Assembly: GCA_963737905.1 (NCBI GenBank)
Contig: CAVTUQ010000007.1
Coordinates: forward strand, 423,678 to 487,677
Direction of reading: 5' to 3'
Source of the DNA: an uncultured delta proteobacterium
GTDB lineage: Bacteria; Desulfobacterota; Binatia; UBA9968
DNA: 64,000 nucleotides
A program made the position numbers and the translations under genes. Of this stretch, positions 1 through 64,000 are shown one piece after another (the stretch's first letter is position 1; every line of letters starts with the position of its first letter). Below the pieces are notes generated by a model. The model did no database searches, had not been told where the DNA came from, and saw nothing but the letters and a program-made list of their open reading frames with translations.

Positions 1-427
1 TTTCCTTACAAAGGATTGACGAGTCACTGGCTGGCGCGCCCCCTCCACGATTCAGAACGTTGCTCTAGATTATCAGCTTTCTCTCGACCATTGTGATGTG
101 ACCAAGCAGGTAGGGTGCCAATTAGAAATGGCGGCGCTGATTTTCGACAACACCTGAATTTTATGCGGAATTGTTCCAGCGCCGAGTCCAAGCAGCCCGT
201 CTAAGAGAGCCATGAGTATCCTTTAGAACACAGGGGTGTCTACAAAAATAGATAGTGCGAGTGGTGAATTGCAAGAAGCGCCCCTCACACGAAAGGCGCT
301 GGATAGTGCCTTCGAGGTGTTTCTCTTCAAAGAATTCGTCGCCGATGAAAGCTTGGGCATGGGAATCCCAAGCTCGGCATCAGGCATAAAACGGACTTAA
401 TCACCGAGCGAATTTACTGCTCGACTC

Positions 428-1543
428 CTAATGTTTGGCGGCGCCGTTTCCGTTCAAACCAAAGAGCCGCATAGCGTTTCCGCCCAACACTCTTTCTTTA
501 TCGTCTTCAGATAGTCTGGGCATAGACTTGATGGTCTGCACCGTTTTGGGCCAAGTCGCTACCGCGTCGCCGTGATCAAAATCGCTGCCGATGATGATGT
601 TGTGATTGGGCCAGCCTTTGATCGTTTCAGGCAGATAGGTTTCCCAAGAGACGGCGGCGATATAGAATTGGTCGAAGTATTCACTCGGAGCTTTGGTGAT
701 TTTTTGCTTGCCGTCGAAGAACTGCTTGACCGCCGTTGAAATTCCCGCTTCGCTGGGCGTATGAGCGTTCAGAGTGTGCATTAGCCAGGGTACCCAGCCG
801 ATGCCGCCCTCGAAGAAGGCGAACTTTAAGGTCGGGAATCGATCCAGTACGCCGCTGAAAATCAGCCGCGCCGCGCTCACCATGTAGGTCAATGGAAATC
901 CCAGCGCCGTGGGAAAATGCGGAAACCCTTGATAACGTTCTGCGCCCACGAGCCAGGGATGACTGTGCTGCGCTTCAAAAACTCTCGCTCCCGGATGGAC
1001 CAAGATCGGAATATCAAGCCTGGCAATCTCTTCGTAGAGCGGCCACAACACCTCATTGTCGAGATCCCCGTCCGCCCAGCCACCGCTGAACTTAACCGCT
1101 TTCATGCCGAGATCTTGGACCGCCCGGCGCAATTCGCGAATCGACTCCTGGATATCCGGCAAATAGATCCAGGCGCAACCGATGAAACGATCATCGCCGC
1201 TGATATCTTCGGCAGTGGTCTCGTTGTATGCGCGTGCCAATTGCCGCCCGAGCTCGGCATCGAGTTCATAGATCAGCATGCGGTTGTCGGGGATCAAAAC
1301 CTGAATATCGAAACCGTCCTTCTTCATAAATTCGGCGCGCAGCTCTGGACTCCAACGACCCTCTTTGAATGAGTGGATCTTATTGCCGTCCCTATAATAG
1401 GTCGCTACCTTCCCCGGCACCGGCTCACCGAAACGAATGAGGTCGCCCTTGTCTGGTGTAACCTCCACATATCCCTTACCGGGATGGGACACTTTGTCGA
1501 TAAAACGCAGCGGCCAATAATGGGTATCACCGTCGATGTACAT
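428..1543 (-). CDS. amidohydrolase_2 family protein (ACMSD/decarboxylase-like)
   Basis: N-terminal IDGDTH, ILVHPG, FFEGGIGW, GSDFDH and GGNAMRLF motifs; AGGAGA RBS. Confidence 0.9.
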   Translation of the reverse strand: MYIDGDTHYWPLRFIDKVSHPGKGYVEVTPDKGDLIRFGEPVPGKVATYYRDGNKIHSFKEGRWSPELRAEFMKKDGFDIQVLIPDNRMLIYELDAELGRQLARAYNETTAEDISGDDRFIGCAWIYLPDIQESIRELRRAVQDLGMKAVKFSGGWADGDLDNEVLWPLYEEIARLDIPILVHPGARVFEAQHSHPWLVGAERYQGFPHFPTALGFPLTYMVSAARLIFSGVLDRFPTLKFAFFEGGIGWVPWLMHTLNAHTPSEAGISTAVKQFFDGKQKITKAPSEYFDQFYIAAVSWETYLPETIKGWPNHNIIIGSDFDHGDAVATWPKTVQTIKSMPRLSEDDKERVLGGNAMRLFGLNGNGAAKH

Positions 1544-1611
1544 GCCTTAATCTCCTTCTTGTCCCTCAATTCAAATCTTGGGTATTCTGATTGTCGTTCG
1601 TCGTTCTCAGT

Positions 1612-1638
1612 TGTCATTTCGACCGGAGGGAGAAATCT
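1612..1638 (+). repeat. REP-like hairpin TGTCATTTCGACCGGAGGGAGAAATCT (left of GIY-YIG gene)
   Basis: Stem ATTTC/GAAAT; inverted partner at 2010-2036. Confidence 0.75.
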
Positions 1639-1641
1639 ATC

Positions 1642-1935
1642 TTATAACTCCTTGCTCAAGTCCTTCCATTCTGGATTCAATCTTAGCACCAAGCTATCCT
1701 TTTTTTCTCGACGCCATCTTTTGATCTCCTTCTCTCGCGCAATTGCAGCGGTAACATCTCTGGTTTCCTCGAAATAGACAAGTTTGTTGACGTTGTACTT
1801 TTCAGTAAAGCCCCGGACAAACTTATTCTGATGTTCATAGAGACGCCTCTTGAGATCATTTGTAAATCCGACATACATGACTCGGTGATTCCAATTGGTC
1901 AATAGATAGACGTAGTAGGATTTTTCTCCCGCCAT
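1642..1935 (-). CDS. stand-alone GIY-YIG nuclease (UPF0213-like)
   Basis: YYVYLL..MYVGFTNDLKRRLYEH..FTEKYNVNKLVYFE..AIAREKEIKRWRREKK..NPEWKDL. Confidence 0.93.
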   Translation of the reverse strand: MAGEKSYYVYLLTNWNHRVMYVGFTNDLKRRLYEHQNKFVRGFTEKYNVNKLVYFEETRDVTAAIAREKEIKRWRREKKDSLVLRLNPEWKDLSKEL

Positions 1936-2009
1936 AAGATTGCTCGTGTTGTATTCCTGATAGGGAAGGGCTTGATGATAGACCTCGATAATATTACTTG
2001 TGGAAATTT

Positions 2010-2036
2010 AGATCCCTCGCTTTGCTCGGGATGACA
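2010..2036 (-). repeat. REP-like hairpin (reverse complement TGTCATCCCGAGCAAAGCGAGGGATCT)
   Basis: Inverted homologue of 1612-1638 with compensatory stem changes. Confidence 0.75.
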
Positions 2037-2052
2037 ACCGCTGCCGCGGTTG

Positions 2053-3063
2053 TCATTTCACGCCATACCTGGCATACATCTCATCAATAAAACCGCTTTG
2101 ATCCAATTTTTTCATGAACCGGTCGTCGACCAGATCCTCCACTTTCACCTTCTCCACGTTAGGGTTGCGCAATTTCATCAGCCGTTGAACATTCCGCAAA
2201 CCGGCTAAATTCGCATGGGGCTTTCGGTCCAGTCCCGTAATGACATCTTTATAACCTTCCTCTGCTTCCTGGTCGTTGATGCGAAGATATTTTTTGAGAA
2301 TGGCCTGGGCGGTGCTTTTGTTAGCCGGCCCAAAGATAAAGGCCTCGCTTTCCAACAGCGCCTTTAACAAATTCTCGATGGTCTGAGGATTTTTGTCGAT
2401 GAAGCTGCCTTTGGCGACGATCCCTACGCTCGAGATAGGGATGTTGGCCTTGCTTAGCTCCGCAAGGATCGGATAGCCGTTTTCCCTCAGCGTGCGACTC
2501 ATCACTCCATCGAGCACCGTTGCATCGATGGTTCCGGTCACCAGCGCCTGCGCGAGAACGGATTGGTCCCCGGCGGCGATTAAACTGATCTTATCCCGGT
2601 TCGGATCCAAGCCAAAGTGTTCCAACGCGAGAATGGCCCCCATCCAAACCGTCCCACCGATGCTCTGGACACCGAAAATTTTTCCGCGCAAATCTTCGGG
2701 CGTCTTGATGCCCTTTCGAGCCACGACATCATACGTCACCCGGTTGGTAAAGGCCGCCAAAATTTTTAGATCCGATCCACTGGCCGCCGCTCCCAGCACC
2801 GCCGTGCCGCCGGTGTAACCGATTTGGATATCCCCGGAGGTCAACGCCGCCACCAGAGTCGGCGCCTGCCGGATGAAAATCATTTCGGCAGGAACGCCGT
2901 ACTTAGAAAAGAACCCTTGCTCTTTAGCCGCCCAGAGCGGAAGAACTCTTGCGTTGACGGCGGCATGGGCGATGACGCTCTTGGTGGGCGCGGACGCCGC
3001 AAGAGCTTTTCCCGAAAGGAATAGCCCAAGAATAATGAACAAAATGGTCATGCATCTCCCCAC
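2053..3063 (-). CDS. ABC substrate-binding protein, NitT/TauT (NMT1/THI5-like)
   Basis: Signal peptide, GFFSKYG, IKTPEDLRGK and DLVDDRFMKKLDQSGFI motifs. Confidence 0.88.
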   Translation of the reverse strand: MGRCMTILFIILGLFLSGKALAASAPTKSVIAHAAVNARVLPLWAAKEQGFFSKYGVPAEMIFIRQAPTLVAALTSGDIQIGYTGGTAVLGAAASGSDLKILAAFTNRVTYDVVARKGIKTPEDLRGKIFGVQSIGGTVWMGAILALEHFGLDPNRDKISLIAAGDQSVLAQALVTGTIDATVLDGVMSRTLRENGYPILAELSKANIPISSVGIVAKGSFIDKNPQTIENLLKALLESEAFIFGPANKSTAQAILKKYLRINDQEAEEGYKDVITGLDRKPHANLAGLRNVQRLMKLRNPNVEKVKVEDLVDDRFMKKLDQSGFIDEMYARYGVK

Positions 3064-3133
3064 TGTGTCGACTCCTTTCCTGGATACTCCAATAGAGCAA
3101 TCGAGATACGAGAACCTTACCGCCCAAATGATC

Positions 3134-4225
3134 TTAAAGCCCTAGCCCGAGCAGCTTGATCGCGTTCTCCCCCAACACCTTGCGCTTGTTCTCCGCGGAG
3201 ATCTTTGTGCTCTTGGAGATCGGTCCAGTCACTTGCCCGGGCTGCGACGAATCCCAATGCGGCGAGTCCGTGGCTAAAACCAGGCGGTCGCCGCCGAGAT
3301 ATTCCACCGCCCATTCGAAGAGGCCGTCTTCGAAGGGTTCGCAGCCCACGTACACGCTCTGATTGAAAATATCCGTCGGCCGGCGCTTCTGCCAGGGTAC
3401 CAGATGCGGTAATTTCTCCCAATGCTCATCCATTCGTGACAACCACCAGGGCATCTGCGAGGCGCCGGTTTCGAGGCAGATAATTTTTAGACCGGGATGT
3501 TTTTCGAGGACGCCGCCGCAGAGATAGATCATCAAACAAACCATGCTTTCGATGGTGCGGCCGACCATGTGGGAGAAGAAAAAGTTATCGGCGAACCGCT
3601 CCTGGCCCATGGAACCTGTCTTGGTATCGTGAAAGATGATCGGAGTGTTGGTCCTTTCAAGCTCCTCGAAGATCGGGTCGAAGTAGGGGTCCCACCATTC
3701 TTTGCCCGGAATCGGCGTCGCTTTGACGTTGAGTGCCTTGCTGCCCATTTCCTTGGAGCGGCGAAGCTCTTTGATCGCCTCATCGGGATCCTGCAGCGGA
3801 ATAACCCCAGCCCACATGAGCCGGCCGGGTTGCTGTGACGCATAATAGTTCATGTAATTGTTCTGGGCGCGCGCATAGGCGGCCGCCAGCTCCGGGTCGT
3901 CGACGAACCAGAGAATGTCCAGCGCCGGTGAGTTCGGTGACAAAACCGCGACGTCGATGCCGTCGAGATCCATATTGCGCACGCGCCCGTGGGGTGTCAG
4001 GTCCTCGGGCTTGAACCATTCGTTTTTTTCAGCTTTCTGCCGGCCGAGCTCCGAGCCGATCATGATGCGATTGCCGATGAGCGTCTTGCGCCGTTCGTTG
4101 TCTTTGGTCGGCAGCTTTTTCGGCAGATAGGGTTTCCATTTATCTTCAACCGTCTGCTCCCAACTCTCCAAGTCGCCCACCAAATGACTGTCGAGATCAA
4201 CTACCTTCATTCCATCAATGGCCAT
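3134..4225 (-). CDS. amidohydrolase_2 family protein
   Basis: VDLDSH, IIFH, LETGASQMPWW, ATDSPHWD, GENAIKL. Confidence 0.9.
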   Translation of the reverse strand: MAIDGMKVVDLDSHLVGDLESWEQTVEDKWKPYLPKKLPTKDNERRKTLIGNRIMIGSELGRQKAEKNEWFKPEDLTPHGRVRNMDLDGIDVAVLSPNSPALDILWFVDDPELAAAYARAQNNYMNYYASQQPGRLMWAGVIPLQDPDEAIKELRRSKEMGSKALNVKATPIPGKEWWDPYFDPIFEELERTNTPIIFHDTKTGSMGQERFADNFFFSHMVGRTIESMVCLMIYLCGGVLEKHPGLKIICLETGASQMPWWLSRMDEHWEKLPHLVPWQKRRPTDIFNQSVYVGCEPFEDGLFEWAVEYLGGDRLVLATDSPHWDSSQPGQVTGPISKSTKISAENKRKVLGENAIKLLGLGL

Positions 4226-4242
4226 AAGTCCATCCTTTCTTT

Positions 4243-5253
4243 TCAGGGAGAAGCCGTTTTGCCGCCCAAAGCCTGTTCAAGAAATCCATTCTTTTCGAGC
4301 TCGCGGAGAATACTCTCGTCAACCAATCGATCCAGGCTGATTTCGCCGATCTTGGGGTTGCGCAATTTCATGAAGCGCTGAATATTTTTCAGCCCATCGA
4401 CGTTAACGAAGGCCTTTCGATCCGTGCGGCGCACGTAGTCGTCATATCCGTCGTTGGCTGCTACGGGGTCCGTAATGCCGAGTTTCTTCGTCATGATTTC
4501 AATCACAGCCTCCTTATTGACGGGATTGAGGACAAAGCCATGACCTTCTATCAGCGCCTTTAAAGTATTGCGTACAACTGCCTGGTGGCTCGTAAGGTAG
4601 TCTCCCTTCACCACGACGCTCGTGCCAACCAGCGGGATCTTTTCCAGATCGGCCATGAAATTGTAACCGGAGCGCTTGAGACGGCGGCTGAACACGCCTG
4701 CGAGAGACGCGCCCTGAATCGTGCCTGTTTCCAATGCCTGGCTGATGACGCGCTGATCGCCGAAGGCGGCCAATAAGATTTTGTCCCGCTCCGGATTCAA
4801 GCCGACTTGCTCCAAACCTAGCATCGCCGACATCCAACCGGTACCCCCGATACTCGTCACGCCGATCCGCTTCCCTTTCAGATCGTCCGGGGTCTTAATC
4901 TCAGGACGAACCACGAGATCGGTCTGCACGTAGTTTGAGAAGGCGGCGATGATCTTTACGTCGAGACCGCCCACGGCGGCACCTAAGGTCGCGGTGCCTC
5001 CAGTGTATCCGAATTGCAAATCCCCGCTATTCAGGGACGCAACCAAAGTCGGAGAACCGGGGATGAAAACTGTCTGAACGTCGATATTATTCTTGGCGAA
5101 GAAGCCTTTCTGTTGGGCCACCCATAGAGTAGTTACGACAGAACTCATGGACGCGTAACCGATGACAACTTTGGTTCGCGACTGACCCAAGCCTACATGA
5201 GGCTGAATGGCGAGAAGAAATACTATGGCTATGAACTGAATCAGAATCCGCAT
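4243..5253 (-). CDS. ABC substrate-binding protein, NitT/TauT family
   Basis: Signal peptide from MRILIQ; GFFAKNNID, DLKGKRIGV; paralogue of 2053-3063; start codon uncertain. Confidence 0.87.
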   Translation of the reverse strand: MRILIQFIAIVFLLAIQPHVGLGQSRTKVVIGYASMSSVVTTLWVAQQKGFFAKNNIDVQTVFIPGSPTLVASLNSGDLQFGYTGGTATLGAAVGGLDVKIIAAFSNYVQTDLVVRPEIKTPDDLKGKRIGVTSIGGTGWMSAMLGLEQVGLNPERDKILLAAFGDQRVISQALETGTIQGASLAGVFSRRLKRSGYNFMADLEKIPLVGTSVVVKGDYLTSHQAVVRNTLKALIEGHGFVLNPVNKEAVIEIMTKKLGITDPVAANDGYDDYVRRTDRKAFVNVDGLKNIQRFMKLRNPKIGEISLDRLVDESILRELEKNGFLEQALGGKTASP

Positions 5254-5675
5254 CACACCAACTTTCATCCCATGGAAAGGATGCCCACCAATTGAGACCT
5301 TTTGCCGGAATAACAGACACCCAGGCAATAAGTCAACGGTTGGGAATTGCACCACCCCGCAGCGTGCTGCGGGAAATCAACCCGTTGTTCTCTTATTCAC
5401 CGAAACCAATTCGTCCTCTCAGTGCGTGCCAAAGATGGAGTCATAGCGGGTGTGTCTGTCTTGTCTTGAATACTATGTTGGCAATTTGTCTTTCTTTGAC
5501 CGCGTAATTAACCAGCCGCGCTTTTAGATACGCCGGAACTTCGCTGCGTCATCCGAGCGTCCCGCCACTTGATCCTCACTTTTTCACTCGTGACAGGTAA
5601 TTTTTACTGAGCGGTTTTTAAGCCGCTTCCAGTGTGACCTGGGCAAGATCAGTGAGTTAGCCCCTTTCGGCGCGG

Positions 5676-5691
5676 TGGCATTTGCGTTGCT
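5676..5691 (+). promoter_or_regulatory. putative sigma54 (-24/-12) promoter
   Basis: TGGCATTTGCGTTGCT = GG-N10-GC, about 50 nt before ATG 5740. Confidence 0.55.
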
Positions 5692-5739
5692 CTGCTCGCG
5701 ATCCAAATGAAGCGTTCAAAAAATACGAAAGGAGAAAAC

Positions 5740-6015
5740 ATGAACAACAAAAAGAGACTCCACTTCTCGACCTCGATCGTTGCCATCAGTCTGACCGCCA
5801 TGGCCGCTGCCGGCTGCGCCGGTGGACCCCTGACCGCACGGGAAAAAGGCGCAGGCATCGGCGCTCTAGGCGGCGCAGCCGTTGGCGGAGCTATCGGCAG
5901 CGCCAAAGGTCATCCCGGAGCCGGCGCAGCCATCGGCGGTGCGGTTGGCCTGGGGGCAGGCGCGCTGATTGGTAACTACATCCAGGGTCAAGAAGACGAC
6001 GATTACCGACGCTAG
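5740..6015 (+). CDS. glycine-zipper lipoprotein (YMGG-like)
   Basis: AAGC lipobox, GAGIGALGGAAVGGAIG repeats, AAGGAG RBS. Confidence 0.85.
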   Translation: MNNKKRLHFSTSIVAISLTAMAAAGCAGGPLTAREKGAGIGALGGAAVGGAIGSAKGHPGAGAAIGGAVGLGAGALIGNYIQGQEDDDYRR

Positions 6016-6059
6016 GGGTTTACTTAACAAAGGCCTTAACAAGAAAAGGAGAGTTGACT

Positions 6060-6570
6060 ATGAAAAATCTACGAACGATCATTTTGAGCGCAATGGTTAC
6101 GGGGGTTCTAGTTATCCCAGCAGTATCTGCGACCGCCGACAATAAGGACGGAAAGGAATATTCGCACAGCAAGTGGAAGGGCGATCACGGGAGGCGGACG
6201 GCGACCACGGACGGGATCATCGCGGACGATATGACAATCACTACTCGGCGCGATGTTCGTCATGACAACCGTGGCCATCATAATAAGCCTGAGATTCGAC
6301 AGGATTTCAAAGATATTCGCAATGCCCGCAATGAAGTCAAACAGGGCCGCCAGGAGTTGCGCGGGGATCATCAGGAGCTGAGAAAGGATCGAGCGGAGCT
6401 GCGTCGTGATATCCGCAATGGCGCCAGCAAAGAAGAAATCCATAGGGACCGCCAAGAGATCCACGGTGACTTAAAAGAGATCCGCAGCGACCGAAGCAGA
6501 CCTTCGACAAGACCAGACACAGCTGGAATCAGCCCGTCGCGAGCTTAATAAAGATCTGCGCAAGAGATAG
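6060..6570 (+). CDS. secreted R/D-rich coiled-coil repeat protein (frameshifted)
   Basis: Signal peptide; ELRGD/ELRKD/ELRRD repeats; the frame continues after about 6495 to ..ELNKDLRKR* at 6570. Confidence 0.65.
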
Positions 6571-6600
6571 TTCTCTCACGTCGCAGCCTGACCTCGAGCA

Positions 6601-6629
6601 CCCGGCCGTTCGCATGGCGAGCGGTCGGG
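6601..6629 (+). terminator. GC-rich hairpin after the gene pair
   Basis: CCCGGCCGTTCGC-atg-GCGAGCGGTCGGG; weak U-tract. Confidence 0.4.
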
Positions 6630-6830
6630 CCCTGCCGTTTCATCCAAAGCTCTCCTTCTCCCAGTCCCCAAAGTCGATTGCGCGCAGTTTTGACGGTCTG
6701 CGTCAAAATAACCGGCAACCGGAAATTTTTACTTGCCGCTATGTAGCCACACTCAAGGATATTTGACCGCGATATATCTCAGGAGGGTGCTTGCCGGCCA
6801 GAAATAGCAAGAGAGCGATCTTCACCTGGC

Positions 6831-6846
6831 TGGCATCCCTTGTGCT
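6831..6846 (+). promoter_or_regulatory. putative sigma54 promoter; probably leaderless transcript
   Basis: TGGCATCCCTTGTGCT (GG-N10-GC), with the GC about 13 nt before ATG 6859; no SD. Confidence 0.5.
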
Positions 6847-6858
6847 TCTACGCTCGGT

Positions 6859-7248
6859 ATGCTGAACAAAACCAAGAAGATATTGATCGTGGACGATGAT
6901 GACGCGGGTCGAGAATCCCTCGGGGGGTTGATCAAAGGCTTAGGCTACGAAGTCTTGGAAGCCACGACGGGTCTGGAGGCCATCGATAGGGCTTGCAGCC
7001 TACGTCCCGACCTAATCATGATGGATCTAGGCCTGCCTGGAATGAACGGAGATGAGGCAACGGCCTGTTTAAAGAGGAACATGTCTACCCGAAACATACC
7101 CGTGGTCATCAATACCGCCTGGACCACCGGCTGCAATATTGGAGACCGTGCCGACCGTGCCCTGGAGGCAGGGGCCGAAGAGATCTTGTACAAGCCATTT
7201 CACTTACCGATGTTGCGGGATGTTCTGCGCACCTATTTGTTGGCCTAA
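6859..7248 (+). CDS. single-domain response regulator (CheY-like receiver)
   Basis: ILIVDDD, PDLIMMDLGLPGMNG, TA, KPF. Confidence 0.92.
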   Translation: MLNKTKKILIVDDDDAGRESLGGLIKGLGYEVLEATTGLEAIDRACSLRPDLIMMDLGLPGMNGDEATACLKRNMSTRNIPVVINTAWTTGCNIGDRADRALEAGAEEILYKPFHLPMLRDVLRTYLLA

Positions 7249-7699
7249 CACGACACGCCATGAGCCGGGTCGGCCCACAAGAGAAAGTGTCTTATGAATG
7301 AGTTTCTGTTGCTTGCGGTCGTTGTGGTCTATCTGGCTATCTGTTACGGAAGGCCCATTCGATAGCGATGTTCTTAGAAGGAAGGGCGGCTTCGAGCGCT
7401 CAACCTTCAACCTCATGTTCGTCTTGAGCCACCGGCTTCTTGTAACCCATTAAATTGTCAGCTCCGTGAACACGCCAAGGCACATTCGTTACAGGATGAT
7501 GCTAACTGCCCCGTGCTCCCTTAGTGCTTCCATGTCAAGCACGGCCCGCTTGTAGTGGATTTTCAACTCCCCGTCCACCTTTTTTAGTCTATGCTCATAC
7601 CACCCCACATGTGGAGACGTACCTCGCCTGGAGGTTGACAGCAAAACCAATGGGCGTTACGAATGGTTAATTAGTGCTACTCGCTCCGGGATATAAGAT

Positions 7700-10600
7700 A
7701 TGTACCTCGATAAACGCTTGCTTCGGCTGACCCGGGGTGTCAGGCCCCGTATCCTGGCTGCCGCGCTTGTGGGACTGTGTGCCGTATTTGCAGGGTTGGC
7801 ACGGTTGACTCTTTCCGGCCTCGTCATTGCCGGCGTCCTTTTGGGAGAACCGTTTTCCGCTCTCATTCTGCCGATCGGTGGCATTATCGCTTGCACCGTG
7901 CTTCGCGGGCTTTTTCAGTTTCTGCGCGATCGGATCAGCCAGGGGACTGCGGCACGCGTCAAAGTCGAACTCAGGCGCCAGCTGTTCGAGCATTGCCTCG
8001 CCATGGGTCCGGGACAGTTCGATCAGAGCCGAACCGGAGATGTTCTTACCATACTGGGCGAAGGCGTCGAGCGGCTGCAGGTGTTTTTTGGCCAGTTTCT
8101 CCCGCAGATGATCGTCGCCGGTTTCGCGCCGATCCTGATTTTTTTTCTCATGGCGTCCATCGACATCTCCATTGGCTTTATCTTTCTGTTCTTCGCCGTC
8201 TTTACCCTGGTGGGTCCCGCGCATCTTCTTTTGTTCAGTCGAGAAAGCAGCCGCCGGCGCCGCGCGGCTTATGGCGCCCTGAGCGCCGATTTCCTCGATA
8301 GCATGCAGGGCATCTCGACCCTCAAGATTTTCGGGCAAAGCGGCGCTTGGGGCAACACCCTCGCGGCAAGGGCACATCAAGTTTACCGCGCCACTATGGG
8401 GGTGCTCGCCGTCAACCTTATGTCTAGTGGGATCGGCACCTTCGGTATTACGGCGGGCAGCGCTTCGGCGCTGGCGTGGGGAGCGTTCAAGGTAACGAAC
8501 GGCGAGCTCGACCTGCGCGCCCTTGTGGTTCTTTTGCTTCTGGGCGCCGAAGTTTTCCGTCCGATGCGAGAGATGATCATCCTCTACCACCAAGGTTTCC
8601 TGGCCATGGCGGCAGCCGAAGGAATTTTCGGTATCATGGATACGGCGATTGACGGTTCGCGACGGAAACTCCCATGAGGCCCCGGGTGTTCCGTCCGCTC
8701 TTCTCGAGCCTGAAATGCGCTTCGAGAATGTTACCTTCGGCTATCAGAACGGGTTGCGTCCGGCGCTCCACGAAATTTCCTTTACGCTGCGTAAAGGCGA
8801 AAAACTTGGAGTCGTGGGACCAAGCGGGGCGGGCAAGTCGACCCTTGTGTCATTGATGCTCCGTTTCTTCGATCCACAAAAGGGCCGTATTCTTCTCGGC
8901 GGTCGGGACCTGCGCGAGCTGTCCCTGAGTTTCTTGCGCCGGCATGTCGCGGTCGTCGCCCAGGATACCTATCTTTTTTACGGGACTGTGGCGGAAAATC
9001 TGCGCCTCGCCAAGCCGCAGGCAACGCAGCAGGAAATCGAAGCCGCCGCCCGCGCCGCCAATGCGCATCGATTTTATTATGGCATTGCCCGACGGCTATG
9101 AGACTCTCGTCGGTGAGCGCGGCGCACGACTTTCCGGCGGTGAGCGGCAGCGCGTCGCCATCGCTCGCGCCCTGCTCATGGATGCATCCATTCTCGTGCT
9201 CGACGAGGCGCTCTCCAGCGTCGACGCCCAGAACGAGGTGCTCATACAAGAAGCTCTGAGCCGGCTCATGGAAGGCCGGACAACTCTCATTATTGCGCAC
9301 CGCCTCTCGAGCGTGATCGATGCGCACCGCATTCTTGTTCTGGAGCAGGGAAAGGTCGTAGAGTCCGGTTCTCACACTGAACTTATCCAAGCGAACGGCG
9401 TTTATGCTGAACTCATGGCAGGCCAGCAAAACTCGGCCGACAAAGAAATCACGCTGCAGGTTCCCTCCCCCTCGAATGGTCTCACGGACGGCAATGGACA
9501 GTGGCCGGCCGCGAGCGCGGTTTCGGATCGGACGGCTAAGACAAAACACACGGCGCCATCGCTGCCGCTTTTCACGACGTTGCAGCGTCTTTTGGGTCTC
9601 GTGCGTCCCTTCGCCCTGAAAACAACGCTGGCGTTCTCGAGCGGTGTGCTGTACCAGGCCGCTTTGATCGGGGTCGGCGTTGCCGGCGCGCTCGTCGTCG
9701 GGCAGGTGATCCGGCACGATGAGATTTTTTGGCCGGTTCTTTTACTGGCGCTGGCGGTTGTAGCCACATCGGTTCTGTCCTGGGTCGAGCTCTGGATCGC
9801 CCACGACCTCGCCTATCAGCTGCTTGCAGAGATGCGTATTGATATGTACAAAACCCTGGATCCGCTGGCCCCCGGCTACCTTTTGCGCCGCCGCTCTGGA
9901 GATCTAGTAAGCATCATTAGCAGCGATGTCGAAACCATCGAAATCTTTTTTGCCCACACCATCGCGCCCGCTTTTGTCGCCGTTCTGGTCCCCGGCGTCG
10001 TTCTGGTTTCCCTCGGATTTATCGGCTGGCCTTTGGCCGCGACGCTTCTTCCGTTCCTTTTTCTCGTGGCCGTCTCTCCACTCTTCTTCCAGAAACGTTC
10101 TGGATCACTTGGAGCCCACCTACGAGAAACCATGGGTCAACTCAACGCTCGCCTGGTCGACAGCATTCAGGGTCTCCGCGAGATCGTCGGGTTCGGCGGC
10201 GAGAAGAGCTTCACATCAGATCTTTCGCTCAACAGTTGGCGGGTGGCCACAGCGCAGGTTCAGTTTCAGACAGAACAGGCTCGCCAGACAAGCTTGAACG
10301 AGACGTTCATCGGTATCGGCTCGCTTGCGGTTCTAGTGACAGGTGTGTGGCTCGTGTCTCAGGGAGAAATGACACGTGCGCTCCTCCCCTTGGCGACTGT
10401 TCTGGCCATGGCAGCGTTCGGTCCGGTGATGGACATAACCCGCACGGTCAAAGAGCTCATGGAAACTCTCGCTTCGGCCCAACGGATCTTTGCGATTAAA
10501 GATGCACCGGTCCCGGTATCGGATGGTCCAGGGATTCCTTTACTCCCGCCGCAGTGGAACCGGCTTCCATCAGTGATTTTCGAAAATACCAGCTTTGCCT

Positions 10601-11361
10601 ATGGTCCTGACGAGCCCCTGGTGCTACACGATGTCTCGTTTCGGATTGAGCCTGGACAAACCGTTGCTCTCGTTGGTCCTTCCGGAGCGGGCAAAACGAC
10701 ATGTACACAGCTGCTACTTCGCTTCTGGGACCCCACGAGTGGGAGAATCTTGTTGGAGGGAAACGATCTTCGGGCGTTCACTCTCGATGAACTCCGCGCA
10801 GAGATTGCATTCGTCTCGCAGGAAACCTACCTTTTTAATACGACCATTCGCGAAAACCTGCGCCTGGCCCGCCCGCAAGCCACGAACGAAGAGATCGAGG
10901 AGGCCGCCCGGCGCGCTAACGCGCATGATTTCATCACCGAGCTTCCGCATTCTTATGACACCTTTGTGGGGGAGCGCGGAATTCAGCTATCAGGAGGACA
11001 GCGGCAGAGACTTGCCATTGCCAGAGCACTGCTCAAGAATGCGCCGGTCCTCATCCTTGACGAGGCCACCTCGCACCTCGACGCCGTCAACGAACAATTG
11101 ATCCACCAGGCGCTGAGCCGCCTCGTCGAGGGGCGGACCACGCTCGTGATCGCTCACCGTCTTTCCACGATTCGAGACGCAGATAATATTGTCGTGCTCG
11201 AGCAGGGACGAGTCGTGGAACAAGGCTCCCACGCCGTTCTTCTCGGCCGTAACGGGCTCTACTCACAGCTGGTTGGGGCTCAAGTGATCGCTCCCAACGT
11301 AATGCATGCGGCGCGTTCGATGACCGCGGACAGCTCCGCGCAGCCCCCTGCAGGGAAGTGA
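7700..11361 (+). CDS. fused TMD-NBD-TMD-NBD ABC exporter, CydD/CydC-like (two frameshifts)
   Basis: ORFs 7700-8677, 8649-9101 and 8944-11361 join into one protein; two GPSGAGK Walker A motifs, LSGGERQR/LSGGQRQR, DEA; WIAHDLAY motif as in CydC. Confidence 0.85.
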
Positions 11362-11536
11362 CTCCAAGACGCCCCATCGCGACCGCACCGCTTCTCGATG
11401 AAGTGGGCTGCCATCACGATCTGTCCGACTTCCGGCCCCGCGAAAGCAACAGATATCGCAGCAAACTTTGTCAAGTGGACGCATTTCCTTTCCATGCACT
11501 CGCCACTGATAGTTTAATCGGGAAGCCGCGGGCCTA

Positions 11537-11577
11537 TTGACACCATATCGTATCACGATATAATCGCATCACGATAT
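11537..11577 (+). promoter_or_regulatory. sigma70 promoter overlapped by tandem palindromic operator
   Basis: TTGACA (11537)-16 nt-TATAAT (11559); ATATCGT-atc-ACGATAT at 11545-11561 and a second degenerate copy at 11563-11577. Confidence 0.8.
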
Positions 11578-11580
11578 AGT

Positions 11581-12063
11581 GTGTCCAGGATGCAGGCCCA
11601 ATCCGATATCCAAGCAATGGCAGAGCTTCGCTACCAGATACGTCTTTTCTTGCGCTTCAGCGAAAATGCCGCTCGCCGAGCGGGTATTGAACCTCAGCAA
11701 CACCAGTTGTTGTTAGCCATCAAAGGTTTGCCGAACGGTTCGAGGCCCACCGTCGGTGTTTTGGCAGAGAGAATGCAGCTTCAGCCTCACAGTACGGTGG
11801 GTCTCATTGACCGGCTTGTGGAACGGGGACTCCTGGTCCGCCTGAGGGCCACGGACGATAAACGCCAAGTGTTGGTCAAGCTTACTCATGACGGAGAGGA
11901 TCTGCTGCAGAAACTCGCGTTGCACCACCTCCGTGAGCTTCAGTCCGTCGAGCCCAAATTTAAAAAGGTGCTGCAAAGCCTAATGACAGTTCCTATGGAG
12001 GCTCATAGCAAGAGACGACCGCCAACCCGGGTTCAAATAAAATCAAGGATGGAGGACCAGTGA
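11581..12063 (+). CDS. MarR family transcriptional regulator
   Basis: AELRYQIRLFLRFSE..QHQLLL..STVGLIDRLVERGLL..DKRQVLVKLT; start may be ATG 11590. Confidence 0.9.
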   Translation: MSRMQAQSDIQAMAELRYQIRLFLRFSENAARRAGIEPQQHQLLLAIKGLPNGSRPTVGVLAERMQLQPHSTVGLIDRLVERGLLVRLRATDDKRQVLVKLTHDGEDLLQKLALHHLRELQSVEPKFKKVLQSLMTVPMEAHSKRRPPTRVQIKSRMEDQ

Positions 12064-12908
12064 TGGCTAATCAAGACGCATCTGCTCAGGAACTATTGCT
12101 CGATGTAAAGGTCGCCGAAGCCTCGCGCCTTTACAAATTTTACCTCAATCAGGAGAAAAAAATCCTCGGCGGCCTAGCCGTTGGAATCTTTCTGGTTATC
12201 TGGGAGCTGGTCGGTAACGTCTTTCAGTGGATAAATCCGATGTTCATGAGTTCTCCGTCTCTTATTTACAAAGCCGCGGTCCAGTTGTTTGTCTCTGGAG
12301 AAATTTACCACGATTTGTATGTAAGCGGGATCGAGTTTCTCGCCGGATACTTCTTGGCTGTCGCGGTCGCGATTCCCTTCGGCATTATGGTGGGCTGGTA
12401 TAAACGGATGAGTTACATCTTTGATCCGTTCATAAATGCCATGAATGCGACGCCTCGTGTCGCTTTGTTGCCACTGGTAATAATCTGGTTGGGCATCGGG
12501 ATTCTTTCCAAGGTCGGGATCATCTTTCTCGGCGCCGTATTCTCGATCCTGATCAATACGCGCGACGGGGTTAAGACGACACCCGTCAATCTTTTGAATG
12601 CGGCCAGAAGTTTCGGCGCATCCGAATGGATGGTCTTCAAGACTGTCGTGGTTCCCTCGACGATTCCGTTCATTCTAACAGGATTGCGTCTCGCGGTCGG
12701 TCGCGCTTTGGTGGGCGTCCTGGTCGGTGAGCTTTACGCAGCCACCGCTGGTATCGGCTTTATGATTACGGTCGCCGGAGCGACATTTCAGACCGATAAG
12801 GTTTTTGTTGGCGTTCTCATTTTCGCACTCAGTGGCATGCTTGGGATGGAGCTACTCACGAAGCTTGAACAAAAATTCGATAAATGGCGTCCTCAAGTTG
12901 GGGCATAA
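12060..12908 (+). CDS. ABC permease, NitT/TauT (SsuC-like)
   Basis: TM helices; AARSFGAS EAA-loop; GELYAATAGIG. Confidence 0.9.
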   Translation: MMANQDASAQELLLDVKVAEASRLYKFYLNQEKKILGGLAVGIFLVIWELVGNVFQWINPMFMSSPSLIYKAAVQLFVSGEIYHDLYVSGIEFLAGYFLAVAVAIPFGIMVGWYKRMSYIFDPFINAMNATPRVALLPLVIIWLGIGILSKVGIIFLGAVFSILINTRDGVKTTPVNLLNAARSFGASEWMVFKTVVVPSTIPFILTGLRLAVGRALVGVLVGELYAATAGIGFMITVAGATFQTDKVFVGVLIFALSGMLGMELLTKLEQKFDKWRPQVGA

Positions 12909-13121
12909 AGTATTCCGTTACAATACCCACCTTAAGATGGCTCATACAACTGTGAGCTTTCGTATAGTTTCGCAGCTTTGGTGATCTGAGCGGATCCGCT
13001 TGCGCTTCGCGAGCCGATCCAATCCTGACGATTAAACTGGCGGGCGTGCTGAAGGTCTGTTTGACAACGCTGGGTATGCGCTGACGGCTGGGCTATGTAA
13101 ATTAACGAGGTGGTAAATTAG

Positions 13122-14925
13122 ATGGGTGATTCTGTAGAACGAGTCGAAGATCGGTTAGCGGATTTTACGAGGGATAAACGGATTATCGTTCTTTCTTGGA
13201 TGGCGCTGGTCGTCGGCGTGCTGAGCGCGTTCGTCGCCTATGTCCTGGTCTGGTTAATCGCTGTGATCACCAACGTCGCCTTCTATCAGCATTTCTCGTC
13301 GACGCTTCGGTCTCCAGACGATAATCGTCTTGGGTATCTTGTGATTCTCATTCCGGTCATTGGGGGATTGATTATCGGTTTGATGGCGCGCTACGGATCG
13401 GAAAAAATTCGCGGGCACGGTATTCCGGAAGCCCTTGAGGCCATTCTCTTCGGCCGTAGCCGCATGGAACCTAGAGTCGCCGTGCTTAAGCCTTTGTCCT
13501 CCGCGATATCCATTGGTACCGGCGGACCCTTCGGTGCCGAAGGCCCCATTATCATGACCGGTGGAGCCGTGGGCTCCATCTTTGGGCAGTTCTTTCATCT
13601 CTCTTCAGCGGAACGCAAGACACTTCTCGTCGCAGGTGCCGCTGGAGGCATGGCCGCTATTTTCGCCTCTCCGGTCGCGGCGGCCCTATTGGCTATCGAA
13701 CTGCTTCTTTTTGAGTGGCGGCCGCGTTCATTTATTCCTGTGGCCATTGCTGCCGTCTCGGCGTCCGCTCTGCGTGTTCCGCTTCTCGGGTCGGGGCCGA
13801 TCTTTCCCGTTCAACCCCACGCAGTGTTGAACACCGAAGGGTTGGTGTTTGCCTGTCTGGTCGGAATTATCGCTGGCCTCGGCTCAGGGCTGCTAACGAA
13901 TCTGGTCTATACTTTTGAAGATCTCTTCATAAAATTACCCATCCATTGGATGTGGTGGCCGGCCATCGGCGGTTTATGCGTCGGTGTCGGCGGGCTCATC
14001 GAGCCGAGCGTACTCGGGGTCGGGTACGCAACGATCCATGAACTCTTGCGAGGAGAGGTCGTCGGCCCTGCCCTACTCGGTATTCTTCATCGGAAAGTCG
14101 CTTGTCTGGTCCATTGCCCTCGGTTCGGGAACGTCTGGCGGTGTGCTCGCGCCGTTGCTGATGATGGGCGGGGCGCTGGGCGCGGCTGCGGCAACATTGA
14201 TACCGCTCGGGGATCGTGGACTTTGGGCTACCATTGGCATGGCGGCCATGATGGGCGGGACCATGCGATCCCCATTAACGGCAATGATCTTCGCGCTCGA
14301 ATTAACGCAGGATCTCAATCTGCTTCCAGGGTTGCTCGTAGGATGTATCGCAGCTCACGGAGTCACCGTACTACTGTTGCGCCGCTCCATTCTCACTGAA
14401 AAAGTAGCACGGCGAGGGTATCACGTCATGCGCGAGTACAGCGTTGATCCGCTCACGATGGTGCGCGTAGGAGAAGTGATGGACAAAAACGCCCTCACCA
14501 TCCCTGCGACTATGCCGGTCATGGAGCTTTCAGATCGAATCGCGCGACGTGATCCCCAAGTCACCCGCCATGAGGGTCTGCTGATTGTCGATGAGAATCA
14601 GCAACTGGCCGGGATTATCACGCGCGGCGACGTCCTGCGCGCGCTAGAACAAGGCGATAAAAACGGGACTACGGTAATCGAGGCCGGAAGCCACGATCTA
14701 ATCGTGTCTTTCCCCGATGAAGTTCTTCACGAAGCCGCGACCAAGATGCTGCGCAATAATATCGGGCGCTTGCCCGTGGTGAGCCGTCGCGACTCCTATC
14801 GCATTGTCGGCTATTTAGGCAGAAGTAATTTGATGGCAGGCCATCTGCGGCAGCTTGAGGAGGAGCATATTCGCGAACGAAGATTTCCACGGCGGCAGCC
14901 AACAGAATCCAACAGGCTCGGGTAA
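13122..14925 (+). CDS. ClC chloride channel/antiporter with CBS domains (frameshift about 14085)
   Basis: GHGIPE, GAEGP, GTSGG motifs; C-terminal CBS pair. Confidence 0.9.
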
Positions 14926-14961
14926 CATAGCGTCATCGAATCGTAGTTTGGGCCGTTTCAT

Positions 14962-15384
14962 TTATTTCTTTCCCTCCAGCTCGACGAGTCGTTGACGCAG
15001 CGCCCGTTCTTCTTCCCAGCGGCTAGTCTCATCACGAATGATCGCGGCAATCGCCTGAATCTCCCGAGTAGGTGCGTACAGCAGCGCGACAGTGAAGGCG
15101 ATGGAGAGGCGCCTCCCATCTTTGTGCACGGCAGGAACGCGAAGAATTTCCGTGCCGTATCGGGTCTCACCCGTTTGCATTGCTCGTCGATATCCTTCCC
15201 AATGCCGGAGCCGAAGACGTTCGGGAATAATCAGGTCGAGAGATTGGCCGAGCGCTTCCGCTTCGGTGTATCCGAAAATTCGCTCGGCGGCCCGATTCCA
15301 CAAAAGTATGGAGCCATCCGTTCCTGCCGCGACGATGGCATCGCCCGCAGATTGTACTAAAGCCCCTAAATCGATCGGCTCCAT
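14962..15384 (-). CDS. stand-alone PAS domain protein
   Basis: WNRAAERIFGYTEAEALGQSLDLIIPE..HKDG. Confidence 0.88.
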   Translation of the reverse strand: MEPIDLGALVQSAGDAIVAAGTDGSILLWNRAAERIFGYTEAEALGQSLDLIIPERLRLRHWEGYRRAMQTGETRYGTEILRVPAVHKDGRRLSIAFTVALLYAPTREIQAIAAIIRDETSRWEEERALRQRLVELEGKK

Positions 15385-15445
15385 TTGTAGACTGTCGCCA
15401 ATGCTTTTTGGACTACACCCGCGTTTCGCGCGATGATGTGAGTCT

Positions 15446-16687
15446 TTAATACCCTCCCGGGATTTGCACCACTTCGCTGTCGGGGTTCTTCAGCCAGCTC
15501 ATCAGCGTTATCGCCAAGGCGACCGTGGTGATATCGAGGGGTCTGCTACGCATAAAGTGGTCACTGCCCAACTCAAACAACGATACGCCGCCTGGAAAAA
15601 TCGCATCGGACAATAGTATGTTCCCGTCATTGGGCCCGTACTTTCGCATGGGGGAATAACTTCTGCGGATCCAAAAAGAGACGCTGCCGCTGACAGGAAT
15701 GCCAAAAAAGTTAACAACCAGCACGTGTTCGGGGATGCGAAACGAATCGAATCGCTGGCGGCCGCGTGCAGTCGTCATACTTTCCGTGCCCAGAGGGTCT
15801 AATTTACCGACCATATATTCTAACTCCGGGAAAAGGTGATCATCCGCCAGCGGGGTGCCACGAAGCGCGCCCACCGCGTTGATCCACGCTGCAACATGGC
15901 GGGTCTCGGCGGGACCCAATTTCGTCAGCGCCAATGCCACTTCGGGGCCCGACTTGCTGGCACTGAGAATGATCATCCGGCGACCGCTCTGCGCATGAGC
16001 CCGAATGGCGGCAGCCACGAGATCGGCATTCGACTCCACGGGTCCGTCGTCATCGGTTTCGACGAAATAGCAGGGGAGTCCCGCTTTTTCTAGCGCCGCC
16101 CGCGGCACGGCCATATCGGCGCCGACGGCAAAAAGCCGCTTGTACAGATAAGTTGGGACAACCAATACCTCATAGTCTGCTGGCAACTTCACCCGACCTT
16201 CGGGGAAAGCCTTGCGGGTGTATTCGTAGGCTTGCTCGAAAGCGCTCCGAAATCGCCGATTGGTTGGCAAGCGAGCGATCTGATCGGCGAAATATAGCGC
16301 TGCGAAGTCGACGGAAAAGTCGTCGCTTAGGCGTTTGAGATCGCTGCGGTCGGGCAGGTGGCCATTGCTGCTCTGGTAGACGCGATCGATACGCTCATCG
16401 AGCGTTGCATCCGTGTGCTTGCCGGCGAGGTAGCTTCCCAGGTAGTAACGCGCCACTTCAGAATCGACTCGGGTGTCGATCGCTTGTCCACCCACAATCC
16501 CGCGTACGGGCAGACCCCCGCATGACGACAGCAACAGCAGCAAAGCCGATAGCAACGGCATGATCATTAAAGGACAGTTGAAAATATTCTTGTAAGCCAT
16601 AACCGATGCTCTTGGAATTTCGTCACTCTTCTGCTCGCGCTCAAGGCAAGTCCTGTGCGATTTTATTATGAGGTTGTGTTTTGTCAT
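15446..16687 (-). CDS. putative lipoprotein with alpha/beta-hydrolase-like domain
   Basis: LLLLSSC lipobox; SASKSG nucleophile elbow; GTPLAD, NDG and DH motifs; true start probably about 16560-16600. Confidence 0.6.
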   Translation of the reverse strand: MTKHNLIIKSHRTCLEREQKSDEIPRASVMAYKNIFNCPLMIMPLLSALLLLLSSCGGLPVRGIVGGQAIDTRVDSEVARYYLGSYLAGKHTDATLDERIDRVYQSSNGHLPDRSDLKRLSDDFSVDFAALYFADQIARLPTNRRFRSAFEQAYEYTRKAFPEGRVKLPADYEVLVVPTYLYKRLFAVGADMAVPRAALEKAGLPCYFVETDDDGPVESNADLVAAAIRAHAQSGRRMIILSASKSGPEVALALTKLGPAETRHVAAWINAVGALRGTPLADDHLFPELEYMVGKLDPLGTESMTTARGRQRFDSFRIPEHVLVVNFFGIPVSGSVSFWIRRSYSPMRKYGPNDGNILLSDAIFPGGVSLFELGSDHFMRSRPLDITTVALAITLMSWLKNPDSEVVQIPGGY

Positions 16688-16724
16688 GCATCAGAAGCGC
16701 CCTACAGAATCTTCAGAATTGCTC

Positions 16725-16740
16725 ATATATATATATATAT
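16725..16740. repeat. (AT)8 microsatellite
   Basis: catatatatatatatatg. Confidence 0.9.
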
Positions 16741-16919
16741 GCAGCCGGTCAATTCTCGTCAACGCCGTAACAGAATCTCGTAAATGAGGTAGAGGCTGAT
16801 AGAAGTCGGTAAATGTAAATCAAGTCGGGTATTATTCGCACAAGCGCGCTGATTCCGACGGGGTCATGAATACTCGTCTCGTTTAATGTAGGGGGTATGG
16901 AGTTTGACCGGACAAGCCT

Positions 16920-18302
16920 TTAAAAGCGCAGCTGCTCGGTCAACTCACGGATATTTGACAGCTGCTCGATCGACATGATTTGTCTCATCAAAGTCTGCGC
17001 CTTTTCTTGACTGACAAGCCGTAGCGCGTTGTAAAGATACTTCTCCTGAACATCCGCGCCCGACACCGGGTTTTCAACATGCCCCGGGTGTATGTGTTGT
17101 CGTTCTTCGTAGACTTTACCGTCGCTCGTCGTGACGAAAACGTGACCCGACGCATACTTGGGGCGCCCGCTGTTGGGATCATCTTCCCGCCTGATCCTGG
17201 ACGAGAGCTTTAAGACCTCTGGGTCTCTCAGCGCATCGTCGTCGAAATCAGCCAGAGCCAGCCGGCCTTTAAGAAGGGCAACTGCAGCAATATAAGGCGT
17301 CGAGAAATGAGCGCCGTACTCCCCCTGGGGTGTTTGCTGGGAGAACACGCGCTCGCGTCCCGCTGGCGCCGCGCTATCTCCCATGCGCAAACGGCACTCG
17401 ACATCGACGATGTCGTCCGCTTTAAAGTGATACCGATTATGCAAGTTAACGCAGGCCCGAACGGTGGCTTGCAGAGCGCCCGCGCAGGGATACGGTTTGA
17501 ATTCTACTCGATCCAGTTCCCAATCGTTGCCTATACCATCGATTGCCGACTGGACGTCAAAATTCCCCTCGCCCACATGAGTTGAATAGAACCCCCGCGG
17601 CCCCTCCAAAGCAGTGCGGGGAGCTGTGAAGCCCTCGCGCGCCAAAAGCGCGCCCACGACTGCGCCATGGGACGCCCAGCCGGGCTGAAAACGTTTCGAC
17701 CAGCTGCCGTCCGACTGCCACTCCATGTTTCCCGAACCCTGGCTGCCGGCGAGGCCCAGGGCATATACCAGTTGATCGTGAGATAGTCCCAAGAGACGCC
17801 CCGCCGCCGCGGCTCCGCCAAAAACACCACAAACAGCCGTTGGATGATAGCCGCGTCCATGCATCGCATGCACCCGCGGGCCACGGGCGACGCGCAGGGA
17901 AACTTCGAAGCCAACGGCACAAGCGGTAATAAAATCCTTGCCGGATAATCCCAGCCATTCGGAAGTTGCCAACGCCGCCGGCATCACAACTGAAGTGTTG
18001 TGAACCACAAGGGGATGGTGCGTATCGTCAAAGTCAAACGCATGAATGAGCATTCCGTTGAGTAAGGGCGCACTCGTAACTGGAAGCTTGTCCTTAAAGC
18101 CCACCACCGTCGCGTCCGATCCCTGACCGAAAGCTCGCATCGCCTTCATGGTCTTCTGGACGAAATCCTCGCGCGCAGCAGCCAAAGCCAAGCCCATCCC
18201 ATCCAGAATCAGCAACTTGGCTTTCGCCAACACTCTCGTAGGAAGCGCCTCCATCTTTTGTTTCAAAGCAAACTCAGCGAGTACTTCGGTGCAGGTTGCC
18301 AT
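16920..18302 (-). CDS. MmgE/PrpD family protein
   Basis: HAFDFDDTH, GYHPT, KPYPC, GHVENP. Confidence 0.92.
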   Translation of the reverse strand: MATCTEVLAEFALKQKMEALPTRVLAKAKLLILDGMGLALAAAREDFVQKTMKAMRAFGQGSDATVVGFKDKLPVTSAPLLNGMLIHAFDFDDTHHPLVVHNTSVVMPAALATSEWLGLSGKDFITACAVGFEVSLRVARGPRVHAMHGRGYHPTAVCGVFGGAAAAGRLLGLSHDQLVYALGLAGSQGSGNMEWQSDGSWSKRFQPGWASHGAVVGALLAREGFTAPRTALEGPRGFYSTHVGEGNFDVQSAIDGIGNDWELDRVEFKPYPCAGALQATVRACVNLHNRYHFKADDIVDVECRLRMGDSAAPAGRERVFSQQTPQGEYGAHFSTPYIAAVALLKGRLALADFDDDALRDPEVLKLSSRIRREDDPNSGRPKYASGHVFVTTSDGKVYEERQHIHPGHVENPVSGADVQEKYLYNALRLVSQEKAQTLMRQIMSIEQLSNIRELTEQLRF

Positions 18303-18330
18303 GCTTTATATCCTCCACAGCCGGCGATGA

Positions 18331-19482
18331 TTACTTGAGCCCGTATAACTTGGCCGCATTGTCGTGGGTGACCTTGCGCCTCACCCGATCGGACAGGCCG
18401 CCCAGTTCCTGTTCAAGGAAGCGCATCGAATCCGGCCAAGTCCCATCCGGATGCGGGTAGTCGGAGCCCCACATCACGTTGTCTTCACCCAATAGGTCCA
18501 TCAGGCGGGCACCCACGGCGTCGCGTTCAAACGTCACGAAACCGTTGATGCGGAAATAGTCGCTTGGCTTCAGTCGCAATCTCAGATGGAATGATTCTTC
18601 CTCCTCATATTCGTAGTCCATCCGTTGCAGAAAAAATGGGATCCACCCGATGCTCGATTCGCCGAGCACAAATCTGAATCCCGGGAAGCGGTCGAAAGCT
18701 CCGGAATAAATGATCGAGGCGAGAAATTGTGCGGATCCGAAACGAGACACCGCCTGGCGCACGGCGTTCCGCACCTTTACATTGTCGTCGTAATGCGAGT
18801 CGGACGTATTAACCGCACGAACGTCTTGCCCCTGGTTATGAAACGATATGGGGATGCCGGTCTCGTCCGCCGCCTCCCACACCACATCCCAGTCACGATC
18901 CCATATGGGCCTTACGGAATCCGACGCGATCAACTCCGCTCCCGTGAGTCCGAGCTTGGCAATGCGCCGCAACTCCTCGGCCCCTGCTTTGGGATCGTGG
19001 TTTGGCAGGCAGGCCAAAGGGGCAAACCGGTCAGGATTAAACTTACGAAACTGCATGACAAAATCGTTGTAGATCCGATAGACGACTCCCATGGCCTCGC
19101 CGTCTTGGACCCGGCGGCTCAAACCCAAAATACCGTAGATGACCTCGGCTCCCACTCCGTCCCGTTCCTGATCCGCGATTCTATGCTCCGGCAACGCAGG
19201 CCGGAACACACCGTTCATGGCATCCGAGTAAAGACCGGTGCGGGCTTTTCTTCGCAGACGGACTGACATCGTCACGCGATCGAATCGCACGTTATCCCGG
19301 CCAAGGCCGACGTCGCCGACGTAGCGAATGATCTTGCCGTTATGAACCCAGGCCCGTCCGCTATCAGTGTTTTCAACTCTAGGCATGCGCTCTTTCCAGG
19401 ATGCGGGAGCCTCGGACACAAAAAGATCTCCGGGTAAATACCAAAAATCCAAATGGCAATCCGCTGAAATAATTTCACTCAT
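18331..19482 (-). CDS. amidohydrolase_2 family protein
   Basis: ISADCH, ISFH, ESSIGW, WGSDYPHPDGTWP. Confidence 0.92.
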   Translation of the reverse strand: MSEIISADCHLDFWYLPGDLFVSEAPASWKERMPRVENTDSGRAWVHNGKIIRYVGDVGLGRDNVRFDRVTMSVRLRRKARTGLYSDAMNGVFRPALPEHRIADQERDGVGAEVIYGILGLSRRVQDGEAMGVVYRIYNDFVMQFRKFNPDRFAPLACLPNHDPKAGAEELRRIAKLGLTGAELIASDSVRPIWDRDWDVVWEAADETGIPISFHNQGQDVRAVNTSDSHYDDNVKVRNAVRQAVSRFGSAQFLASIIYSGAFDRFPGFRFVLGESSIGWIPFFLQRMDYEYEEEESFHLRLRLKPSDYFRINGFVTFERDAVGARLMDLLGEDNVMWGSDYPHPDGTWPDSMRFLEQELGGLSDRVRRKVTHDNAAKLYGLK

Positions 19483-19516
19483 AAAACCTCCTCTGAAACT
19501 CTTACCTTTCAAATGT

Positions 19517-19674
19517 TGGGCCTTCAGGCTTTCCTGGTGAAGCAGGACGCCGGGATTGCACCGCGGAGGCGCGGAGGACGCGGAGTAAAGATTTCTTGAT
19601 AAACAAAATCTCCGATCTCGGCGAACTCTGTGCCTCGGTGGTGAATATTCTTCACAGAAAACTCGGAATAACCT
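19517..19674. mobile_element. MITE/REP-like element (copy 1)
   Basis: Homologous to 34141-34530; internal CACCGCGGAGGCGCGGAG..CTCTGTGCCTCGGTGGTG inverted arms; imperfect terminal inverted repeats; flanking AAATGT direct repeat. Confidence 0.65.
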
Positions 19675-19710
19675 AAATGTCCAACAGAACGACCTCCACC
19701 GTCAAAAATT

Positions 19711-20700
19711 TTATTTCAAAAACATCTCACGGAACTCTTTGACTATCTCCCCGTATCTATCCGCAACCGACAACGGCACCGGGAAGAGTTTGAGCCCTTT
19801 GGTCAATCTCGGATAGGGCGGCTCCACCTCGGCCCGCGCAGGAATCTTTCCGACGCTCCTGCCGATCTGTTGCCCTTCCTTCGATAAGAGAAAGTCCATC
19901 AGCAACCTTGCAGAGTTGGGATGCGGGGCATTGATAGCCATCCCCACTGGATTGAGCGAGACGATGACAGGTTCCAGGGCCACCCAATCGATCGGTGCTC
20001 TTTGTGACTTAAATTTTTCGATATTACTGCCAAACCCATCCAGATAGATAGGGAACTCACCGCCAATGAGAAGCTGAGTCAAAAGCGGATGGCCGCCGCG
20101 GATAATGAGATCTTGCTGCGCCAATTGTTTCATGTACGAAAGTCCCCGCGCCCGTCCCATCATTTCCAGCAAACTCCCGTACAAGATATAGTCGGCGTCA
20201 TCCATCGCCATTTTGCCCTTCCATTTGGAGAGCAAGAGGTCCTCGTAGCTTTTCGGTGCATCCTGCCGCGCCAGCAGACGGGTATTGTAAGCCAAAACCC
20301 TTGTGTCCATGTAAAATGCCGTCCAATAACCGTCGGGATCCTTATATTCCTTGGGGAAAGCGGATTGTTCCGCAGAGGGATATTTTTGCAGATGACTCAG
20401 TTTCTTATGATTGATCATCGCCAAATGGCTCCCGCTAAAAAGGTCGGCGCGAAACACTTTCTGTTTGTGCTCGGCGATGGTAATCGTTAAAAGCCTTTCG
20501 CTGCCTGTGCGGAGCACGTCGAGTTTGATGAACGGATATTTGTTTGCGAAAGCCGCCTGCAATGCCTGGACGGTGTCGAGGCCCCATGCAGTGTAAAGGA
20601 CGACCTCTCCCTCGGTCTTTGCCTTTTCGACGACGCTCCCGTCCGTTGCTGCCGGCGCGTTCTCGCTAGAGATGTTCCACAGCAACAATCCTAGCACCAA
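19711..20700 (-). CDS. ABC Fe3+/thiamine-type extracellular solute-binding protein
   Basis: AKTEGEVVLY, AYNTRL, PKSYEDLL..WKGK, APHPNSARL. Confidence 0.88.
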   Translation of the reverse strand: MVLGLLLWNISSENAPAATDGSVVEKAKTEGEVVLYTAWGLDTVQALQAAFANKYPFIKLDVLRTGSERLLTITIAEHKQKVFRADLFSGSHLAMINHKKLSHLQKYPSAEQSAFPKEYKDPDGYWTAFYMDTRVLAYNTRLLARQDAPKSYEDLLLSKWKGKMAMDDADYILYGSLLEMMGRARGLSYMKQLAQQDLIIRGGHPLLTQLLIGGEFPIYLDGFGSNIEKFKSQRAPIDWVALEPVIVSLNPVGMAINAPHPNSARLLMDFLLSKEGQQIGRSVGKIPARAEVEPPYPRLTKGLKLFPVPLSVADRYGEIVKEFREMFLK

Positions 20701-20819
20701 CCAGGAAAAAAAATTTCTCCTCGAGCTCGTTGTTTCCAGTCTTTTATTCTTTAGCAGGCTGCTGAAAACCGGCTGTGATGCCTCGAGAGCTCAGCCAGTG
20801 AAACGCTTGCTCCCGCCGG

Positions 20820-22148
20820 CTAATCTCCCGTCGCAAAAAGGTGCAGCAGGTCGGTCACGTTCCCGATTTCGTCGATTCGACTTAGCGTTTCCAGAGAACT
20901 GGCGACGGTAGCTTCGCCAAAACCGGCCTGGCGCGCGCAGGCCTGGTACTTCGCGCCGAGGCGTTCCCACGACAGAGGATTTTTCGGATGGCCGGGAGCA
21001 TAGCTGACCGTCTCTTCATGGACAGCGGTGGGCGTACGGACCTGCACTGTCACCGGCCCTTCGCCGGGTGTTTCGCGCTTGGTGGGCGCATCAACGACAC
21101 GCACCTTGGCTACGAGGTCGCGCATCAGCGGATCATTGACATGCTTACGGTCGAAGCATTCTTCATTAATCGTTTTGAGCGCCAGCCCGGCCGCCAGCAA
21201 ATACTCGAGGCTAAATTTTGCTTCCAGGCTCGTCGTTGGCCGGTAATGGATCAGCACTCGAAAGGTGTTCGGAGCGGCAGCGCAGGTGATCTCTTTCACG
21301 TCGCGTGGACTCACGTTTTGGCGGTCGGCAATCTTGATGACGGCATCCACCGCCCGCTGCGAGCTGTAGGGGCAAGGATACGCTTTGAAAGCGATCCCCG
21401 GCTGCAAAAATCTATATTTCTTCCCAAGGGTTTCCCGAACTTCCGTGGTAGTCAGTCCACTAAAGAATCCGCCCTGCTGATCGAAGATCTCCGGGTTTGC
21501 CGTAAATCCCGCTGCCGCAAGCTCCGCCGCCATAATGCCGTTCTTTGCCGCGCTACCCAGATGAAGGGGCTTGACCATGGTGCCGAAGTTCTGGCTCAAT
21601 CCTGACGTTAAAGAAGCAGCAATTCCGAGTGCGACCTTCATCTGGTTGCGTTCCAAACCGAGAATTCGCGCCGCCGCGGCGGCGGCGCCCAACGAACCGC
21701 ACACACCAGCGGGATGAAGGCCCAGCGCATGGCTTTCCCTTCCCAACCCCCTGGCCAGCAACGTGCTCACCTCCACACCCACGATATAGGCTTCGATCAT
21801 CTCCCGGCCGCTAATACCTTTGTTTTCACCGGCGGCCAATACGCAAGGAACCATCACCGCGCTCTGGTGGCCGAAATGATCATAGTCCAGCGTATGCGCT
21901 GCCACGCCGTTGGCCAGCGCCGCATTGGAAGGCGCGGCAGGCATATCTTTTTGAGCAAAAACCGTGCACTTCCCGCTGTTCCCTTGGTCTCGAACCCAGC
22001 GCGCGGCGATTTGCGCGCTCTCCTCGCGGCACCCCGCCAGCATGACACCAAAGGAATCAAGAAACGCTTCGCGCACCCGCGGCAGCAGCTCCGCAGGCGC
22101 GGCCGCCAGGCTGAACGAGACAGCAAAATCGGCAATATCTTCGGTCAT
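20820..22148 (-). CDS. MmgE/PrpD family protein
   Basis: ANGVAAHTLDYD, NFGTMVKPLHLG, FKAYPC, AKFSLEY, GHPKNP. Confidence 0.92.
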   Translation of the reverse strand: MTEDIADFAVSFSLAAAPAELLPRVREAFLDSFGVMLAGCREESAQIAARWVRDQGNSGKCTVFAQKDMPAAPSNAALANGVAAHTLDYDHFGHQSAVMVPCVLAAGENKGISGREMIEAYIVGVEVSTLLARGLGRESHALGLHPAGVCGSLGAAAAAARILGLERNQMKVALGIAASLTSGLSQNFGTMVKPLHLGSAAKNGIMAAELAAAGFTANPEIFDQQGGFFSGLTTTEVRETLGKKYRFLQPGIAFKAYPCPYSSQRAVDAVIKIADRQNVSPRDVKEITCAAAPNTFRVLIHYRPTTSLEAKFSLEYLLAAGLALKTINEECFDRKHVNDPLMRDLVAKVRVVDAPTKRETPGEGPVTVQVRTPTAVHEETVSYAPGHPKNPLSWERLGAKYQACARQAGFGEATVASSLETLSRIDEIGNVTDLLHLFATGD

Positions 22149-22176
22149 CGGCACGGACTCACCATCGTTCCGGCTT

Positions 22177-23217
22177 TCACTGCTCAAATTGCTTGATGAA
22201 ACCTTCACGCACGATCTCATCCACCAGTGAATTATCGATGAATTCCTCGGGCCTCGCTTGCTTTGCAGCCGGGTTCGTCGAGGTCAGAAGCAAAGTTTTG
22301 ATATTTTCCGTATCGACCCGAGTGACGAGCGGCAACTTGGCGGCAAGATATTTCTGGTACTCGGCCATGAGCTCATCGTCGCTGCTGCGAAAATAGCTCT
22401 TGAGTGCGGCCCGGGCTTTGACCGGTTCTTTTTTGATGATGCTAATGGCCTCGATCTGCGCCTTAATAAACAAAATCATGGCGCGCCGGCGCTCTTTTAC
22501 TTTCTTTTCCAGCGTAATGAGACCCGTATACCACCTTACGTTGACATCTTCGGGCGTAACGAGAGCCTTGAGTCCTCGTTTGCGAAAGGCCATGTAATTT
22601 TCGTAGGAGGCGAGCGCCGCGTCGTATTGACGGGTTACGACCCCGGCTAGGGCGGAAGGAGTATCTCCCGCCGAGAGGATCGTCGGCTGTTGGGCGCCTT
22701 TGTCAAGGCCGTACTTGGGAAAAATGAAAGCGCGCAGCATGTGCGCATAGCCTCCTCCCAACCCCGGGACCGCAAACTTTCCGCTGCGCAACTGTTCCAT
22801 GCTGGTCACTTCAGGTCGAACCAGGAGGTGGGCGTCGCTCCAGTCATTGAAGTTAGTCACGTACAAAATGGGCGATCCTGCGAGACGCGCGTTGATCAGA
22901 GCCGGGCCGGACGTATTAATCACATCCGCCTCGCCCCCTAAGAGCGCAGCTGTCGCAGTGGTGCCGCTGCCAATGCGAACAATGGTTGCGTCAAGTCCGT
23001 ACTTTGGGTAAAGGCCGAACGTCGCCGCCAAGACCGGGATGGCATGTCTCGTCCCCGTGCCGCCGAGAATGCAAACGAACTTTTCCGCGGCAACTGCATC
23101 TTGTGGATTCAGGTTCTGAATCAGAGCGATCACGACTAAAATCAGGTAGGCCCGAAACCAAGAGTTTACTTTGCACGAGCCGAGTGCAAAAACGTTTTTC
23201 TCACGACGCTGAATCAT
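22177..23217 (-). CDS. ABC substrate-binding protein, NitT/TauT family
   Basis: GLYPKYGLD; PEEFIDNSLVDEIVREGFI. Confidence 0.85.
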   Translation of the reverse strand: MIQRREKNVFALGSCKVNSWFRAYLILVVIALIQNLNPQDAVAAEKFVCILGGTGTRHAIPVLAATFGLYPKYGLDATIVRIGSGTTATAALLGGEADVINTSGPALINARLAGSPILYVTNFNDWSDAHLLVRPEVTSMEQLRSGKFAVPGLGGGYAHMLRAFIFPKYGLDKGAQQPTILSAGDTPSALAGVVTRQYDAALASYENYMAFRKRGLKALVTPEDVNVRWYTGLITLEKKVKERRRAMILFIKAQIEAISIIKKEPVKARAALKSYFRSSDDELMAEYQKYLAAKLPLVTRVDTENIKTLLLTSTNPAAKQARPEEFIDNSLVDEIVREGFIKQFEQ

Positions 23218-23317
23218 TGTGCTTGCGTTTGCTCCCTTCTCGAACTCTCCCCCGAAACGGGGATTCCTTTTTGCGCTGTTTGCGCTTTCCCGGTCCTAGT
23301 CTGCTTCCGTCAACGAT

Positions 23318-23352
23318 TTGAACGGCTTGAACGTTTAGAACGACTGGAACGA
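23318..23352 (+). repeat. 9-bp GAACG tandem repeats
   Basis: TTGAACGGC TTGAACGTT TAGAACGAC TGGAACGA just 3' of the stop at 23360. Confidence 0.75.
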
Positions 23353-23359
23353 ATCTTCC

Positions 23360-24529
23360 CTACAGCCCCATTCGATACAACCGGTTGGCATTTTCACGGC
23401 CGACCCTGCGCTGCACGTCAGGGCTCACGCCGATGCCAACCCGCTCCAGTGTCTTCCGGGAATAGGGCCATGTGGTGTTGCCATGCGGATAGTCATTTGC
23501 CCACATGAAATTGTCGGCGCCGAAGACGGGAGTGGTAAGCATCCCCGCGCGATCGTCCTGGAAAGTGAACCAGGTGTGGCGTTTCATGTAATCTCCGGGC
23601 GCCATCTTCAACTTGACATCCGAACCGTAGGCGGTGGCGCGTCCATAACGGTAATTGGCCTGTTCGTACATGATCGCCACCCACCCCACATCGTATTCCG
23701 TGCAAACGACCTTGAGGTTGGGATGGCGATCAAAAACCCCGGAAAACATCAAATGGCTGATGAAACCTGTTGCCGTCGCGATCCGCTGCGCGCCGAAAAA
23801 ATCACTCGACCCCTCCGCGGTCAAGCGCTGAAACCCGAACCAGCGCGGTTTGACTCCTTGCGCCGGTCCTCCGAGGTGAATGTGAACAACCAGCGCGTTA
23901 TCCTCCGCTGCGCTCCAGATTGGTTCATAGACCGGGTCATAGTAACCGCCATCCTTGATGGCGTAAGGGATCTGCACCGCTTTGAAACCCAGTCCAGCAT
24001 ATTCCCGCATGTCTTGTCCGGCTTTTTCCGGGTCGAGAATCGAAAGCAGGGCAACTCCAACGAAACGTTTCGGGTCGTAGCTGCAAAACTCATGAAGCCA
24101 GGCGTTGTAGGAGCGAAAGATGGCACGCTGAAATGCGCCATCAGTGAGACCATAGAAAAATCTTCCAACACTCGCAAATAAGACTTCCGCCGCGACGCCG
24201 TCGGCGTCTTGATCCTTGATGCGCGCAGCCGGCTCCCAAGACGCAGGAAAATCTTCGTACTTAAAATTCTCGTGAAAATGAATGCGCTCGTGGTGCTTAT
24301 CCATCTCGACGCTGCCAAGACCCCCGGGCTTGCTCACAACATGTCCAATGGAATAGTTGGAGCAAGGACTGGGAGGGAGCCCATCCGTTATCACCCAGAT
24401 TCCTTTGAACCCCTCGGGATCTTTGACGACCTTTGGAGCTCTGTCGCCGTATTCCTTCTGCGCTCTTTCCCATGCCGCCGGGGGCTCGTTGATGTGGCCA
24501 TCAGCGGAAATCAACTTGAAATCGACCAT
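23360..24529 (-). CDS. amidohydrolase_2 family protein
   Basis: ISADGHINEP, HIH, EYDVGW, WANDYPHGNTTWP. Confidence 0.92.
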   Translation of the reverse strand: MVDFKLISADGHINEPPAAWERAQKEYGDRAPKVVKDPEGFKGIWVITDGLPPSPCSNYSIGHVVSKPGGLGSVEMDKHHERIHFHENFKYEDFPASWEPAARIKDQDADGVAAEVLFASVGRFFYGLTDGAFQRAIFRSYNAWLHEFCSYDPKRFVGVALLSILDPEKAGQDMREYAGLGFKAVQIPYAIKDGGYYDPVYEPIWSAAEDNALVVHIHLGGPAQGVKPRWFGFQRLTAEGSSDFFGAQRIATATGFISHLMFSGVFDRHPNLKVVCTEYDVGWVAIMYEQANYRYGRATAYGSDVKLKMAPGDYMKRHTWFTFQDDRAGMLTTPVFGADNFMWANDYPHGNTTWPYSRKTLERVGIGVSPDVQRRVGRENANRLYRMGL

Positions 24530-24691
24530 CTGCTTCTCCTTCCAGGAAAGCGCAACTCTTGCGGCCCATCCCACGCCAGAGTCGGCGTTAACCTTTTATA
24601 TAACAAGACTCTCCACCGATGAAAGGCATTTAAGGCGCATCCGCTTTTCCGTTTGACCTACAAGTTAGAAAAATCACTTGGTGTGCAAAGT

Positions 24692-26014
24692 CACTCATGT
24701 CCGGGTATTGACCGGGCCGAAAGTGATAATTGGTTGATTTGAAATAAATAACTCATGATTTTTCTTGGTCTCGATTTGAACTGCGTAGAGACGATTTGCG
24801 ATCCTGCGAGCAACTTACTCGTAGGGGGCACCTATGAACTTGGGCAAGTTGGTGTTCGCGCAAATCACGCAGCATTTGCCGCTGACCACGTTTCGCCGTT
24901 GTGTGGCGCGCTATGGCGGAGGGCACAAGGTCAAGAGCTTTTCTTGTCTCGACCAATACCTCTGCATGGCGTTCGCTCAACTGACCTATCGAGACAGTTT
25001 GCGCGACATCGAAGCGTGCCTGCGCGCGCAAGCAGGCAGGCTGTACCACATGGGCATCAAGAGCCGGGTGTCGCGCAGTACTCTGGCCGATGCCAACGAG
25101 AGCCGCGACTGGCGCATTTACGCCGACTTTGCCCAGTCGCTCATCGCCATTGCCCGTCGTCTTTATGCCGGGGAATCGTTTGGCGTCGATCTGAAAGACA
25201 CGGTCTATGCTCTGGACGCCAGCACCATCGACCTGTGCTTGTCGGTATTTCCATGGGCTCCGTTTCGCTCTACCAAGGCGGCCATCAAGTTGCACACGCT
25301 CTTGGACCTGCGCGGCAATATCCCTTCGTTCATCCACATCAGCGACGGCAAACTGCACGACGTCAACGTTCTGGATCTGCTGTTGCCCGAGCCCGGCGCT
25401 TTCTACATCATGGACCGAGGCTACATCGACTTCGAGCGGCTTTATCAACTGCACGAGGCGAAAAGCTTCTTTGTCACCCGCGCCAAATCCAACCTCAAAG
25501 CCCAGCGTCGTTATTCGCATCGGTGGAGCGAAGTCCGGCTTGATTTGCGATCAGACCATCGTGCTCACCGGCTTTTACTCCCGTCAAGACTTCGACACGC
25601 CGCTGCGTCGCGTCCGATTCAAAGACCCCACAACCGGCAAGCGGTTGGTGTTCCTCACCAACAATTTCACCTTGCCAGCATTCACCATCACCGAGCTTTA
25701 TCGTTGCCGGTGGCAGGTCGAGTTGTTTTTCAAATGGATCAAGCAGCATCTTCGTATCAAAGTTTTCTTCGGCACCTCCGAAAACGCCGTCAAAACCCAA
25801 ATCTGGATTGCCGTCTCGGTTTACGTGCTCGTCGCCATCGTCAAAAAGCGACTCAACCTGTCGGCGAGCTTGTATGAAATGTTACAGATCTTGAGCCTGA
25901 CCATGTTCGAGAGAATTCCACTAGATCAACTGCTTAGCAAAATCGTCACCGATGACATTCAGCCGTTTTCACCTAATCAACTAAATTTGTTCAATTAATA
26001 CCCGGACGCTAATG
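24692..26014 (+). mobile_element. IS4-family insertion sequence
   Basis: TIRs CACTCATGTCCGGGTATT / reverse complement CATTAGCGTCCGGGTATT (14/18); imperfect 9-bp target duplication GTGCAAAGT/GTGTAAAGA. Confidence 0.88.
24834..25998 (+). CDS. IS4 family transposase (DUF4372 + DDE), frameshift about 25525
   Basis: DASTIDL, KLHTLLD, MDRGY, YRCRWQVELFFKWIKQHL. Confidence 0.92.
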
Positions 26015-26128
26015 GTGTAAAGAGTGAGGCAAAGTATCGCCTTGCAATCGGCCGGTCGGTGATCGTATTGTCACAGACCGAGGACACGTGAAGCGTCCGA
26101 AACAGTCGTCGAGTTCATGTGAAGGAGT

Positions 26129-27038
26129 GTGACCATCATGACTTTTCCCGATTTCGTCGGAGCGTACCAGTGGAATTACCGGCCGCAACATCCCGGGCGA
26201 CCTGATTGGTTCACGGAGTGGCCTGGTGGCGCCAGGATGGCGGTGATGCTCATCTTGCTGCACGAATGGGAGTCCGTACCCGCACCAACCAGGCCGATGC
26301 CCAAAGACTCGCACCACACATTCGACTACCTGGCGCTGGGCGCGCGTGAATACGGTGCCAGGTTCGGGATATACCGACTCTTGGACGTATTGGACCGACA
26401 CAATGTCAAGGCCACGGTTATCGCCAGCGGTCTGGTCGCTGAACTATTTCCCGGAGAGCGTGCGAGAGGTCACGAAGCGCAAGCAAGAGCTCGCCACCCA
26501 CGGATGGGACCAATCGATGCATCCCCCTGTCTTCAAGACAAGAGATGAAGAACGAAACTCGCTCGTCAAATCGATTACTTCACTCGAACAGGCCGGCAAA
26601 GAGCGCATCGTCGGCTACATGTCACAGGGGCCGCGGCCGACGCCCAACACGCTGGAGATATGCACGGAGCTGGGGTTTCTTTGGACGGCTGACTATTCCG
26701 ACTCGGACGTGCCCTACGTCATCGACGTGAATGGGAAAAAGATCATGTCGGTGGGCTATGTCATGCCCAATTACACCGATAACACTCTCGTGCCGCTCGG
26801 TCTGGCTGCCGGTCTCGGGCAATTAAAAGATGCCTTCGATGCGAGTTACGAGGAGTCTCTAAGGCATCCCATGAAGTTCTGCTACGCCTGCCATGTGCAC
26901 ATCAGCGGTAGGCCCGGGATGAGTCAACTGCTGGCTCGGTTCATCGACTATGCCCAGGGTCACGATGGCGTGCGGTTTTACCCTTGCATCGACATCGCAA
27001 ACTTCTGGCTCGAACGAGAAGCTTCGGGGCGATCATGA
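26129..27038 (+). CDS. polysaccharide deacetylase / PuuE-like protein (frameshift about 26450)
   Basis: WPGGARMAV, REYGARFGIYRLLD, ELATHGW, D.PY, HVHISGRP. Confidence 0.85.
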
Positions 27039-27139
27039 AAGTTATCAAGCGATCGAAAAAAACTCTTGTTAGCTGCCGTGATTGATTTGCATTACGAGAA
27101 TGTGTGATTGCAAGACCTGACCCTTTGCTTTGTCCTCTT

Positions 27140-27330
27140 GCCGGTCGCGATTATTCGCGGTGAATGGGACGGGCTCATCGGGGACGAGGATGCTCGTTGG
27201 CTTTTCGACGCTTTTACTGCCTCGCCCATGAAACGCGACATTAAGATAAGCCGGGGAACTCACCTGATGCATCTCGAAGTGATGCGCTACGCGCTCTACC
27301 AAGAAAGCATCGCATTCCTAATGGCCAACG
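27140..27330 (+). pseudogene. C-terminal remnant of an alpha/beta hydrolase
   Basis: PVAIIRGEWD..DARWLFDAF..KRDIKISRGTHLMHLE; N-terminus absent. Confidence 0.65.
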
Positions 27331-27398
27331 ACCAAGCTGGCTTACGCCAGTTGGCAGAAGCCTATATTGCCCCGGAACTACGAAGAAAAGGAGGAAAG

Positions 27399-28007
27399 AT
27401 GATGAATCCTTCGCACGACAAGGAGAAAATTCCCGGTTACGACTACGGCACCGAGAAGGTTTCGAAATCGCCGATCACAATGGAAGAATGGGAGGAATTA
27501 AAGAAATCGGCGCTCTTCTCAGAAGAGGACGTAGTCTATCTGCGCCTTTCAGAAGACGTGCTAGCGGATCAGGTTGACGAATTGCTGAAGATGTGGCGTG
27601 GCATCATCTTCGATCACCCGCATTTGCGCGCCTATGACGAGGACCCCAAAACGCGCGCGGTTGATACCGATTATACAAAAGCGGTTGGAAAGCGGTTCGG
27701 CCAATGGGTGCTCGACACCGCTCGCGCGCAATACAATCAGGAATGGCTCGACTACCAGTACGAAATCGGTTTGCGCCATCATCGCAACAAGAAGAATCAA
27801 ACGGACAATGGTCACACCCTCGGACATGTTCGTGCTCGTGACCTGCTTGCTTTTTGCGCGTCGATTGTCGTTCCGATGAAGCCCTATCTTGCGAAGAAAG
27901 GCCACCCGCCGGAAGTCGTCAACCGCATGTATGACGCATGGTGGAAGTCAATGATCCTACAGGCGACCCTCTGGGTCCAACCCTACATAAAGGAGGGAGA
28001 TTTTTAA
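27399..28007 (+). CDS. protoglobin
   Basis: IPGYDYG..KSPIT, HPHL, RFGQWVLDT, WLDYQYEIGLRHHRNKKNQTD; AGGAGG RBS before ATG 27399. Confidence 0.92.
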   Translation: MMNPSHDKEKIPGYDYGTEKVSKSPITMEEWEELKKSALFSEEDVVYLRLSEDVLADQVDELLKMWRGIIFDHPHLRAYDEDPKTRAVDTDYTKAVGKRFGQWVLDTARAQYNQEWLDYQYEIGLRHHRNKKNQTDNGHTLGHVRARDLLAFCASIVVPMKPYLAKKGHPPEVVNRMYDAWWKSMILQATLWVQPYIKEGDF

Positions 28008-28066
28008 TGTGCCAAAGGGATGGCTAAGGGGCGTCGGACTGGGCGCAAACTGTTGATTAAAACCGA

Positions 28067-28378
28067 TTGATTGAACGAAACGAGGCCACGGCGCTACGTA
28101 ACCGCCAGGAGTTTCAGCGCAGTCAGCTAACGGAACTTGCAAGCACCGACTTTGAGTCGTGGGCGAAGGAGAGCTTCGAGATTGCGGCGAAGTTCGCTTA
28201 CAGGAATGGTGGGCGGATTGGGATTCCGAAGGGTGGAGCTATAGACTGCTCGATGGTCGCAGCGGCTCCCGTGCTTCCTGGGGGCTACGTGGCTAGTGCG
28301 AGCCGGATTGCTGACCGACGAATGATTCTTGCGGGATACCGGCTTGCTGACCTGCTGACACGGGTAACTCAAAACTGA
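28067..28378 (+). pseudogene. C-terminal fragment of S1/P1 nuclease
   Basis: SWAKESFEIA..Y..RRMILAGYRLADLL; N-terminal Zn-binding part missing. Confidence 0.7.
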
Positions 28379-28413
28379 AGGAGATCAAATCAGTTCAATC
28401 CTGGCACTTTCCA

Positions 28414-29464
28414 TCACTTGATGACTTTATTCGCTCGCGCAAGAAATTCAGGGAAAGTGTCAGACCGATCTGTTTCGCTGCCTTCAAGTTAATCACGAAT
28501 TCAAACTTCGTCGCCTGCTGCACCGGCAAATCAGCCGGTTTGGCACCTTTCAAGATCTTGTCCACGTAAACAGCGGCGCGCCGATAGAGGTCATCGTATT
28601 CCGCCCCGTAGGACATGAGACCGCCCGCATCGACAAATTCCTTCTGATAGTAAATAGCCGGCAACCGGTTTTTGCCGGCAAGCTCGACGATCCGTTTTCT
28701 TTCGGCGAAAAAGCGGCGAGTGCTGATCGTCATAATCGCGCCCACCTGCTTCTGCTTTGCGGTTTGAAAGGCGCTCTCTAAACCTTTGGAGTCGGGTTGA
28801 GTCTCGATCTCCTCCAATTTCAGCTTCAATGCCAGAGCCGCAGCCCTGAGCTCTTTCAGTTGAAGGTCTCGTCCTAAGCTGTTTCCCGCCGGCCGCAGAA
28901 GTCCCACTCGGGCGAGCTTGGGAACCGCGTCCTTGAGTATCTCCAGCCTTTTGGTATTTAGCTCGACCGATAAACCCGAAAACCCAGTGATATTACCTCC
29001 CGGCCGTGCCAGGCTGGCAACGAGACCGGCGGCAACGGGGTCGCCAACGCTCACCATCACGATAGGGATGGTCGTAGTGGCGTTCTTGGCCGCTAACGAA
29101 GATGGCGTATCTGCGACCAGGATCAAATCAACCTTGAGCCGAACCAGTTCCGCGGCAAACTCAGGCAGACGCACACTGCCTTTGTTCTCTCCAAAGCGGT
29201 ACTCGATAGTGATATTCTTTCCTTCGATCCATCCAAGCTTGCCCAACTCTTGCCGGAACGCCTCCACGAGGACCGCGCTACCGGAAGCAGTGCTTGGATC
29301 CAGGAAACCTATGCGGGGGACTTTCCCTGTCTGTTGCGCCTGCACCAGAGCCCCACCGAAGGCGAAAGTGAAAGCGATTGCTAAAAACCCCGCCCATTTT
29401 AGATTTTGGATTTTCGATTATCTGACCGTGAACTCGAAGATCGCATCCAGATTCTCTCTTGCAT
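28414..29464 (-). CDS. ABC substrate-binding protein (ABC_sub_bind/PF04392-like), copy 1, frameshifted
   Basis: KVPRIGFL, SLARPGGNITG, GGLMSYG, KILKGAKPADLPV; ATG 29464 with GGGGAG RBS is out of frame across a heptamer tract. Confidence 0.85.
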
Positions 29465-29522
29465 TTTGTTTTTCTCCCCAATCGAAAATCGGCAAGGGGC
29501 CCCGCAGACGAAAATCTAAAAA

Positions 29523-30520
29523 TCATTTGATGACTTTATCCGCGCGATACGAGCAAAGACTGCGGAATCGTCACACCGATCTGTTTTGCTGTTTTCAGAT
29601 TTATCACCAGCTCAAACTTCGTGGGCTGCTGTACCGGCAGATCGGCAGGCTTGGCTCCCTTCAGGATTTTGTCCACATAGGTGGCGATACGCCGGTACCC
29701 GTCCGCGAGGTCCGCATCGTAGGACATGAGCCCACCAGCGTTTACATATGCTGTGTTGCTGCCCAACGATGGTAACCGGCTCTTTAACGCGAAAGTCGAC
29801 GGTCCGTTTTCTGGTTAGCATTCATTAGCGGGCTGCCGGACACGTAGAGTCCATCCGGGCGTTCCTTGTTTAACGCAGCCAAAACCGTCTCCAAACCGTC
29901 CGCATCTCGTACCTCCCAAGACCGAACAGTGAGCCCCAAGGCACGCGCCGCGGCTGGGAGAAGCTCTTTCAGCTCGTAGTAAACTGCCCTGATTGGCCGA
30001 TCGTAGAGAAACGCGACACGGGCAACTTTTGGGAATAGCTTCTTTGAACAGCTCCAGCCGCTTACCCGCCTAGCTCTCTGGTAATGTTTGTAATGCCGGT
30101 GACGTTGCCGCCGGGACGGGCAAGGCTGTCAACTACGCCTGCCACGACAGGATCCATCCCAGCGCCCACCATAACGATGGGAATCGTCTTGGTCGCATTC
30201 TTGGCTGGCCGGATCGTCCTGACTCCCCCTGATGCCACGATGATATCAACCTTGAGACGAACCAGCTCAGCCGCAAGCTCAGGGACCCGGTCGAGCTTTC
30301 CCTCCGCATATCGGTACTCGAAGGCGATGTTCTGCCCTTCCATGTAGCCAAGCTCACGCAAAGCCCGCCGAATCGCCTCGGAACGGACGGACTCCGTAAC
30401 TGCGCCGTTCTGCGATAGATACCCTATGCGGGGGACCTTCCCGGCTGCTGCGCCTCGAGTGGAGACGCTAAGCGCTAAGAGTGTGGCGGCCAGTACTAGA
30501 GAAATAACCCGTTTGCCCAT
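29523..30520 (-). CDS. ABC substrate-binding protein (PF04392-like), copy 2, several frameshifts
   Basis: Pieces 30062-30520 and 29536-29766 carry the same motifs; ends RADKVIK*. Confidence 0.8.
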
Positions 30521-30622
30521 GCTTTTCTCCGAGTGCTCTCGCCTGCGGCCTCAAGCTTCGTGCTTATCTCCCGTTTCACACCGTGCAGCCGCCGGACTTG
30601 TGCCTGATGGACGTGGCAACTG

Positions 30623-30892
30623 CTACGGAAGTTCGACTGTCAGAGCTTGTTCCAGAAGCCGCGCTGCATTAAACGAACCGTTCGTTGGGAGATCGGACCG
30701 CCCCGGTCGCAGTTGGGGAAAGTGTTTTGAGAAGTTAATGATCGTTATCCCTACCACCTGTCCGCTCTTCGGATGTAATCTCAGAACAAAGTCTTCTCCA
30801 ATTTCAATCGTCTTTGCTCGCTGCGGCTTGCCCAAGGATAGATACAGCACATCGGCTTCACGATCATAGTGGAATTGCACCTTATTTCGCAT
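30623..30892 (-). CDS. DUF2283 family protein (putative antitoxin)
   Basis: YDREADVLYLSL..VVGITI. Confidence 0.85.
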   Translation of the reverse strand: MRNKVQFHYDREADVLYLSLGKPQRAKTIEIGEDFVLRLHPKSGQVVGITIINFSKHFPQLRPGRSDLPTNGSFNAARLLEQALTVELP

Positions 30893-30932
30893 GCTCGCTA
30901 CCTACCACCTTTCATCTCGATTCCATAGGCCG

Positions 30933-31184
30933 TCAAAACAAACTTCCGGCCGGTATCCTGACAACTACGACTATATGAGTCAAACCGAAAGGCAAATCCC
31001 CGACGGGATACCAATACTTGTACTTATGGGGATCGATGGGATCCTGTCTGCGCCTGCCCTTTCGAATCGTGTCCAGCACGTGGTCCTCGAAGCCTTCCAA
31101 CTCAGGGTGCCACTCGATGATATGCTGCCAGCGTTCATCGGTCAGCGTAATCCGATTGGCCCAACGATCCGTAACCTGCTTCAA
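30933..31184 (-). CDS. putative RelE/PBECR-like toxin paired with DUF2283
   Basis: ITLTDERWQHIIEWHPEL..VLDTI; operonic with DUF2283; 3' end may be frameshifted. Confidence 0.6.
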   Translation of the reverse strand: MKQVTDRWANRITLTDERWQHIIEWHPELEGFEDHVLDTIRKGRRRQDPIDPHKYKYWYPVGDLPFGLTHIVVVVRIPAGSLF

Positions 31185-31234
31185 TGGCTGTTCTCATCCG
31201 GTATGTTTAGAAAATACGAAATCACTTAATAATT

Positions 31235-32308
31235 TTATTGGCCCGGGCGAGCACCTGCCGGCGGAATCGTGAGGCCGATCTGCTTTGCGGTCTTGAGATT
31301 AATCACAAACTCACACTTGATCACTTTATCCGCTCTATAAAGCATAGATTGCGGAATGATGAGACCGATCTGATTGGCAGTCTTCAAATTAATCACCAGC
31401 TCGAACTTCGTCGGCTGCTCGACAGGAAGGTCGGCAGGCTTGGCTCCTTTCAGGATTCTGTCCACGTAATAGGCGACGCGCCGGTAGCTGTCCGCTTCGT
31501 CCGCCCCGTAGGACATGAGCCCGCCGGCCTCTACAGCTTCTCTGCTGCTGAACACCGACGGTAGCCGGCTCTTAAACGCAAAGGCCACGATTCGTTTTTG
31601 GTTAGGACGCATTACCCCGCCCGCGATCGCCGGGTAGAGTCCATCCGGGCGCTGCTTGTTTAGCGCAGCAAAGACTTTCTCGAAATCGTCCACCGCTCGT
31701 ATCTCCCAAGGTTGAATAGTCAACTTTAGCGCACGCGCGTCGGCTGGGAGAATCTCTTTCACCTCGTGTAAACTGCCCGGAATGGCCGGATCGTAGAGAA
31801 CCGCGACACGGAAAAGTTTGGGAACGGCTTCTTTGAGCAGCTCCAGCCGCTTCCCGCCTAGTTCTCTGGTAAGGTTCGTAAGGCCCGTAACGTTGCCGCC
31901 GGGACGAGCAAGGCTTTCAACATGGCCTGCCCTAACAGGATCGGATCCTTGGCCCGTCATAACGATGGGAATCGTCTTGGTTGCATTCTTGGCCGCCCGG
32001 ATCGGTATGTCCCCTGCCGCTACCACGATGATATCAACCTTCAGACGCACCAGCTCGGCCGCAAGCCCAGGCTCCCGATCTGGCGTCCCCTCCGCATATC
32101 GGTACTCGATGGCGATGTTCTGTCCTTCTATGTAGCCAAGCTCGCGCAGAGCTAGCCGAATTCCCTCGGCGCGGGCGGAGTCACTAGCTGGATCGACCGG
32201 CGATAGATACCCTATCCGAGAGACTTTCTTCGGCTGCTGCGCCGACGCAGAATAGCAAAGCGCAAGGAGCATAGCGCAAAGAATCAGGACGATGATTTTT
32301 CTCTTCAT
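31235..32308 (-). CDS. ABC substrate-binding protein (PF04392-like), copy 3, duplicated C-terminus
   Basis: Full-length motifs; FELVINLKTA..RADKVIK is followed by a second EFVINLKTAKQIGLTIPP. Confidence 0.88.
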   Translation of the reverse strand: MKRKIIVLILCAMLLALCYSASAQQPKKVSRIGYLSPVDPASDSARAEGIRLALRELGYIEGQNIAIEYRYAEGTPDREPGLAAELVRLKVDIIVVAAGDIPIRAAKNATKTIPIVMTGQGSDPVRAGHVESLARPGGNVTGLTNLTRELGGKRLELLKEAVPKLFRVAVLYDPAIPGSLHEVKEILPADARALKLTIQPWEIRAVDDFEKVFAALNKQRPDGLYPAIAGGVMRPNQKRIVAFAFKSRLPSVFSSREAVEAGGLMSYGADEADSYRRVAYYVDRILKGAKPADLPVEQPTKFELVINLKTANQIGLIIPQSMLYRADKVIKCEFVINLKTAKQIGLTIPPAGARPGQ

Positions 32309-32489
32309 ATTTCTCTCTGCTCTCTCCACTCGTCACTCCACCCTCGACACTCGCCCCTTCTCCCTTGATTCATTGCGCACCTCGTTTCGAGCGTTATGTA
32401 TCACGCGGATAGAGATAAAGGAAAGTGTGATTTACACGGCGGAAGGCGACGGGTTTCAGCCTAACGCAGAACAGTAGCGCTCAACATGG

Positions 32490-32530
32490 GGTTCTGGCGG
32501 CGCGCGCTGACTCCATGCGCCGCCAGAGCC
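32490..32530 (-). terminator. hairpin downstream of the GYD genes
   Basis: GGTTCTGGCGGCGC...GCGCCGCCAGAGCC. Confidence 0.45.
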
Positions 32531-32578
32531 GTCGGGTGAAGAAGCTTTTCCTCCGGGAAAAAATCTGCAAGCCGAGGC

Positions 32579-32908
32579 TTATTTCCCTGGCACGGGAATG
32601 CCCTTGCTCTTTGCCGCTAGCTTATCCAGCTCTTCCGGAGTAAATATTCTCCTGGCAGTCAACGTAATCCCCGCAGTCCTGCCGGCGAGAGCGATAACCC
32701 CAAGGGCGTCGGCTCCACCTGCTGGCATCTCGACTATGGCGAAAGCGTCCGGCCCATCGTTCTGTGGACTAAAATACAAACTCTCCAAGCGCGCCTCCTG
32801 TTGTTTAAGGAGCTCTTGAACAGCAGCCGCTCTCTTGGTGCCGCCATCCTCGATAAGTCGCTTTGCGGCCTCTTGGTTGAAAGTAACCTGCAATAAAAAC
32901 TTAGGCAT
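32579..32908 (-). CDS. GYD domain protein
   Basis: MPKFLLQVTF..GGTKRAAAV..LESLYF..D.F.IVEMP; GGAGG RBS. Confidence 0.75.
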   Translation of the reverse strand: MPKFLLQVTFNQEAAKRLIEDGGTKRAAAVQELLKQQEARLESLYFSPQNDGPDAFAIVEMPAGGADALGVIALAGRTAGITLTARRIFTPEELDKLAAKSKGIPVPGK

Positions 32909-33029
32909 AAAACCTCCACTATTTTGCGCGTGCCTATCTTTCTCCTACTCTCCTTCCCCGCCTTCTCTCGCTCGTGAGGAGTTTAAAGACCCTGCAAAAT
33001 GTTCAGGTCGGCGCTTACTCAACTAACCA

Positions 33030-33314
33030 CTAAACCATCTTCCGCATCTCGTCGATCGAGAAAGCCCGGATAAATTTCATTTTCACGTTGCCTAACGACT
33101 GGACGCTCGACATGAACTTATGGATAGGCTCCGGGCCCTCCGCTTCGATGACAATTGCAGCATCATGTGGCCCGCCCGGCGTGAAGAACAGCTCTTTGAC
33201 CTGGACGCCCAGCTTCGCCGCCTCAGCCTTGGACGCCTCGGCTCTATTGGGCGAGTCTTTGATGCCCCGTCGGCCTTGATCTGTCAAATCAACTAAAATA
33301 ACTCCCTTAACCAT
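33030..33314 (-). CDS. GYD domain protein
   Basis: LTDQGRRGIKDSPNRA..GPHDAAIVIEA..SLGNVK..RAF. Confidence 0.85.
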   Translation of the reverse strand: MVKGVILVDLTDQGRRGIKDSPNRAEASKAEAAKLGVQVKELFFTPGGPHDAAIVIEAEGPEPIHKFMSSVQSLGNVKMKFIRAFSIDEMRKMV

Positions 33315-33583
33315 AAGGCACCTCCTTTGAATTTATTGCGACTCTCTCTTTCAATTATGAGCGATATGGAAACTGAAATGCATTGCTAATGTGCCGGATT
33401 GACTTGATGAACAACTCTGTTGAAAATCTGCAACATCTTACCGTCTCTTCTAGCGATATCTCATAGCACATCACCTCCTTTGTATTGCCAGGCGATTTGC
33501 TCCTCGGAAAAAGGCAGTTAAAAACCAGTACCCCTGGCGATAAATCGCGCAGTCGTAGGAGAAAACAATTCACTGAAATCAGC

Positions 33584-34123
33584 CTATTTCTTATCTAGCA
33601 TTGCTGATGCACCGCTTGGCCTTGGATCCTGATTCAAGTGTTTAAGCTCCAGCCCTGCTATAAGGTGCGTCTGGCGGAGTTGGAAATAGCACACCATCGC
33701 AGTTGCTGCCAGGAGGTTTCCGAGCATTACTGCTGGCCAGGCTAGCTGATCAAGAACCGGCTCAGCAAAAACGAACACTGTGCCGACAAATCCAAATTCC
33801 AGAAGCGCAAAAAGGAATATGCAAAAGCCAAGATTGGGATTCTTTCCAGTCAAAAATAGGAGATACGCTGCAATCTCACCCAGCATCACGAAGGCCAACA
33901 CATGAACCCAGGTGTACATAAGAGTCAGGTTCAAAGAGAGCTGCACTGCCTCAGTCGAGGCAAGATCTTCTGGCCCCAGGAAAAGCGCGGTTCCCAGGAC
34001 AGTAGGCGCGTAAAAAGGTAGGCCCCTGACTGTGTCCAGGAATAGGAACCAAATGGCAATGACTGCCGCGCCGATGATGCCAGCGATAAGACCGTCCAAA
34101 TAGACCGTCATCCGGCCCTTCAT
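33584..34123 (-). CDS. four-TM hypothetical membrane protein
   Basis: GLIAGIIGAAVIAIWFLFLD..P.VLG; AGGAGG RBS. Confidence 0.75.
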   Translation of the reverse strand: MKGRMTVYLDGLIAGIIGAAVIAIWFLFLDTVRGLPFYAPTVLGTALFLGPEDLASTEAVQLSLNLTLMYTWVHVLAFVMLGEIAAYLLFLTGKNPNLGFCIFLFALLEFGFVGTVFVFAEPVLDQLAWPAVMLGNLLAATAMVCYFQLRQTHLIAGLELKHLNQDPRPSGASAMLDKK

Positions 34124-34140
34124 TTTTCACCTCCTTTTTT

Positions 34141-34530
34141 TGGATCTTCAGGCTTCCGTATGGTTACCCGGGCAATGCTATTTCAGCGTAGGAACTCGGA
34201 GATTGCACCGCGGAGGCGCGGAGGGCACCGAGTAAAGAGTTTTTGATCAAAAATACTCCGAACTCTGCGAACTCTGTACTGCTATGCTTGAAAAGCTTGC
34301 GCGGCTCGCGCAAACTTTCTGGTATCTGGAATACTCGAACACGGGAACTGACTCCCGCCAAGCCGCAAAGCACGCCAAGTTCGGAGGAAGGAGATGAATT
34401 ATCTTGAAGAATTTTTTCACCGTTATTTTCCGACCTTTGCGGCCTTTGCGTCTTTGCGCGAGATAATCCGAGTTTCGGTTGCGGCTGTGCCTGTGGTGAA
34501 TATTCTTTCACAGTAAACCCGGAAGAACCT
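34141..34530. mobile_element. MITE/REP-like element (copy 2) with a nested insertion of about 210 bp
   Basis: Homologous to 19517-19674; TIR-like GGATCTTCAGGCTT / AAACCCGGAAGAACC; insertion about 34279-34488 bounded by CTGT. Confidence 0.7.
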
Positions 34531-34655
34531 TTTTGTGGCCCGTCCCCCACATGAGCCAGCAATTGAGAAAAGAAAAAGCCCAGCTTTGCTGGCTTTAAAC
34601 ACTGAGTTGAGATGCAAGCATCAGCTTATCGTGCAGCCGGTTCTGAAGTAGATCG

Positions 34656-34671
34656 AGCAACGATTGTGCCA
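34656..34671 (-). promoter_or_regulatory. sigma54 promoter
   Basis: Reverse complement TGGCACAATCGTTGCT = consensus TGGCAC-N5-TTGC, pointing to gene 33584-34123. Confidence 0.65.
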
Positions 34672-35020
34672 TCCGACAATTGAAAACCGGACGTGCTATT
34701 CCTCAGCGAATTCAAACTATAAGCAGTCGCCCAGAAAGAACCGGAGCGAAGTTGGTCCCGAATGGAGGGTTCAAACAGATACGGGGGGAGTGTAGAAAGA
34801 GAGACATCTCCAGCGGAGAAAAATTACAAGTGTTAGACGCCGGTCCCTTTTGGCTGCGTTGTTCATCGCTTGTTCACTTATGCAAGCCTGGCTTCGACTA
34901 TCTTCTCTCTTAAAGGCTGTTTACCTGCTCGATTGAAATACCAAGCCGTCGTGAGGCATTGCCGGCCGCAATGTCAGGTAACGTCACATCGGTTTGAAGG
35001 TCGAGCCAACGAATCAAGCA

Positions 35021-36469
35021 TCAAACCTTCCGCATCGCGAATGCCGGTGGATTTATTTGTTCGACGGTTCTCCCCGCCCAGTCCCGGCTGGCCCAGTTTT
35101 CCCAAGCGCGATTCGCGCCGGCCTCGGCTTGAGCAAAAAGCTCTTCGTCGTTGATCCGCGTCGATCGTCCTTTCTCGACGACCACTTCTCCATCGACGAT
35201 GACCGTCTCAACATCCGCCCCGCTGCCGTATTCGACCAACGCGTTGATGGGATCGCGCACCGGTCCGTAGCGTGTCGTTCTGAGATCGATAACGACGACG
35301 TCTGCTTTGGCTCCCGGTGCTAACCGTCCCAAATCGTTGCGCCCGAGCGCGGTTGCACCGCCAATCGTCGCGGCATTGAACAAATCACTTGGGCGAGCCC
35401 CCGAGGCATTCTTATCGACAAGGCGGGAGATCAAAGAGGCGTAACGCATTTCAGAAACGATATCTAACGGGTAGGTATCAGTTCCTAAACCGATTCTTAC
35501 ACCTGCCGCCAAATACTGGTCGAATGATTCCATGGCAAAAGCCATCTTGGCGCACTTGTGAGGACAATGGCCAACCGTAGCACTCGAATCTGCGAGCAGC
35601 TTCAATTCATCGCCCCGCGGATAGTCGACGCGGGAGTGGCCACCGGTGATCGCCATGTGGCCGAGTGTTGTGCGTGGCCCAAGAATGCCGGTTTCGGCAA
35701 GATATGCCACTACTGGTTTACGATAGGTGTTCAAGATATGTAAAAACTCGCGGAAATTGCCGCCCGCGTGGATATGAATCGGTACGTCCAATTCCTTTGC
35801 TGCTGCAACGCTTTCTCTCAACAGCGAAGGTTCGCAGGTTTCCGCCTGAGCCGGATTCAGGATTCCCTGCAGCCTGCCGTTGTGCGCGCCGTTGAATTGC
35901 TTGATAAACTCTACCGCCCGTTTGAGACCCGGCCGTCCCTTATCCTCCCGTTCCTCGTAATAGTGTCGCCCTTCACAGTCGGTGAAGATATCGTGACTGC
36001 GGTACGGCGGCCCGAAAAACACTCGTCCCCCCAACTGGCCTACGATGGCCACGTAATCGTCCATCGCGCCGGGGCCCCCACCTGGATCTAGAACGGTAGT
36101 CGCGCCATTTCTGAGCGCGCTGTAGAGCGCATACTTTCTGCCGATCGCCACCGCGGGTGGCGGCGGCGCCTCCACTTTTTCTTTCAGCGGAGCGCCGAAG
36201 ACAAACCAGTTGGCGGCCAAATAATCTTTCTTTGTCACGTCGGCCAAAAGATAATCGCCGACGTTCAACTGCGAATGAACGTGCAGATTGATGAACCCGG
36301 GGCAAACGATCTTTCCCGCGGCATCGATGACTCTGTCGGCAGGTTGTGATTTGTCTGTTCCGACAGACTCGATCGTATCACCATCAATCAGGACGGAGCC
36401 GTTGGTAACAAGCTCATGGCCGGTACCGGACCAACCCACTACGACGCCGCCGTCGATACGAATTTTCAT
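35021..36469 (-). CDS. chlorohydrolase/AtzA-TRZ-like metal-dependent amidohydrolase
   Basis: PGFINLHVH, HIHAG, GH, LGTD, GRLAPGAKAD. Confidence 0.88.
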   Translation of the reverse strand: MKIRIDGGVVVGWSGTGHELVTNGSVLIDGDTIESVGTDKSQPADRVIDAAGKIVCPGFINLHVHSQLNVGDYLLADVTKKDYLAANWFVFGAPLKEKVEAPPPPAVAIGRKYALYSALRNGATTVLDPGGGPGAMDDYVAIVGQLGGRVFFGPPYRSHDIFTDCEGRHYYEEREDKGRPGLKRAVEFIKQFNGAHNGRLQGILNPAQAETCEPSLLRESVAAAKELDVPIHIHAGGNFREFLHILNTYRKPVVAYLAETGILGPRTTLGHMAITGGHSRVDYPRGDELKLLADSSATVGHCPHKCAKMAFAMESFDQYLAAGVRIGLGTDTYPLDIVSEMRYASLISRLVDKNASGARPSDLFNAATIGGATALGRNDLGRLAPGAKADVVVIDLRTTRYGPVRDPINALVEYGSGADVETVIVDGEVVVEKGRSTRINDEELFAQAEAGANRAWENWASRDWAGRTVEQINPPAFAMRKV

Positions 36470-36556
36470 TTTGGTTTCTTTCTTGCCATAAGATCTCAGC
36501 GGTAAACACCCGGAACGATTTGAACGGCTGGAACCGCTTCTTTGATTGCGAGCCTG

Positions 36557-37267
36557 CTAGGTCCCGAGAGGCGGCGTGTCGTCCTCTTTGCCGTGGAGCG
36601 CATACCAGTAAATGCTGTTCATATAACGCCACCGCCGGATGCCCGCCTCTTCCACGGTTTTGAGAGCGAGCGCTTGCAACTCCGGAGTATCGGCATATTT
36701 CTCGACGATTGCGAAACCTTTCGATCCGTGAACTTCGTCAGCATGGATGTGCTCTTCGAAGAATCGGGTCTCTCTCGCGCCGGGTTCGTGGCCGTAGTAT
36801 TTGTGCAGTGCGGGAACGATCTTCTTGCAGATATCCAAAAACTGGGACTCTAAACCGATGAACATGCCCGCCAGGGCCGCTTGCCAGGGGGTTTGGTAGA
36901 CCAACCGCCAGCCCCAATTTTGTAATTGATCGGTGCCGCCCAGCACGATGGACCCTTCGACGCTGTCCCGGTTCACGCCGCAGGCAGCCACGTAATCCTT
37001 GAGCATGTCGAGATGGCGATCTTCGGGGTTCTCTTCATCGCCGAGATTTTCAAACAGATAGGCCTTTACGTCCCGTTGAGGGATCTGGGACGCCTCATAG
37101 GCCATCCAATTCAAATACTCGACGACGTAGTGAAAATGCTGGGCGCAGTAGAAAGCGGTCTGCTCCTTGGTCAGCTTCCCCTGCGCCCACAGCTCGAAGA
37201 AGGGATGATCCTTGCTATGTTTCTTATTGCGAGTTGTGACTAGCTGGTCGTGAAAACCAGTTCCCAT
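36557..37267 (-). CDS. CADD/PqqC/TenA heme-oxygenase-like di-iron protein
   Basis: HPFF..GKL, ENLGDEE..H, GLESQ, FFEEHIHADEVH. Confidence 0.85.
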   Translation of the reverse strand: MGTGFHDQLVTTRNKKHSKDHPFFELWAQGKLTKEQTAFYCAQHFHYVVEYLNWMAYEASQIPQRDVKAYLFENLGDEENPEDRHLDMLKDYVAACGVNRDSVEGSIVLGGTDQLQNWGWRLVYQTPWQAALAGMFIGLESQFLDICKKIVPALHKYYGHEPGARETRFFEEHIHADEVHGSKGFAIVEKYADTPELQALALKTVEEAGIRRWRYMNSIYWYALHGKEDDTPPLGT

Positions 37268-37280
37268 AACCGATTGGGTA

Positions 37281-37360
37281 GTTCAAGGTTCAATGTTCCA
37301 GGTTCAACGTCGGCTCACTTATAGCCGATCCTTTGAACATTAAACGTTGAACTTTGAACC
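37281..37360. repeat. inverted pair of 7-bp GTTCAAN / NTTGAAC arrays
   Basis: GTTCAAG GTTCAAT GTTCCAG GTTCAAC ... TTTGAAC ATTAAAC GTTGAAC TTTGAAC. Confidence 0.8.
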
Positions 37361-37367
37361 TACTATT

Positions 37368-39104
37368 CTAACCCTCTCCCCGTTGGACGATTTCTTCCAC
37401 CGGCTTCAGGCGAACATCGATGAGCGCGGATTGCCCCGCTGCCACGGCTTTGAGCCCTCGCTCGACGGCTTTGCGCACCTCACCTGGTTCTTCAACTCTT
37501 TCGCCGTAGCCGTCAAAGGCTTTGATGATCGTCGAATACTCCGGACAAGGAACGATATGGAGTCCCGAAAAGTTGTTGGACTTGACCGCCCAGCCATCGG
37601 GATAGTATCTCGGAATCCCCGACTTTTGAGAGAGATAGCCTTGGTTATTAAACATTATGGTTAGGAACGGCAGGTTGTGCTCCTGCGCCGCTCCATAGGC
37701 CGCCGGCGCGGGATCGTAACTAAAAGAGCCGTCGCCGATCAGACAGATCACCGGACGCTTGGGATTGGCGGCCTTCACGCCCAACGCGGTGGCCAAACCC
37801 GTTCCCAAACCACCGATGCAACCGGCGAAGAAAGATCCTGGCTTGAGCTTGTCTAGGTAACGGTGAATGGCCAAACGATGAGTAATGGTCTCTTCCACCA
37901 CCATAGCGTCCGCGGGCAACACCTGGCTGATTTCGTGGGCTACCCAACGGGTATCCATCGGCTTTTGATTGGCAAGGGCTTGCGCTTCCTCGCGCCATTT
38001 TTTCCGGCGCGCTTCGTTTTTGGCCTTGAGTTCCTCGGCGCGGCGGCTCCGCGCAGCATCCCCCTTGGACACTCGCTTTTTGAGAGCGGCGAGCAGATGC
38101 TCCAAGGAAGACTCGACCTCACCCGCCAGGCAGAGATCCACTTGATAGCCGTAGTAAGGCAGTTCGGCTCGATGCGGGTTTTCGTCGAGCGCCGCGACCT
38201 TGGCGCCCGGCGATGGGGTAATCGATGCCGGATGCCACGGCGCTATAACCGCCAGAAGAAAAATCACATCGCTTCCCTGGACGACTTCCCGTGGATCGAA
38301 GCCGCTGTGAAGCGGATGCGTCCTTGGAAGGTTGATCGCTCCGGTGCTCCGTGTTTCGACCACGGGACAACCGAGCAATTCGGCGATCTCTACCAGACAC
38401 TCCACACCCTTGGCCGTCCGTCCGGAGTCCTCCGTAACAATCACCGGGTTCTTCGCCCCAGCCAACATATCCGCCAGCTCTTCGATGCCCTTCGGGTCGG
38501 CGGTCGCCAGCGGCGCGGCACCCAGATCCGACGGCACATCCTTGGTCATCGTCTCGAACAGATATTCCATGGGCATCGAGAGGAAAACAGGGCCCCGTGG
38601 ACCCGCCATTGCGAGGCGACACGCCCTCTGAATCGTTGCCGGAAGAATCGACTTGGTATTAATCCCAAAACTCCACTTGACCGTATGGTCTACGAGTTTG
38701 GCCGGACCGCCCATGTCTCCGAGATGGCTTCCCCATTGTCCCCCAGGATCGGGCCCCTCGTCTTCGCCAAAACCGATGGACTCCCCGGCAAAGACAACCA
38801 TCGGGACTTGCTCGTGCAGGGCACCGCGCATCGCCATGGTCGCGTGGAGCGCGCCGACGGTGGTGTGAATTACCACCGCAGGCAATTTGCCTGTTGACTT
38901 TGCGTAGCCGCTCGCCATGCCGACGGCGATTTCCTCATGGCGCGTGCTCATATAAATCGGCATGCCTTCCACGCCGGGTTCCGCCAGCGCTTCCCACAAG
39001 GGTGACCATTCAGACCCCGGCGATGCGAAGATCCGCTCCACACCCATTTTGCCCAAAACACGCAGCATGGTCTGGGCACCTGACAATCCTTTGGTTTGAA
39101 TCAT
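37368..39104 (-). CDS. thiamine-pyrophosphate-dependent enzyme (benzoylformate decarboxylase/acetolactate synthase-like)
   Basis: PGSE, RHEEIAVGMASGYA, GDGSF..NN TPP motif. Confidence 0.92.
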   Translation of the reverse strand: MIQTKGLSGAQTMLRVLGKMGVERIFASPGSEWSPLWEALAEPGVEGMPIYMSTRHEEIAVGMASGYAKSTGKLPAVVIHTTVGALHATMAMRGALHEQVPMVVFAGESIGFGEDEGPDPGGQWGSHLGDMGGPAKLVDHTVKWSFGINTKSILPATIQRACRLAMAGPRGPVFLSMPMEYLFETMTKDVPSDLGAAPLATADPKGIEELADMLAGAKNPVIVTEDSGRTAKGVECLVEIAELLGCPVVETRSTGAINLPRTHPLHSGFDPREVVQGSDVIFLLAVIAPWHPASITPSPGAKVAALDENPHRAELPYYGYQVDLCLAGEVESSLEHLLAALKKRVSKGDAARSRRAEELKAKNEARRKKWREEAQALANQKPMDTRWVAHEISQVLPADAMVVEETITHRLAIHRYLDKLKPGSFFAGCIGGLGTGLATALGVKAANPKRPVICLIGDGSFSYDPAPAAYGAAQEHNLPFLTIMFNNQGYLSQKSGIPRYYPDGWAVKSNNFSGLHIVPCPEYSTIIKAFDGYGERVEEPGEVRKAVERGLKAVAAGQSALIDVRLKPVEEIVQRGEG

Positions 39105-39249
39105 TTAAAACTCCTTAATCAATTGTTAGTTATAAATCGCGTTTTGCAATATGAGAATGACCCGTCATATTATCTGTCGTCCTGAGTAGCTGACGACGAG
39201 GAATAATTTTGGTGTTGCATGGACCGCGTCGCACACGAAATCCTCGTCG

Positions 39250-40269
39250 TCAACTCAAGCTGTAGAACCGTTTGGCGTTATTGAGCAGCAGGTCCTTTTT
39301 TGCCTCCAGTGAAATATCATCTCGATTCCAGAGGATTGACGCCGATTCCGGCCAACTCATATCCCAGTGCGGATAATCCGAAGCGTACATCAGCGTCTTC
39401 GAACCGATTTCTTTGACCACGTAGCTGATCATCTTCTCTTCCGGCTCGCAACCGTAGTAGATATTTTCACTGGACAAGTATTCGCTCGGTTTCTTCTTGC
39501 AAAGCGGCGCCTCGACTTTGCCGCGTTTTTCCCACTCTTCATCCATACGCTCCGCCCAGTAGGGCAGCCAGCCGCAGCCGACTTCGAGGTAACCGATCTT
39601 GAGCTTGGGAAACAGCTCCGGGATGCCGCCAAAAATCATCGCAGTCAGTTGGCGCAGAACCGGGAAAGGATGACCTGTCGTATGCAAACAGATAAACGAA
39701 TCGAATACCTCGCTCCCGGGCTCGTCACCGCCAAAGGCATGCACGGTGACGGGCGTGTTGAGCCTCTGGGCTTCCTCATACAGAGGGTAAAACTCCGGGC
39801 TGCCAAGATTTTTTCTATGCGCTTGGGCTACCAGCATGCTGCCGCACAAGCCCAGTTTGGTCACCGCGCGATTGAGCTCTTTGGCGCATTCCGCCGGATT
39901 ATTCACCGGCAAATTTGCCACCGCTTTTAGGCGCGGCGATGCTTTGCAATAGTCAGAGATAAAATCGTTATACGCCCGGCAGAGCGCGGTCTGGAATTGC
40001 GAGTCCCGAACTCGGCCGACGCCGAGACCGCTGGTGGGAAACATCACGGCGGTATGGATCTGTTGCACGTCCATCGCGGCCAAACGGTCTTCGACCTTGG
40101 CGCCGGACTGGCCGAGGGTACCACCGAGATTGCGGTCGTAATGCTCACTGGGAATAAATGATGCGCGCTGATTGCGATAGGGCTCGGGCAAATAGGGTCT
40201 AATATCGTTGTCGAAATCCCGCGCATGAGCATCGGAATCCAATACTTTGATTGCATCGCGTAAATCCAT
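39250..40269 (-). CDS. amidohydrolase_2 family protein
   Basis: LDSDAH, VTVH, LEVGCGW, ASDYPHWD. Confidence 0.92.
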   Translation of the reverse strand: MDLRDAIKVLDSDAHARDFDNDIRPYLPEPYRNQRASFIPSEHYDRNLGGTLGQSGAKVEDRLAAMDVQQIHTAVMFPTSGLGVGRVRDSQFQTALCRAYNDFISDYCKASPRLKAVANLPVNNPAECAKELNRAVTKLGLCGSMLVAQAHRKNLGSPEFYPLYEEAQRLNTPVTVHAFGGDEPGSEVFDSFICLHTTGHPFPVLRQLTAMIFGGIPELFPKLKIGYLEVGCGWLPYWAERMDEEWEKRGKVEAPLCKKKPSEYLSSENIYYGCEPEEKMISYVVKEIGSKTLMYASDYPHWDMSWPESASILWNRDDISLEAKKDLLLNNAKRFYSLS

Positions 40270-40315
40270 AATTTTCTCCTCGGTTGTTCCACCTTCAAGT
40301 CAAGGTTTTTCGGAA

Positions 40316-40370
40316 TCCCCCTCTTCCATCTCCCCGCCGCTTCCCGCCGCGTGGGAGAGAAGAGAGGGGC
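40316..40370. repeat. REP-like CCCCTCT..CTCCC / GGGAGAG..AGAGGGG palindrome
   Basis: Intergenic imperfect inverted repeat. Confidence 0.5.
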
Positions 40371-40419
40371 TACTGCACAAGTCGACGAATGCTAAGCGTT
40401 CGCCGCCACAGCTTCGCCG

Positions 40420-41559
40420 TTACTCGGTAACTTCCGCCGCCGAAGCGGGGATATTCAAATTGTACAGTCTCGTGACGTTGGTATTCAGCAACTTCGCGCG
40501 GTCGGCCGCTGCCAAATGGCCCATGTCACGCGCGATAACGTCGCGAGAGTGCGGCCAGGTCGAGTTCTGGTGCGGATAATCGTTCGACCACATGCAGTTG
40601 TCACTACCCCACCACGTGAACAGCCGTCCGCCGACATGGTCATTGAAGAAAGTGGCGTAGAGTTGCCGCTGGAAATATTCGCTCGGCGGTTTATCGATGG
40701 AAAGTTTTTCGGCGTGGCGATGGCGCCTGAAGGATTTGTCACACTGCCCTAGCCAAAACGGCATCCAGCCCACTTCGTTCTCAACGGAAACGATTTTAAG
40801 CTTGGGATAGCGCTCGAGAACTCCGGAAAAGATCATATCGAACAGAGCGTCTTCTATCTCTCGGGTCTGATTCACACTGTTACGATACCGGGTTATCCCT
40901 TTGGCCGACCCGCGATTCATGCTGGCACCGAAACCCGTAAGGATATGGAGGTGGATAGGCATATCCAACGCTTGAGACGCCGCCCAGAAGCGTTCATAGT
41001 GCTCCGATGTAAAGGGCAACTTCGGGTCTGGCACTTGCCAGATCATGGTTCCGACCATCCCCGCTTTCTTGCAGCGCTCCGTCTCGGCGATAGCGTGGTC
41101 GATGTCGTACATGGAAACAAGCGCGATGCCGAACAAGCGATCCGGTACTTTCTGGCAGTAATCAATCAGCCAGTCGTTGTAGGTTCGAAACAAAGCTTCC
41201 TGGAGGGCTGCATCTTCAACGCAATACAAGCCCAGTCCCAAACTGGGATAGAGCACTTCGGCGGAGACGCCGTCCGTTTCCATGTCCTTCATGCGCACGA
41301 TGGGGTCCCAACCACCGGGACGCGCTACGGAGAATCCGGCCCTGCGAAAATTCTCCAAATTGTCCGGCCGCTGCCCAGCCATGAACAAGCCGCCGACGGC
41401 TTGCGGGATCACTTCCTCGGAGCCGAAAAGCCAGGCGTCTTTCTTTTCGTCGAAATAGACTTTTGGTGCCCGCGCCTGGAGGGTCTGAGGCATACCCTTC
41501 TCCCAGAGGTCGGGAACCTCGATAACGTGAGAATCTGCCGAGATTATTAATTCTTCCAT
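40420..41559 (-). CDS. amidohydrolase_2 family protein
   Basis: ISADSHVIE, HLH, ENEVGW, WSNDYPHQNSTWP. Confidence 0.92.
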   Translation of the reverse strand: MEELIISADSHVIEVPDLWEKGMPQTLQARAPKVYFDEKKDAWLFGSEEVIPQAVGGLFMAGQRPDNLENFRRAGFSVARPGGWDPIVRMKDMETDGVSAEVLYPSLGLGLYCVEDAALQEALFRTYNDWLIDYCQKVPDRLFGIALVSMYDIDHAIAETERCKKAGMVGTMIWQVPDPKLPFTSEHYERFWAASQALDMPIHLHILTGFGASMNRGSAKGITRYRNSVNQTREIEDALFDMIFSGVLERYPKLKIVSVENEVGWMPFWLGQCDKSFRRHRHAEKLSIDKPPSEYFQRQLYATFFNDHVGGRLFTWWGSDNCMWSNDYPHQNSTWPHSRDVIARDMGHLAAADRAKLLNTNVTRLYNLNIPASAAEVTE

Positions 41560-41576
41560 GGCTCCTCCTTTTTTCG

Positions 41577-42591
41577 CTATTTCTTAGCCCATAGTTGATC
41601 GAAAAAACCGCTCTTTTCCATTTCATCCAGATAACGAGTGTCGATCATTTCCTGGGGTTTGACTTTCTTGGCCCGGGGGTCGGTTGCCGAGAGTTCATCC
41701 AGAATCGCCTGTAACGATTCCGTCTTGATCACCAAACGCGGCTCCAAGACCTTGATTTCAGCATTGTACGCCGAGTCCAGAACATTGCGGTCGGTTACTC
41801 GCAGATACTTGCCCAGCACTTTGTAAACAAACTCACGATCCGTGTGCATCAGCTTGGCGGTTTCCGCCATCGTGCGCATGAAATTGCCGATGACCTGGGG
41901 TCGCTTTCGCGATCACGGAGCGCTTGGTCACGAACGCGGTCGCAGCGTAGGGAATTTTCAGATCGGGGCCGTAGATTACGTAATGATACCCGCGCGCAAT
42001 CGCCAGCGCATCCGTCGGTGGCGTGAGATTGGCGACATCGATCGATCCGCTGACAAAAGCCGCAAAAGTCTCGGGATCGCCGCCGGTTTGGATGAATTGT
42101 ACGTCGCGACTGGCGTCCATGCCAAAGCGGCGCAGTGCCTGGATGGTAAAATAGTGGGAATTGCCGCCAATCCGGCTCACGCCGATCTTCTTTCCTTTGA
42201 GGTCTTCAGGTTTTTTGATATTTCCGCCGGCCACCAGTGTTTGAGTCATGGTGTTTTTTACGCCGCCGATGAACACGACATCGGTGGATCCCCGGGTATA
42301 TGCGGCGACGTTCCCGACCCCGCCGGTCACCGTCATCTCCGCGTCGCCGCCCAACAATGCCGCCGTCACGATTCCCGACGAAGAGATAAAGACTAAACTG
42401 AAATCGAGATTGTATTTCTTGAACAAGCCCGCTTCCTGCGCCATCCATGGCATCGATTGCGACATCACCCGCGCGGAATGAATCCCCACCAGTTTATCCG
42501 CCGCCCCGGCTAAACCTTTGGCCAAGAACATCGTGACTGGCAGGAACAGTGCAAAACACCCTGCTGCTAATCTAGTTGCTCGGATATTCAT
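41577..42591 (-). CDS. ABC substrate-binding protein, NitT/TauT (frameshift about 41900)
   Basis: ORFs 41833-42591 and 41577-41879 join; GLFKKYNLD, DLKGKKIGV. Confidence 0.87.
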
Positions 42592-42606
42592 TCAGCTGGT
42601 CCCCTC

Positions 42607-42723
42607 CTAACGTTTACCGTAAAGCTCTTGCACAAATCCACTATCTTCTAACTCCTTTAGGAACCGGTTGTCAAAGAACTCTTTGGGATCTGCGGTAGCA
42701 GCTTTGGGATGATCGGTCACCGA
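42607..42723 (-). pseudogene. orphan C-terminal remnant of a NitT/TauT binding protein
   Basis: Translates SVTDHPKAATADPKEFFDNRFLKELEDSGFVQELYGKR*; no start codon. Confidence 0.8.
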
Positions 42724-42725
42724 TG

Positions 42726-43751
42726 CTATGTCCAGAATCGCTCCTTCCACTGATCGATCGCCTTCGGGTTTACCACCGTATCGGGAGCTTTGCCGTCGAG
42801 GATCGAAAGAATGCTTTCGGCTGCCATGCGCTGTCCAGCTTCCGCGGAGCCGGGATTGTTGCCGATGATGTGCGGCGTCATGATCAGCCTCGCTGGATCG
42901 ACCTCCCGCAACGGATTGCTTATCGGCGTTGGCTCTTCAGCAAAAACGTCCAGTGCCGCGCCCGCAATGATTTTCTCATTCAATGCCCGGGCTAAATCCG
43001 CTTCGTTGATTGCCGGACCCCGCGAGGTATTAATAATGTAGGCCGTAGGCTTCATCATCTTAAGTTCCCGAAGCGTGATCAGGTTACGGGTTTCCCGTGT
43101 AAGAACGACGTGAAGCGTCACGACATCCGACTCTCGCAGCAGTTCCTCGAGGCTCACCATTCTGATATTAAGCGGCGCCACCGTTTCCTGGGACACGTAG
43201 GGATCATAGCCTAGAAACTTCATCTCCCAGGGGCCGAGCCTCTTGGCAACATTGCGGCCGATGCGGCCGACGCCGATGATCCCGATGGTTTTGCCGACCA
43301 TCAGCGTCCCGCGGTTTTCCGGCTCTTTCCACTGTCCGACCCGCAGGAAGGCCTCGTTGAACTTGAGCCGTTTGAACAGAGCCACCGCGAAACCGACGGT
43401 CGCTTCGGCGACTCCCAGGTAATTCTCTGGAGTCGGACTATTGCAACAAAGGATCCCGAGATCCGTGGCGGCATCCACGTCAACCGTTTCGATCCCGATA
43501 CTCGACTTCACCACCGCTTGCAGATCCGGGCAGGAATCCAAGATCTCCGCGCCGATCACGTCGCGGCCCGACGGATAGACCACCGGACAATCGCCGATGA
43601 GATCGACCAATTCCCGCCGCTCGTACTTATAGGTGCGAAAGTCGTCGGCGTTTTTGCCCAACACCAGCTCGCAGCCCGCGCCCCGCAACAACTCTTCGGC
43701 AAGCTTTAGCCTCATGGGCCCCGTGAAACAGACTTTACGTTTTGCCGCCAT
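42726..43751 (-). CDS. D-isomer-specific 2-hydroxyacid dehydrogenase (SerA-like)
   Basis: GIIGVGRIG, INTSRG, ALDVFAEEP, TPHI. Confidence 0.92.
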   Translation of the reverse strand: MAAKRKVCFTGPMRLKLAEELLRGAGCELVLGKNADDFRTYKYERRELVDLIGDCPVVYPSGRDVIGAEILDSCPDLQAVVKSSIGIETVDVDAATDLGILCCNSPTPENYLGVAEATVGFAVALFKRLKFNEAFLRVGQWKEPENRGTLMVGKTIGIIGVGRIGRNVAKRLGPWEMKFLGYDPYVSQETVAPLNIRMVSLEELLRESDVVTLHVVLTRETRNLITLRELKMMKPTAYIINTSRGPAINEADLARALNEKIIAGAALDVFAEEPTPISNPLREVDPARLIMTPHIIGNNPGSAEAGQRMAAESILSILDGKAPDTVVNPKAIDQWKERFWT

Positions 43752-43759
43752 AGATGTCC

Positions 43760-44782
43760 TCAATGCAAGTTGTAGAGCTTCTTGGCGCTTTCTGCCAAAA
43801 GCCATTTTTTGGCCTCTTCGTTCAGGTCTTCACGCCGGCTCAGATGTTCGATGTTTTCCGGAAATTCGGTGTCCCAGTGGGGATAATCCGACGCATAGTA
43901 GATGACCTTGTGCGACAAAAGATTTGCCGTGGCGCCGATCAACGGTTCGTAATCCTCCGCATGAAAATAGATCCGCCCGTCTTTAAAATACTCGGTGGGT
44001 TTGTTCTTACAGTTGGGCGCTTCGATTTTGCCGCGTTTTTCCCACTCTTCGTTCATTCTCCCGAACCAATAGGGCGCCCAACTGCAACCCGCCTCCATGA
44101 AGGCGACGCGCAGCTTGGGAAAACGGTCGAACACGCCGCGAAACATCATGCTCGTGCATTGCAGCATTTGGGCAAACGAATGGGATAGGGTATGCACTTC
44201 GATAAACTGGTCGAACATGTCGCCGGCAAAATAGTGCGGACCCCTTACTGTGGCATGGACTCCGACCATGCAGTCTAATTTTTCCGCCTCTTCATAGATC
44301 GGCCAGAAGCTTTCGTGTCCCAGAGGGAGCCGCAATCCCACGGCGGGCAACATGAGGCCGACAAGCTTCAGCTCTTTGACGGCCCGACGGAGTTCCTTGA
44401 CCGCTTCGGGCACATCCTGAAAAGGAACCAGCGCCACCGCCTTCAGCCGCGGGCTAACTTTTTGAAATTCTTCTGCGACGAAGTCGTTCCAGGCTTTTGA
44501 GTACGCTACGGCCACATCCGGCTCCCGAATCCAGCCCACACTGAGGCCGTTCGTCGGATACAGGACCGCAGTCGACACGCCCCCCTTGTCCATAGCATCA
44601 AGCCAACTTTTCGCATCTCTTGCACGAGTGCCCAACGTTCCTCCCAAGGAGCGGTCCCAACTATCTCTGGGAGTAAGGGTTGCCGATCTGTCGCGATAGC
44701 GTGCTTCCATATATTGCTTCAATTGATTGTCTTCCTCGGTGATATGACCGTCCGCGTCGATCACTTCGAAATGGTTTGCCAT
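43760..44782 (-). CDS. amidohydrolase_2 family protein
   Basis: IDADGH, VGVH, MEAGCSW, ASDYPHWD; paralogue of 39250-40269. Confidence 0.92.
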   Translation of the reverse strand: MANHFEVIDADGHITEEDNQLKQYMEARYRDRSATLTPRDSWDRSLGGTLGTRARDAKSWLDAMDKGGVSTAVLYPTNGLSVGWIREPDVAVAYSKAWNDFVAEEFQKVSPRLKAVALVPFQDVPEAVKELRRAVKELKLVGLMLPAVGLRLPLGHESFWPIYEEAEKLDCMVGVHATVRGPHYFAGDMFDQFIEVHTLSHSFAQMLQCTSMMFRGVFDRFPKLRVAFMEAGCSWAPYWFGRMNEEWEKRGKIEAPNCKNKPTEYFKDGRIYFHAEDYEPLIGATANLLSHKVIYYASDYPHWDTEFPENIEHLSRREDLNEEAKKWLLAESAKKLYNLH

Positions 44783-44964
44783 GGCCGGCTCCTTTCTATT
44801 TACTTTACCTCTTGCCACTCGTCTACGCCTCAAAGGAGTAGCGTGTCAAGAGAGAATTGTGTTACGAAATGAAGGACATGCCTTCTCGCTGGTCAACAAC
44901 GGGAGGAAAGGTGTTTTTCGGCTTAAACTGGAACAGAGGACCGGACGATGGGGGAGTTCAGCCG

Positions 44965-45273
44965 ATGAAACAATCATGCTACTTGGTGCTTTTGCTGGCG
45001 TGGGTGCTCTGGATTCGAACCCAAGGACCGGCGGTAGATAGTTGGTCGGGAGCCCCCGGATTCCTAAATCAGGAAAAATGTCTGGCCAGCATGAAAGAAA
45101 AGCTGGATCTATGGCGGCAGTTCGGAGACGCAAAGTTTGCCGGCAACGCAGTTACGTTTACCGAAAACAAGACCACGATGACCTACTATTGCTTGCCTGA
45201 TTCAGAGGATCCGCGGCGGAAACCTAAACGACCGGGTGGCACCGGAGAGCCGCAAGAGCCGCCGTCAAAGTAG
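44965..45273 (+). CDS. small secreted/membrane protein with a Cys pair
   Basis: GGGGAG RBS; AWVLW motif, C..YYCLPDSEDPR. Confidence 0.65.
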   Translation: MKQSCYLVLLLAWVLWIRTQGPAVDSWSGAPGFLNQEKCLASMKEKLDLWRQFGDAKFAGNAVTFTENKTTMTYYCLPDSEDPRRKPKRPGGTGEPQEPPSK

Positions 45274-45457
45274 AGCCTAAATTGCAGCGGAAGAAATCCC
45301 GTAGTCATGTCGAGAGGCAGGATGTTGCTGCTTACCAAGTTCTAGGCTCGCTCTCGATCGGACCCTCGAACTCTCCCGTGTCCACATGTTCACTGCCTTG
45401 AATGGTGACCCGAGAAGAGCTCTTCGTGCTTCTCCCAATGAAGCGTAGAAAGAAGCC

Positions 45458-45790
45458 TCAACTCTCGAAAAGCTCTTTTAATTTTGCCTGTCGTTCTCGG
45501 AGCCGGTCTTCGGCAACGCAAATGATTGTATCCAGCTGTAGATCGATGAATTGTTCGCTCGATTGGTAGGCGACGGGCTTTAGGACCCAGGGATATTCGA
45601 TCAAATCGGCCAACATGGCATAGGGTCTAAGATCGTGGCGGTAAATGGGGGCAAAGGGAATTTTGAAGTGCGGCACGGTCGCGTAGAGTTCCTGCGGGAC
45701 GGAGGGCCCGCCGATGTCTGCGATCACAAACCGGGATAGTCCCGCCAGTGTTTTCACTGTCTCGGTCAATTCTTGACCTACAACGAAGAT
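45458..45790 (-). pseudogene. C-terminal remnant of a pentapeptide-repeat-associated domain
   Basis: ELTETVKTLAGLSRFVIADIGGPSVPQELYATVP..YPWVL. Confidence 0.55.
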
Positions 45791-46266
45791 CAAGCTCCGG
45801 ACAATCCGGAACCACTCGGCCGATCCTTGCCATGTTCCGTACCGAATGTGACACACAGGCAAACTGCTTTATTCTTGTTACGTAGTGCGGGCCAAGAAAC
45901 CGCCGGCAGGCGCGCGCTCGCCGTCGCTTTGACGACCACTCGCTCTAGCAGATGGAAAGAGAACGTGTCACTATTCAGAACATCGGACCGCTGTGGCCCG
46001 AGTCATAGCCCGGATAGTCACGCATGAGTCAAGTTCCCGGATGGGTGGCTAACCCGTCGTGCGGAGCCCCATGCGCAACAACCCACCGATTTATCCGACG
46101 AACAAGGAGAATAAGCATGAAGCAGGACGCACGCAAAAATTCGCATAGGCGCAAGAGACAAAAGAGGCGCCTTGCTATGAGGAAGTACATGGCGGACAAG
46201 AAATCAAAGGGGGTGGTAGCGTGAAAATGAAAGGACTAAGAGATTAAAGGGGCTACTCTTTTTATC

Positions 46267-46760
46267 TCAGCTCCTCATCTCGCTCACTGCGGGTCGGCCC
46301 CGTGGACGCATGGTACTTTCAAGTCCAAACTGACTTGCGATCTTCGTCTGCCAGTCTGATTCTCCAAAAGGTCTTTGGCGATTCACTGACGCACGAATTG
46401 AAGCCAGTTGGCTCGCTGATAATGGTTCGTCCACCTGTGCTAACCAGTTCACCTCGACTTCCACTGGACAGGGATCGGCCAGCTCGCTCCGGCACCAACT
46501 TGACCCTGGCCAATCATCTACCGACGCCGCCAAGCCCGATCTAACTGGATTCTGCAAAACATAGCGCAGCACCATTAGCAAATGTTCGTCGCGCTGCACT
46601 GGAAAACTCTTAAATCGGCCCTGCCATACATGCCCGCTGCTGCCGTAATGCTGTGATAACGCCGTACATGACTGGTCAAAAGCCATTGCATGAATCGGCT
46701 CAATGCAGTTTGATGCGCCGGTTCGAGAACGAGATGAAAGTGATTGGGCATCAGGCAAGC
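46267..46760 (-). pseudogene. RAYT (REP-associated HUH tyrosine transposase) type 1, central and C-terminal part
   Basis: CLMPNHFHLVLEP..LSRFMQWLLTSHVRRY..GHVWQGRFKSF..RYVLQNPVRSGL..RPRGRP; frameshift about 46655; N-terminus detached. Confidence 0.85.
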
Positions 46761-46863
46761 GGGAATTTACTGATCTTTTTTGGGACGCCAGACATCGAGT
46801 CTTAGCCGACTTCGACATCTTGAACGGAGCGCAGCGGTGGACGACTCGAACGATTGGAACTGG

Positions 46864-47229
46864 CTATCCTCGGCCTCTAGGACTTGGCCCGGTGCGAACT
46901 CGCCCTGGTTGTAAGACAGTAAAGCTTCCGATCAGGCGTTGTCCTCGTCGCCGTACGACTTCAACCACCGTGGCGGGGAGGCTACGCCGTACACGGGCCG
47001 GGAAACGGATAAAAATTACACCACCTGTCTTCTCCATCTTAGCGTAGACTAACTGACCGAAATCCTTGTCTTCGGTAATCAAGAGGCGGCCTTCTCTAAC
47101 GGCTCGTTCCATGACGTCCTGGTCTTCTTCACGCGGTGACACTTCAGCGATTGCTACGACGTCGTGATCTGCAGAACGAAGAGCTCGTACGACCGCAAAA
47201 TCGCAGCTCTCGTCGGCGAGAAAGCGCAT
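46864..47229 (-). CDS. DUF5615 PIN-like toxin
   Basis: MRFLADES..LITEDKDFGQL. Confidence 0.9.
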   Translation of the reverse strand: MRFLADESCDFAVVRALRSADHDVVAIAEVSPREEDQDVMERAVREGRLLITEDKDFGQLVYAKMEKTGGVIFIRFPARVRRSLPATVVEVVRRRGQRLIGSFTVLQPGRVRTGPSPRGRG

Positions 47230-47232
47230 CGA

Positions 47233-47487
47233 CTATCGGTGAGTCTGGGTTTTTTTTCGCGGCGTCACGAGCAAAGTTTCTTCGTGAGCCAACGTATCCG
47301 CTGCATAGCCTATGGCCGCTTGAATATCTTGACGTGAGAGACGAGGATAGGCGTCGACCAGATCATCCTCAGTCGCACCTTCGCTAAGCTTCCTGAGGAT
47401 TAGCTCAACAGGGATGCGGGTTCCGCGGATGACTGGTTTCCCTAACATCACCCTTGGATTGACTTCTATACGATCCGTAACTGTCAT
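47233..47487 (-). CDS. DUF433 antitoxin
   Basis: RIEVNPRVMLGKPVIRGTRIPVE..YPRLS..DIQAAIGYA. Confidence 0.93.
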   Translation of the reverse strand: MTVTDRIEVNPRVMLGKPVIRGTRIPVELILRKLSEGATEDDLVDAYPRLSRQDIQAAIGYAADTLAHEETLLVTPRKKTQTHR

Positions 47488-47687
47488 GACACGTTCCCCA
47501 AATGGCTCACATATTCTGGCACTCGCAACGGCACTAGGTCAAGCAGCTAGCCGACTATCGATGGGTTCAGAAGATTAGGGTTTATCGCGTTCGATCCCGC
47601 TGGCAACGCGTTACGCCGCCAATTCTAGATCTTTGGTTTGTGGACCGAGACCATTGGAACAACTGGAACTTTTGTAAACCGCCCTTA

Positions 47688-47980
47688 AGTTACTTTGAAC
47701 TCTTGAACCTTGAACTTTGAACCGCCGCAAGGCTTTGACGGAGCGCAGCGATTGAACCCTTCGATAGACTCGGGGCAGGCTTCTGGAACGTTTGGAACAG
47801 GCGCAAGCCAAAATAGTCCTGAGGTTTATGAAAGATCGTCGCGCGACCATTTCCTCGGTTGATCACGTGATAAACAAAACCAGCTTGCAGCCCACGCGGG
47901 ATACTCGGCATCAGCAGCGTCTATCACACCGCTACATGCGATCGCAACGGGCGAAAAGTAGCCTGTCCCCCTTTATTCCC
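47688..47980 (-). repeat. repeat module A: GAAC array + RAYT1 5' fragment + element end
   Basis: Near-identical to 51748-52035; encodes MPSIPRGLQAGFVYHVINRGNGRATIFHKPQDY; ends AAAAGTAGCCTGTCCCCCTTTATTC. Confidence 0.9.
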
Positions 47981-48010
47981 TTCTCTAATTTTCTCCGGGA
48001 CCAAAACACT

Positions 48011-48229
48011 TTAAGTGGTTTGGGTGGGACCGATGCCTTCAATAACGACCTGACGTAACGTTTCTTTTCCGCCGAAGCGCTTGATAGCATCCAGAATTTC
48101 TATGCCGGCCAACTTTCCGTCGGCGTCGTAATCAGCCGCTATCCCTTCTCCTAGATGCTTGGTGGTCACGGTTGTTTCGCGAAACGTGATACTTAGCGCA
48201 TCGACTTCTGAATCGTAACTAATCTTCAT
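48011..48229 (-). CDS. DUF2283 family antitoxin
   Basis: MKISYDSEVDALSI..DYDADGKLAGIEILDA. Confidence 0.9.
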   Translation of the reverse strand: MKISYDSEVDALSITFRETTVTTKHLGEGIAADYDADGKLAGIEILDAIKRFGGKETLRQVVIEGIGPTQTT

Positions 48230-48242
48230 ATAGTGTCCCTCG

Positions 48243-48497
48243 TCAAGAGTAATAAGTATAAACCGTCACAACTACGATTTCATCCGCTTCTTCCACGAAA
48301 ATTGGCCGGACTTCTTTGGTTGCATAGAGCCTCTTATTCCATTCTCGGTTAAACGGAAATATCTTGCGGCACTCCATGCGGCCGAGTTCCGCCGGTTCCC
48401 ATCGTCTCGTCTGTATCGTATCCTCCACCTCGGCAACTGTAAATCCTCGCTTGGCGATATAACTCAACGCATGCGCCGAGAGTCTTATGGGTTTCAT
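48243..48497 (-). CDS. DUF4258-like toxin
   Basis: IRLSAHA..RG.T..EVE..I..IVVVTVY. Confidence 0.82.
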   Translation of the reverse strand: MKPIRLSAHALSYIAKRGFTVAEVEDTIQTRRWEPAELGRMECRKIFPFNREWNKRLYATKEVRPIFVEEADEIVVVTVYTYYS

Positions 48498-48611
48498 TTA
48501 GAATTGATCTATAGCAGGAGACGCCGATTGCTGCGAGTCAGCTGAATGTCCCGGACTGAACGGAGCGAAGCGGTTAAACGACTGGAACAATTTGGAACCG
48601 GCTGCTGTTTA

Positions 48612-48791
48612 AATGAGTGATGTGCCAAACGTAACCAGGCAGGAAGTAACGGTTCGCGCGCGGCATCGATTTTTCTTAGAAGGCCCTTTTCACGGTTAAA
48701 AAGCGGCTTCTAAGCTCTTAAACGACGCCTCTTATGCCTACCTTAAGTTGATAAATCAAGCAGTCGGCCGGGTCCGACCCAAACACGGTTC
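48612..48791 (-). pseudogene. RAYT type 2 5' fragment with its terminal repeat
   Basis: 48666-48612 translates MPRANRYFLPGYVWHITH; GGTCCGACCC-AAACACGGTTC at 48771-48791 is the inverse of 61591-61615. Confidence 0.8.
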
Positions 48792-48965
48792 AATGTCGAT
48801 TGGAACGGCTAGAACGGATTGATCTCCGTGATGAACGGAGCATGGCGATTGAACGGCTGGAACGATTGGAACGGCCGGAACTAATCTTCGATGGCAGCGG
48901 AGCGCTCGCTCAACGCCAAGAACTCAAGACAGTTATCGAATGAGTGGGGGTAGATCTCTTCTATT

Positions 48966-49217
48966 CTATGTCCGTGCCGAAGACTCAATTACAGGCAGGC
49001 GAATCTGACGGGAACGGCTCCGAGTCTTAAGGTTAGCCTCGATCCGTTTAAGCACAGCCGCCTTGTAGTAGCGCTCCCCGCATTGCTCGCAGACACCCGT
49101 CGGTACACCATCAACCAAGGCAACCAATTTGTCACCCCAGAAACAGGGTTTCTGGATCCGACGCTCTGTTACACGACCTCCGCAAAAAGTGCAATCATCG
49201 TACTCGTATTTAGCCAT
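48966..49217 (-). CDS. YgiT/MqsA-type zinc-finger antitoxin
   Basis: CTFCGG..VPTGVCEQCGERYY. Confidence 0.88.
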   Translation of the reverse strand: MAKYEYDDCTFCGGRVTERRIQKPCFWGDKLVALVDGVPTGVCEQCGERYYKAAVLKRIEANLKTRSRSRQIRLPVIESSART

Positions 49218-49218
49218 C

Positions 49219-49395
49219 GTTACCTCCTCCGCTTTCTTTCATCAACCCATCTGGGTTGGGATGGAATATAAACCGTAATAAGCCTGACTCTCCTCGAAGG
49301 GGTTTGTCCGCAAACAACATACGCTCATCTTCAGCATGGCCACTAAACTCATAGTTTCCCAAACGAATCTGTTGTTTGATCCACTCGATATCCAA
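49219..49395 (-). pseudogene. DUF4258 toxin with internal deletion
   Basis: YEFSGHAEDER is joined out of frame to VVCGQTPSRRVRLITVYIPSQPRWVDERKRRR*. Confidence 0.75.
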
Positions 49396-49665
49396 TCATC
49401 AATTCTACCATGGGTCAGGAGGAGACGAAAACGACACGGGGCCGTTCAGTCCGGGCCGATGAAAAATGAATCAATGATGCGATCGGGTCGAAGACCTAAT
49501 GAAGCAAGCGGAAGAAGGGAGTCAAAGGCGAAGAGAGGGCCTGAGTCCGAAGTTCCGCGCCGTCTGAATTCCAATTGGTCACCGCTTAGGGTTCGAAAAA
49601 ATGGCAACGGTTGCTATGTGTCTACCTTAAATTCTACCTGATGTTTTGGTTTGTGGGATCGGAAA

Positions 49666-49860
49666 AAACTCGAAACTAGAAACCCGAAACTAGAAACTGC
49701 GACTATTCAGCCGCTTTGGAAACCTCCGCAGCCACAGTCAACAGCGCCAGTTGACGCTTTTGGTCCTACAGGCGATGCGAAACTCAGGCTTGGACATTCC
49801 CTGATTTGTTGGTTGCGGACTTGGGGACAACTTGAAACTCGAAACCAGAAACTAGAAACG
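49666..49860 (+). repeat. two direct 7-bp GAAACYN arrays
   Basis: AAACTCG AAACTAG AAACCCG AAACTAG (49666-49700) and 49829-49860. Confidence 0.8.
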
Positions 49861-50021
49861 GCAAACGTGCCACTCCATTCCTACCCCGGATTTTTGGAAA
49901 AACTATCTTCTCCGAATCGCATTCAGGGCAACAGTCGATCCTTGGGGGTCTGAAAAGTGTCTCTATGGATTCTCAAGAGATTGGCAACCGCCTCGATGAA
50001 CGAATCTATGGATTGTAGGAA

Positions 50022-50327
50022 TTAACTGAGAACCACCGCCTTAAAGGCGGTGGGTTCCGTTCCGTCTAAAGACGGCTCAAGGGCGATATACGTCCCATGA
50101 ACACTCACACAGTTCGTCGCCACGTCAAGCACGCAGCCCTGCGCCAACACATCACAAACATCGCGACCCTCTCTGCCTTTACCATTGCCGACAAACTTTC
50201 GTCACGGATCTTTGCTTCATCTTCCCTTAAACCCCCAGCTTCAGCTGGGGGAGCAAGCGGATCATCAACCTTGAAGGCTTCGCCTAAAGGCGAGGGATTT
50301 TCTCCCATTCCCAGAAGGAGACATTAA
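50022..50327. mobile_element. non-autonomous palindrome-rich element (IS200/IS605-end-like)
   Basis: Hairpins ACCACCGCC-TTAAA-GGCGGTGG, CCCCCAGC-TTCA-GCTGGGGG and TCGCC-TAAA-GGCGA; ATTAA at both ends; no transposase. Confidence 0.55.
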
Positions 50328-50356
50328 GTGTCTGGCATCCGAAGGCCAGACACAAT

Positions 50357-50815
50357 TTATCGTTTCCTCGTGTCGAGGACCCGACCGTCAGACAGGATTA
50401 GCTGAGCGCCGCCATCGGGTGTAAACGACTGTGCCACAACCTGTGGACCTTTGCCTCGTAATGCGTCACAAATCCGTTCGTGTAACTCGACAAACGAGAT
50501 TGACGCGTAGTCTCTGCCAGAAACAACCAGCAATGGGTTGACGTACTCTTGGGGTGAACGAGCGGTACCTTTCTGGGTTTCCTCCGTGACGATCACAACC
50601 GCTCGCATGAACTCGCCATCTCCATCTGCGTTTACCTCCATCGGAGGCGGCAGGAATTCAGTGTAGGGGTCGCCATCCTCGTAACCAAACCTCCGAGTTG
50701 GCGTACCAATGTGCGCGGGAACCCCTTGAGCGGTAACTCTGATCCATTCGCAACCGACGTAAAAATCCCCATACCGGGGGAACTGCAGGGACCAAAGTGT
50801 GGCGTAAATGCTCAT
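50357..50815 (-). CDS. hypothetical protein
   Basis: 152-aa plausible ORF (AQGVPAHIG, QEYVNPLL); followed by hairpin GTGTCTGGC/GCCAGACAC. Confidence 0.7.
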   Translation of the reverse strand: MSIYATLWSLQFPRYGDFYVGCEWIRVTAQGVPAHIGTPTRRFGYEDGDPYTEFLPPPMEVNADGDGEFMRAVVIVTEETQKGTARSPQEYVNPLLVVSGRDYASISFVELHERICDALRGKGPQVVAQSFTPDGGAQLILSDGRVLDTRKR

Positions 50816-50846
50816 GGTGTTTTCTGCGTAGTGCTGGTGGCGTTTC

Positions 50847-51254
50847 CTATACTGTCCAATCGTTGACGGACAACCCTTCGATATGTTGGAAGTCGGTATC
50901 GCGGGTTATCAGCACGGCATCTAATGCCAGAGCGGTCGCAGCAATCCACAAATCATTCTCATCCAAAACCAGTCCTTTTTGTTGGCGTGTTAGCTTAATC
51001 TTCGCATAATGATCGCCCGCCGCTTCAGGAACTGACTCGCACGGAATAACAGCGAATAGAGGCCCCGCTTGGCCTTCCAGATCTTGCCGGCGCTTGCTTC
51101 GCGGAAGCTGCTCAATACCATAACGAATTTCACCCCGGACAACCGTGCAAATCACAACTCTATCCGCAGGTGCGAGAGAGGACATGCGAGCATCTAGCTT
51201 CGAATGCTTCCTCATCAAGTCACTGAAAGCGTTGGTGTCCAGCAAGAAAATCAT
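50847..51254 (-). CDS. vapC: VapC PIN-domain toxin
   Basis: FLLDTN, GEIRYG, NDLWIAATAL, LITRDTDF. Confidence 0.92.
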   Translation of the reverse strand: MIFLLDTNAFSDLMRKHSKLDARMSSLAPADRVVICTVVRGEIRYGIEQLPRSKRRQDLEGQAGPLFAVIPCESVPEAAGDHYAKIKLTRQQKGLVLDENDLWIAATALALDAVLITRDTDFQHIEGLSVNDWTV

Positions 51255-51520
51255 CGCCCGTTGTCCGCTTCGTCTTTTTCAAACTCACCCTGCATGCGCA
51301 CGGGCAATCTTCCTTGTCTAATCAATTGCTCCAATTTATCAACGTCATCCGGGTTAAGATCTGGCAAACTCCGCATCACCTTGAGGATCGTCGGCGCCGA
51401 CCCGGGTTGAAAGTCTGGGTGCAAGGCCTCCACCGAAACACTAACAGCTTGCCACTCTGAATACGGAAGCGACTCTTCGAGTTCGATTATTTTTCCTTTA
51501 GCCACACCTTTATACGTCAT
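51251..51520 (-). CDS. putative antitoxin of the VapC
   Basis: MTYKGVAKGKIIELEESLP; ATGA overlap with vapC; GGAGG RBS. Confidence 0.75.
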   Translation of the reverse strand: MTYKGVAKGKIIELEESLPYSEWQAVSVSVEALHPDFQPGSAPTILKVMRSLPDLNPDDVDKLEQLIRQGRLPVRMQGEFEKDEADNGR

Positions 51521-51747
51521 CGTTACCTCCCAAAATTAGCCCAGGGAACCTCATCATTTCACAGCGCTAGCCGGTCGGACATGACTATTATAACTACGGG
51601 CAGTCGAAATCTACAGCCGACCCTATGCCGCGAAGCGAACGTCGAAGCAACCCGGTTAAACGACTTGACGGGTTCAATATCAAATAAACGAAGCGGTTCG
51701 ACAACTGAACAGCTTCAACGATTTCAACGGGGCGGAACCGACCCAAG

Positions 51748-52035
51748 AGTTACTTTGAACTCTTGAACCTTGAACTTTGAACCGCCGCAAGGCTTTGACA
51801 GAGCAAAGCGATTGAACTGATAGATCGGGTCAGGCGTCTGGAACGTTTGGAACAGGCGCAAGCCAAAATAGTCCTGAGGTTTATGAAAGATCGTCGCGCG
51901 ACCATTTCCTCGGTTGATCACGTGATAAACAAAACCAGCTTGCAGCCCACGCGGGATTCTCGGCATCAGCAGCGTCTATCACACCGCTACATGCGATCGC
52001 AACGGAAGAAAAGTAGCCTGTCCCCCTTTATTCCC
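51748..52035 (-). repeat. repeat module B (copy of 47688-47980)
   Basis: Same GAAC array, same RAYT1 5' fragment, same end motif. Confidence 0.9.
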
Positions 52036-52131
52036 TGCTGGCTCCCAAGGCTTCCGCTTGTTGCGAACCAAAAAGGAAACCCGCGCAAGATTTTCCCGTA
52101 TCGACATGAAGCGGGATTTGTCTTGGCGTAA

Positions 52132-52371
52132 CTACACAAGTCCAGATTTGACAGCCAATCTTGATCTTGACCCTGTCATCGCCTCGACACGATTTGCCTT
52201 AGCGGCTTTTTTCGCCGGTTCCATTTTCACAGCGGGAAGCCCCAATCTCCTCGCTGCCCGCGCACATGAAGGGCATACAAGCATATTGAGCAGAACAACG
52301 CCTCCGTCTTCCGTGGTGACGTGATACAGTGTTTTTGTAAAGTGGGTGCAGCGCCGACAAACAAACTCCAT
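52132..52371 (-). CDS. small CxxC..CxxC zinc-binding protein
   Basis: CRRC..YHVTTEDGGVVLLNMLVCPSC..ARRLGL; AAGGAG RBS; paralogue of 61246-61440. Confidence 0.7.
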   Translation of the reverse strand: MEFVCRRCTHFTKTLYHVTTEDGGVVLLNMLVCPSCARAARRLGLPAVKMEPAKKAAKANRVEAMTGSRSRLAVKSGLV

Positions 52372-52531
52372 GGTCTATCTCCTTGCGATTTGAAGTGCGA
52401 ACGTATTTTAAAACAAGCCGATAAAAAAACTTCCGTGACAAACGTAAATGTTAAACTCGCAACAGCAAAACGCAAGAAAAAATTCTCTCAATTGCGTGCT
52501 TCGGTGAAAATAATTTTCCGTGACTTCTCGG

Positions 52532-52567
52532 TTATCCACACCTGTCTGTGTACAACTTGTGCATAAC
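52532..52567. promoter_or_regulatory. cluster of DnaA-box-like sites
   Basis: TTATCCACA (52532), TGTGTACAA, TGTGCATAA within 36 bp. Confidence 0.5.
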
Positions 52568-53240
52568 CGCTGCACGACCCAGCATACCGCCCGCTCCCTA
52601 ACATTGCCTATAACATCAGCAACAAAATCATAGAACTATGCGTATTGTGGTTATCTAGACTAGAGCGGCGCCAACTTTACACCGAAACTCGCCGTTCCAA
52701 CGAGTCCGGAAGTTTCGTTGGCCGGCACAATAAATTGTGGGCTGCTGGATGAAATAGAAGTTCGAACCCACAAAACTGCTTGTGAGCATTGAGAGGAGCC
52801 GAAGCTGGTAGTTACTGTCCAGATGACCGCACGACAACGAAGTAGTCGAGCGCGAAAAAATTTAGCTAGAGACTTTTGAATATAACCAAGACAAGTATAT
52901 CCAGCATCGACACTAGCGGAAGGGAGAATACTCAAGATAGATTTTATCAGTAGATCAAGCGGAACACGGACAAACTCGAAGCGGGTCGGGAACTGGCGCG
53001 TTAGTCGCTCAAAACGTCATGGGTTGGAAAAGTGTCGACCGGCTGGACATCGGCAAAGCTGGTAAACGCGATCAGTATCCGGCAAGCCGGACAAGCTCGG
53101 CCGCTGGCACTCCGCCGATGTGCGGCACTACTCGACGAATTCCGCCGGCCCTAGCTCATAGCGCCTGGAATGGACCTTGTGCTTTGGGAAAGATACGTGA
53201 AAGAACTCTCGTACCCCACATCGCCCACAACCACGAAACC

Positions 53241-54386
53241 CTACGCCTTCGGATACGTCGGCACCATTTCCGGACGATAAACCCACTGCTTGAGCGGTCT
53301 GCCCTCTTTGAGATTTCTCAGCTCCCGCTCCCAAATCTTGCGCAGTAGAAACACGCCGCGGTCGCTGCGGCCGAGGTGTTCGTTGCCGCGCGGGGCGATC
53401 GCGCCTTGACCGGTCTGCGCGACTTCGTCTTCGAGCATGACGAAGTCGACGCGATTCGGATCGATATCGTCGAGCCTAAGTTTTCCCGCAAGGATGGCTC
53501 GGACTAACTCCGGCCGATCCAGTTCCGCCTTTGTCCGCATCTCCCGCCGTTCTTGGATCCATACCCGTCCGCGCTCTCCTGTGAGCGGGATGGCGCGCAC
53601 CTCGAAGTGAATATGGCGTTCATCGTCTACCGGAACTTTAAATAACATCACATCGGCCCGCTTGATCTCCGGATCAACCACCTGACCGTTGGTATAGTTG
53701 ATGTTGGGCATGCCGAAAAAAACGGTGACTTCCTTGCCGTCGGGATATTTTGCATGGCGCTCGACGCCCCACTCGGATTCTTCGACGGTAATCGTCGGAT
53801 CGCCCAACACGATATGATCTTGCACCGAATCGCGGTGGCGCCGGTGCACGAAGCGCACATGCGCGCTATCCAATGAATTCTCGACATTGTTGAAGTAGTT
53901 GCAGATCCGTCTGAGTCCAGCGACATCGAGGGAGATATCGGCGCTTTCCATCTTGGGGTAACGCGGCAACGGCGGCGGCTCGCCCTCGCCAAAATAGGCG
54001 AAAATCAGGCCGAGGTATTCTTGCACCGGATAAGCAGGCACGCGGACCTTTGGCGCAAAGGGTTCCGCTTCGGCTGGCTGCTCAATGCATCGTCCCGCGC
54101 CATCGTATTTCCAACCGTGATAGAAACAGCGGATAAAGTCGCCCTCGACCCACCCGGCGGAGAGCTGTGCGCCGCGGTGGGCGCAGCGATAGCCGACTAA
54201 ATGCGCCGCGCCGCTCTCGCCGCGATAGAGCGTAAACTCTTCATCCATGATCCGAATCGGCAGCGCTTGGGCAACCGAAAGCTCATGGGAGCAACAAACC
54301 GGCTGCCAGAACATCCGCAGGTAACGCCCGGCAAGAGTTCCAGGTCCGGTGTGAACGAAATCGTCAAAATTCATCGCCGGCGCCAT
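53241..54386 (-). CDS. Rieske non-heme iron oxygenase alpha subunit (phthalate dioxygenase/LigX-like), copy 1
   Basis: GPGTLAGRYLR..W, CAHRG..CFYHGW, ENSLDSAHVRFVH, EHLGRSDRG. Confidence 0.92.
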   Translation of the reverse strand: MAPAMNFDDFVHTGPGTLAGRYLRMFWQPVCCSHELSVAQALPIRIMDEEFTLYRGESGAAHLVGYRCAHRGAQLSAGWVEGDFIRCFYHGWKYDGAGRCIEQPAEAEPFAPKVRVPAYPVQEYLGLIFAYFGEGEPPPLPRYPKMESADISLDVAGLRRICNYFNNVENSLDSAHVRFVHRRHRDSVQDHIVLGDPTITVEESEWGVERHAKYPDGKEVTVFFGMPNINYTNGQVVDPEIKRADVMLFKVPVDDERHIHFEVRAIPLTGERGRVWIQERREMRTKAELDRPELVRAILAGKLRLDDIDPNRVDFVMLEDEVAQTGQGAIAPRGNEHLGRSDRGVFLLRKIWERELRNLKEGRPLKQWVYRPEMVPTYPKA

Positions 54387-54526
54387 AATAGTTTATCCCG
54401 AGCGGGATTGTCCAGTGAATGTATTGGGCCACCATGTTTTGTTTGAGGGTCGCTGGCAGGGTCAGGCCTTGCAGCAGCGTATTTTCAACTGCTCGCTTCA
54501 GATTCCTTCAACCGATGGCAGGGGTC

Positions 54527-54582
54527 TATCACACAGCCGCCTGCGATAGCCACGGGGAAAAAGTAGCCTGTCCCCTTTATTC
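54527..54582 (-). repeat. RAYT1 element-end motif (copy E)
   Basis: TCTATCACAC..TGCGAT..ACGGGG-AAAAAGTAGCCTGTCCCCTTTATTC. Confidence 0.85.
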
Positions 54583-54800
54583 CCCCAGCGTTTACATACG
54601 TGCTTGAGGTGTAGATTGCAGGCAACCGTTTCTTGGCAGCAAGTTCCACGATCTGCTTTTGATTGGCGACGAATAGTCCGGTCGGATCCGCCGTCATGGT
54701 GAGAGCGTTGGCACGCGCCTTGGTCGCCCGTTCGAACGCCCTTGCCAAATCATTGGCAGCCGGCACCTCCATGATGTGAAGCTGGATCTGCAGGTAAGGG
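54583..54800 (-). pseudogene. internal fragment of a PF04392-like ABC binding protein
   Basis: LQIQLHIMEV..QIVELAAKKRLPAIY..YVNAGG is cut exactly at the element-end motif. Confidence 0.8.
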
Positions 54801-55018
54801 GCCGCGGCCGGGAATCTACATTGAGGATTAATAATCCTCGTGTCGCCGGATTCAATTGCACTCGTTTTCATCTCTGGTCTTTTTTAGGCGTGGGTCCACA
54901 GCGCGATTTTCACCAAACACTTGTGCGATTGACTACTCGCCGGTCCGGCGATATAGCTCCCGTCACAGAAAAAGGGTGTTTAAAATTCCTATACGTACCA
55001 CTGAGCGAGCACGAACAC

Positions 55019-56248
55019 ATGGACATCGTGATCATCGGCGGCGGCATCGGCGGGCTCACACTCGCGCTCTCCCTGCACCTGCGCGGCATCCCCTGCCGCG
55101 TGTACGAGAGCGCGCCGGAGGTGAAGGAGCTGGGCGTGGGCATCACGCTGCTGCCCCACGGCATGCGCGAGCTAACCGCGCTCGGCCTCGGGGAGGCACT
55201 GGCGACCCAGGGGATCGAGAACCGCGATAGCTGCTTCTTCAATCGCTTCGGCCAGCTCATCTACGCCGAGCCGTGCGGCCGGGCCGCGGGCTACCCGGTC
55301 CCCGAGGTCGGCATCCACCGCGGCCGGTTGCATCTGACCCTCTGGCGCGCCGCGATGGAGCGGCTCGGCGCGGCCAGTGTCCTCACTGATCACCAGTGTA
55401 TCGGGCTCGACCAGAACACCCGGGACGTGACGCTGTACTTCCGATCGACCGCGACCGGCGCGACGCGCGCGTCCGTTACCGCCGACATCGTGATCGCGTG
55501 CGACGGGGTGAACTCAGCCGTGCGCCGCCAGTTCTACCCGGGCGAGGAGCTCTGCTTCGGCGGCATCAATACCTGGCGCGGGGTCACGCGCGCCAAGCCC
55601 TTCCTGACCGGCCGCAGCTACGTGCGCATCGGCTCGATCCAGTCCGGCAATCTCGTGATCTATCCGATCGTGGACGATGTGGACGGGCAGGGGCAGCAGC
55701 TCATCAACTGGACCGCACAGGTCGCGCAGCCCGGCTACGAACGGAACGATTGGAACAAGCCGGGCCGGCTCGAGGACTTCCTGCCCATCTTCGCCGGCTG
55801 GACGTTCCACTGGCTCGACGTGCCCGACCTGCTCCGGCGCTCCGACGTCATCTTCGAGTACCCCATGGTGGACCGGGAGCCGGTCGATCGCTGGACATTC
55901 GGGCGCGTCACCCTGCTGGGCGACGCCGCGCACCCGATGTACCCGCGCGGCTCCAACGGCGCGGCCCAGGCCATCCTCGACGCGCGCACGCTCGCCGATT
56001 GCCTGGCCGCGGGGGGCGACCCCTTGGCCGCGCTCTCCGCCTACGAGGCCGTGCGCTCGGGCCCGACGGCCCGGGTCGTGCGCACCAACCGCGAGCATCC
56101 GCCGGACTACCTCATCCGCCGCGTGGAGGAGCTGGTGGGCGATGCGCCCTTCGACGATCTCGATCGCTACATCACCCGCGCCGAGCTCCAACGGCTCTCG
56201 GACAAGTACAAGCGCATCACCGGCTTCGCCCCGGAGCACGTGACGTAG
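55019..56248 (+). CDS. FAD-dependent monooxygenase (flavin-dependent oxidoreductase)
   Basis: IIGGGIGG, DGVNSAVR, LLGDAAHPMYPRGSNGAAQAILDA; visibly high GC. Confidence 0.92.
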   Translation: MDIVIIGGGIGGLTLALSLHLRGIPCRVYESAPEVKELGVGITLLPHGMRELTALGLGEALATQGIENRDSCFFNRFGQLIYAEPCGRAAGYPVPEVGIHRGRLHLTLWRAAMERLGAASVLTDHQCIGLDQNTRDVTLYFRSTATGATRASVTADIVIACDGVNSAVRRQFYPGEELCFGGINTWRGVTRAKPFLTGRSYVRIGSIQSGNLVIYPIVDDVDGQGQQLINWTAQVAQPGYERNDWNKPGRLEDFLPIFAGWTFHWLDVPDLLRRSDVIFEYPMVDREPVDRWTFGRVTLLGDAAHPMYPRGSNGAAQAILDARTLADCLAAGGDPLAALSAYEAVRSGPTARVVRTNREHPPDYLIRRVEELVGDAPFDDLDRYITRAELQRLSDKYKRITGFAPEHVT

Positions 56249-56450
56249 AGCTCGCCGCGGGGCAGCCTCAGCTTGCCGGGTGGCGCTATATCTCCTGATC
56301 AGATCCCAGATCGACGCGTGCCAGGCATATCTCACAGGATTTGTTCGATGGAGAATTCAGTTCAATGCTGAGTGAAAACCGGGATTTTTGGTCAATAAGA
56401 TAACTCACATCTCCCGTTGCTATTATGCAAGTTTGCGCTCGCGAGAGCCA

Positions 56451-59400
56451 TCAGCCCAACTCCTTCAACTCCGCTTCAGCACTTTCCAGCCACAATCCCA
56501 TTTCCATCTGCCGCATCAGCGCGACGCCTTTGTGGAGATGCTCCTTCGCCAGTGGCAAATTACCGCTTCGCCGATAAAGTTTTTCCAGACCAACGTGGCA
56601 ATGCGCGATGAGCGGGCGCATGCCGAGTTCTTCAGCGAGGGTGAGAGCTTGGTGATAGTGGTTTTCCGCCTTCCCGATATCAAGCGGATCTTCGCACGCC
56701 GCGATCTCGCCAAAGAGCCGAAGAGTGTACGCCTCGTATCCTCTCTCTTTGTGCTGACGGGCGAGACCCAGGGCGCGCTGAGCGGCGGCACGGGCATCCG
56801 CTTCCCGCCCGGCCAACAGATGCGCTTCGCTCAACGAGATGGTCCGCAGTGATTTGCCCTCCACGGTCCCGGTCACGGCGGGGCGCTCGACGGCCTCCTC
56901 CAGCAGGGGAATTGCCTCAGCACTGCGTCCAGAGAGCGCATAGGCGTAGCCTAGGGTGGAACTCACTGCGTGAAAGAGAGGCGGGCTGTCCACTCCCTGA
57001 CAGACCTCCAGGGCGTGTTCGAGCGCGAGAGTCGCCTGGTGAAGATCCCCCCGCCCGAGATGCAGAAGACCCATCGCTCGATACGTCACGGTAACGCTGT
57101 AAGGAAGGCCGGCCGTCTCCGCTATGTGGATGGCTTCTGTGCAAGGGGCAACGGCTTCGATGAACTCCCCGCGCTCAGCCAGCGCTAAGGCTAGCGAGCT
57201 CCGGGAGAACGCGAAGGGTAGACCCAGTCCTCCAAAGCGCTCACGAACCACTGGGCTGTCGAGGGGCACCAGGTTGCGTCTGTGCGACTCTATTGCCTGA
57301 TGATAATTCCCCAAGCAATAGTACGCCCATCCGAGAAATTGAGTTGTCAGAACCTCCAGACCGTAATCGTCTAGGGTTCTGGCCACTGCGATTGCCCGTT
57401 CACAAGCCGTGACGGCTTGTTCATACTCACCCTGTGCCAAGAGCTCTCTCGCTATGAACACACTAACCCGCGCCAACCGGCGTTGATCTCCTAAAGCATT
57501 TGCCAGAGCTTCGGCTACGCGCAGGTGTTCAAGAGCCGCTCGCGTTCTCCGAGCGGCGACAGCGAGACACGGAGGTTGAAGTGTAGATCGACAGCCTGTT
57601 CGCGCATCTCGCGACTCTCGGGCAGATGCCCTAGAGCAGTCAGTGCTTGCTCGAAGTATGATGCCGCTTCTCGAAACGCCGAGCGGGCATCCGCCTTGGC
57701 GCCGGCCTGGCGGAGATAGGTCAGGGCTTTATCCCATACCTCCCCCCTCGCCGCGTGATGCGCGAGGCGCTCGACCTGCTCGATCAGCCGATCGGGATAT
57801 AGCGTCTCGATGGCTTCCACGATCTTCGCGTGCAGGGCGCGCTGGCGCTCGTGGAGAAGGCTTCCGTACGCCACTTCGTGGGTGAGCGCGTGCTTGAAAG
57901 TGTATTCCAGATCAGGAAACAGACTCGTCTCGTAAAGGAACTCCGCCGCTTGGAGATGGGTAAGGCTGCGGCGGAGTTCCTCGTCAGATAACTCGGTGAT
58001 GGCCTGCAGGAGGGAGAAGGGAACATCCTTGCCGATGACCGCGGCTGATTGCAGGAGCTGCTTTTCCTCAAGCGGGAGCCGGTCAATGCGCGCGGCAAGC
58101 ACGGCTTGAACCGTAGCCGGCACCTGGGTGCTCTCCACCTTTTTCTCCAGATGATAATTCCCTCGCTCGCCCGCCAGAACTTTTGTCTCCACCAGGGTTC
58201 GAACACTCTCCTCAAGGAAAAAAGGGTTCCCCTCGGTGCGTTCGATCAAAAGCTGCTTCGAGGGACTGAAGTCCGTGGTCATTCCCGAGAACTGAATCAA
58301 GAATCTCCCCGGCGCTTTCGGGCGGTAGCGGATCAAGCCGCAGTTGGGTGTAGTAAGTCTTGTTGGCCCAACCATGCTGGTATTCTGGACGATAGTTGAC
58401 CAGGAGGAGCAGCCTCGCCGTCGGGAGACTTTCCACCAAGCTCTCCAGCATCGCCTGGGTCTCGGAGTCGATCCAGTGAAGATCCTCGAATAGCAGGATC
58501 AGAGGCTGGACCTGACTCTCTCGAAGCAACAGCCGCTTGACCGCGCCAAGAGTCTGCTGGCGGCGTTGGGAAGGATCGAGCGCCTGCCACATGCGGGTCA
58601 TCAACAGGCACATCTAAAAGTGCCAGGAAGGCCGGTAGCGTGGACTCCAGAGATTTATCCAAGGTCAGCAGCTTGCCGGTAACCTTCTCGCGAATTTCGC
58701 GCTGATCGTCGCGGTCCTGAATTTTAAAGTAGGCTTTGAGAAGATCGATGACCGGCAAATAGGGCGTGGCTTTGCCATAGGAGACCGAGCCGCTTTCGAG
58801 AATCAGCCACCCCTGGGTTCGATGCGAGTGGATGAACTCGAAGAACAGCCGTGACTTACCCAGACCAGGTTCTCCTACTACACCGACCACCTGACCATGG
58901 TCTGAGCGCGCTTGTTCAAGTGCTTTTCGAAGCTGCTCGGTTTCAGCATCGCGTCCGACAAAGCGAGTCAATCCGCGCGCGGCCGCGGCTTGCAGGCGAG
59001 AGCGTGTGGCTCCAACTCCCGTAACCTCATAAACTTCCACCGGCTCAGTTAATCCCTTGACGTTGACGGGGCCAAGTGACTTCACCTGCACATAACCTTC
59101 GGCCAGTCGAAGCGTACCGGCGTAATCAAAATCGATCCCGGCGTCGCCATCTGCTCCATGCGCGCAGCCAGATGGGTCGTCTGGCCAACCGCTGTGTAGT
59201 CCATCTTCAAGTCGCTGCCGATGGAGCGCGACCACTACTTCTCCGGAGTTCAAACCCACTCTTATCTGGATGGGAACACCCTCGGTCCGCCTCACTCCTT
59301 CAGCGTAGCGTTTCACCGACTCCTGCATTCTGAGCGCCGCATAGCAGGCCCGCACCGCATGATCTTCATGGGCCAGCGGCGCACCAAATAGCGCCATGAT

Positions 59401-59828
59401 CCCGTCGCCCATCACATTGTTGACTGTCCCTCATACCGATGCACTGCCTCCATCATGTGTTCGAGGATTGGGTCAAGGAGTTTTCGCGCGTCCTCAGGGT
59501 CGCGATCGGCGAGAAACTCCATCGAACCCTTCATGTCAGCAAACAAAACCGTTACCTGCTTGCGCTCCCCTTCAAGAGCGTTTTTTGAAATGAGAATTTT
59601 TTCGGCGAGGTGCCTGGGAGTGTACGCTTCGACCGAACCGAACTTTCCTGCGGTTACCAGCGCTGTCGGGGCAGCTTCGAGCAGTCGCTGTCCGCACTTC
59701 TTGCAAAACTTCGCGCCGAGCCGGGTTGCTCCACCGCAATTTGGGCAGACAACTTCAAGCCGAGAGCCGCAGTTCTCACAGAATACGGCGTCGCCTGGAT
59801 TTTGGGCCTGGCAATGAAGGCAGTTCAT
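56451..59828 (-). CDS. double zinc ribbon + class III adenylate/guanylate cyclase + AAA ATPase + TPR protein (several frameshifts)
   Basis: CxxC repeats, GERKQVTVLFAD, GDGIMALFGAP, GEPGLGKSR, FEDLHWID, YTFKHALT, TPR tail. Confidence 0.88.
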
Positions 59829-60039
59829 ATCGATGTCCCAAGTTGTCGAGTCGAAATGTTAAAGACAGTGCCGCTAACTTAGTCCCTGGGAGGTGACAGC
59901 GTCAAGAACAGCAATATCGGCTAGGATTGAACTGAACGACGCCTCAGACCTATCTCGCACTGGGAGCCTGGCGCGTGGCGTGGATTTGCGATATGGCGCA
60001 CCGGGAGATCATTCATGGCAAACAGCTTCGGCTATCGCT

Positions 60040-60275
60040 GGCGAGCACGGACAGACCGAAGCGTTTTTTTGCCTCGAAACGCCAGTGCAAATAACGGCGC
60101 CGATCGTGCATTCCGTTAGTTCCTTAGAGTTGAAAGTTCGGATCGACTTGCTCTTTCCTTGAACTCTTGAACCTTGAACTTTGAACCGCCGCAAGGCTTT
60201 GAACGAAGCGAAGCGGTTGAACGACTGGAACGATTGGAACTCGTCTCCGTTTGGGTAAGTGATGTGCCAAGCCAA
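60040..60275 (-). repeat. repeat module C: RAYT2 fragments split by the GAAC array
   Basis: WHIT remnant (about 60255-60270), GAAC module, then DRRRYLHWRFEAKKRFGLSV; shared with 62290-62490. Confidence 0.8.
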
Positions 60276-60467
60276 CGCGGTTCTGTCTAAAAAAGTGGAC
60301 AATCAATGAAAGAAAAATTAGGGGCCGAGCGTGATTGGTCGATCTTTCAAAGTACGAAAGGAAACCTGACCTGCAAACGGCTAGACCGAAGCCTAGTTTG
60401 ATGCTCGCCGCCGCTGACTATGGGTTGAAAGATTATCATTGAGAACCGAAGGGGGAATGCCTCAAAC

Positions 60468-60698
60468 TCAAGTCAGGCGGCCCGATTTGTCCCGCTCCTC
60501 AATGGCAAACTTGTAGGCCTCCCCAAAAGTCATCTTGTCCGCGTCTGGCAGGGCTGCTAACTCGGCCAGAAACCCAACAAACTCTTCCAGTGCAGCCTTC
60601 GCCTCGGGCGCTGTTAGTACAATAGGAATCCCGACCCGAATTGGGATGTGACCGATGGTATCGTACCACAGAACCGGCGTTCCTTTTTCGATTTCCAT
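60468..60698 (-). CDS. hypothetical protein
   Basis: MEIEKGTPVLWYD.. short ORF with plausible composition. Confidence 0.4.
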   Translation of the reverse strand: MEIEKGTPVLWYDTIGHIPIRVGIPIVLTAPEAKAALEEFVGFLAELAALPDADKMTFGEAYKFAIEERDKSGRLT

Positions 60699-61216
60699 GT
60701 GGATTACCCCTTCGCGAGTCAGGCTTCTGCATATCACCGGCCTTGACCTGGGCGCAAGGCGGAATTATGGACAGGCGGAATTATGGACAAGATTTTTCGT
60801 GGAAGCCGGACGGATGCGAAGACTTTGCGGAGCTGACCGAATAGTACAAAGCGACAAGTGAAACTAACACAGCAAATGCCGCTACGACCGCTGCTGCTGA
60901 GATGTACTGCCCTGAAGCCGCAGCTGAGATCGAAGAAGCGATCAGACCTTCTCGCACGTTACACTAACACGACAGAGCGCCCCGGAGTCTGCGAGCTACA
61001 AGGTCACGAGACAACGATTGTTGTAAGACTGCCCTGAAAGTGACGAGAGTTTGTAGATGATTGGCTTACAAAAACTTAGAACACGACCGGAATTTCCTTC
61101 ATCCATTACTACCGAATCGACGAGAGTCATTCCTTGTTTGGTCGACAAAATGCCTTCGTAATCCGTTAAAGGTTACGGATTTACCGATCCAATATTGGTG
61201 ACAATCACTCCCAATA

Positions 61217-61232
61217 TGGCATCTTGTTTGCC
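61217..61232 (+). promoter_or_regulatory. putative sigma54 promoter
   Basis: TGGCATCTTGTTTGCC (GG-N10-GC), about 14 nt before ATG 61246. Confidence 0.5.
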
Positions 61233-61245
61233 AGTGAAAGAAATC

Positions 61246-61440
61246 ATGAATCACACTTGTCAACATTGCGGCGAGTTGATTGTAGGTAACGCCTGGTTAC
61301 GAGTGCTTGATATGGTTGTTTGCTCCCTCTGTTTTATGGAAGCAAAGAGACTTCACCTTCATGCAGAGGAAATCAATATTGAAAGCAAACATCCTTCACC
61401 TCGAAACCGGCGGAGTCACCAGTCTCGACTCGGCATTTAA
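61246..61440 (+). CDS. small CxxC..CxxC protein, paralogue of 52132-52371
   Basis: MNHTCQHC..VLDMVVCSLC..AKRLHL. Confidence 0.6.
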   Translation: MNHTCQHCGELIVGNAWLRVLDMVVCSLCFMEAKRLHLHAEEINIESKHPSPRNRRSHQSRLGI

Positions 61441-61590
61441 TTGAAGCGCCTGGCTCTCCGGTATTATTTGGCTGACCTCCGATTCGCCACGTTGTGGCTT
61501 GCGGTAGTGATAGTTGGGTTCGCAGTCTCGTTTTACGTCTTACCGCGTGGCGTAATTTGGTTCGTGAGTGCGCTGCTCTTCTAATCCTGG

Positions 61591-62355
61591 GAACCCGTGT
61601 TTCGTGGGTCGGACCACGCTATCTACCTGGGTTTTCGAGGCTTTCATTCCACGGAAGCGTATTCTCCGAGCTTAGAGCCTTGTTTTCCCCAGTCAAATTG
61701 CGAGTGTAAGCTTCACTGGGCTCGCGCAGCGCATACGTTCCGTCTGCTTCCAGCACTTCCCGATGCGCGGCCTTGACGCCAAGATCGTTTTTGACCCTCT
61801 CAACAAAAGGCAAGCTCCCGACGGCGATCGCTTCAGACCAGCGATCATCGCGGAGCGCCAGCCGTTTTCCAGAGCTTGCTCAACCCATTGGCGGTGTGCT
61901 CTTTGAAAATCTCTCAGATCCGCAAACCCGCACAACCCGTCTAATCCTCAGGCTCTCACCTTGAACATTGAACTTGAACTTTGAACGATCGTTTATCTAA
62001 ACGTCTTGAACGGAGCGCTGCGGTTGCACGTTTGGAACAACTGGAAGGCTTCAGTATTCGCTAGCGCGAACCATATTTAAGTCAATGTACACGAGACAGC
62101 GATGCAGGTGCTCGTCGGCCTCAATTGCAGTGGCATGGTAGCGGTCCTCCCAAAACGCCCCGTGGCGCCCTTTGCGCTCGTTGTACTCCTGTGCCGTGCG
62201 GCCAGCAATGAACTGCATACTGTCGGCAATCACGTTTGGCCCGTGTCTTTGACCAAAAGATGAATGTGATTCGAGGTGACCATATAATCGAGCACGCAAA
62301 GACCGAAACGTTTTTTCGCCTTGAACAGCCAGTGCAGGTAGCGGCACCGATCGCG
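61591..62355 (-). pseudogene. RAYT type 2, central and C-terminal parts with terminal repeat
   Basis: YMVTSNHIHLL (HUH), GAFWEDRYHATAIE..YIDLNMVRA; interrupted at 61960-62050 by GAAC repeats; C-terminus ..WNESLENPGR* then GGTCCGACCC. Confidence 0.85.
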
Positions 62356-62357
62356 CA

Positions 62358-62650
62358 TTCCGTTAGTTCCTTAGAGTTGAAAGTTCGGATCGACTTGCTC
62401 TTTCCTTGAACTCTTGAACCTTGAACTTTTGAACCGCCGCAAGGCTTTGAACGGAGCGAAGCGATTGAACGACTTGAACGTTTGGAACAGGCGCAAGCCA
62501 AAAGTCTATGAAAGATAGTCGCGCGACCATTTCCTCGGTTGATCACATGATAGACCTTGCTGCCCACGCGGGATTCTCGGCACCAGCAGCGTCTATCACA
62601 CCGCTACATGCGATCGCAACGGGGGAAAAGTAGCCTGTCCTCCTCTATTC
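62358..62650 (-). repeat. repeat module D (RAYT1 5' end joined to RAYT2 body)
   Basis: Right part matches modules A/B; left part matches module C. Confidence 0.85.
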
Positions 62651-62676
62651 CCCACATCGCCCACAACCACAAAACC

Positions 62677-63822
62677 CTACGCCTTCGGATAGGTCGGCAC
62701 CATATCGGGCCGATAAGTCCACTGTTTGATCGGCTTGCCATCCGCCAGGTTGCGCAACTCTCGTTGCCAAATTTTCCGCAGAAGAAAAACCCCGCGATCG
62801 CTGCGGCCGAGGTGTTCGTTGCTGCGCACTGCGATTGCGCCTTGACCGGTCTGCGCGACTTCGTCCTCGAGCATGACAAAGTCGACGCGATTGGGATCCA
62901 CCTCGTTGAGATGAAGTTTTCCGGCGAGGATCGCCCGCACTAAATCAGGCCGGTCTTTCTCCGCTTGCGCGCGCATCTCGCGCCGCTCTTCGATCCACTG
63001 GCGGCCACGCTCGCCGGTAAGGCGGATCGCGCGCACTTCGAAATGAATGTGGCTATCGTCATCCACCGGGACTTTGAATACGATCACATCCGCCCGCTTG
63101 ATTTCCGCATCGACCACTTGACCGTTGATGAAGTTGATATTGGGCATGCCGAAGAAAAAAGTCAGATCCTTGCCGTCGGGATATTTGACGTAGCGCCGGA
63201 TGCCCCACTCGGATTCTTCCACGGAAACCACCGGGTCGCCCAGCACGATGTGATCATCGACCGCCTCCCGATGGCGCTGGTGTACGAAGCGGACATGGAC
63301 AGGGTCGAGCGAGTTATCGATGTTGTTGAAGTAGTTGCAAATGCGCCGCAGGCCGGCGACGTCCAGCGAGATATCGGGACGTTCGAAGCGCGGGTAACGC
63401 GGCAGCGCCGGCGGATCGCCCTCGCCGAGATAAGCGAAGATCAGTCCGATGTATTCTTTCACCGGATGACCCGGAATGCGCACTTTGTCGGCGAACGACT
63501 CACCCTCGGCCGGTTGTTCCACGCATTGTCCCGAGCCATCGTATTTCCAGCCGTGATAGAAGCAGCGGATGCACTCGCCTTCAATCGAACCCACCGATAG
63601 TTGTGTTCCCCGGTGCGCACAGCGCGACCCGACGAGATACGGAGCGCCGCTATCGCCGCGGTAAACCGTGAAGTCCTCGCCCAAGATGCGCACAGGCAGC
63701 GCCCTGCCGACAGGAAGTTCATAGGAACAACAAACCGGCTGCCAGAACGTCCGCAAGTAACGCCCGGCCAACGTTCCCGGTCCGGTGTGAACGAAATCGT
63801 CAAAATTCATCGCCGGCGCCAT
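62677..63822 (-). CDS. Rieske non-heme iron oxygenase alpha subunit, copy 2
   Basis: Same length (381 aa) and motifs as copy 1; DNSLDPVHVRFVH. Confidence 0.92.
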   Translation of the reverse strand: MAPAMNFDDFVHTGPGTLAGRYLRTFWQPVCCSYELPVGRALPVRILGEDFTVYRGDSGAPYLVGSRCAHRGTQLSVGSIEGECIRCFYHGWKYDGSGQCVEQPAEGESFADKVRIPGHPVKEYIGLIFAYLGEGDPPALPRYPRFERPDISLDVAGLRRICNYFNNIDNSLDPVHVRFVHQRHREAVDDHIVLGDPVVSVEESEWGIRRYVKYPDGKDLTFFFGMPNINFINGQVVDAEIKRADVIVFKVPVDDDSHIHFEVRAIRLTGERGRQWIEERREMRAQAEKDRPDLVRAILAGKLHLNEVDPNRVDFVMLEDEVAQTGQGAIAVRSNEHLGRSDRGVFLLRKIWQRELRNLADGKPIKQWTYRPDMVPTYPKA

Positions 63823-64000
63823 AATAGTTTATCCCGAGCGGGATTGTCCAGTGAATGTATTGGGCCACCATGTTTTGTTTGAGGGTCGCGGGCAGGGTCA
63901 GGCCTTGCAGCAGCGTATTTTCAACTGCTCGCTTCAGATTCCTTCAACCGATGGCAGGGGTCCATCACACAGCCGCCTGCGATAGCCACGGGGAAAAAGT
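63823..64000. repeat. duplicate of 54387-54564, ending in the RAYT1 end motif (cut by window edge)
   Basis: Two substitutions seen over about 178 bp. Confidence 0.9.

Follow-up and report, generated by a model that had tools for sequence, protein, structure and literature searches.

The region from 46243 to 64000 of the stretch of DNA analysed (the window, 64 000 nt in all) is probably a zone that varies between strains and lies at the end of a contig, made up of decayed, partly cargo-bearing transposon copies that have been reshaped by repeat recombination, rather than an active cassette-capture system. The element concerned is a unit of about 0.72 kb in which a gene for a RAYT-like Y1 HUH tyrosine transposase lies between terminal inverted repeats of about 21 nt (AAAAGGGGACAGGCTACTTTT ... 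AAAAGTAGCCTGTCCCCTTTT), and in the window this gene is broken. This reading draws on the anatomy of the copies, on the family-wide and cross-phylum conservation of their ends, and on complete units of left end, cargo and right end in a related genome; the variability of the zone is further shown by synteny with the genomes G015 and G088, which ends at about 44835. The original prediction, an integron-like cargo array built and shuffled by a RAYT acting in trans, stands in part: RAYT-like ends do frame cargo, but array building in trans is not supported, since the window holds one right end and an intact cognate gene was not found, and nothing in the array indicates an integron-like capture system.

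The recurrence of an end motif in one orientation holds: all five copies, of which four are full and the last is truncated at the contig end, point the same way. The sequence AAAAGTAGCCTGTCCCC is found on the + strand exactly at 47954, 52009 and 54559 and with one mismatch at 62626 (four matches in the window against 0.01 expected from shuffles), and around the fifth, truncated copy positions 63816-64000 (185 nt) match the B1 copy at 98.9% identity. The abrupt end of homology that had been reported was found again at ...TTTATTCCC, and the shortened inverted motif proved to be a degenerate copy lying 3 nt past the stop codon of ORF 46267-46818. The motif itself is real, but the repeats are far longer than the 55 bp first suggested, at about 297 nt for the A-type and 1.35 kb for the B-type copies (Table 1), and the sequence shared between the two types amounts to about 62 nt only. 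The motif corresponds to the left terminal inverted repeat (GGGGACAG...) of the RAYT-like (Y1 HUH) element together with the region upstream of its transposase gene, which bears out the proposed tie to a RAYT: GGGGACAG is present in every copy, and in A1, A2 and A3 the motif precedes MPSIPRGLQAGFVYHVINRGNGRATIFHKPQDY by about 60 nt, the latter sharing 88% identity with residues 1-33 of the homologous protein in a related genome (G088). All three A copies keep transposase codons 1-33 and are cut at one common junction by a genome-wide GTTCAA repeat, and the same junction is seen in copies in the genomes G007, G009 and G015. Folding of the left ends gave z values of 0.0 to -1.75; a putative promoter within them (TTGCGA-16-GATAGA) was read by eye and is absent from the consensus scan listing. 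Set against the five left ends, the window has a single, degenerate right end, which is 87.5-90% identical over about 100 nt to the right-end regions of units in G015.

The transposase ORF 46267-46818 matches RAYT-like proteins in tblastn searches and has the motifs NHFH and YVLQNPV, with a frameshift near 46650; its score against REP_Tyr_transpos (NF047646; 41 bits, E 1.3e-10) lies under the family cut-off of 80. No Pfam domain, C-terminal HTH included, was detected on 46270-46818 in this frameshifted gene; a near-full-length homologue in G042 (a 148-aa ORF) matches PF01797 at 57 bits, and other, longer Y1 paralogues in relatives show a weak Bac_DnaA_C match. Every type-1 copy seen is truncated or frameshifted, and this 87%-complete assembly yielded no intact cognate type-1 transposase, its best match being 44% identical and containing a stop.

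The cargo differs in several respects from that first described. Both Rieske oxygenases are present, in B1 and B2. Three of the four toxin-antitoxin (TA) pairs are supported (DUF433/DUF5615, DUF4258/DUF2283, and VapC with its upstream ORF), while the fourth is only a possible antitoxin; the DUF4258/DUF2283 pair has a 91% identical copy at C25:87674-88165. A double-zinc-ribbon ORF turns out to be the opening part of a cyclase/AAA/TPR gene that is spread over four stop-free frames overlapping one another and has paralogues on C4 and C24, and the cargo is not wholly co-oriented, the FAD monooxygenase lying on the + strand.

Table 1. Features of the array, in window coordinates
Position	Strand	Feature	Evidence or comparison
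46243..46263	-	RE: right end, degenerate inverted terminal repeat past the transposase pseudogene stop	Sequence
46267..46818	-	Type-1 RAYT-like (TIRYT) gene, 3' two-thirds from about residue 50	tblastn, NF047646
46820..46865	-	GTTCCA/GTTCAA ('GAAC') repeat module	
46864..47487	-	TA pair DUF433 (47233-47487) and DUF5615/PIN-like (46864-47229), within the LE..RE frame	Pfam
47688..47984	-	A1: left end (47954-47984; TIR GGGGGACAGGCTACTTTT), putative promoter, 33-codon stub (47911>47813), GAAC tract (47695-47722 and flanks)	
48011..48497	-	TA pair DUF4258 (48243-48497) and DUF2283 (48011-48229)	Pfam
48557..48880	-	GAAC modules and N-terminal stub of C8-like (type-2) Y1 gene (48675>48613)	
48966..49217	-	YgiT/MqsA-type zinc-finger ORF, possible antitoxin	TIGR03831, E 1.1e-5
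50024..50330	.	Short dispersed repeat	Copies C11:4224-4489 and C22:125519-125716, 97-100% identical
50847..51520	-	VapC PIN toxin (50847-51254) and overlapping upstream 89-aa ORF	
51748..52039	-	A2: left end, stub of 33 codons, GAAC tract	95% identical to A1
53214..54585	-	B1: left end, 190-nt leader, Rieske oxygenase gene (53241-54386), 27-nt tail	
54776..56248	+	FAD-dependent monooxygenase, 69% GC stretch	
56451..59858	-	Double-zinc-ribbon/adenylate cyclase/AAA_16/TPR gene, four overlapping frames, likely pseudogene	
60042..60302	-	Type-2 Y1 fragments and 8-unit GAAC tract	91.5% copy of 62289-62488
61598..62356	-	Type-2 (C8-like) Y1 transposase pseudogene with stops	
62406..62652	-	A3: left end with one mismatch, shortened stub, GAAC tract	81% identical to A1 and A2
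62650..64000	-	B2: second unit of left end and Rieske gene (62677-63822), truncated at contig end	81% identical to B1

The ends are conserved well beyond this genome. A 17-mer end was found in 52 of the 90 family genomes, the reversed control giving one match in all, and both ends (with at most three mismatches) are present in 41 of the best 80 loci from other phyla. Forty of these pairs span 711-955 nt, with AAAA before the left end and TTTT after the right, and outside these flanks the sequence is purine-rich and then pyrimidine-rich. Left and right ends are inverted copies of one another, with exact pairs in G088, and their variants AGG/CCT and ATT/AAT co-vary between the two ends. Three copies of 731-733 nt in G088 are 96-97% alike within flanks that lack homology, which indicates that the element is mobile as a unit. 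The transposase gene is multi-copy in relatives; copies are few in the present assembly (G000). Wherever at least two copies share a contig they are clustered within 25 kb and co-oriented (four in G000, two plus two in G015, three in G085, five in G087 and four in G088). A search for empty sites in four genomes of the same genus as G015 found no conserved flanks.

Complete cargo-bearing units occur in G015, a related genome of another genus. One of them, on contig C83, runs from a left end through leader, Rieske gene and tail to the last 30 or so codons and the right end, and is 98.8% identical to B1 over 1371 nt (377 of 381 residues in the protein); the syntenic block beside the array is only 77-83% identical to that of G015, and among orthologues of the Rieske gene in the family identity is 73-80% and restricted to the coding part. 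Another unit in G015 has two TA pairs, one with DUF433 and one of Phd/ParE, lying between its stub and its right end, a layout that mirrors A1..RE here. These complete units, one of them so nearly identical to B1, indicate that the ends frame passenger genes moving between genomes. In B1 the left end is fused to the leader at the transposase start codon, and the B2 tail abuts the A3 left end. The two are 99% alike in the first 340 nt or so, 97-99% alike in the last 27 nt and about 78% alike in between, and GATGTG forms the 3' boundary of the Rieske module in all three contexts (G015, B1 and B2).

We propose that the transposase may use single-stranded DNA at each of the two ends as its substrate, in the manner of IS200/IS605 enzymes, and that such action would favour one strand and so produce co-oriented copies. 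In some copies passenger DNA (the Rieske oxygenase or the TA pairs) may have replaced the transposase body, which would leave non-autonomous units, movable by an intact enzyme, that may have spread between genomes. Recombination among dispersed repeats (left ends and GTTCAA tracts) would have duplicated and deleted segments here, removing all right ends but one and leaving blocks of left end, stub and cargo that resemble cassettes. Several points count against this account: neither a transposition event nor a circle nor an empty site was observed, strand bias alone leaves the clustering of copies unexplained, and a common GATGTG boundary is not predicted by purely random decay. A wider interpretation, which we regard as conceivable but rather doubtful, is that a cross-phylum RAYT-like family, of a class commonly taken to be immobile and domesticated, serves as a gene shuttle, its 21-nt ends and built-in promoter framing passenger genes where the transposase would stand and its units being moved in trans, landing co-oriented near resident copies, crossing genera and yielding integron-like arrays by single-strand HUH chemistry.

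It is unlikely that the array is an active capture platform. In such a platform a RAYT-like enzyme supplied in trans would use the left ends as live substrates, paired with the one right end or with surrogate ends in the GAAC tracts; by mobilising nested units of left end and cargo it would build and reshuffle a co-oriented array held by TA modules. The complete units, one shared almost unchanged between genera, speak for such a platform, as do the two boundaries that the Rieske module keeps in three contexts, the clustering and co-orientation of copies on one contig, and the A-type left end in G007, which has a different next neighbour. Against it stand the five left ends to one degenerate right end, the failure to find an intact type-1 gene in the assembly, and the common stub junction, which points to a single inherited or spread event rather than repeated capture. 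Comparable arrays in genus g23 likewise speak against a shuffling of cargo order: there the order RE-GAPDH-GAPDH-LE is kept in three species, a fixed order of the kind that the original prediction had itself set against shuffling. No excision junction was seen in public metagenome contigs.

Segmental duplication alone, with an ancestral block of Rieske gene, left end and stub and an A block copied by unequal crossing-over without transposition in this genome, seems improbable. It would account for the succession of B then A in both cases (B2-A3 directly, B1-A2 after 1.17 kb), the similar divergence of about 80%, the 95% likeness of A1 and A2, and duplicated blocks that end at repeats (left ends or GAAC tracts), but it leaves unexplained both the 98.8% identical unit in another genus and the mosaic of 99, 78 and 97% identity between B1 and B2.

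The description of the array as lacking attC is borne out by folding tests, which found no attC-like hairpins in it; an Rfam search gave no match, and no recurrent palindromes were found at cargo or unit borders. The stated lack of an integrase is correct for the array and wrong for the contig, since a true IntI (TIGR02249, 456 bits, cut-off 265) is encoded at C7:226498-227442, about 245 kb away, a distance that would suit a CALIN only in the presence of attC sites. That the GAAC tracts are unusual attC-like sites of an integron-related cassette array (CALIN) served by this integrase is nevertheless very improbable. Seven GAAC clusters do lie within 4.3 kb upstream of intI, and GAAC modules follow TA pairs both here and at C25, but those beside intI are inverted repeats flanking 23S-IVS-protein genes, and the array's own tracts consist of one-sided direct repeats with no more folding potential than shuffled sequence (z 0.1 to 2.0). 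Stand-alone GAAC palindromes have the polarity GTT...AAC, opposite to AAC...GTT, and the repeats, which had been proposed as capture sites, form a genome-wide family of 353 clusters, mostly intergenic, and are not specific to the array.

The sequence comes from a metagenome-assembled genome (MAG; 6.7% contamination), and the window ends with contig C7, so that the array reaches the contig end inside a repeat. A second copy of window positions 16858-45272, 96-98% identical, lies on C17, and metagenome contigs link GAAC tracts in many alternative ways, all of which would fit a chimeric join of several loci or strains caused by the repeats; we give this very little credence, as the copies differ (A1/A2 by 5%, A3 by 19%, B1/B2 by 19%) within flanks that are all unique, G015 has the same building blocks in a comparable layout, and a 660-nt contig from run X1, which may be the source sample, covers 54087-54746 without differences. 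Independent contigs confirm part of the array only, and breaks at 54585 in public metagenome contigs are ambiguous only.

Set beside known systems, the element is of the TIRtron or TIRYT kind, a group in which RAYT-like genes for tyrosine transposases lie between terminal inverted repeats (Di Nocera et al., 2013, PMC3733652) and which is mostly placed in TnpA-Y1 subclass 2.1 (Quentin et al., 2018, PMC6006769), with GGGGWSAS as the consensus reported for the repeats (PMC3733652, PMC6006769). It shares with that group a RAYT-class Y1 HUH gene with a Y...NP motif (here YVLQNPV), a position between long inverted repeats instead of REP hairpins, solo and paired repeats scattered in genomes, and an end sequence, GGGGACAG, that fits this consensus. 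The accounts of TIRtrons drawn on here, in the parts that we cite, make no mention of passenger genes, co-oriented clusters or near-identical units in different genera. Proteins of TnpA-Y1 subclass 2.1 have a C-terminal HTH-like extension (Bac_DnaA_C, HTH_23 or HTH_28); such a domain was not detected in the fragment here.

IS200/IS605 elements have subterminal hairpins at both ends, without inverted repeats, and insert 3' of a short, specific sequence without target duplication; their insertion is expected to be strand-biased. With them and with their non-autonomous derivatives (PATEs) the present element has in common its Y1 HUH transposase, its small size, the asymmetry of its left and right ends, and derivatives formed by deletion (285-350 nt, in G015, G085 and G087), but its ends are a true inverted repeat without subterminal hairpins of their own and its protein belongs to the RAYT branch. 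RAYT-class transposases are usually described as single-copy and domesticated, moving only short REP/REPIN sequences. The homologous gene in G048, with a hairpin built from two of the 17-mers on each side, resembles this classical arrangement, and similar 17-mer hairpins are scattered in many family genomes; here, in contrast, the gene is decayed and, in relatives, present in several copies, half-sites in one orientation are all that the window contains, with no hairpin, and the conserved GTAG is internal to the arm instead of standing at the hairpin foot. Integrons, CALINs and ISCR-type one-ended capture likewise have co-oriented small TA-rich units with a repeated boundary sequence, but that boundary is here a transposon end 5' of the units, no attC hairpin was found, IntI is not adjacent, and no Y2 rolling-circle gene was noticed.

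In summary, the RAYT-class member described here forms a discrete unit of about 0.72 kb that exists in multiple copies and whose ends are conserved from phylum to phylum. In some derivatives passenger genes occupy the place of the transposase, with both ends intact, and one such derivative is near-identical in two genera. If such units are truly mobilised in trans, they would represent a gene-transfer route that we have not found described for the RAYT class, and the two co-varying 21-nt ends would offer a simple substrate pair for DNA recognition by HUH enzymes of the RAYT branch. For annotation, TA-rich 'cassette-like' arrays can be transposon graveyards instead of integrons.

The recurrent motif on which the original prediction was built is real and lies in a single orientation: the 17-mer AAAAGTAGCCTGTCCCC occurs exactly on the plus strand at positions 47954, 52009 and 54559 and with one mismatch at 62626 (four matches against 0.01 expected from shuffled sequences), and a fifth copy of the motif is truncated by the end of the window, where contig C7 ends as well. 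The repeats themselves are longer than the approximately 55 bp proposed for them, extending over some 250-300 nt in the A-type copies and 1.35 kb in the B-type copies, and the sequence common to A and B is confined to the outermost 62 nt or so. Since nearly all genes of the array lie on the minus strand, we read the array in that direction, in which the motif, GGGAATAAAGGGGGACAGGCTACTTTT, forms the 5' edge of each unit. Identity with the cyanobacterial HIP1 repeat was rejected, as GCGATCGC, with 388 copies, shows no enrichment across the genome.

Each of the three A copies (A1, A2 and A3) carries the motif about 60 nt 5' of an open frame beginning MPSIPRGLQAGFVYHVINRGNGRATIFHKPQDY, which corresponds to residues 1-33 of RAYT-like Y1 transposases (88% for a protein of the related genome G088, 64% for a paralogue in the source MAG, G000). 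The remainder of this type-1 gene, from approximately residue 50, is at 46757>46267 and contains NHFH and YVLQNPV as well as a frameshift near 46650; it is the gene previously designated RAYT1, and it matches the NCBIfam model REP_Tyr_transpos with an E value of 1.3e-10 and a score that falls short of the family cut-off. The Pfam Y1_Tnp model has five matches in the whole genome and none on C7, and the Y1 fragments of the array, being too short or broken for it, were detected only by tblastn and NCBIfam. Because a degenerate inverted form of the motif lies just past the stop codon of the type-1 remainder, 47984..46243 is a single element bounded by left and right terminal inverted repeats (LE and RE), in which about 48 nt of the gene is replaced by approximately 1 kb comprising a GTTCAA-type repeat tract, the DUF433/DUF5615 toxin-antitoxin (TA) pair and a further repeat module. 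No additional RE copies were found in the window at up to three mismatches. A σ70 consensus scan did not list the putative LE promoter read by eye, and listed a separate site immediately 5' of each Rieske start. The close type-1 copies examined (locus L088, G088:C13:681-691 kb; locus L072 of G042; and window 46267-46818) are each frameshifted or truncated at a different place, and those of G088 are 96-97% alike despite their differing lesions, for which trans-mobilisation, gene conversion or programmed frameshifting could be the cause.

The element to which the motif supplies the terminal repeat is of a known kind. In Di Nocera et al. (2013; PMC3733652), RAYT-like genes with long flanking terminal inverted repeats are named TIRtrons and their genes TIRYT, and GGGGWSAS is described as common to many TIRtron repeats, a motif matched here by GGGGACAG; Quentin et al. 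(2018; PMC6006769) assign most TIRYT genes to TnpA-Y1 subclass 2.1. With up to one mismatch, the 17-mer is present in 52 of the family's 90 genomes and in 18 of its 23 genera (tallies that include genomes flagged as unpublished), compared with one match overall for the backwards pattern, and it is arranged as hairpin pairs 10-60 nt apart, 5' of the gene, or as solo copies. G048 has a hairpin of two 17-mers on either side of the gene, and G088 has three complete units of 731-733 nt that are 96-97% alike, all with frameshifted genes; their flanks are without homology, so these are discrete insertions. A scan of one genome per species gave at least 594 relatives, the best 80 of which include members of the Acidobacteriota, Nitrospirota, Planctomycetota and Elusimicrobia, among others. 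Both ends (up to three mismatches) were found in 41 of these 80 best-scoring loci, and forty of the end pairs span 711-955 nt, with AAAA abutting GGGGAC on the left and GTCCCC abutting TTTT on the right. Variants in the best 80 always change jointly at the two ends, ACAGGCTAC being paired with GTAGCCTGT and ACATTCTAC with GTAGAATGT. This distribution and the joint variation of the paired ends show that the ends are under functional constraint and that the element is widespread. Beyond the AAAA and TTTT of these loci from other phyla (L118-L197), the left flank is purine-rich and the right flank pyrimidine-rich.

A cargo-bearing unit lies in G015, a different genus of the same family, where contig C83 carries, in order, LE, the same 190-nt leader as the B copies, a Rieske gene, the same 27-nt tail, 133 nt, the last 30 or so type-1 codons, and RE. 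This is a complete 1.62-kb LE..RE unit with an oxygenase gene in place of the transposase body. Over 1371 nt it shares 98.8% identity with B1, with homology running from the outer edge of LE to the tail and 377 of 381 Rieske residues identical, which is far above the background set by the syntenic block that borders the array on its left (77-83% between G000 and G015) and by Rieske orthologues in the family (73-80%, coding part only). Nothing else in the 13-kb G015 locus is closely matched in G000, and among 123 genomes of the order the B leader is found only in G000 (twice) and G015 (once). B1 and B2 are 99% alike over their first 340 nt or so (LE, leader and some 80 coding nucleotides), approximately 78% alike in the middle, and nearly identical again over the final 27 nt after the stop codon; the B2 tail adjoins the LE of A3, where GGGG abuts AATAGAGG, and between the B1 tail and A2 there is 1.17 kb of other DNA. 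The Rieske module thus has the same two boundaries in three contexts. No empty site for the G015 unit was found in four genomes of its genus, the flanks lacking conservation there.

A second G015 unit, on C83, runs from LE at 9138 to RE at 12461. It has the stub and junction of the A copies together with GAAC modules, a type-2 stub and two TA pairs, one DUF433 and the other Phd/ParE. Between its DUF433 protein and that of the array identity is only 30%, so that the two genomes have different TA genes inside the same LE..RE frame. This unit is also interrupted by an IS110-family element (L074 9350-10776), which lies exactly within the conserved sequence of the A-type stub and GAAC tract, with CCTGAG on one side and TCTATCGAAGG on the other.

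Features of the array (window positions; > marks minus-strand reading)
Feature	Position	Remarks
A-type copies	47688-47984; 51748-52039; 62406-62652	second 95% and third 81% alike
B-type copies	53214-54585; 62650-64000	81% alike
Degenerate inverted motif (RE)	46243-46263	three bases beyond stop of type-1 remainder
Type-2 Y1 fragments (like C8:102-926)	48675>48613; 60105>60043; 62356>61598	adjoining GAAC tracts
Type-2 Y1 pseudogene	62356>61598	third of the fragments above
TA pair DUF433/DUF5615		supported
TA pair DUF4258/DUF2283		91% identical copy at C25
VapC and ORF upstream		supported
YgiT/MqsA-like zinc-finger ORF		supported
Rieske oxygenases, two
FAD monooxygenase	54776-56248	opposite strand; NF005720, 548 bits; 69% GC kilobase
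Zinc-ribbon/adenylate cyclase/AAA/TPR gene	56451-59858	spread over four overlapping frames
Short repeat, roughly 300 nt	50024-50330	97-100% identical copies on C11 and C22

Among the other cargo, the stretch with the FAD monooxygenase looks foreign, its GC content standing against roughly 54% for the window, and the zinc-ribbon/cyclase gene has 73-75% identical paralogues in G000, two on C4 and two on C24. The short repeat, which has many contig-end matches in G007, probably represents one end of a different mobile element.

The GAAC repeats had been proposed as recombination or capture sites of the array; their genomic distribution is not that of an array-specific site. Clusters of at least three TKGAAC/GTTCMA hexamers number 353 in the genome compared with three in a reversed control, and only 122 of them fall within long open frames, though such frames make up 86% of the genome; this marks them as a general family of intergenic repeats. 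Inverted pairs account for 173 of the clusters (75 as GTTCAA..TTGAAC, 12 in the opposite arrangement), and a stand-alone palindrome at window 37281-37359 (GTTCAA x4 ... TTGAAC x3) folds strongly (z -6.2) and is typical of the repeat's genome-wide hairpin form. All eight tracts in the array run in the same direction, and these one-sided tracts give no strong fold (z 0.1 to 2.0). They do mark junctions: GACTATT abutting TTGGCTTGCGCCTGTTCCAAACG is identical in A1, A2 and A3 and in copies in G007, G009 and G015, and such an identical stub junction reflects a single event, later spread or inherited.

An integron-like capture mechanism is not supported. In line with the original description, no attC-like site is seen in the array: none of its repeats folds in an attC-like manner, no recurrent palindromes were found at its unit borders, and Rfam gave no match in window 44-64 kb at E values up to 1. 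It is also without an integrase, although a true IntI (456 bits, cut-off 265) is encoded on the same contig, about 245 kb away and thus not adjacent. At that locus, outside the window (G000:C7:222190-227442; L014 14189-19479), lexA precedes the integrase gene and no cassette array is obvious. Two copies of a 23S-rRNA-IVS-protein (four-helix-bundle) gene also precede IntI, each set between inverted tracts that consist of four GTTCAA repeats.

Searching with LE plus the stub gave matches in 16 of 90 genomes, and on every contig with at least two copies these point the same way and lie within 25 kb (four in G000, 2+2 in G015, three in G085, five in G087 and four in G088). IS200/IS605 elements insert with strand bias. 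The three genomes of another genus (g23) are not independent cases: synteny extends across their arrays (RE, two GAPDH genes, LE; glyoxalase, TctC and NMT1 genes), which differ mainly in the degree of decay of each element. Gene order is fixed there, which argues against ongoing shuffling and for long-lived residents.

The array lies in a stretch that varies between strains, and synteny with G015 and G088 stops at its start (window position 44835 or so). Window 16858-45272 has a second copy, 96-98% identical and without the motif, on C17 (G000:C17:50397-70727); this copy is collinear with gaps (lacking, for example, window 27056-36422), ends at the start of the variable stretch, and represents either a strain mixture in the MAG or a large duplication. 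Short Logan contigs from soil metagenomes, too short to establish order, confirm 54087-54746 in run X1, possibly the source sample. Contigs of runs X3 and X10, from two other studies, end exactly at 54585; the X10 contig continues for 158 nt unlike the window, which could be an empty site or an LE variant under the 90% likeness limit. Many of the metagenome joints at GAAC tracts probably belong to loci elsewhere or to different organisms, and no RE-LE circle junction is among the joints listed from these short contigs.

In summary, the reading that best fits the array is of several TIRtron copies on the same strand, together with cargo-bearing derivatives, in a strain-variable zone, where they have decayed and would have been rearranged through recombination between dispersed repeats. 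In the portions of the TIRtron, RAYT and IS200/IS605 literature consulted, we found no description of TIRtrons carrying passengers. What stands is that passenger genes do lie between the ends of a RAYT-class element, and that one such passenger unit is nearly unchanged between genera.
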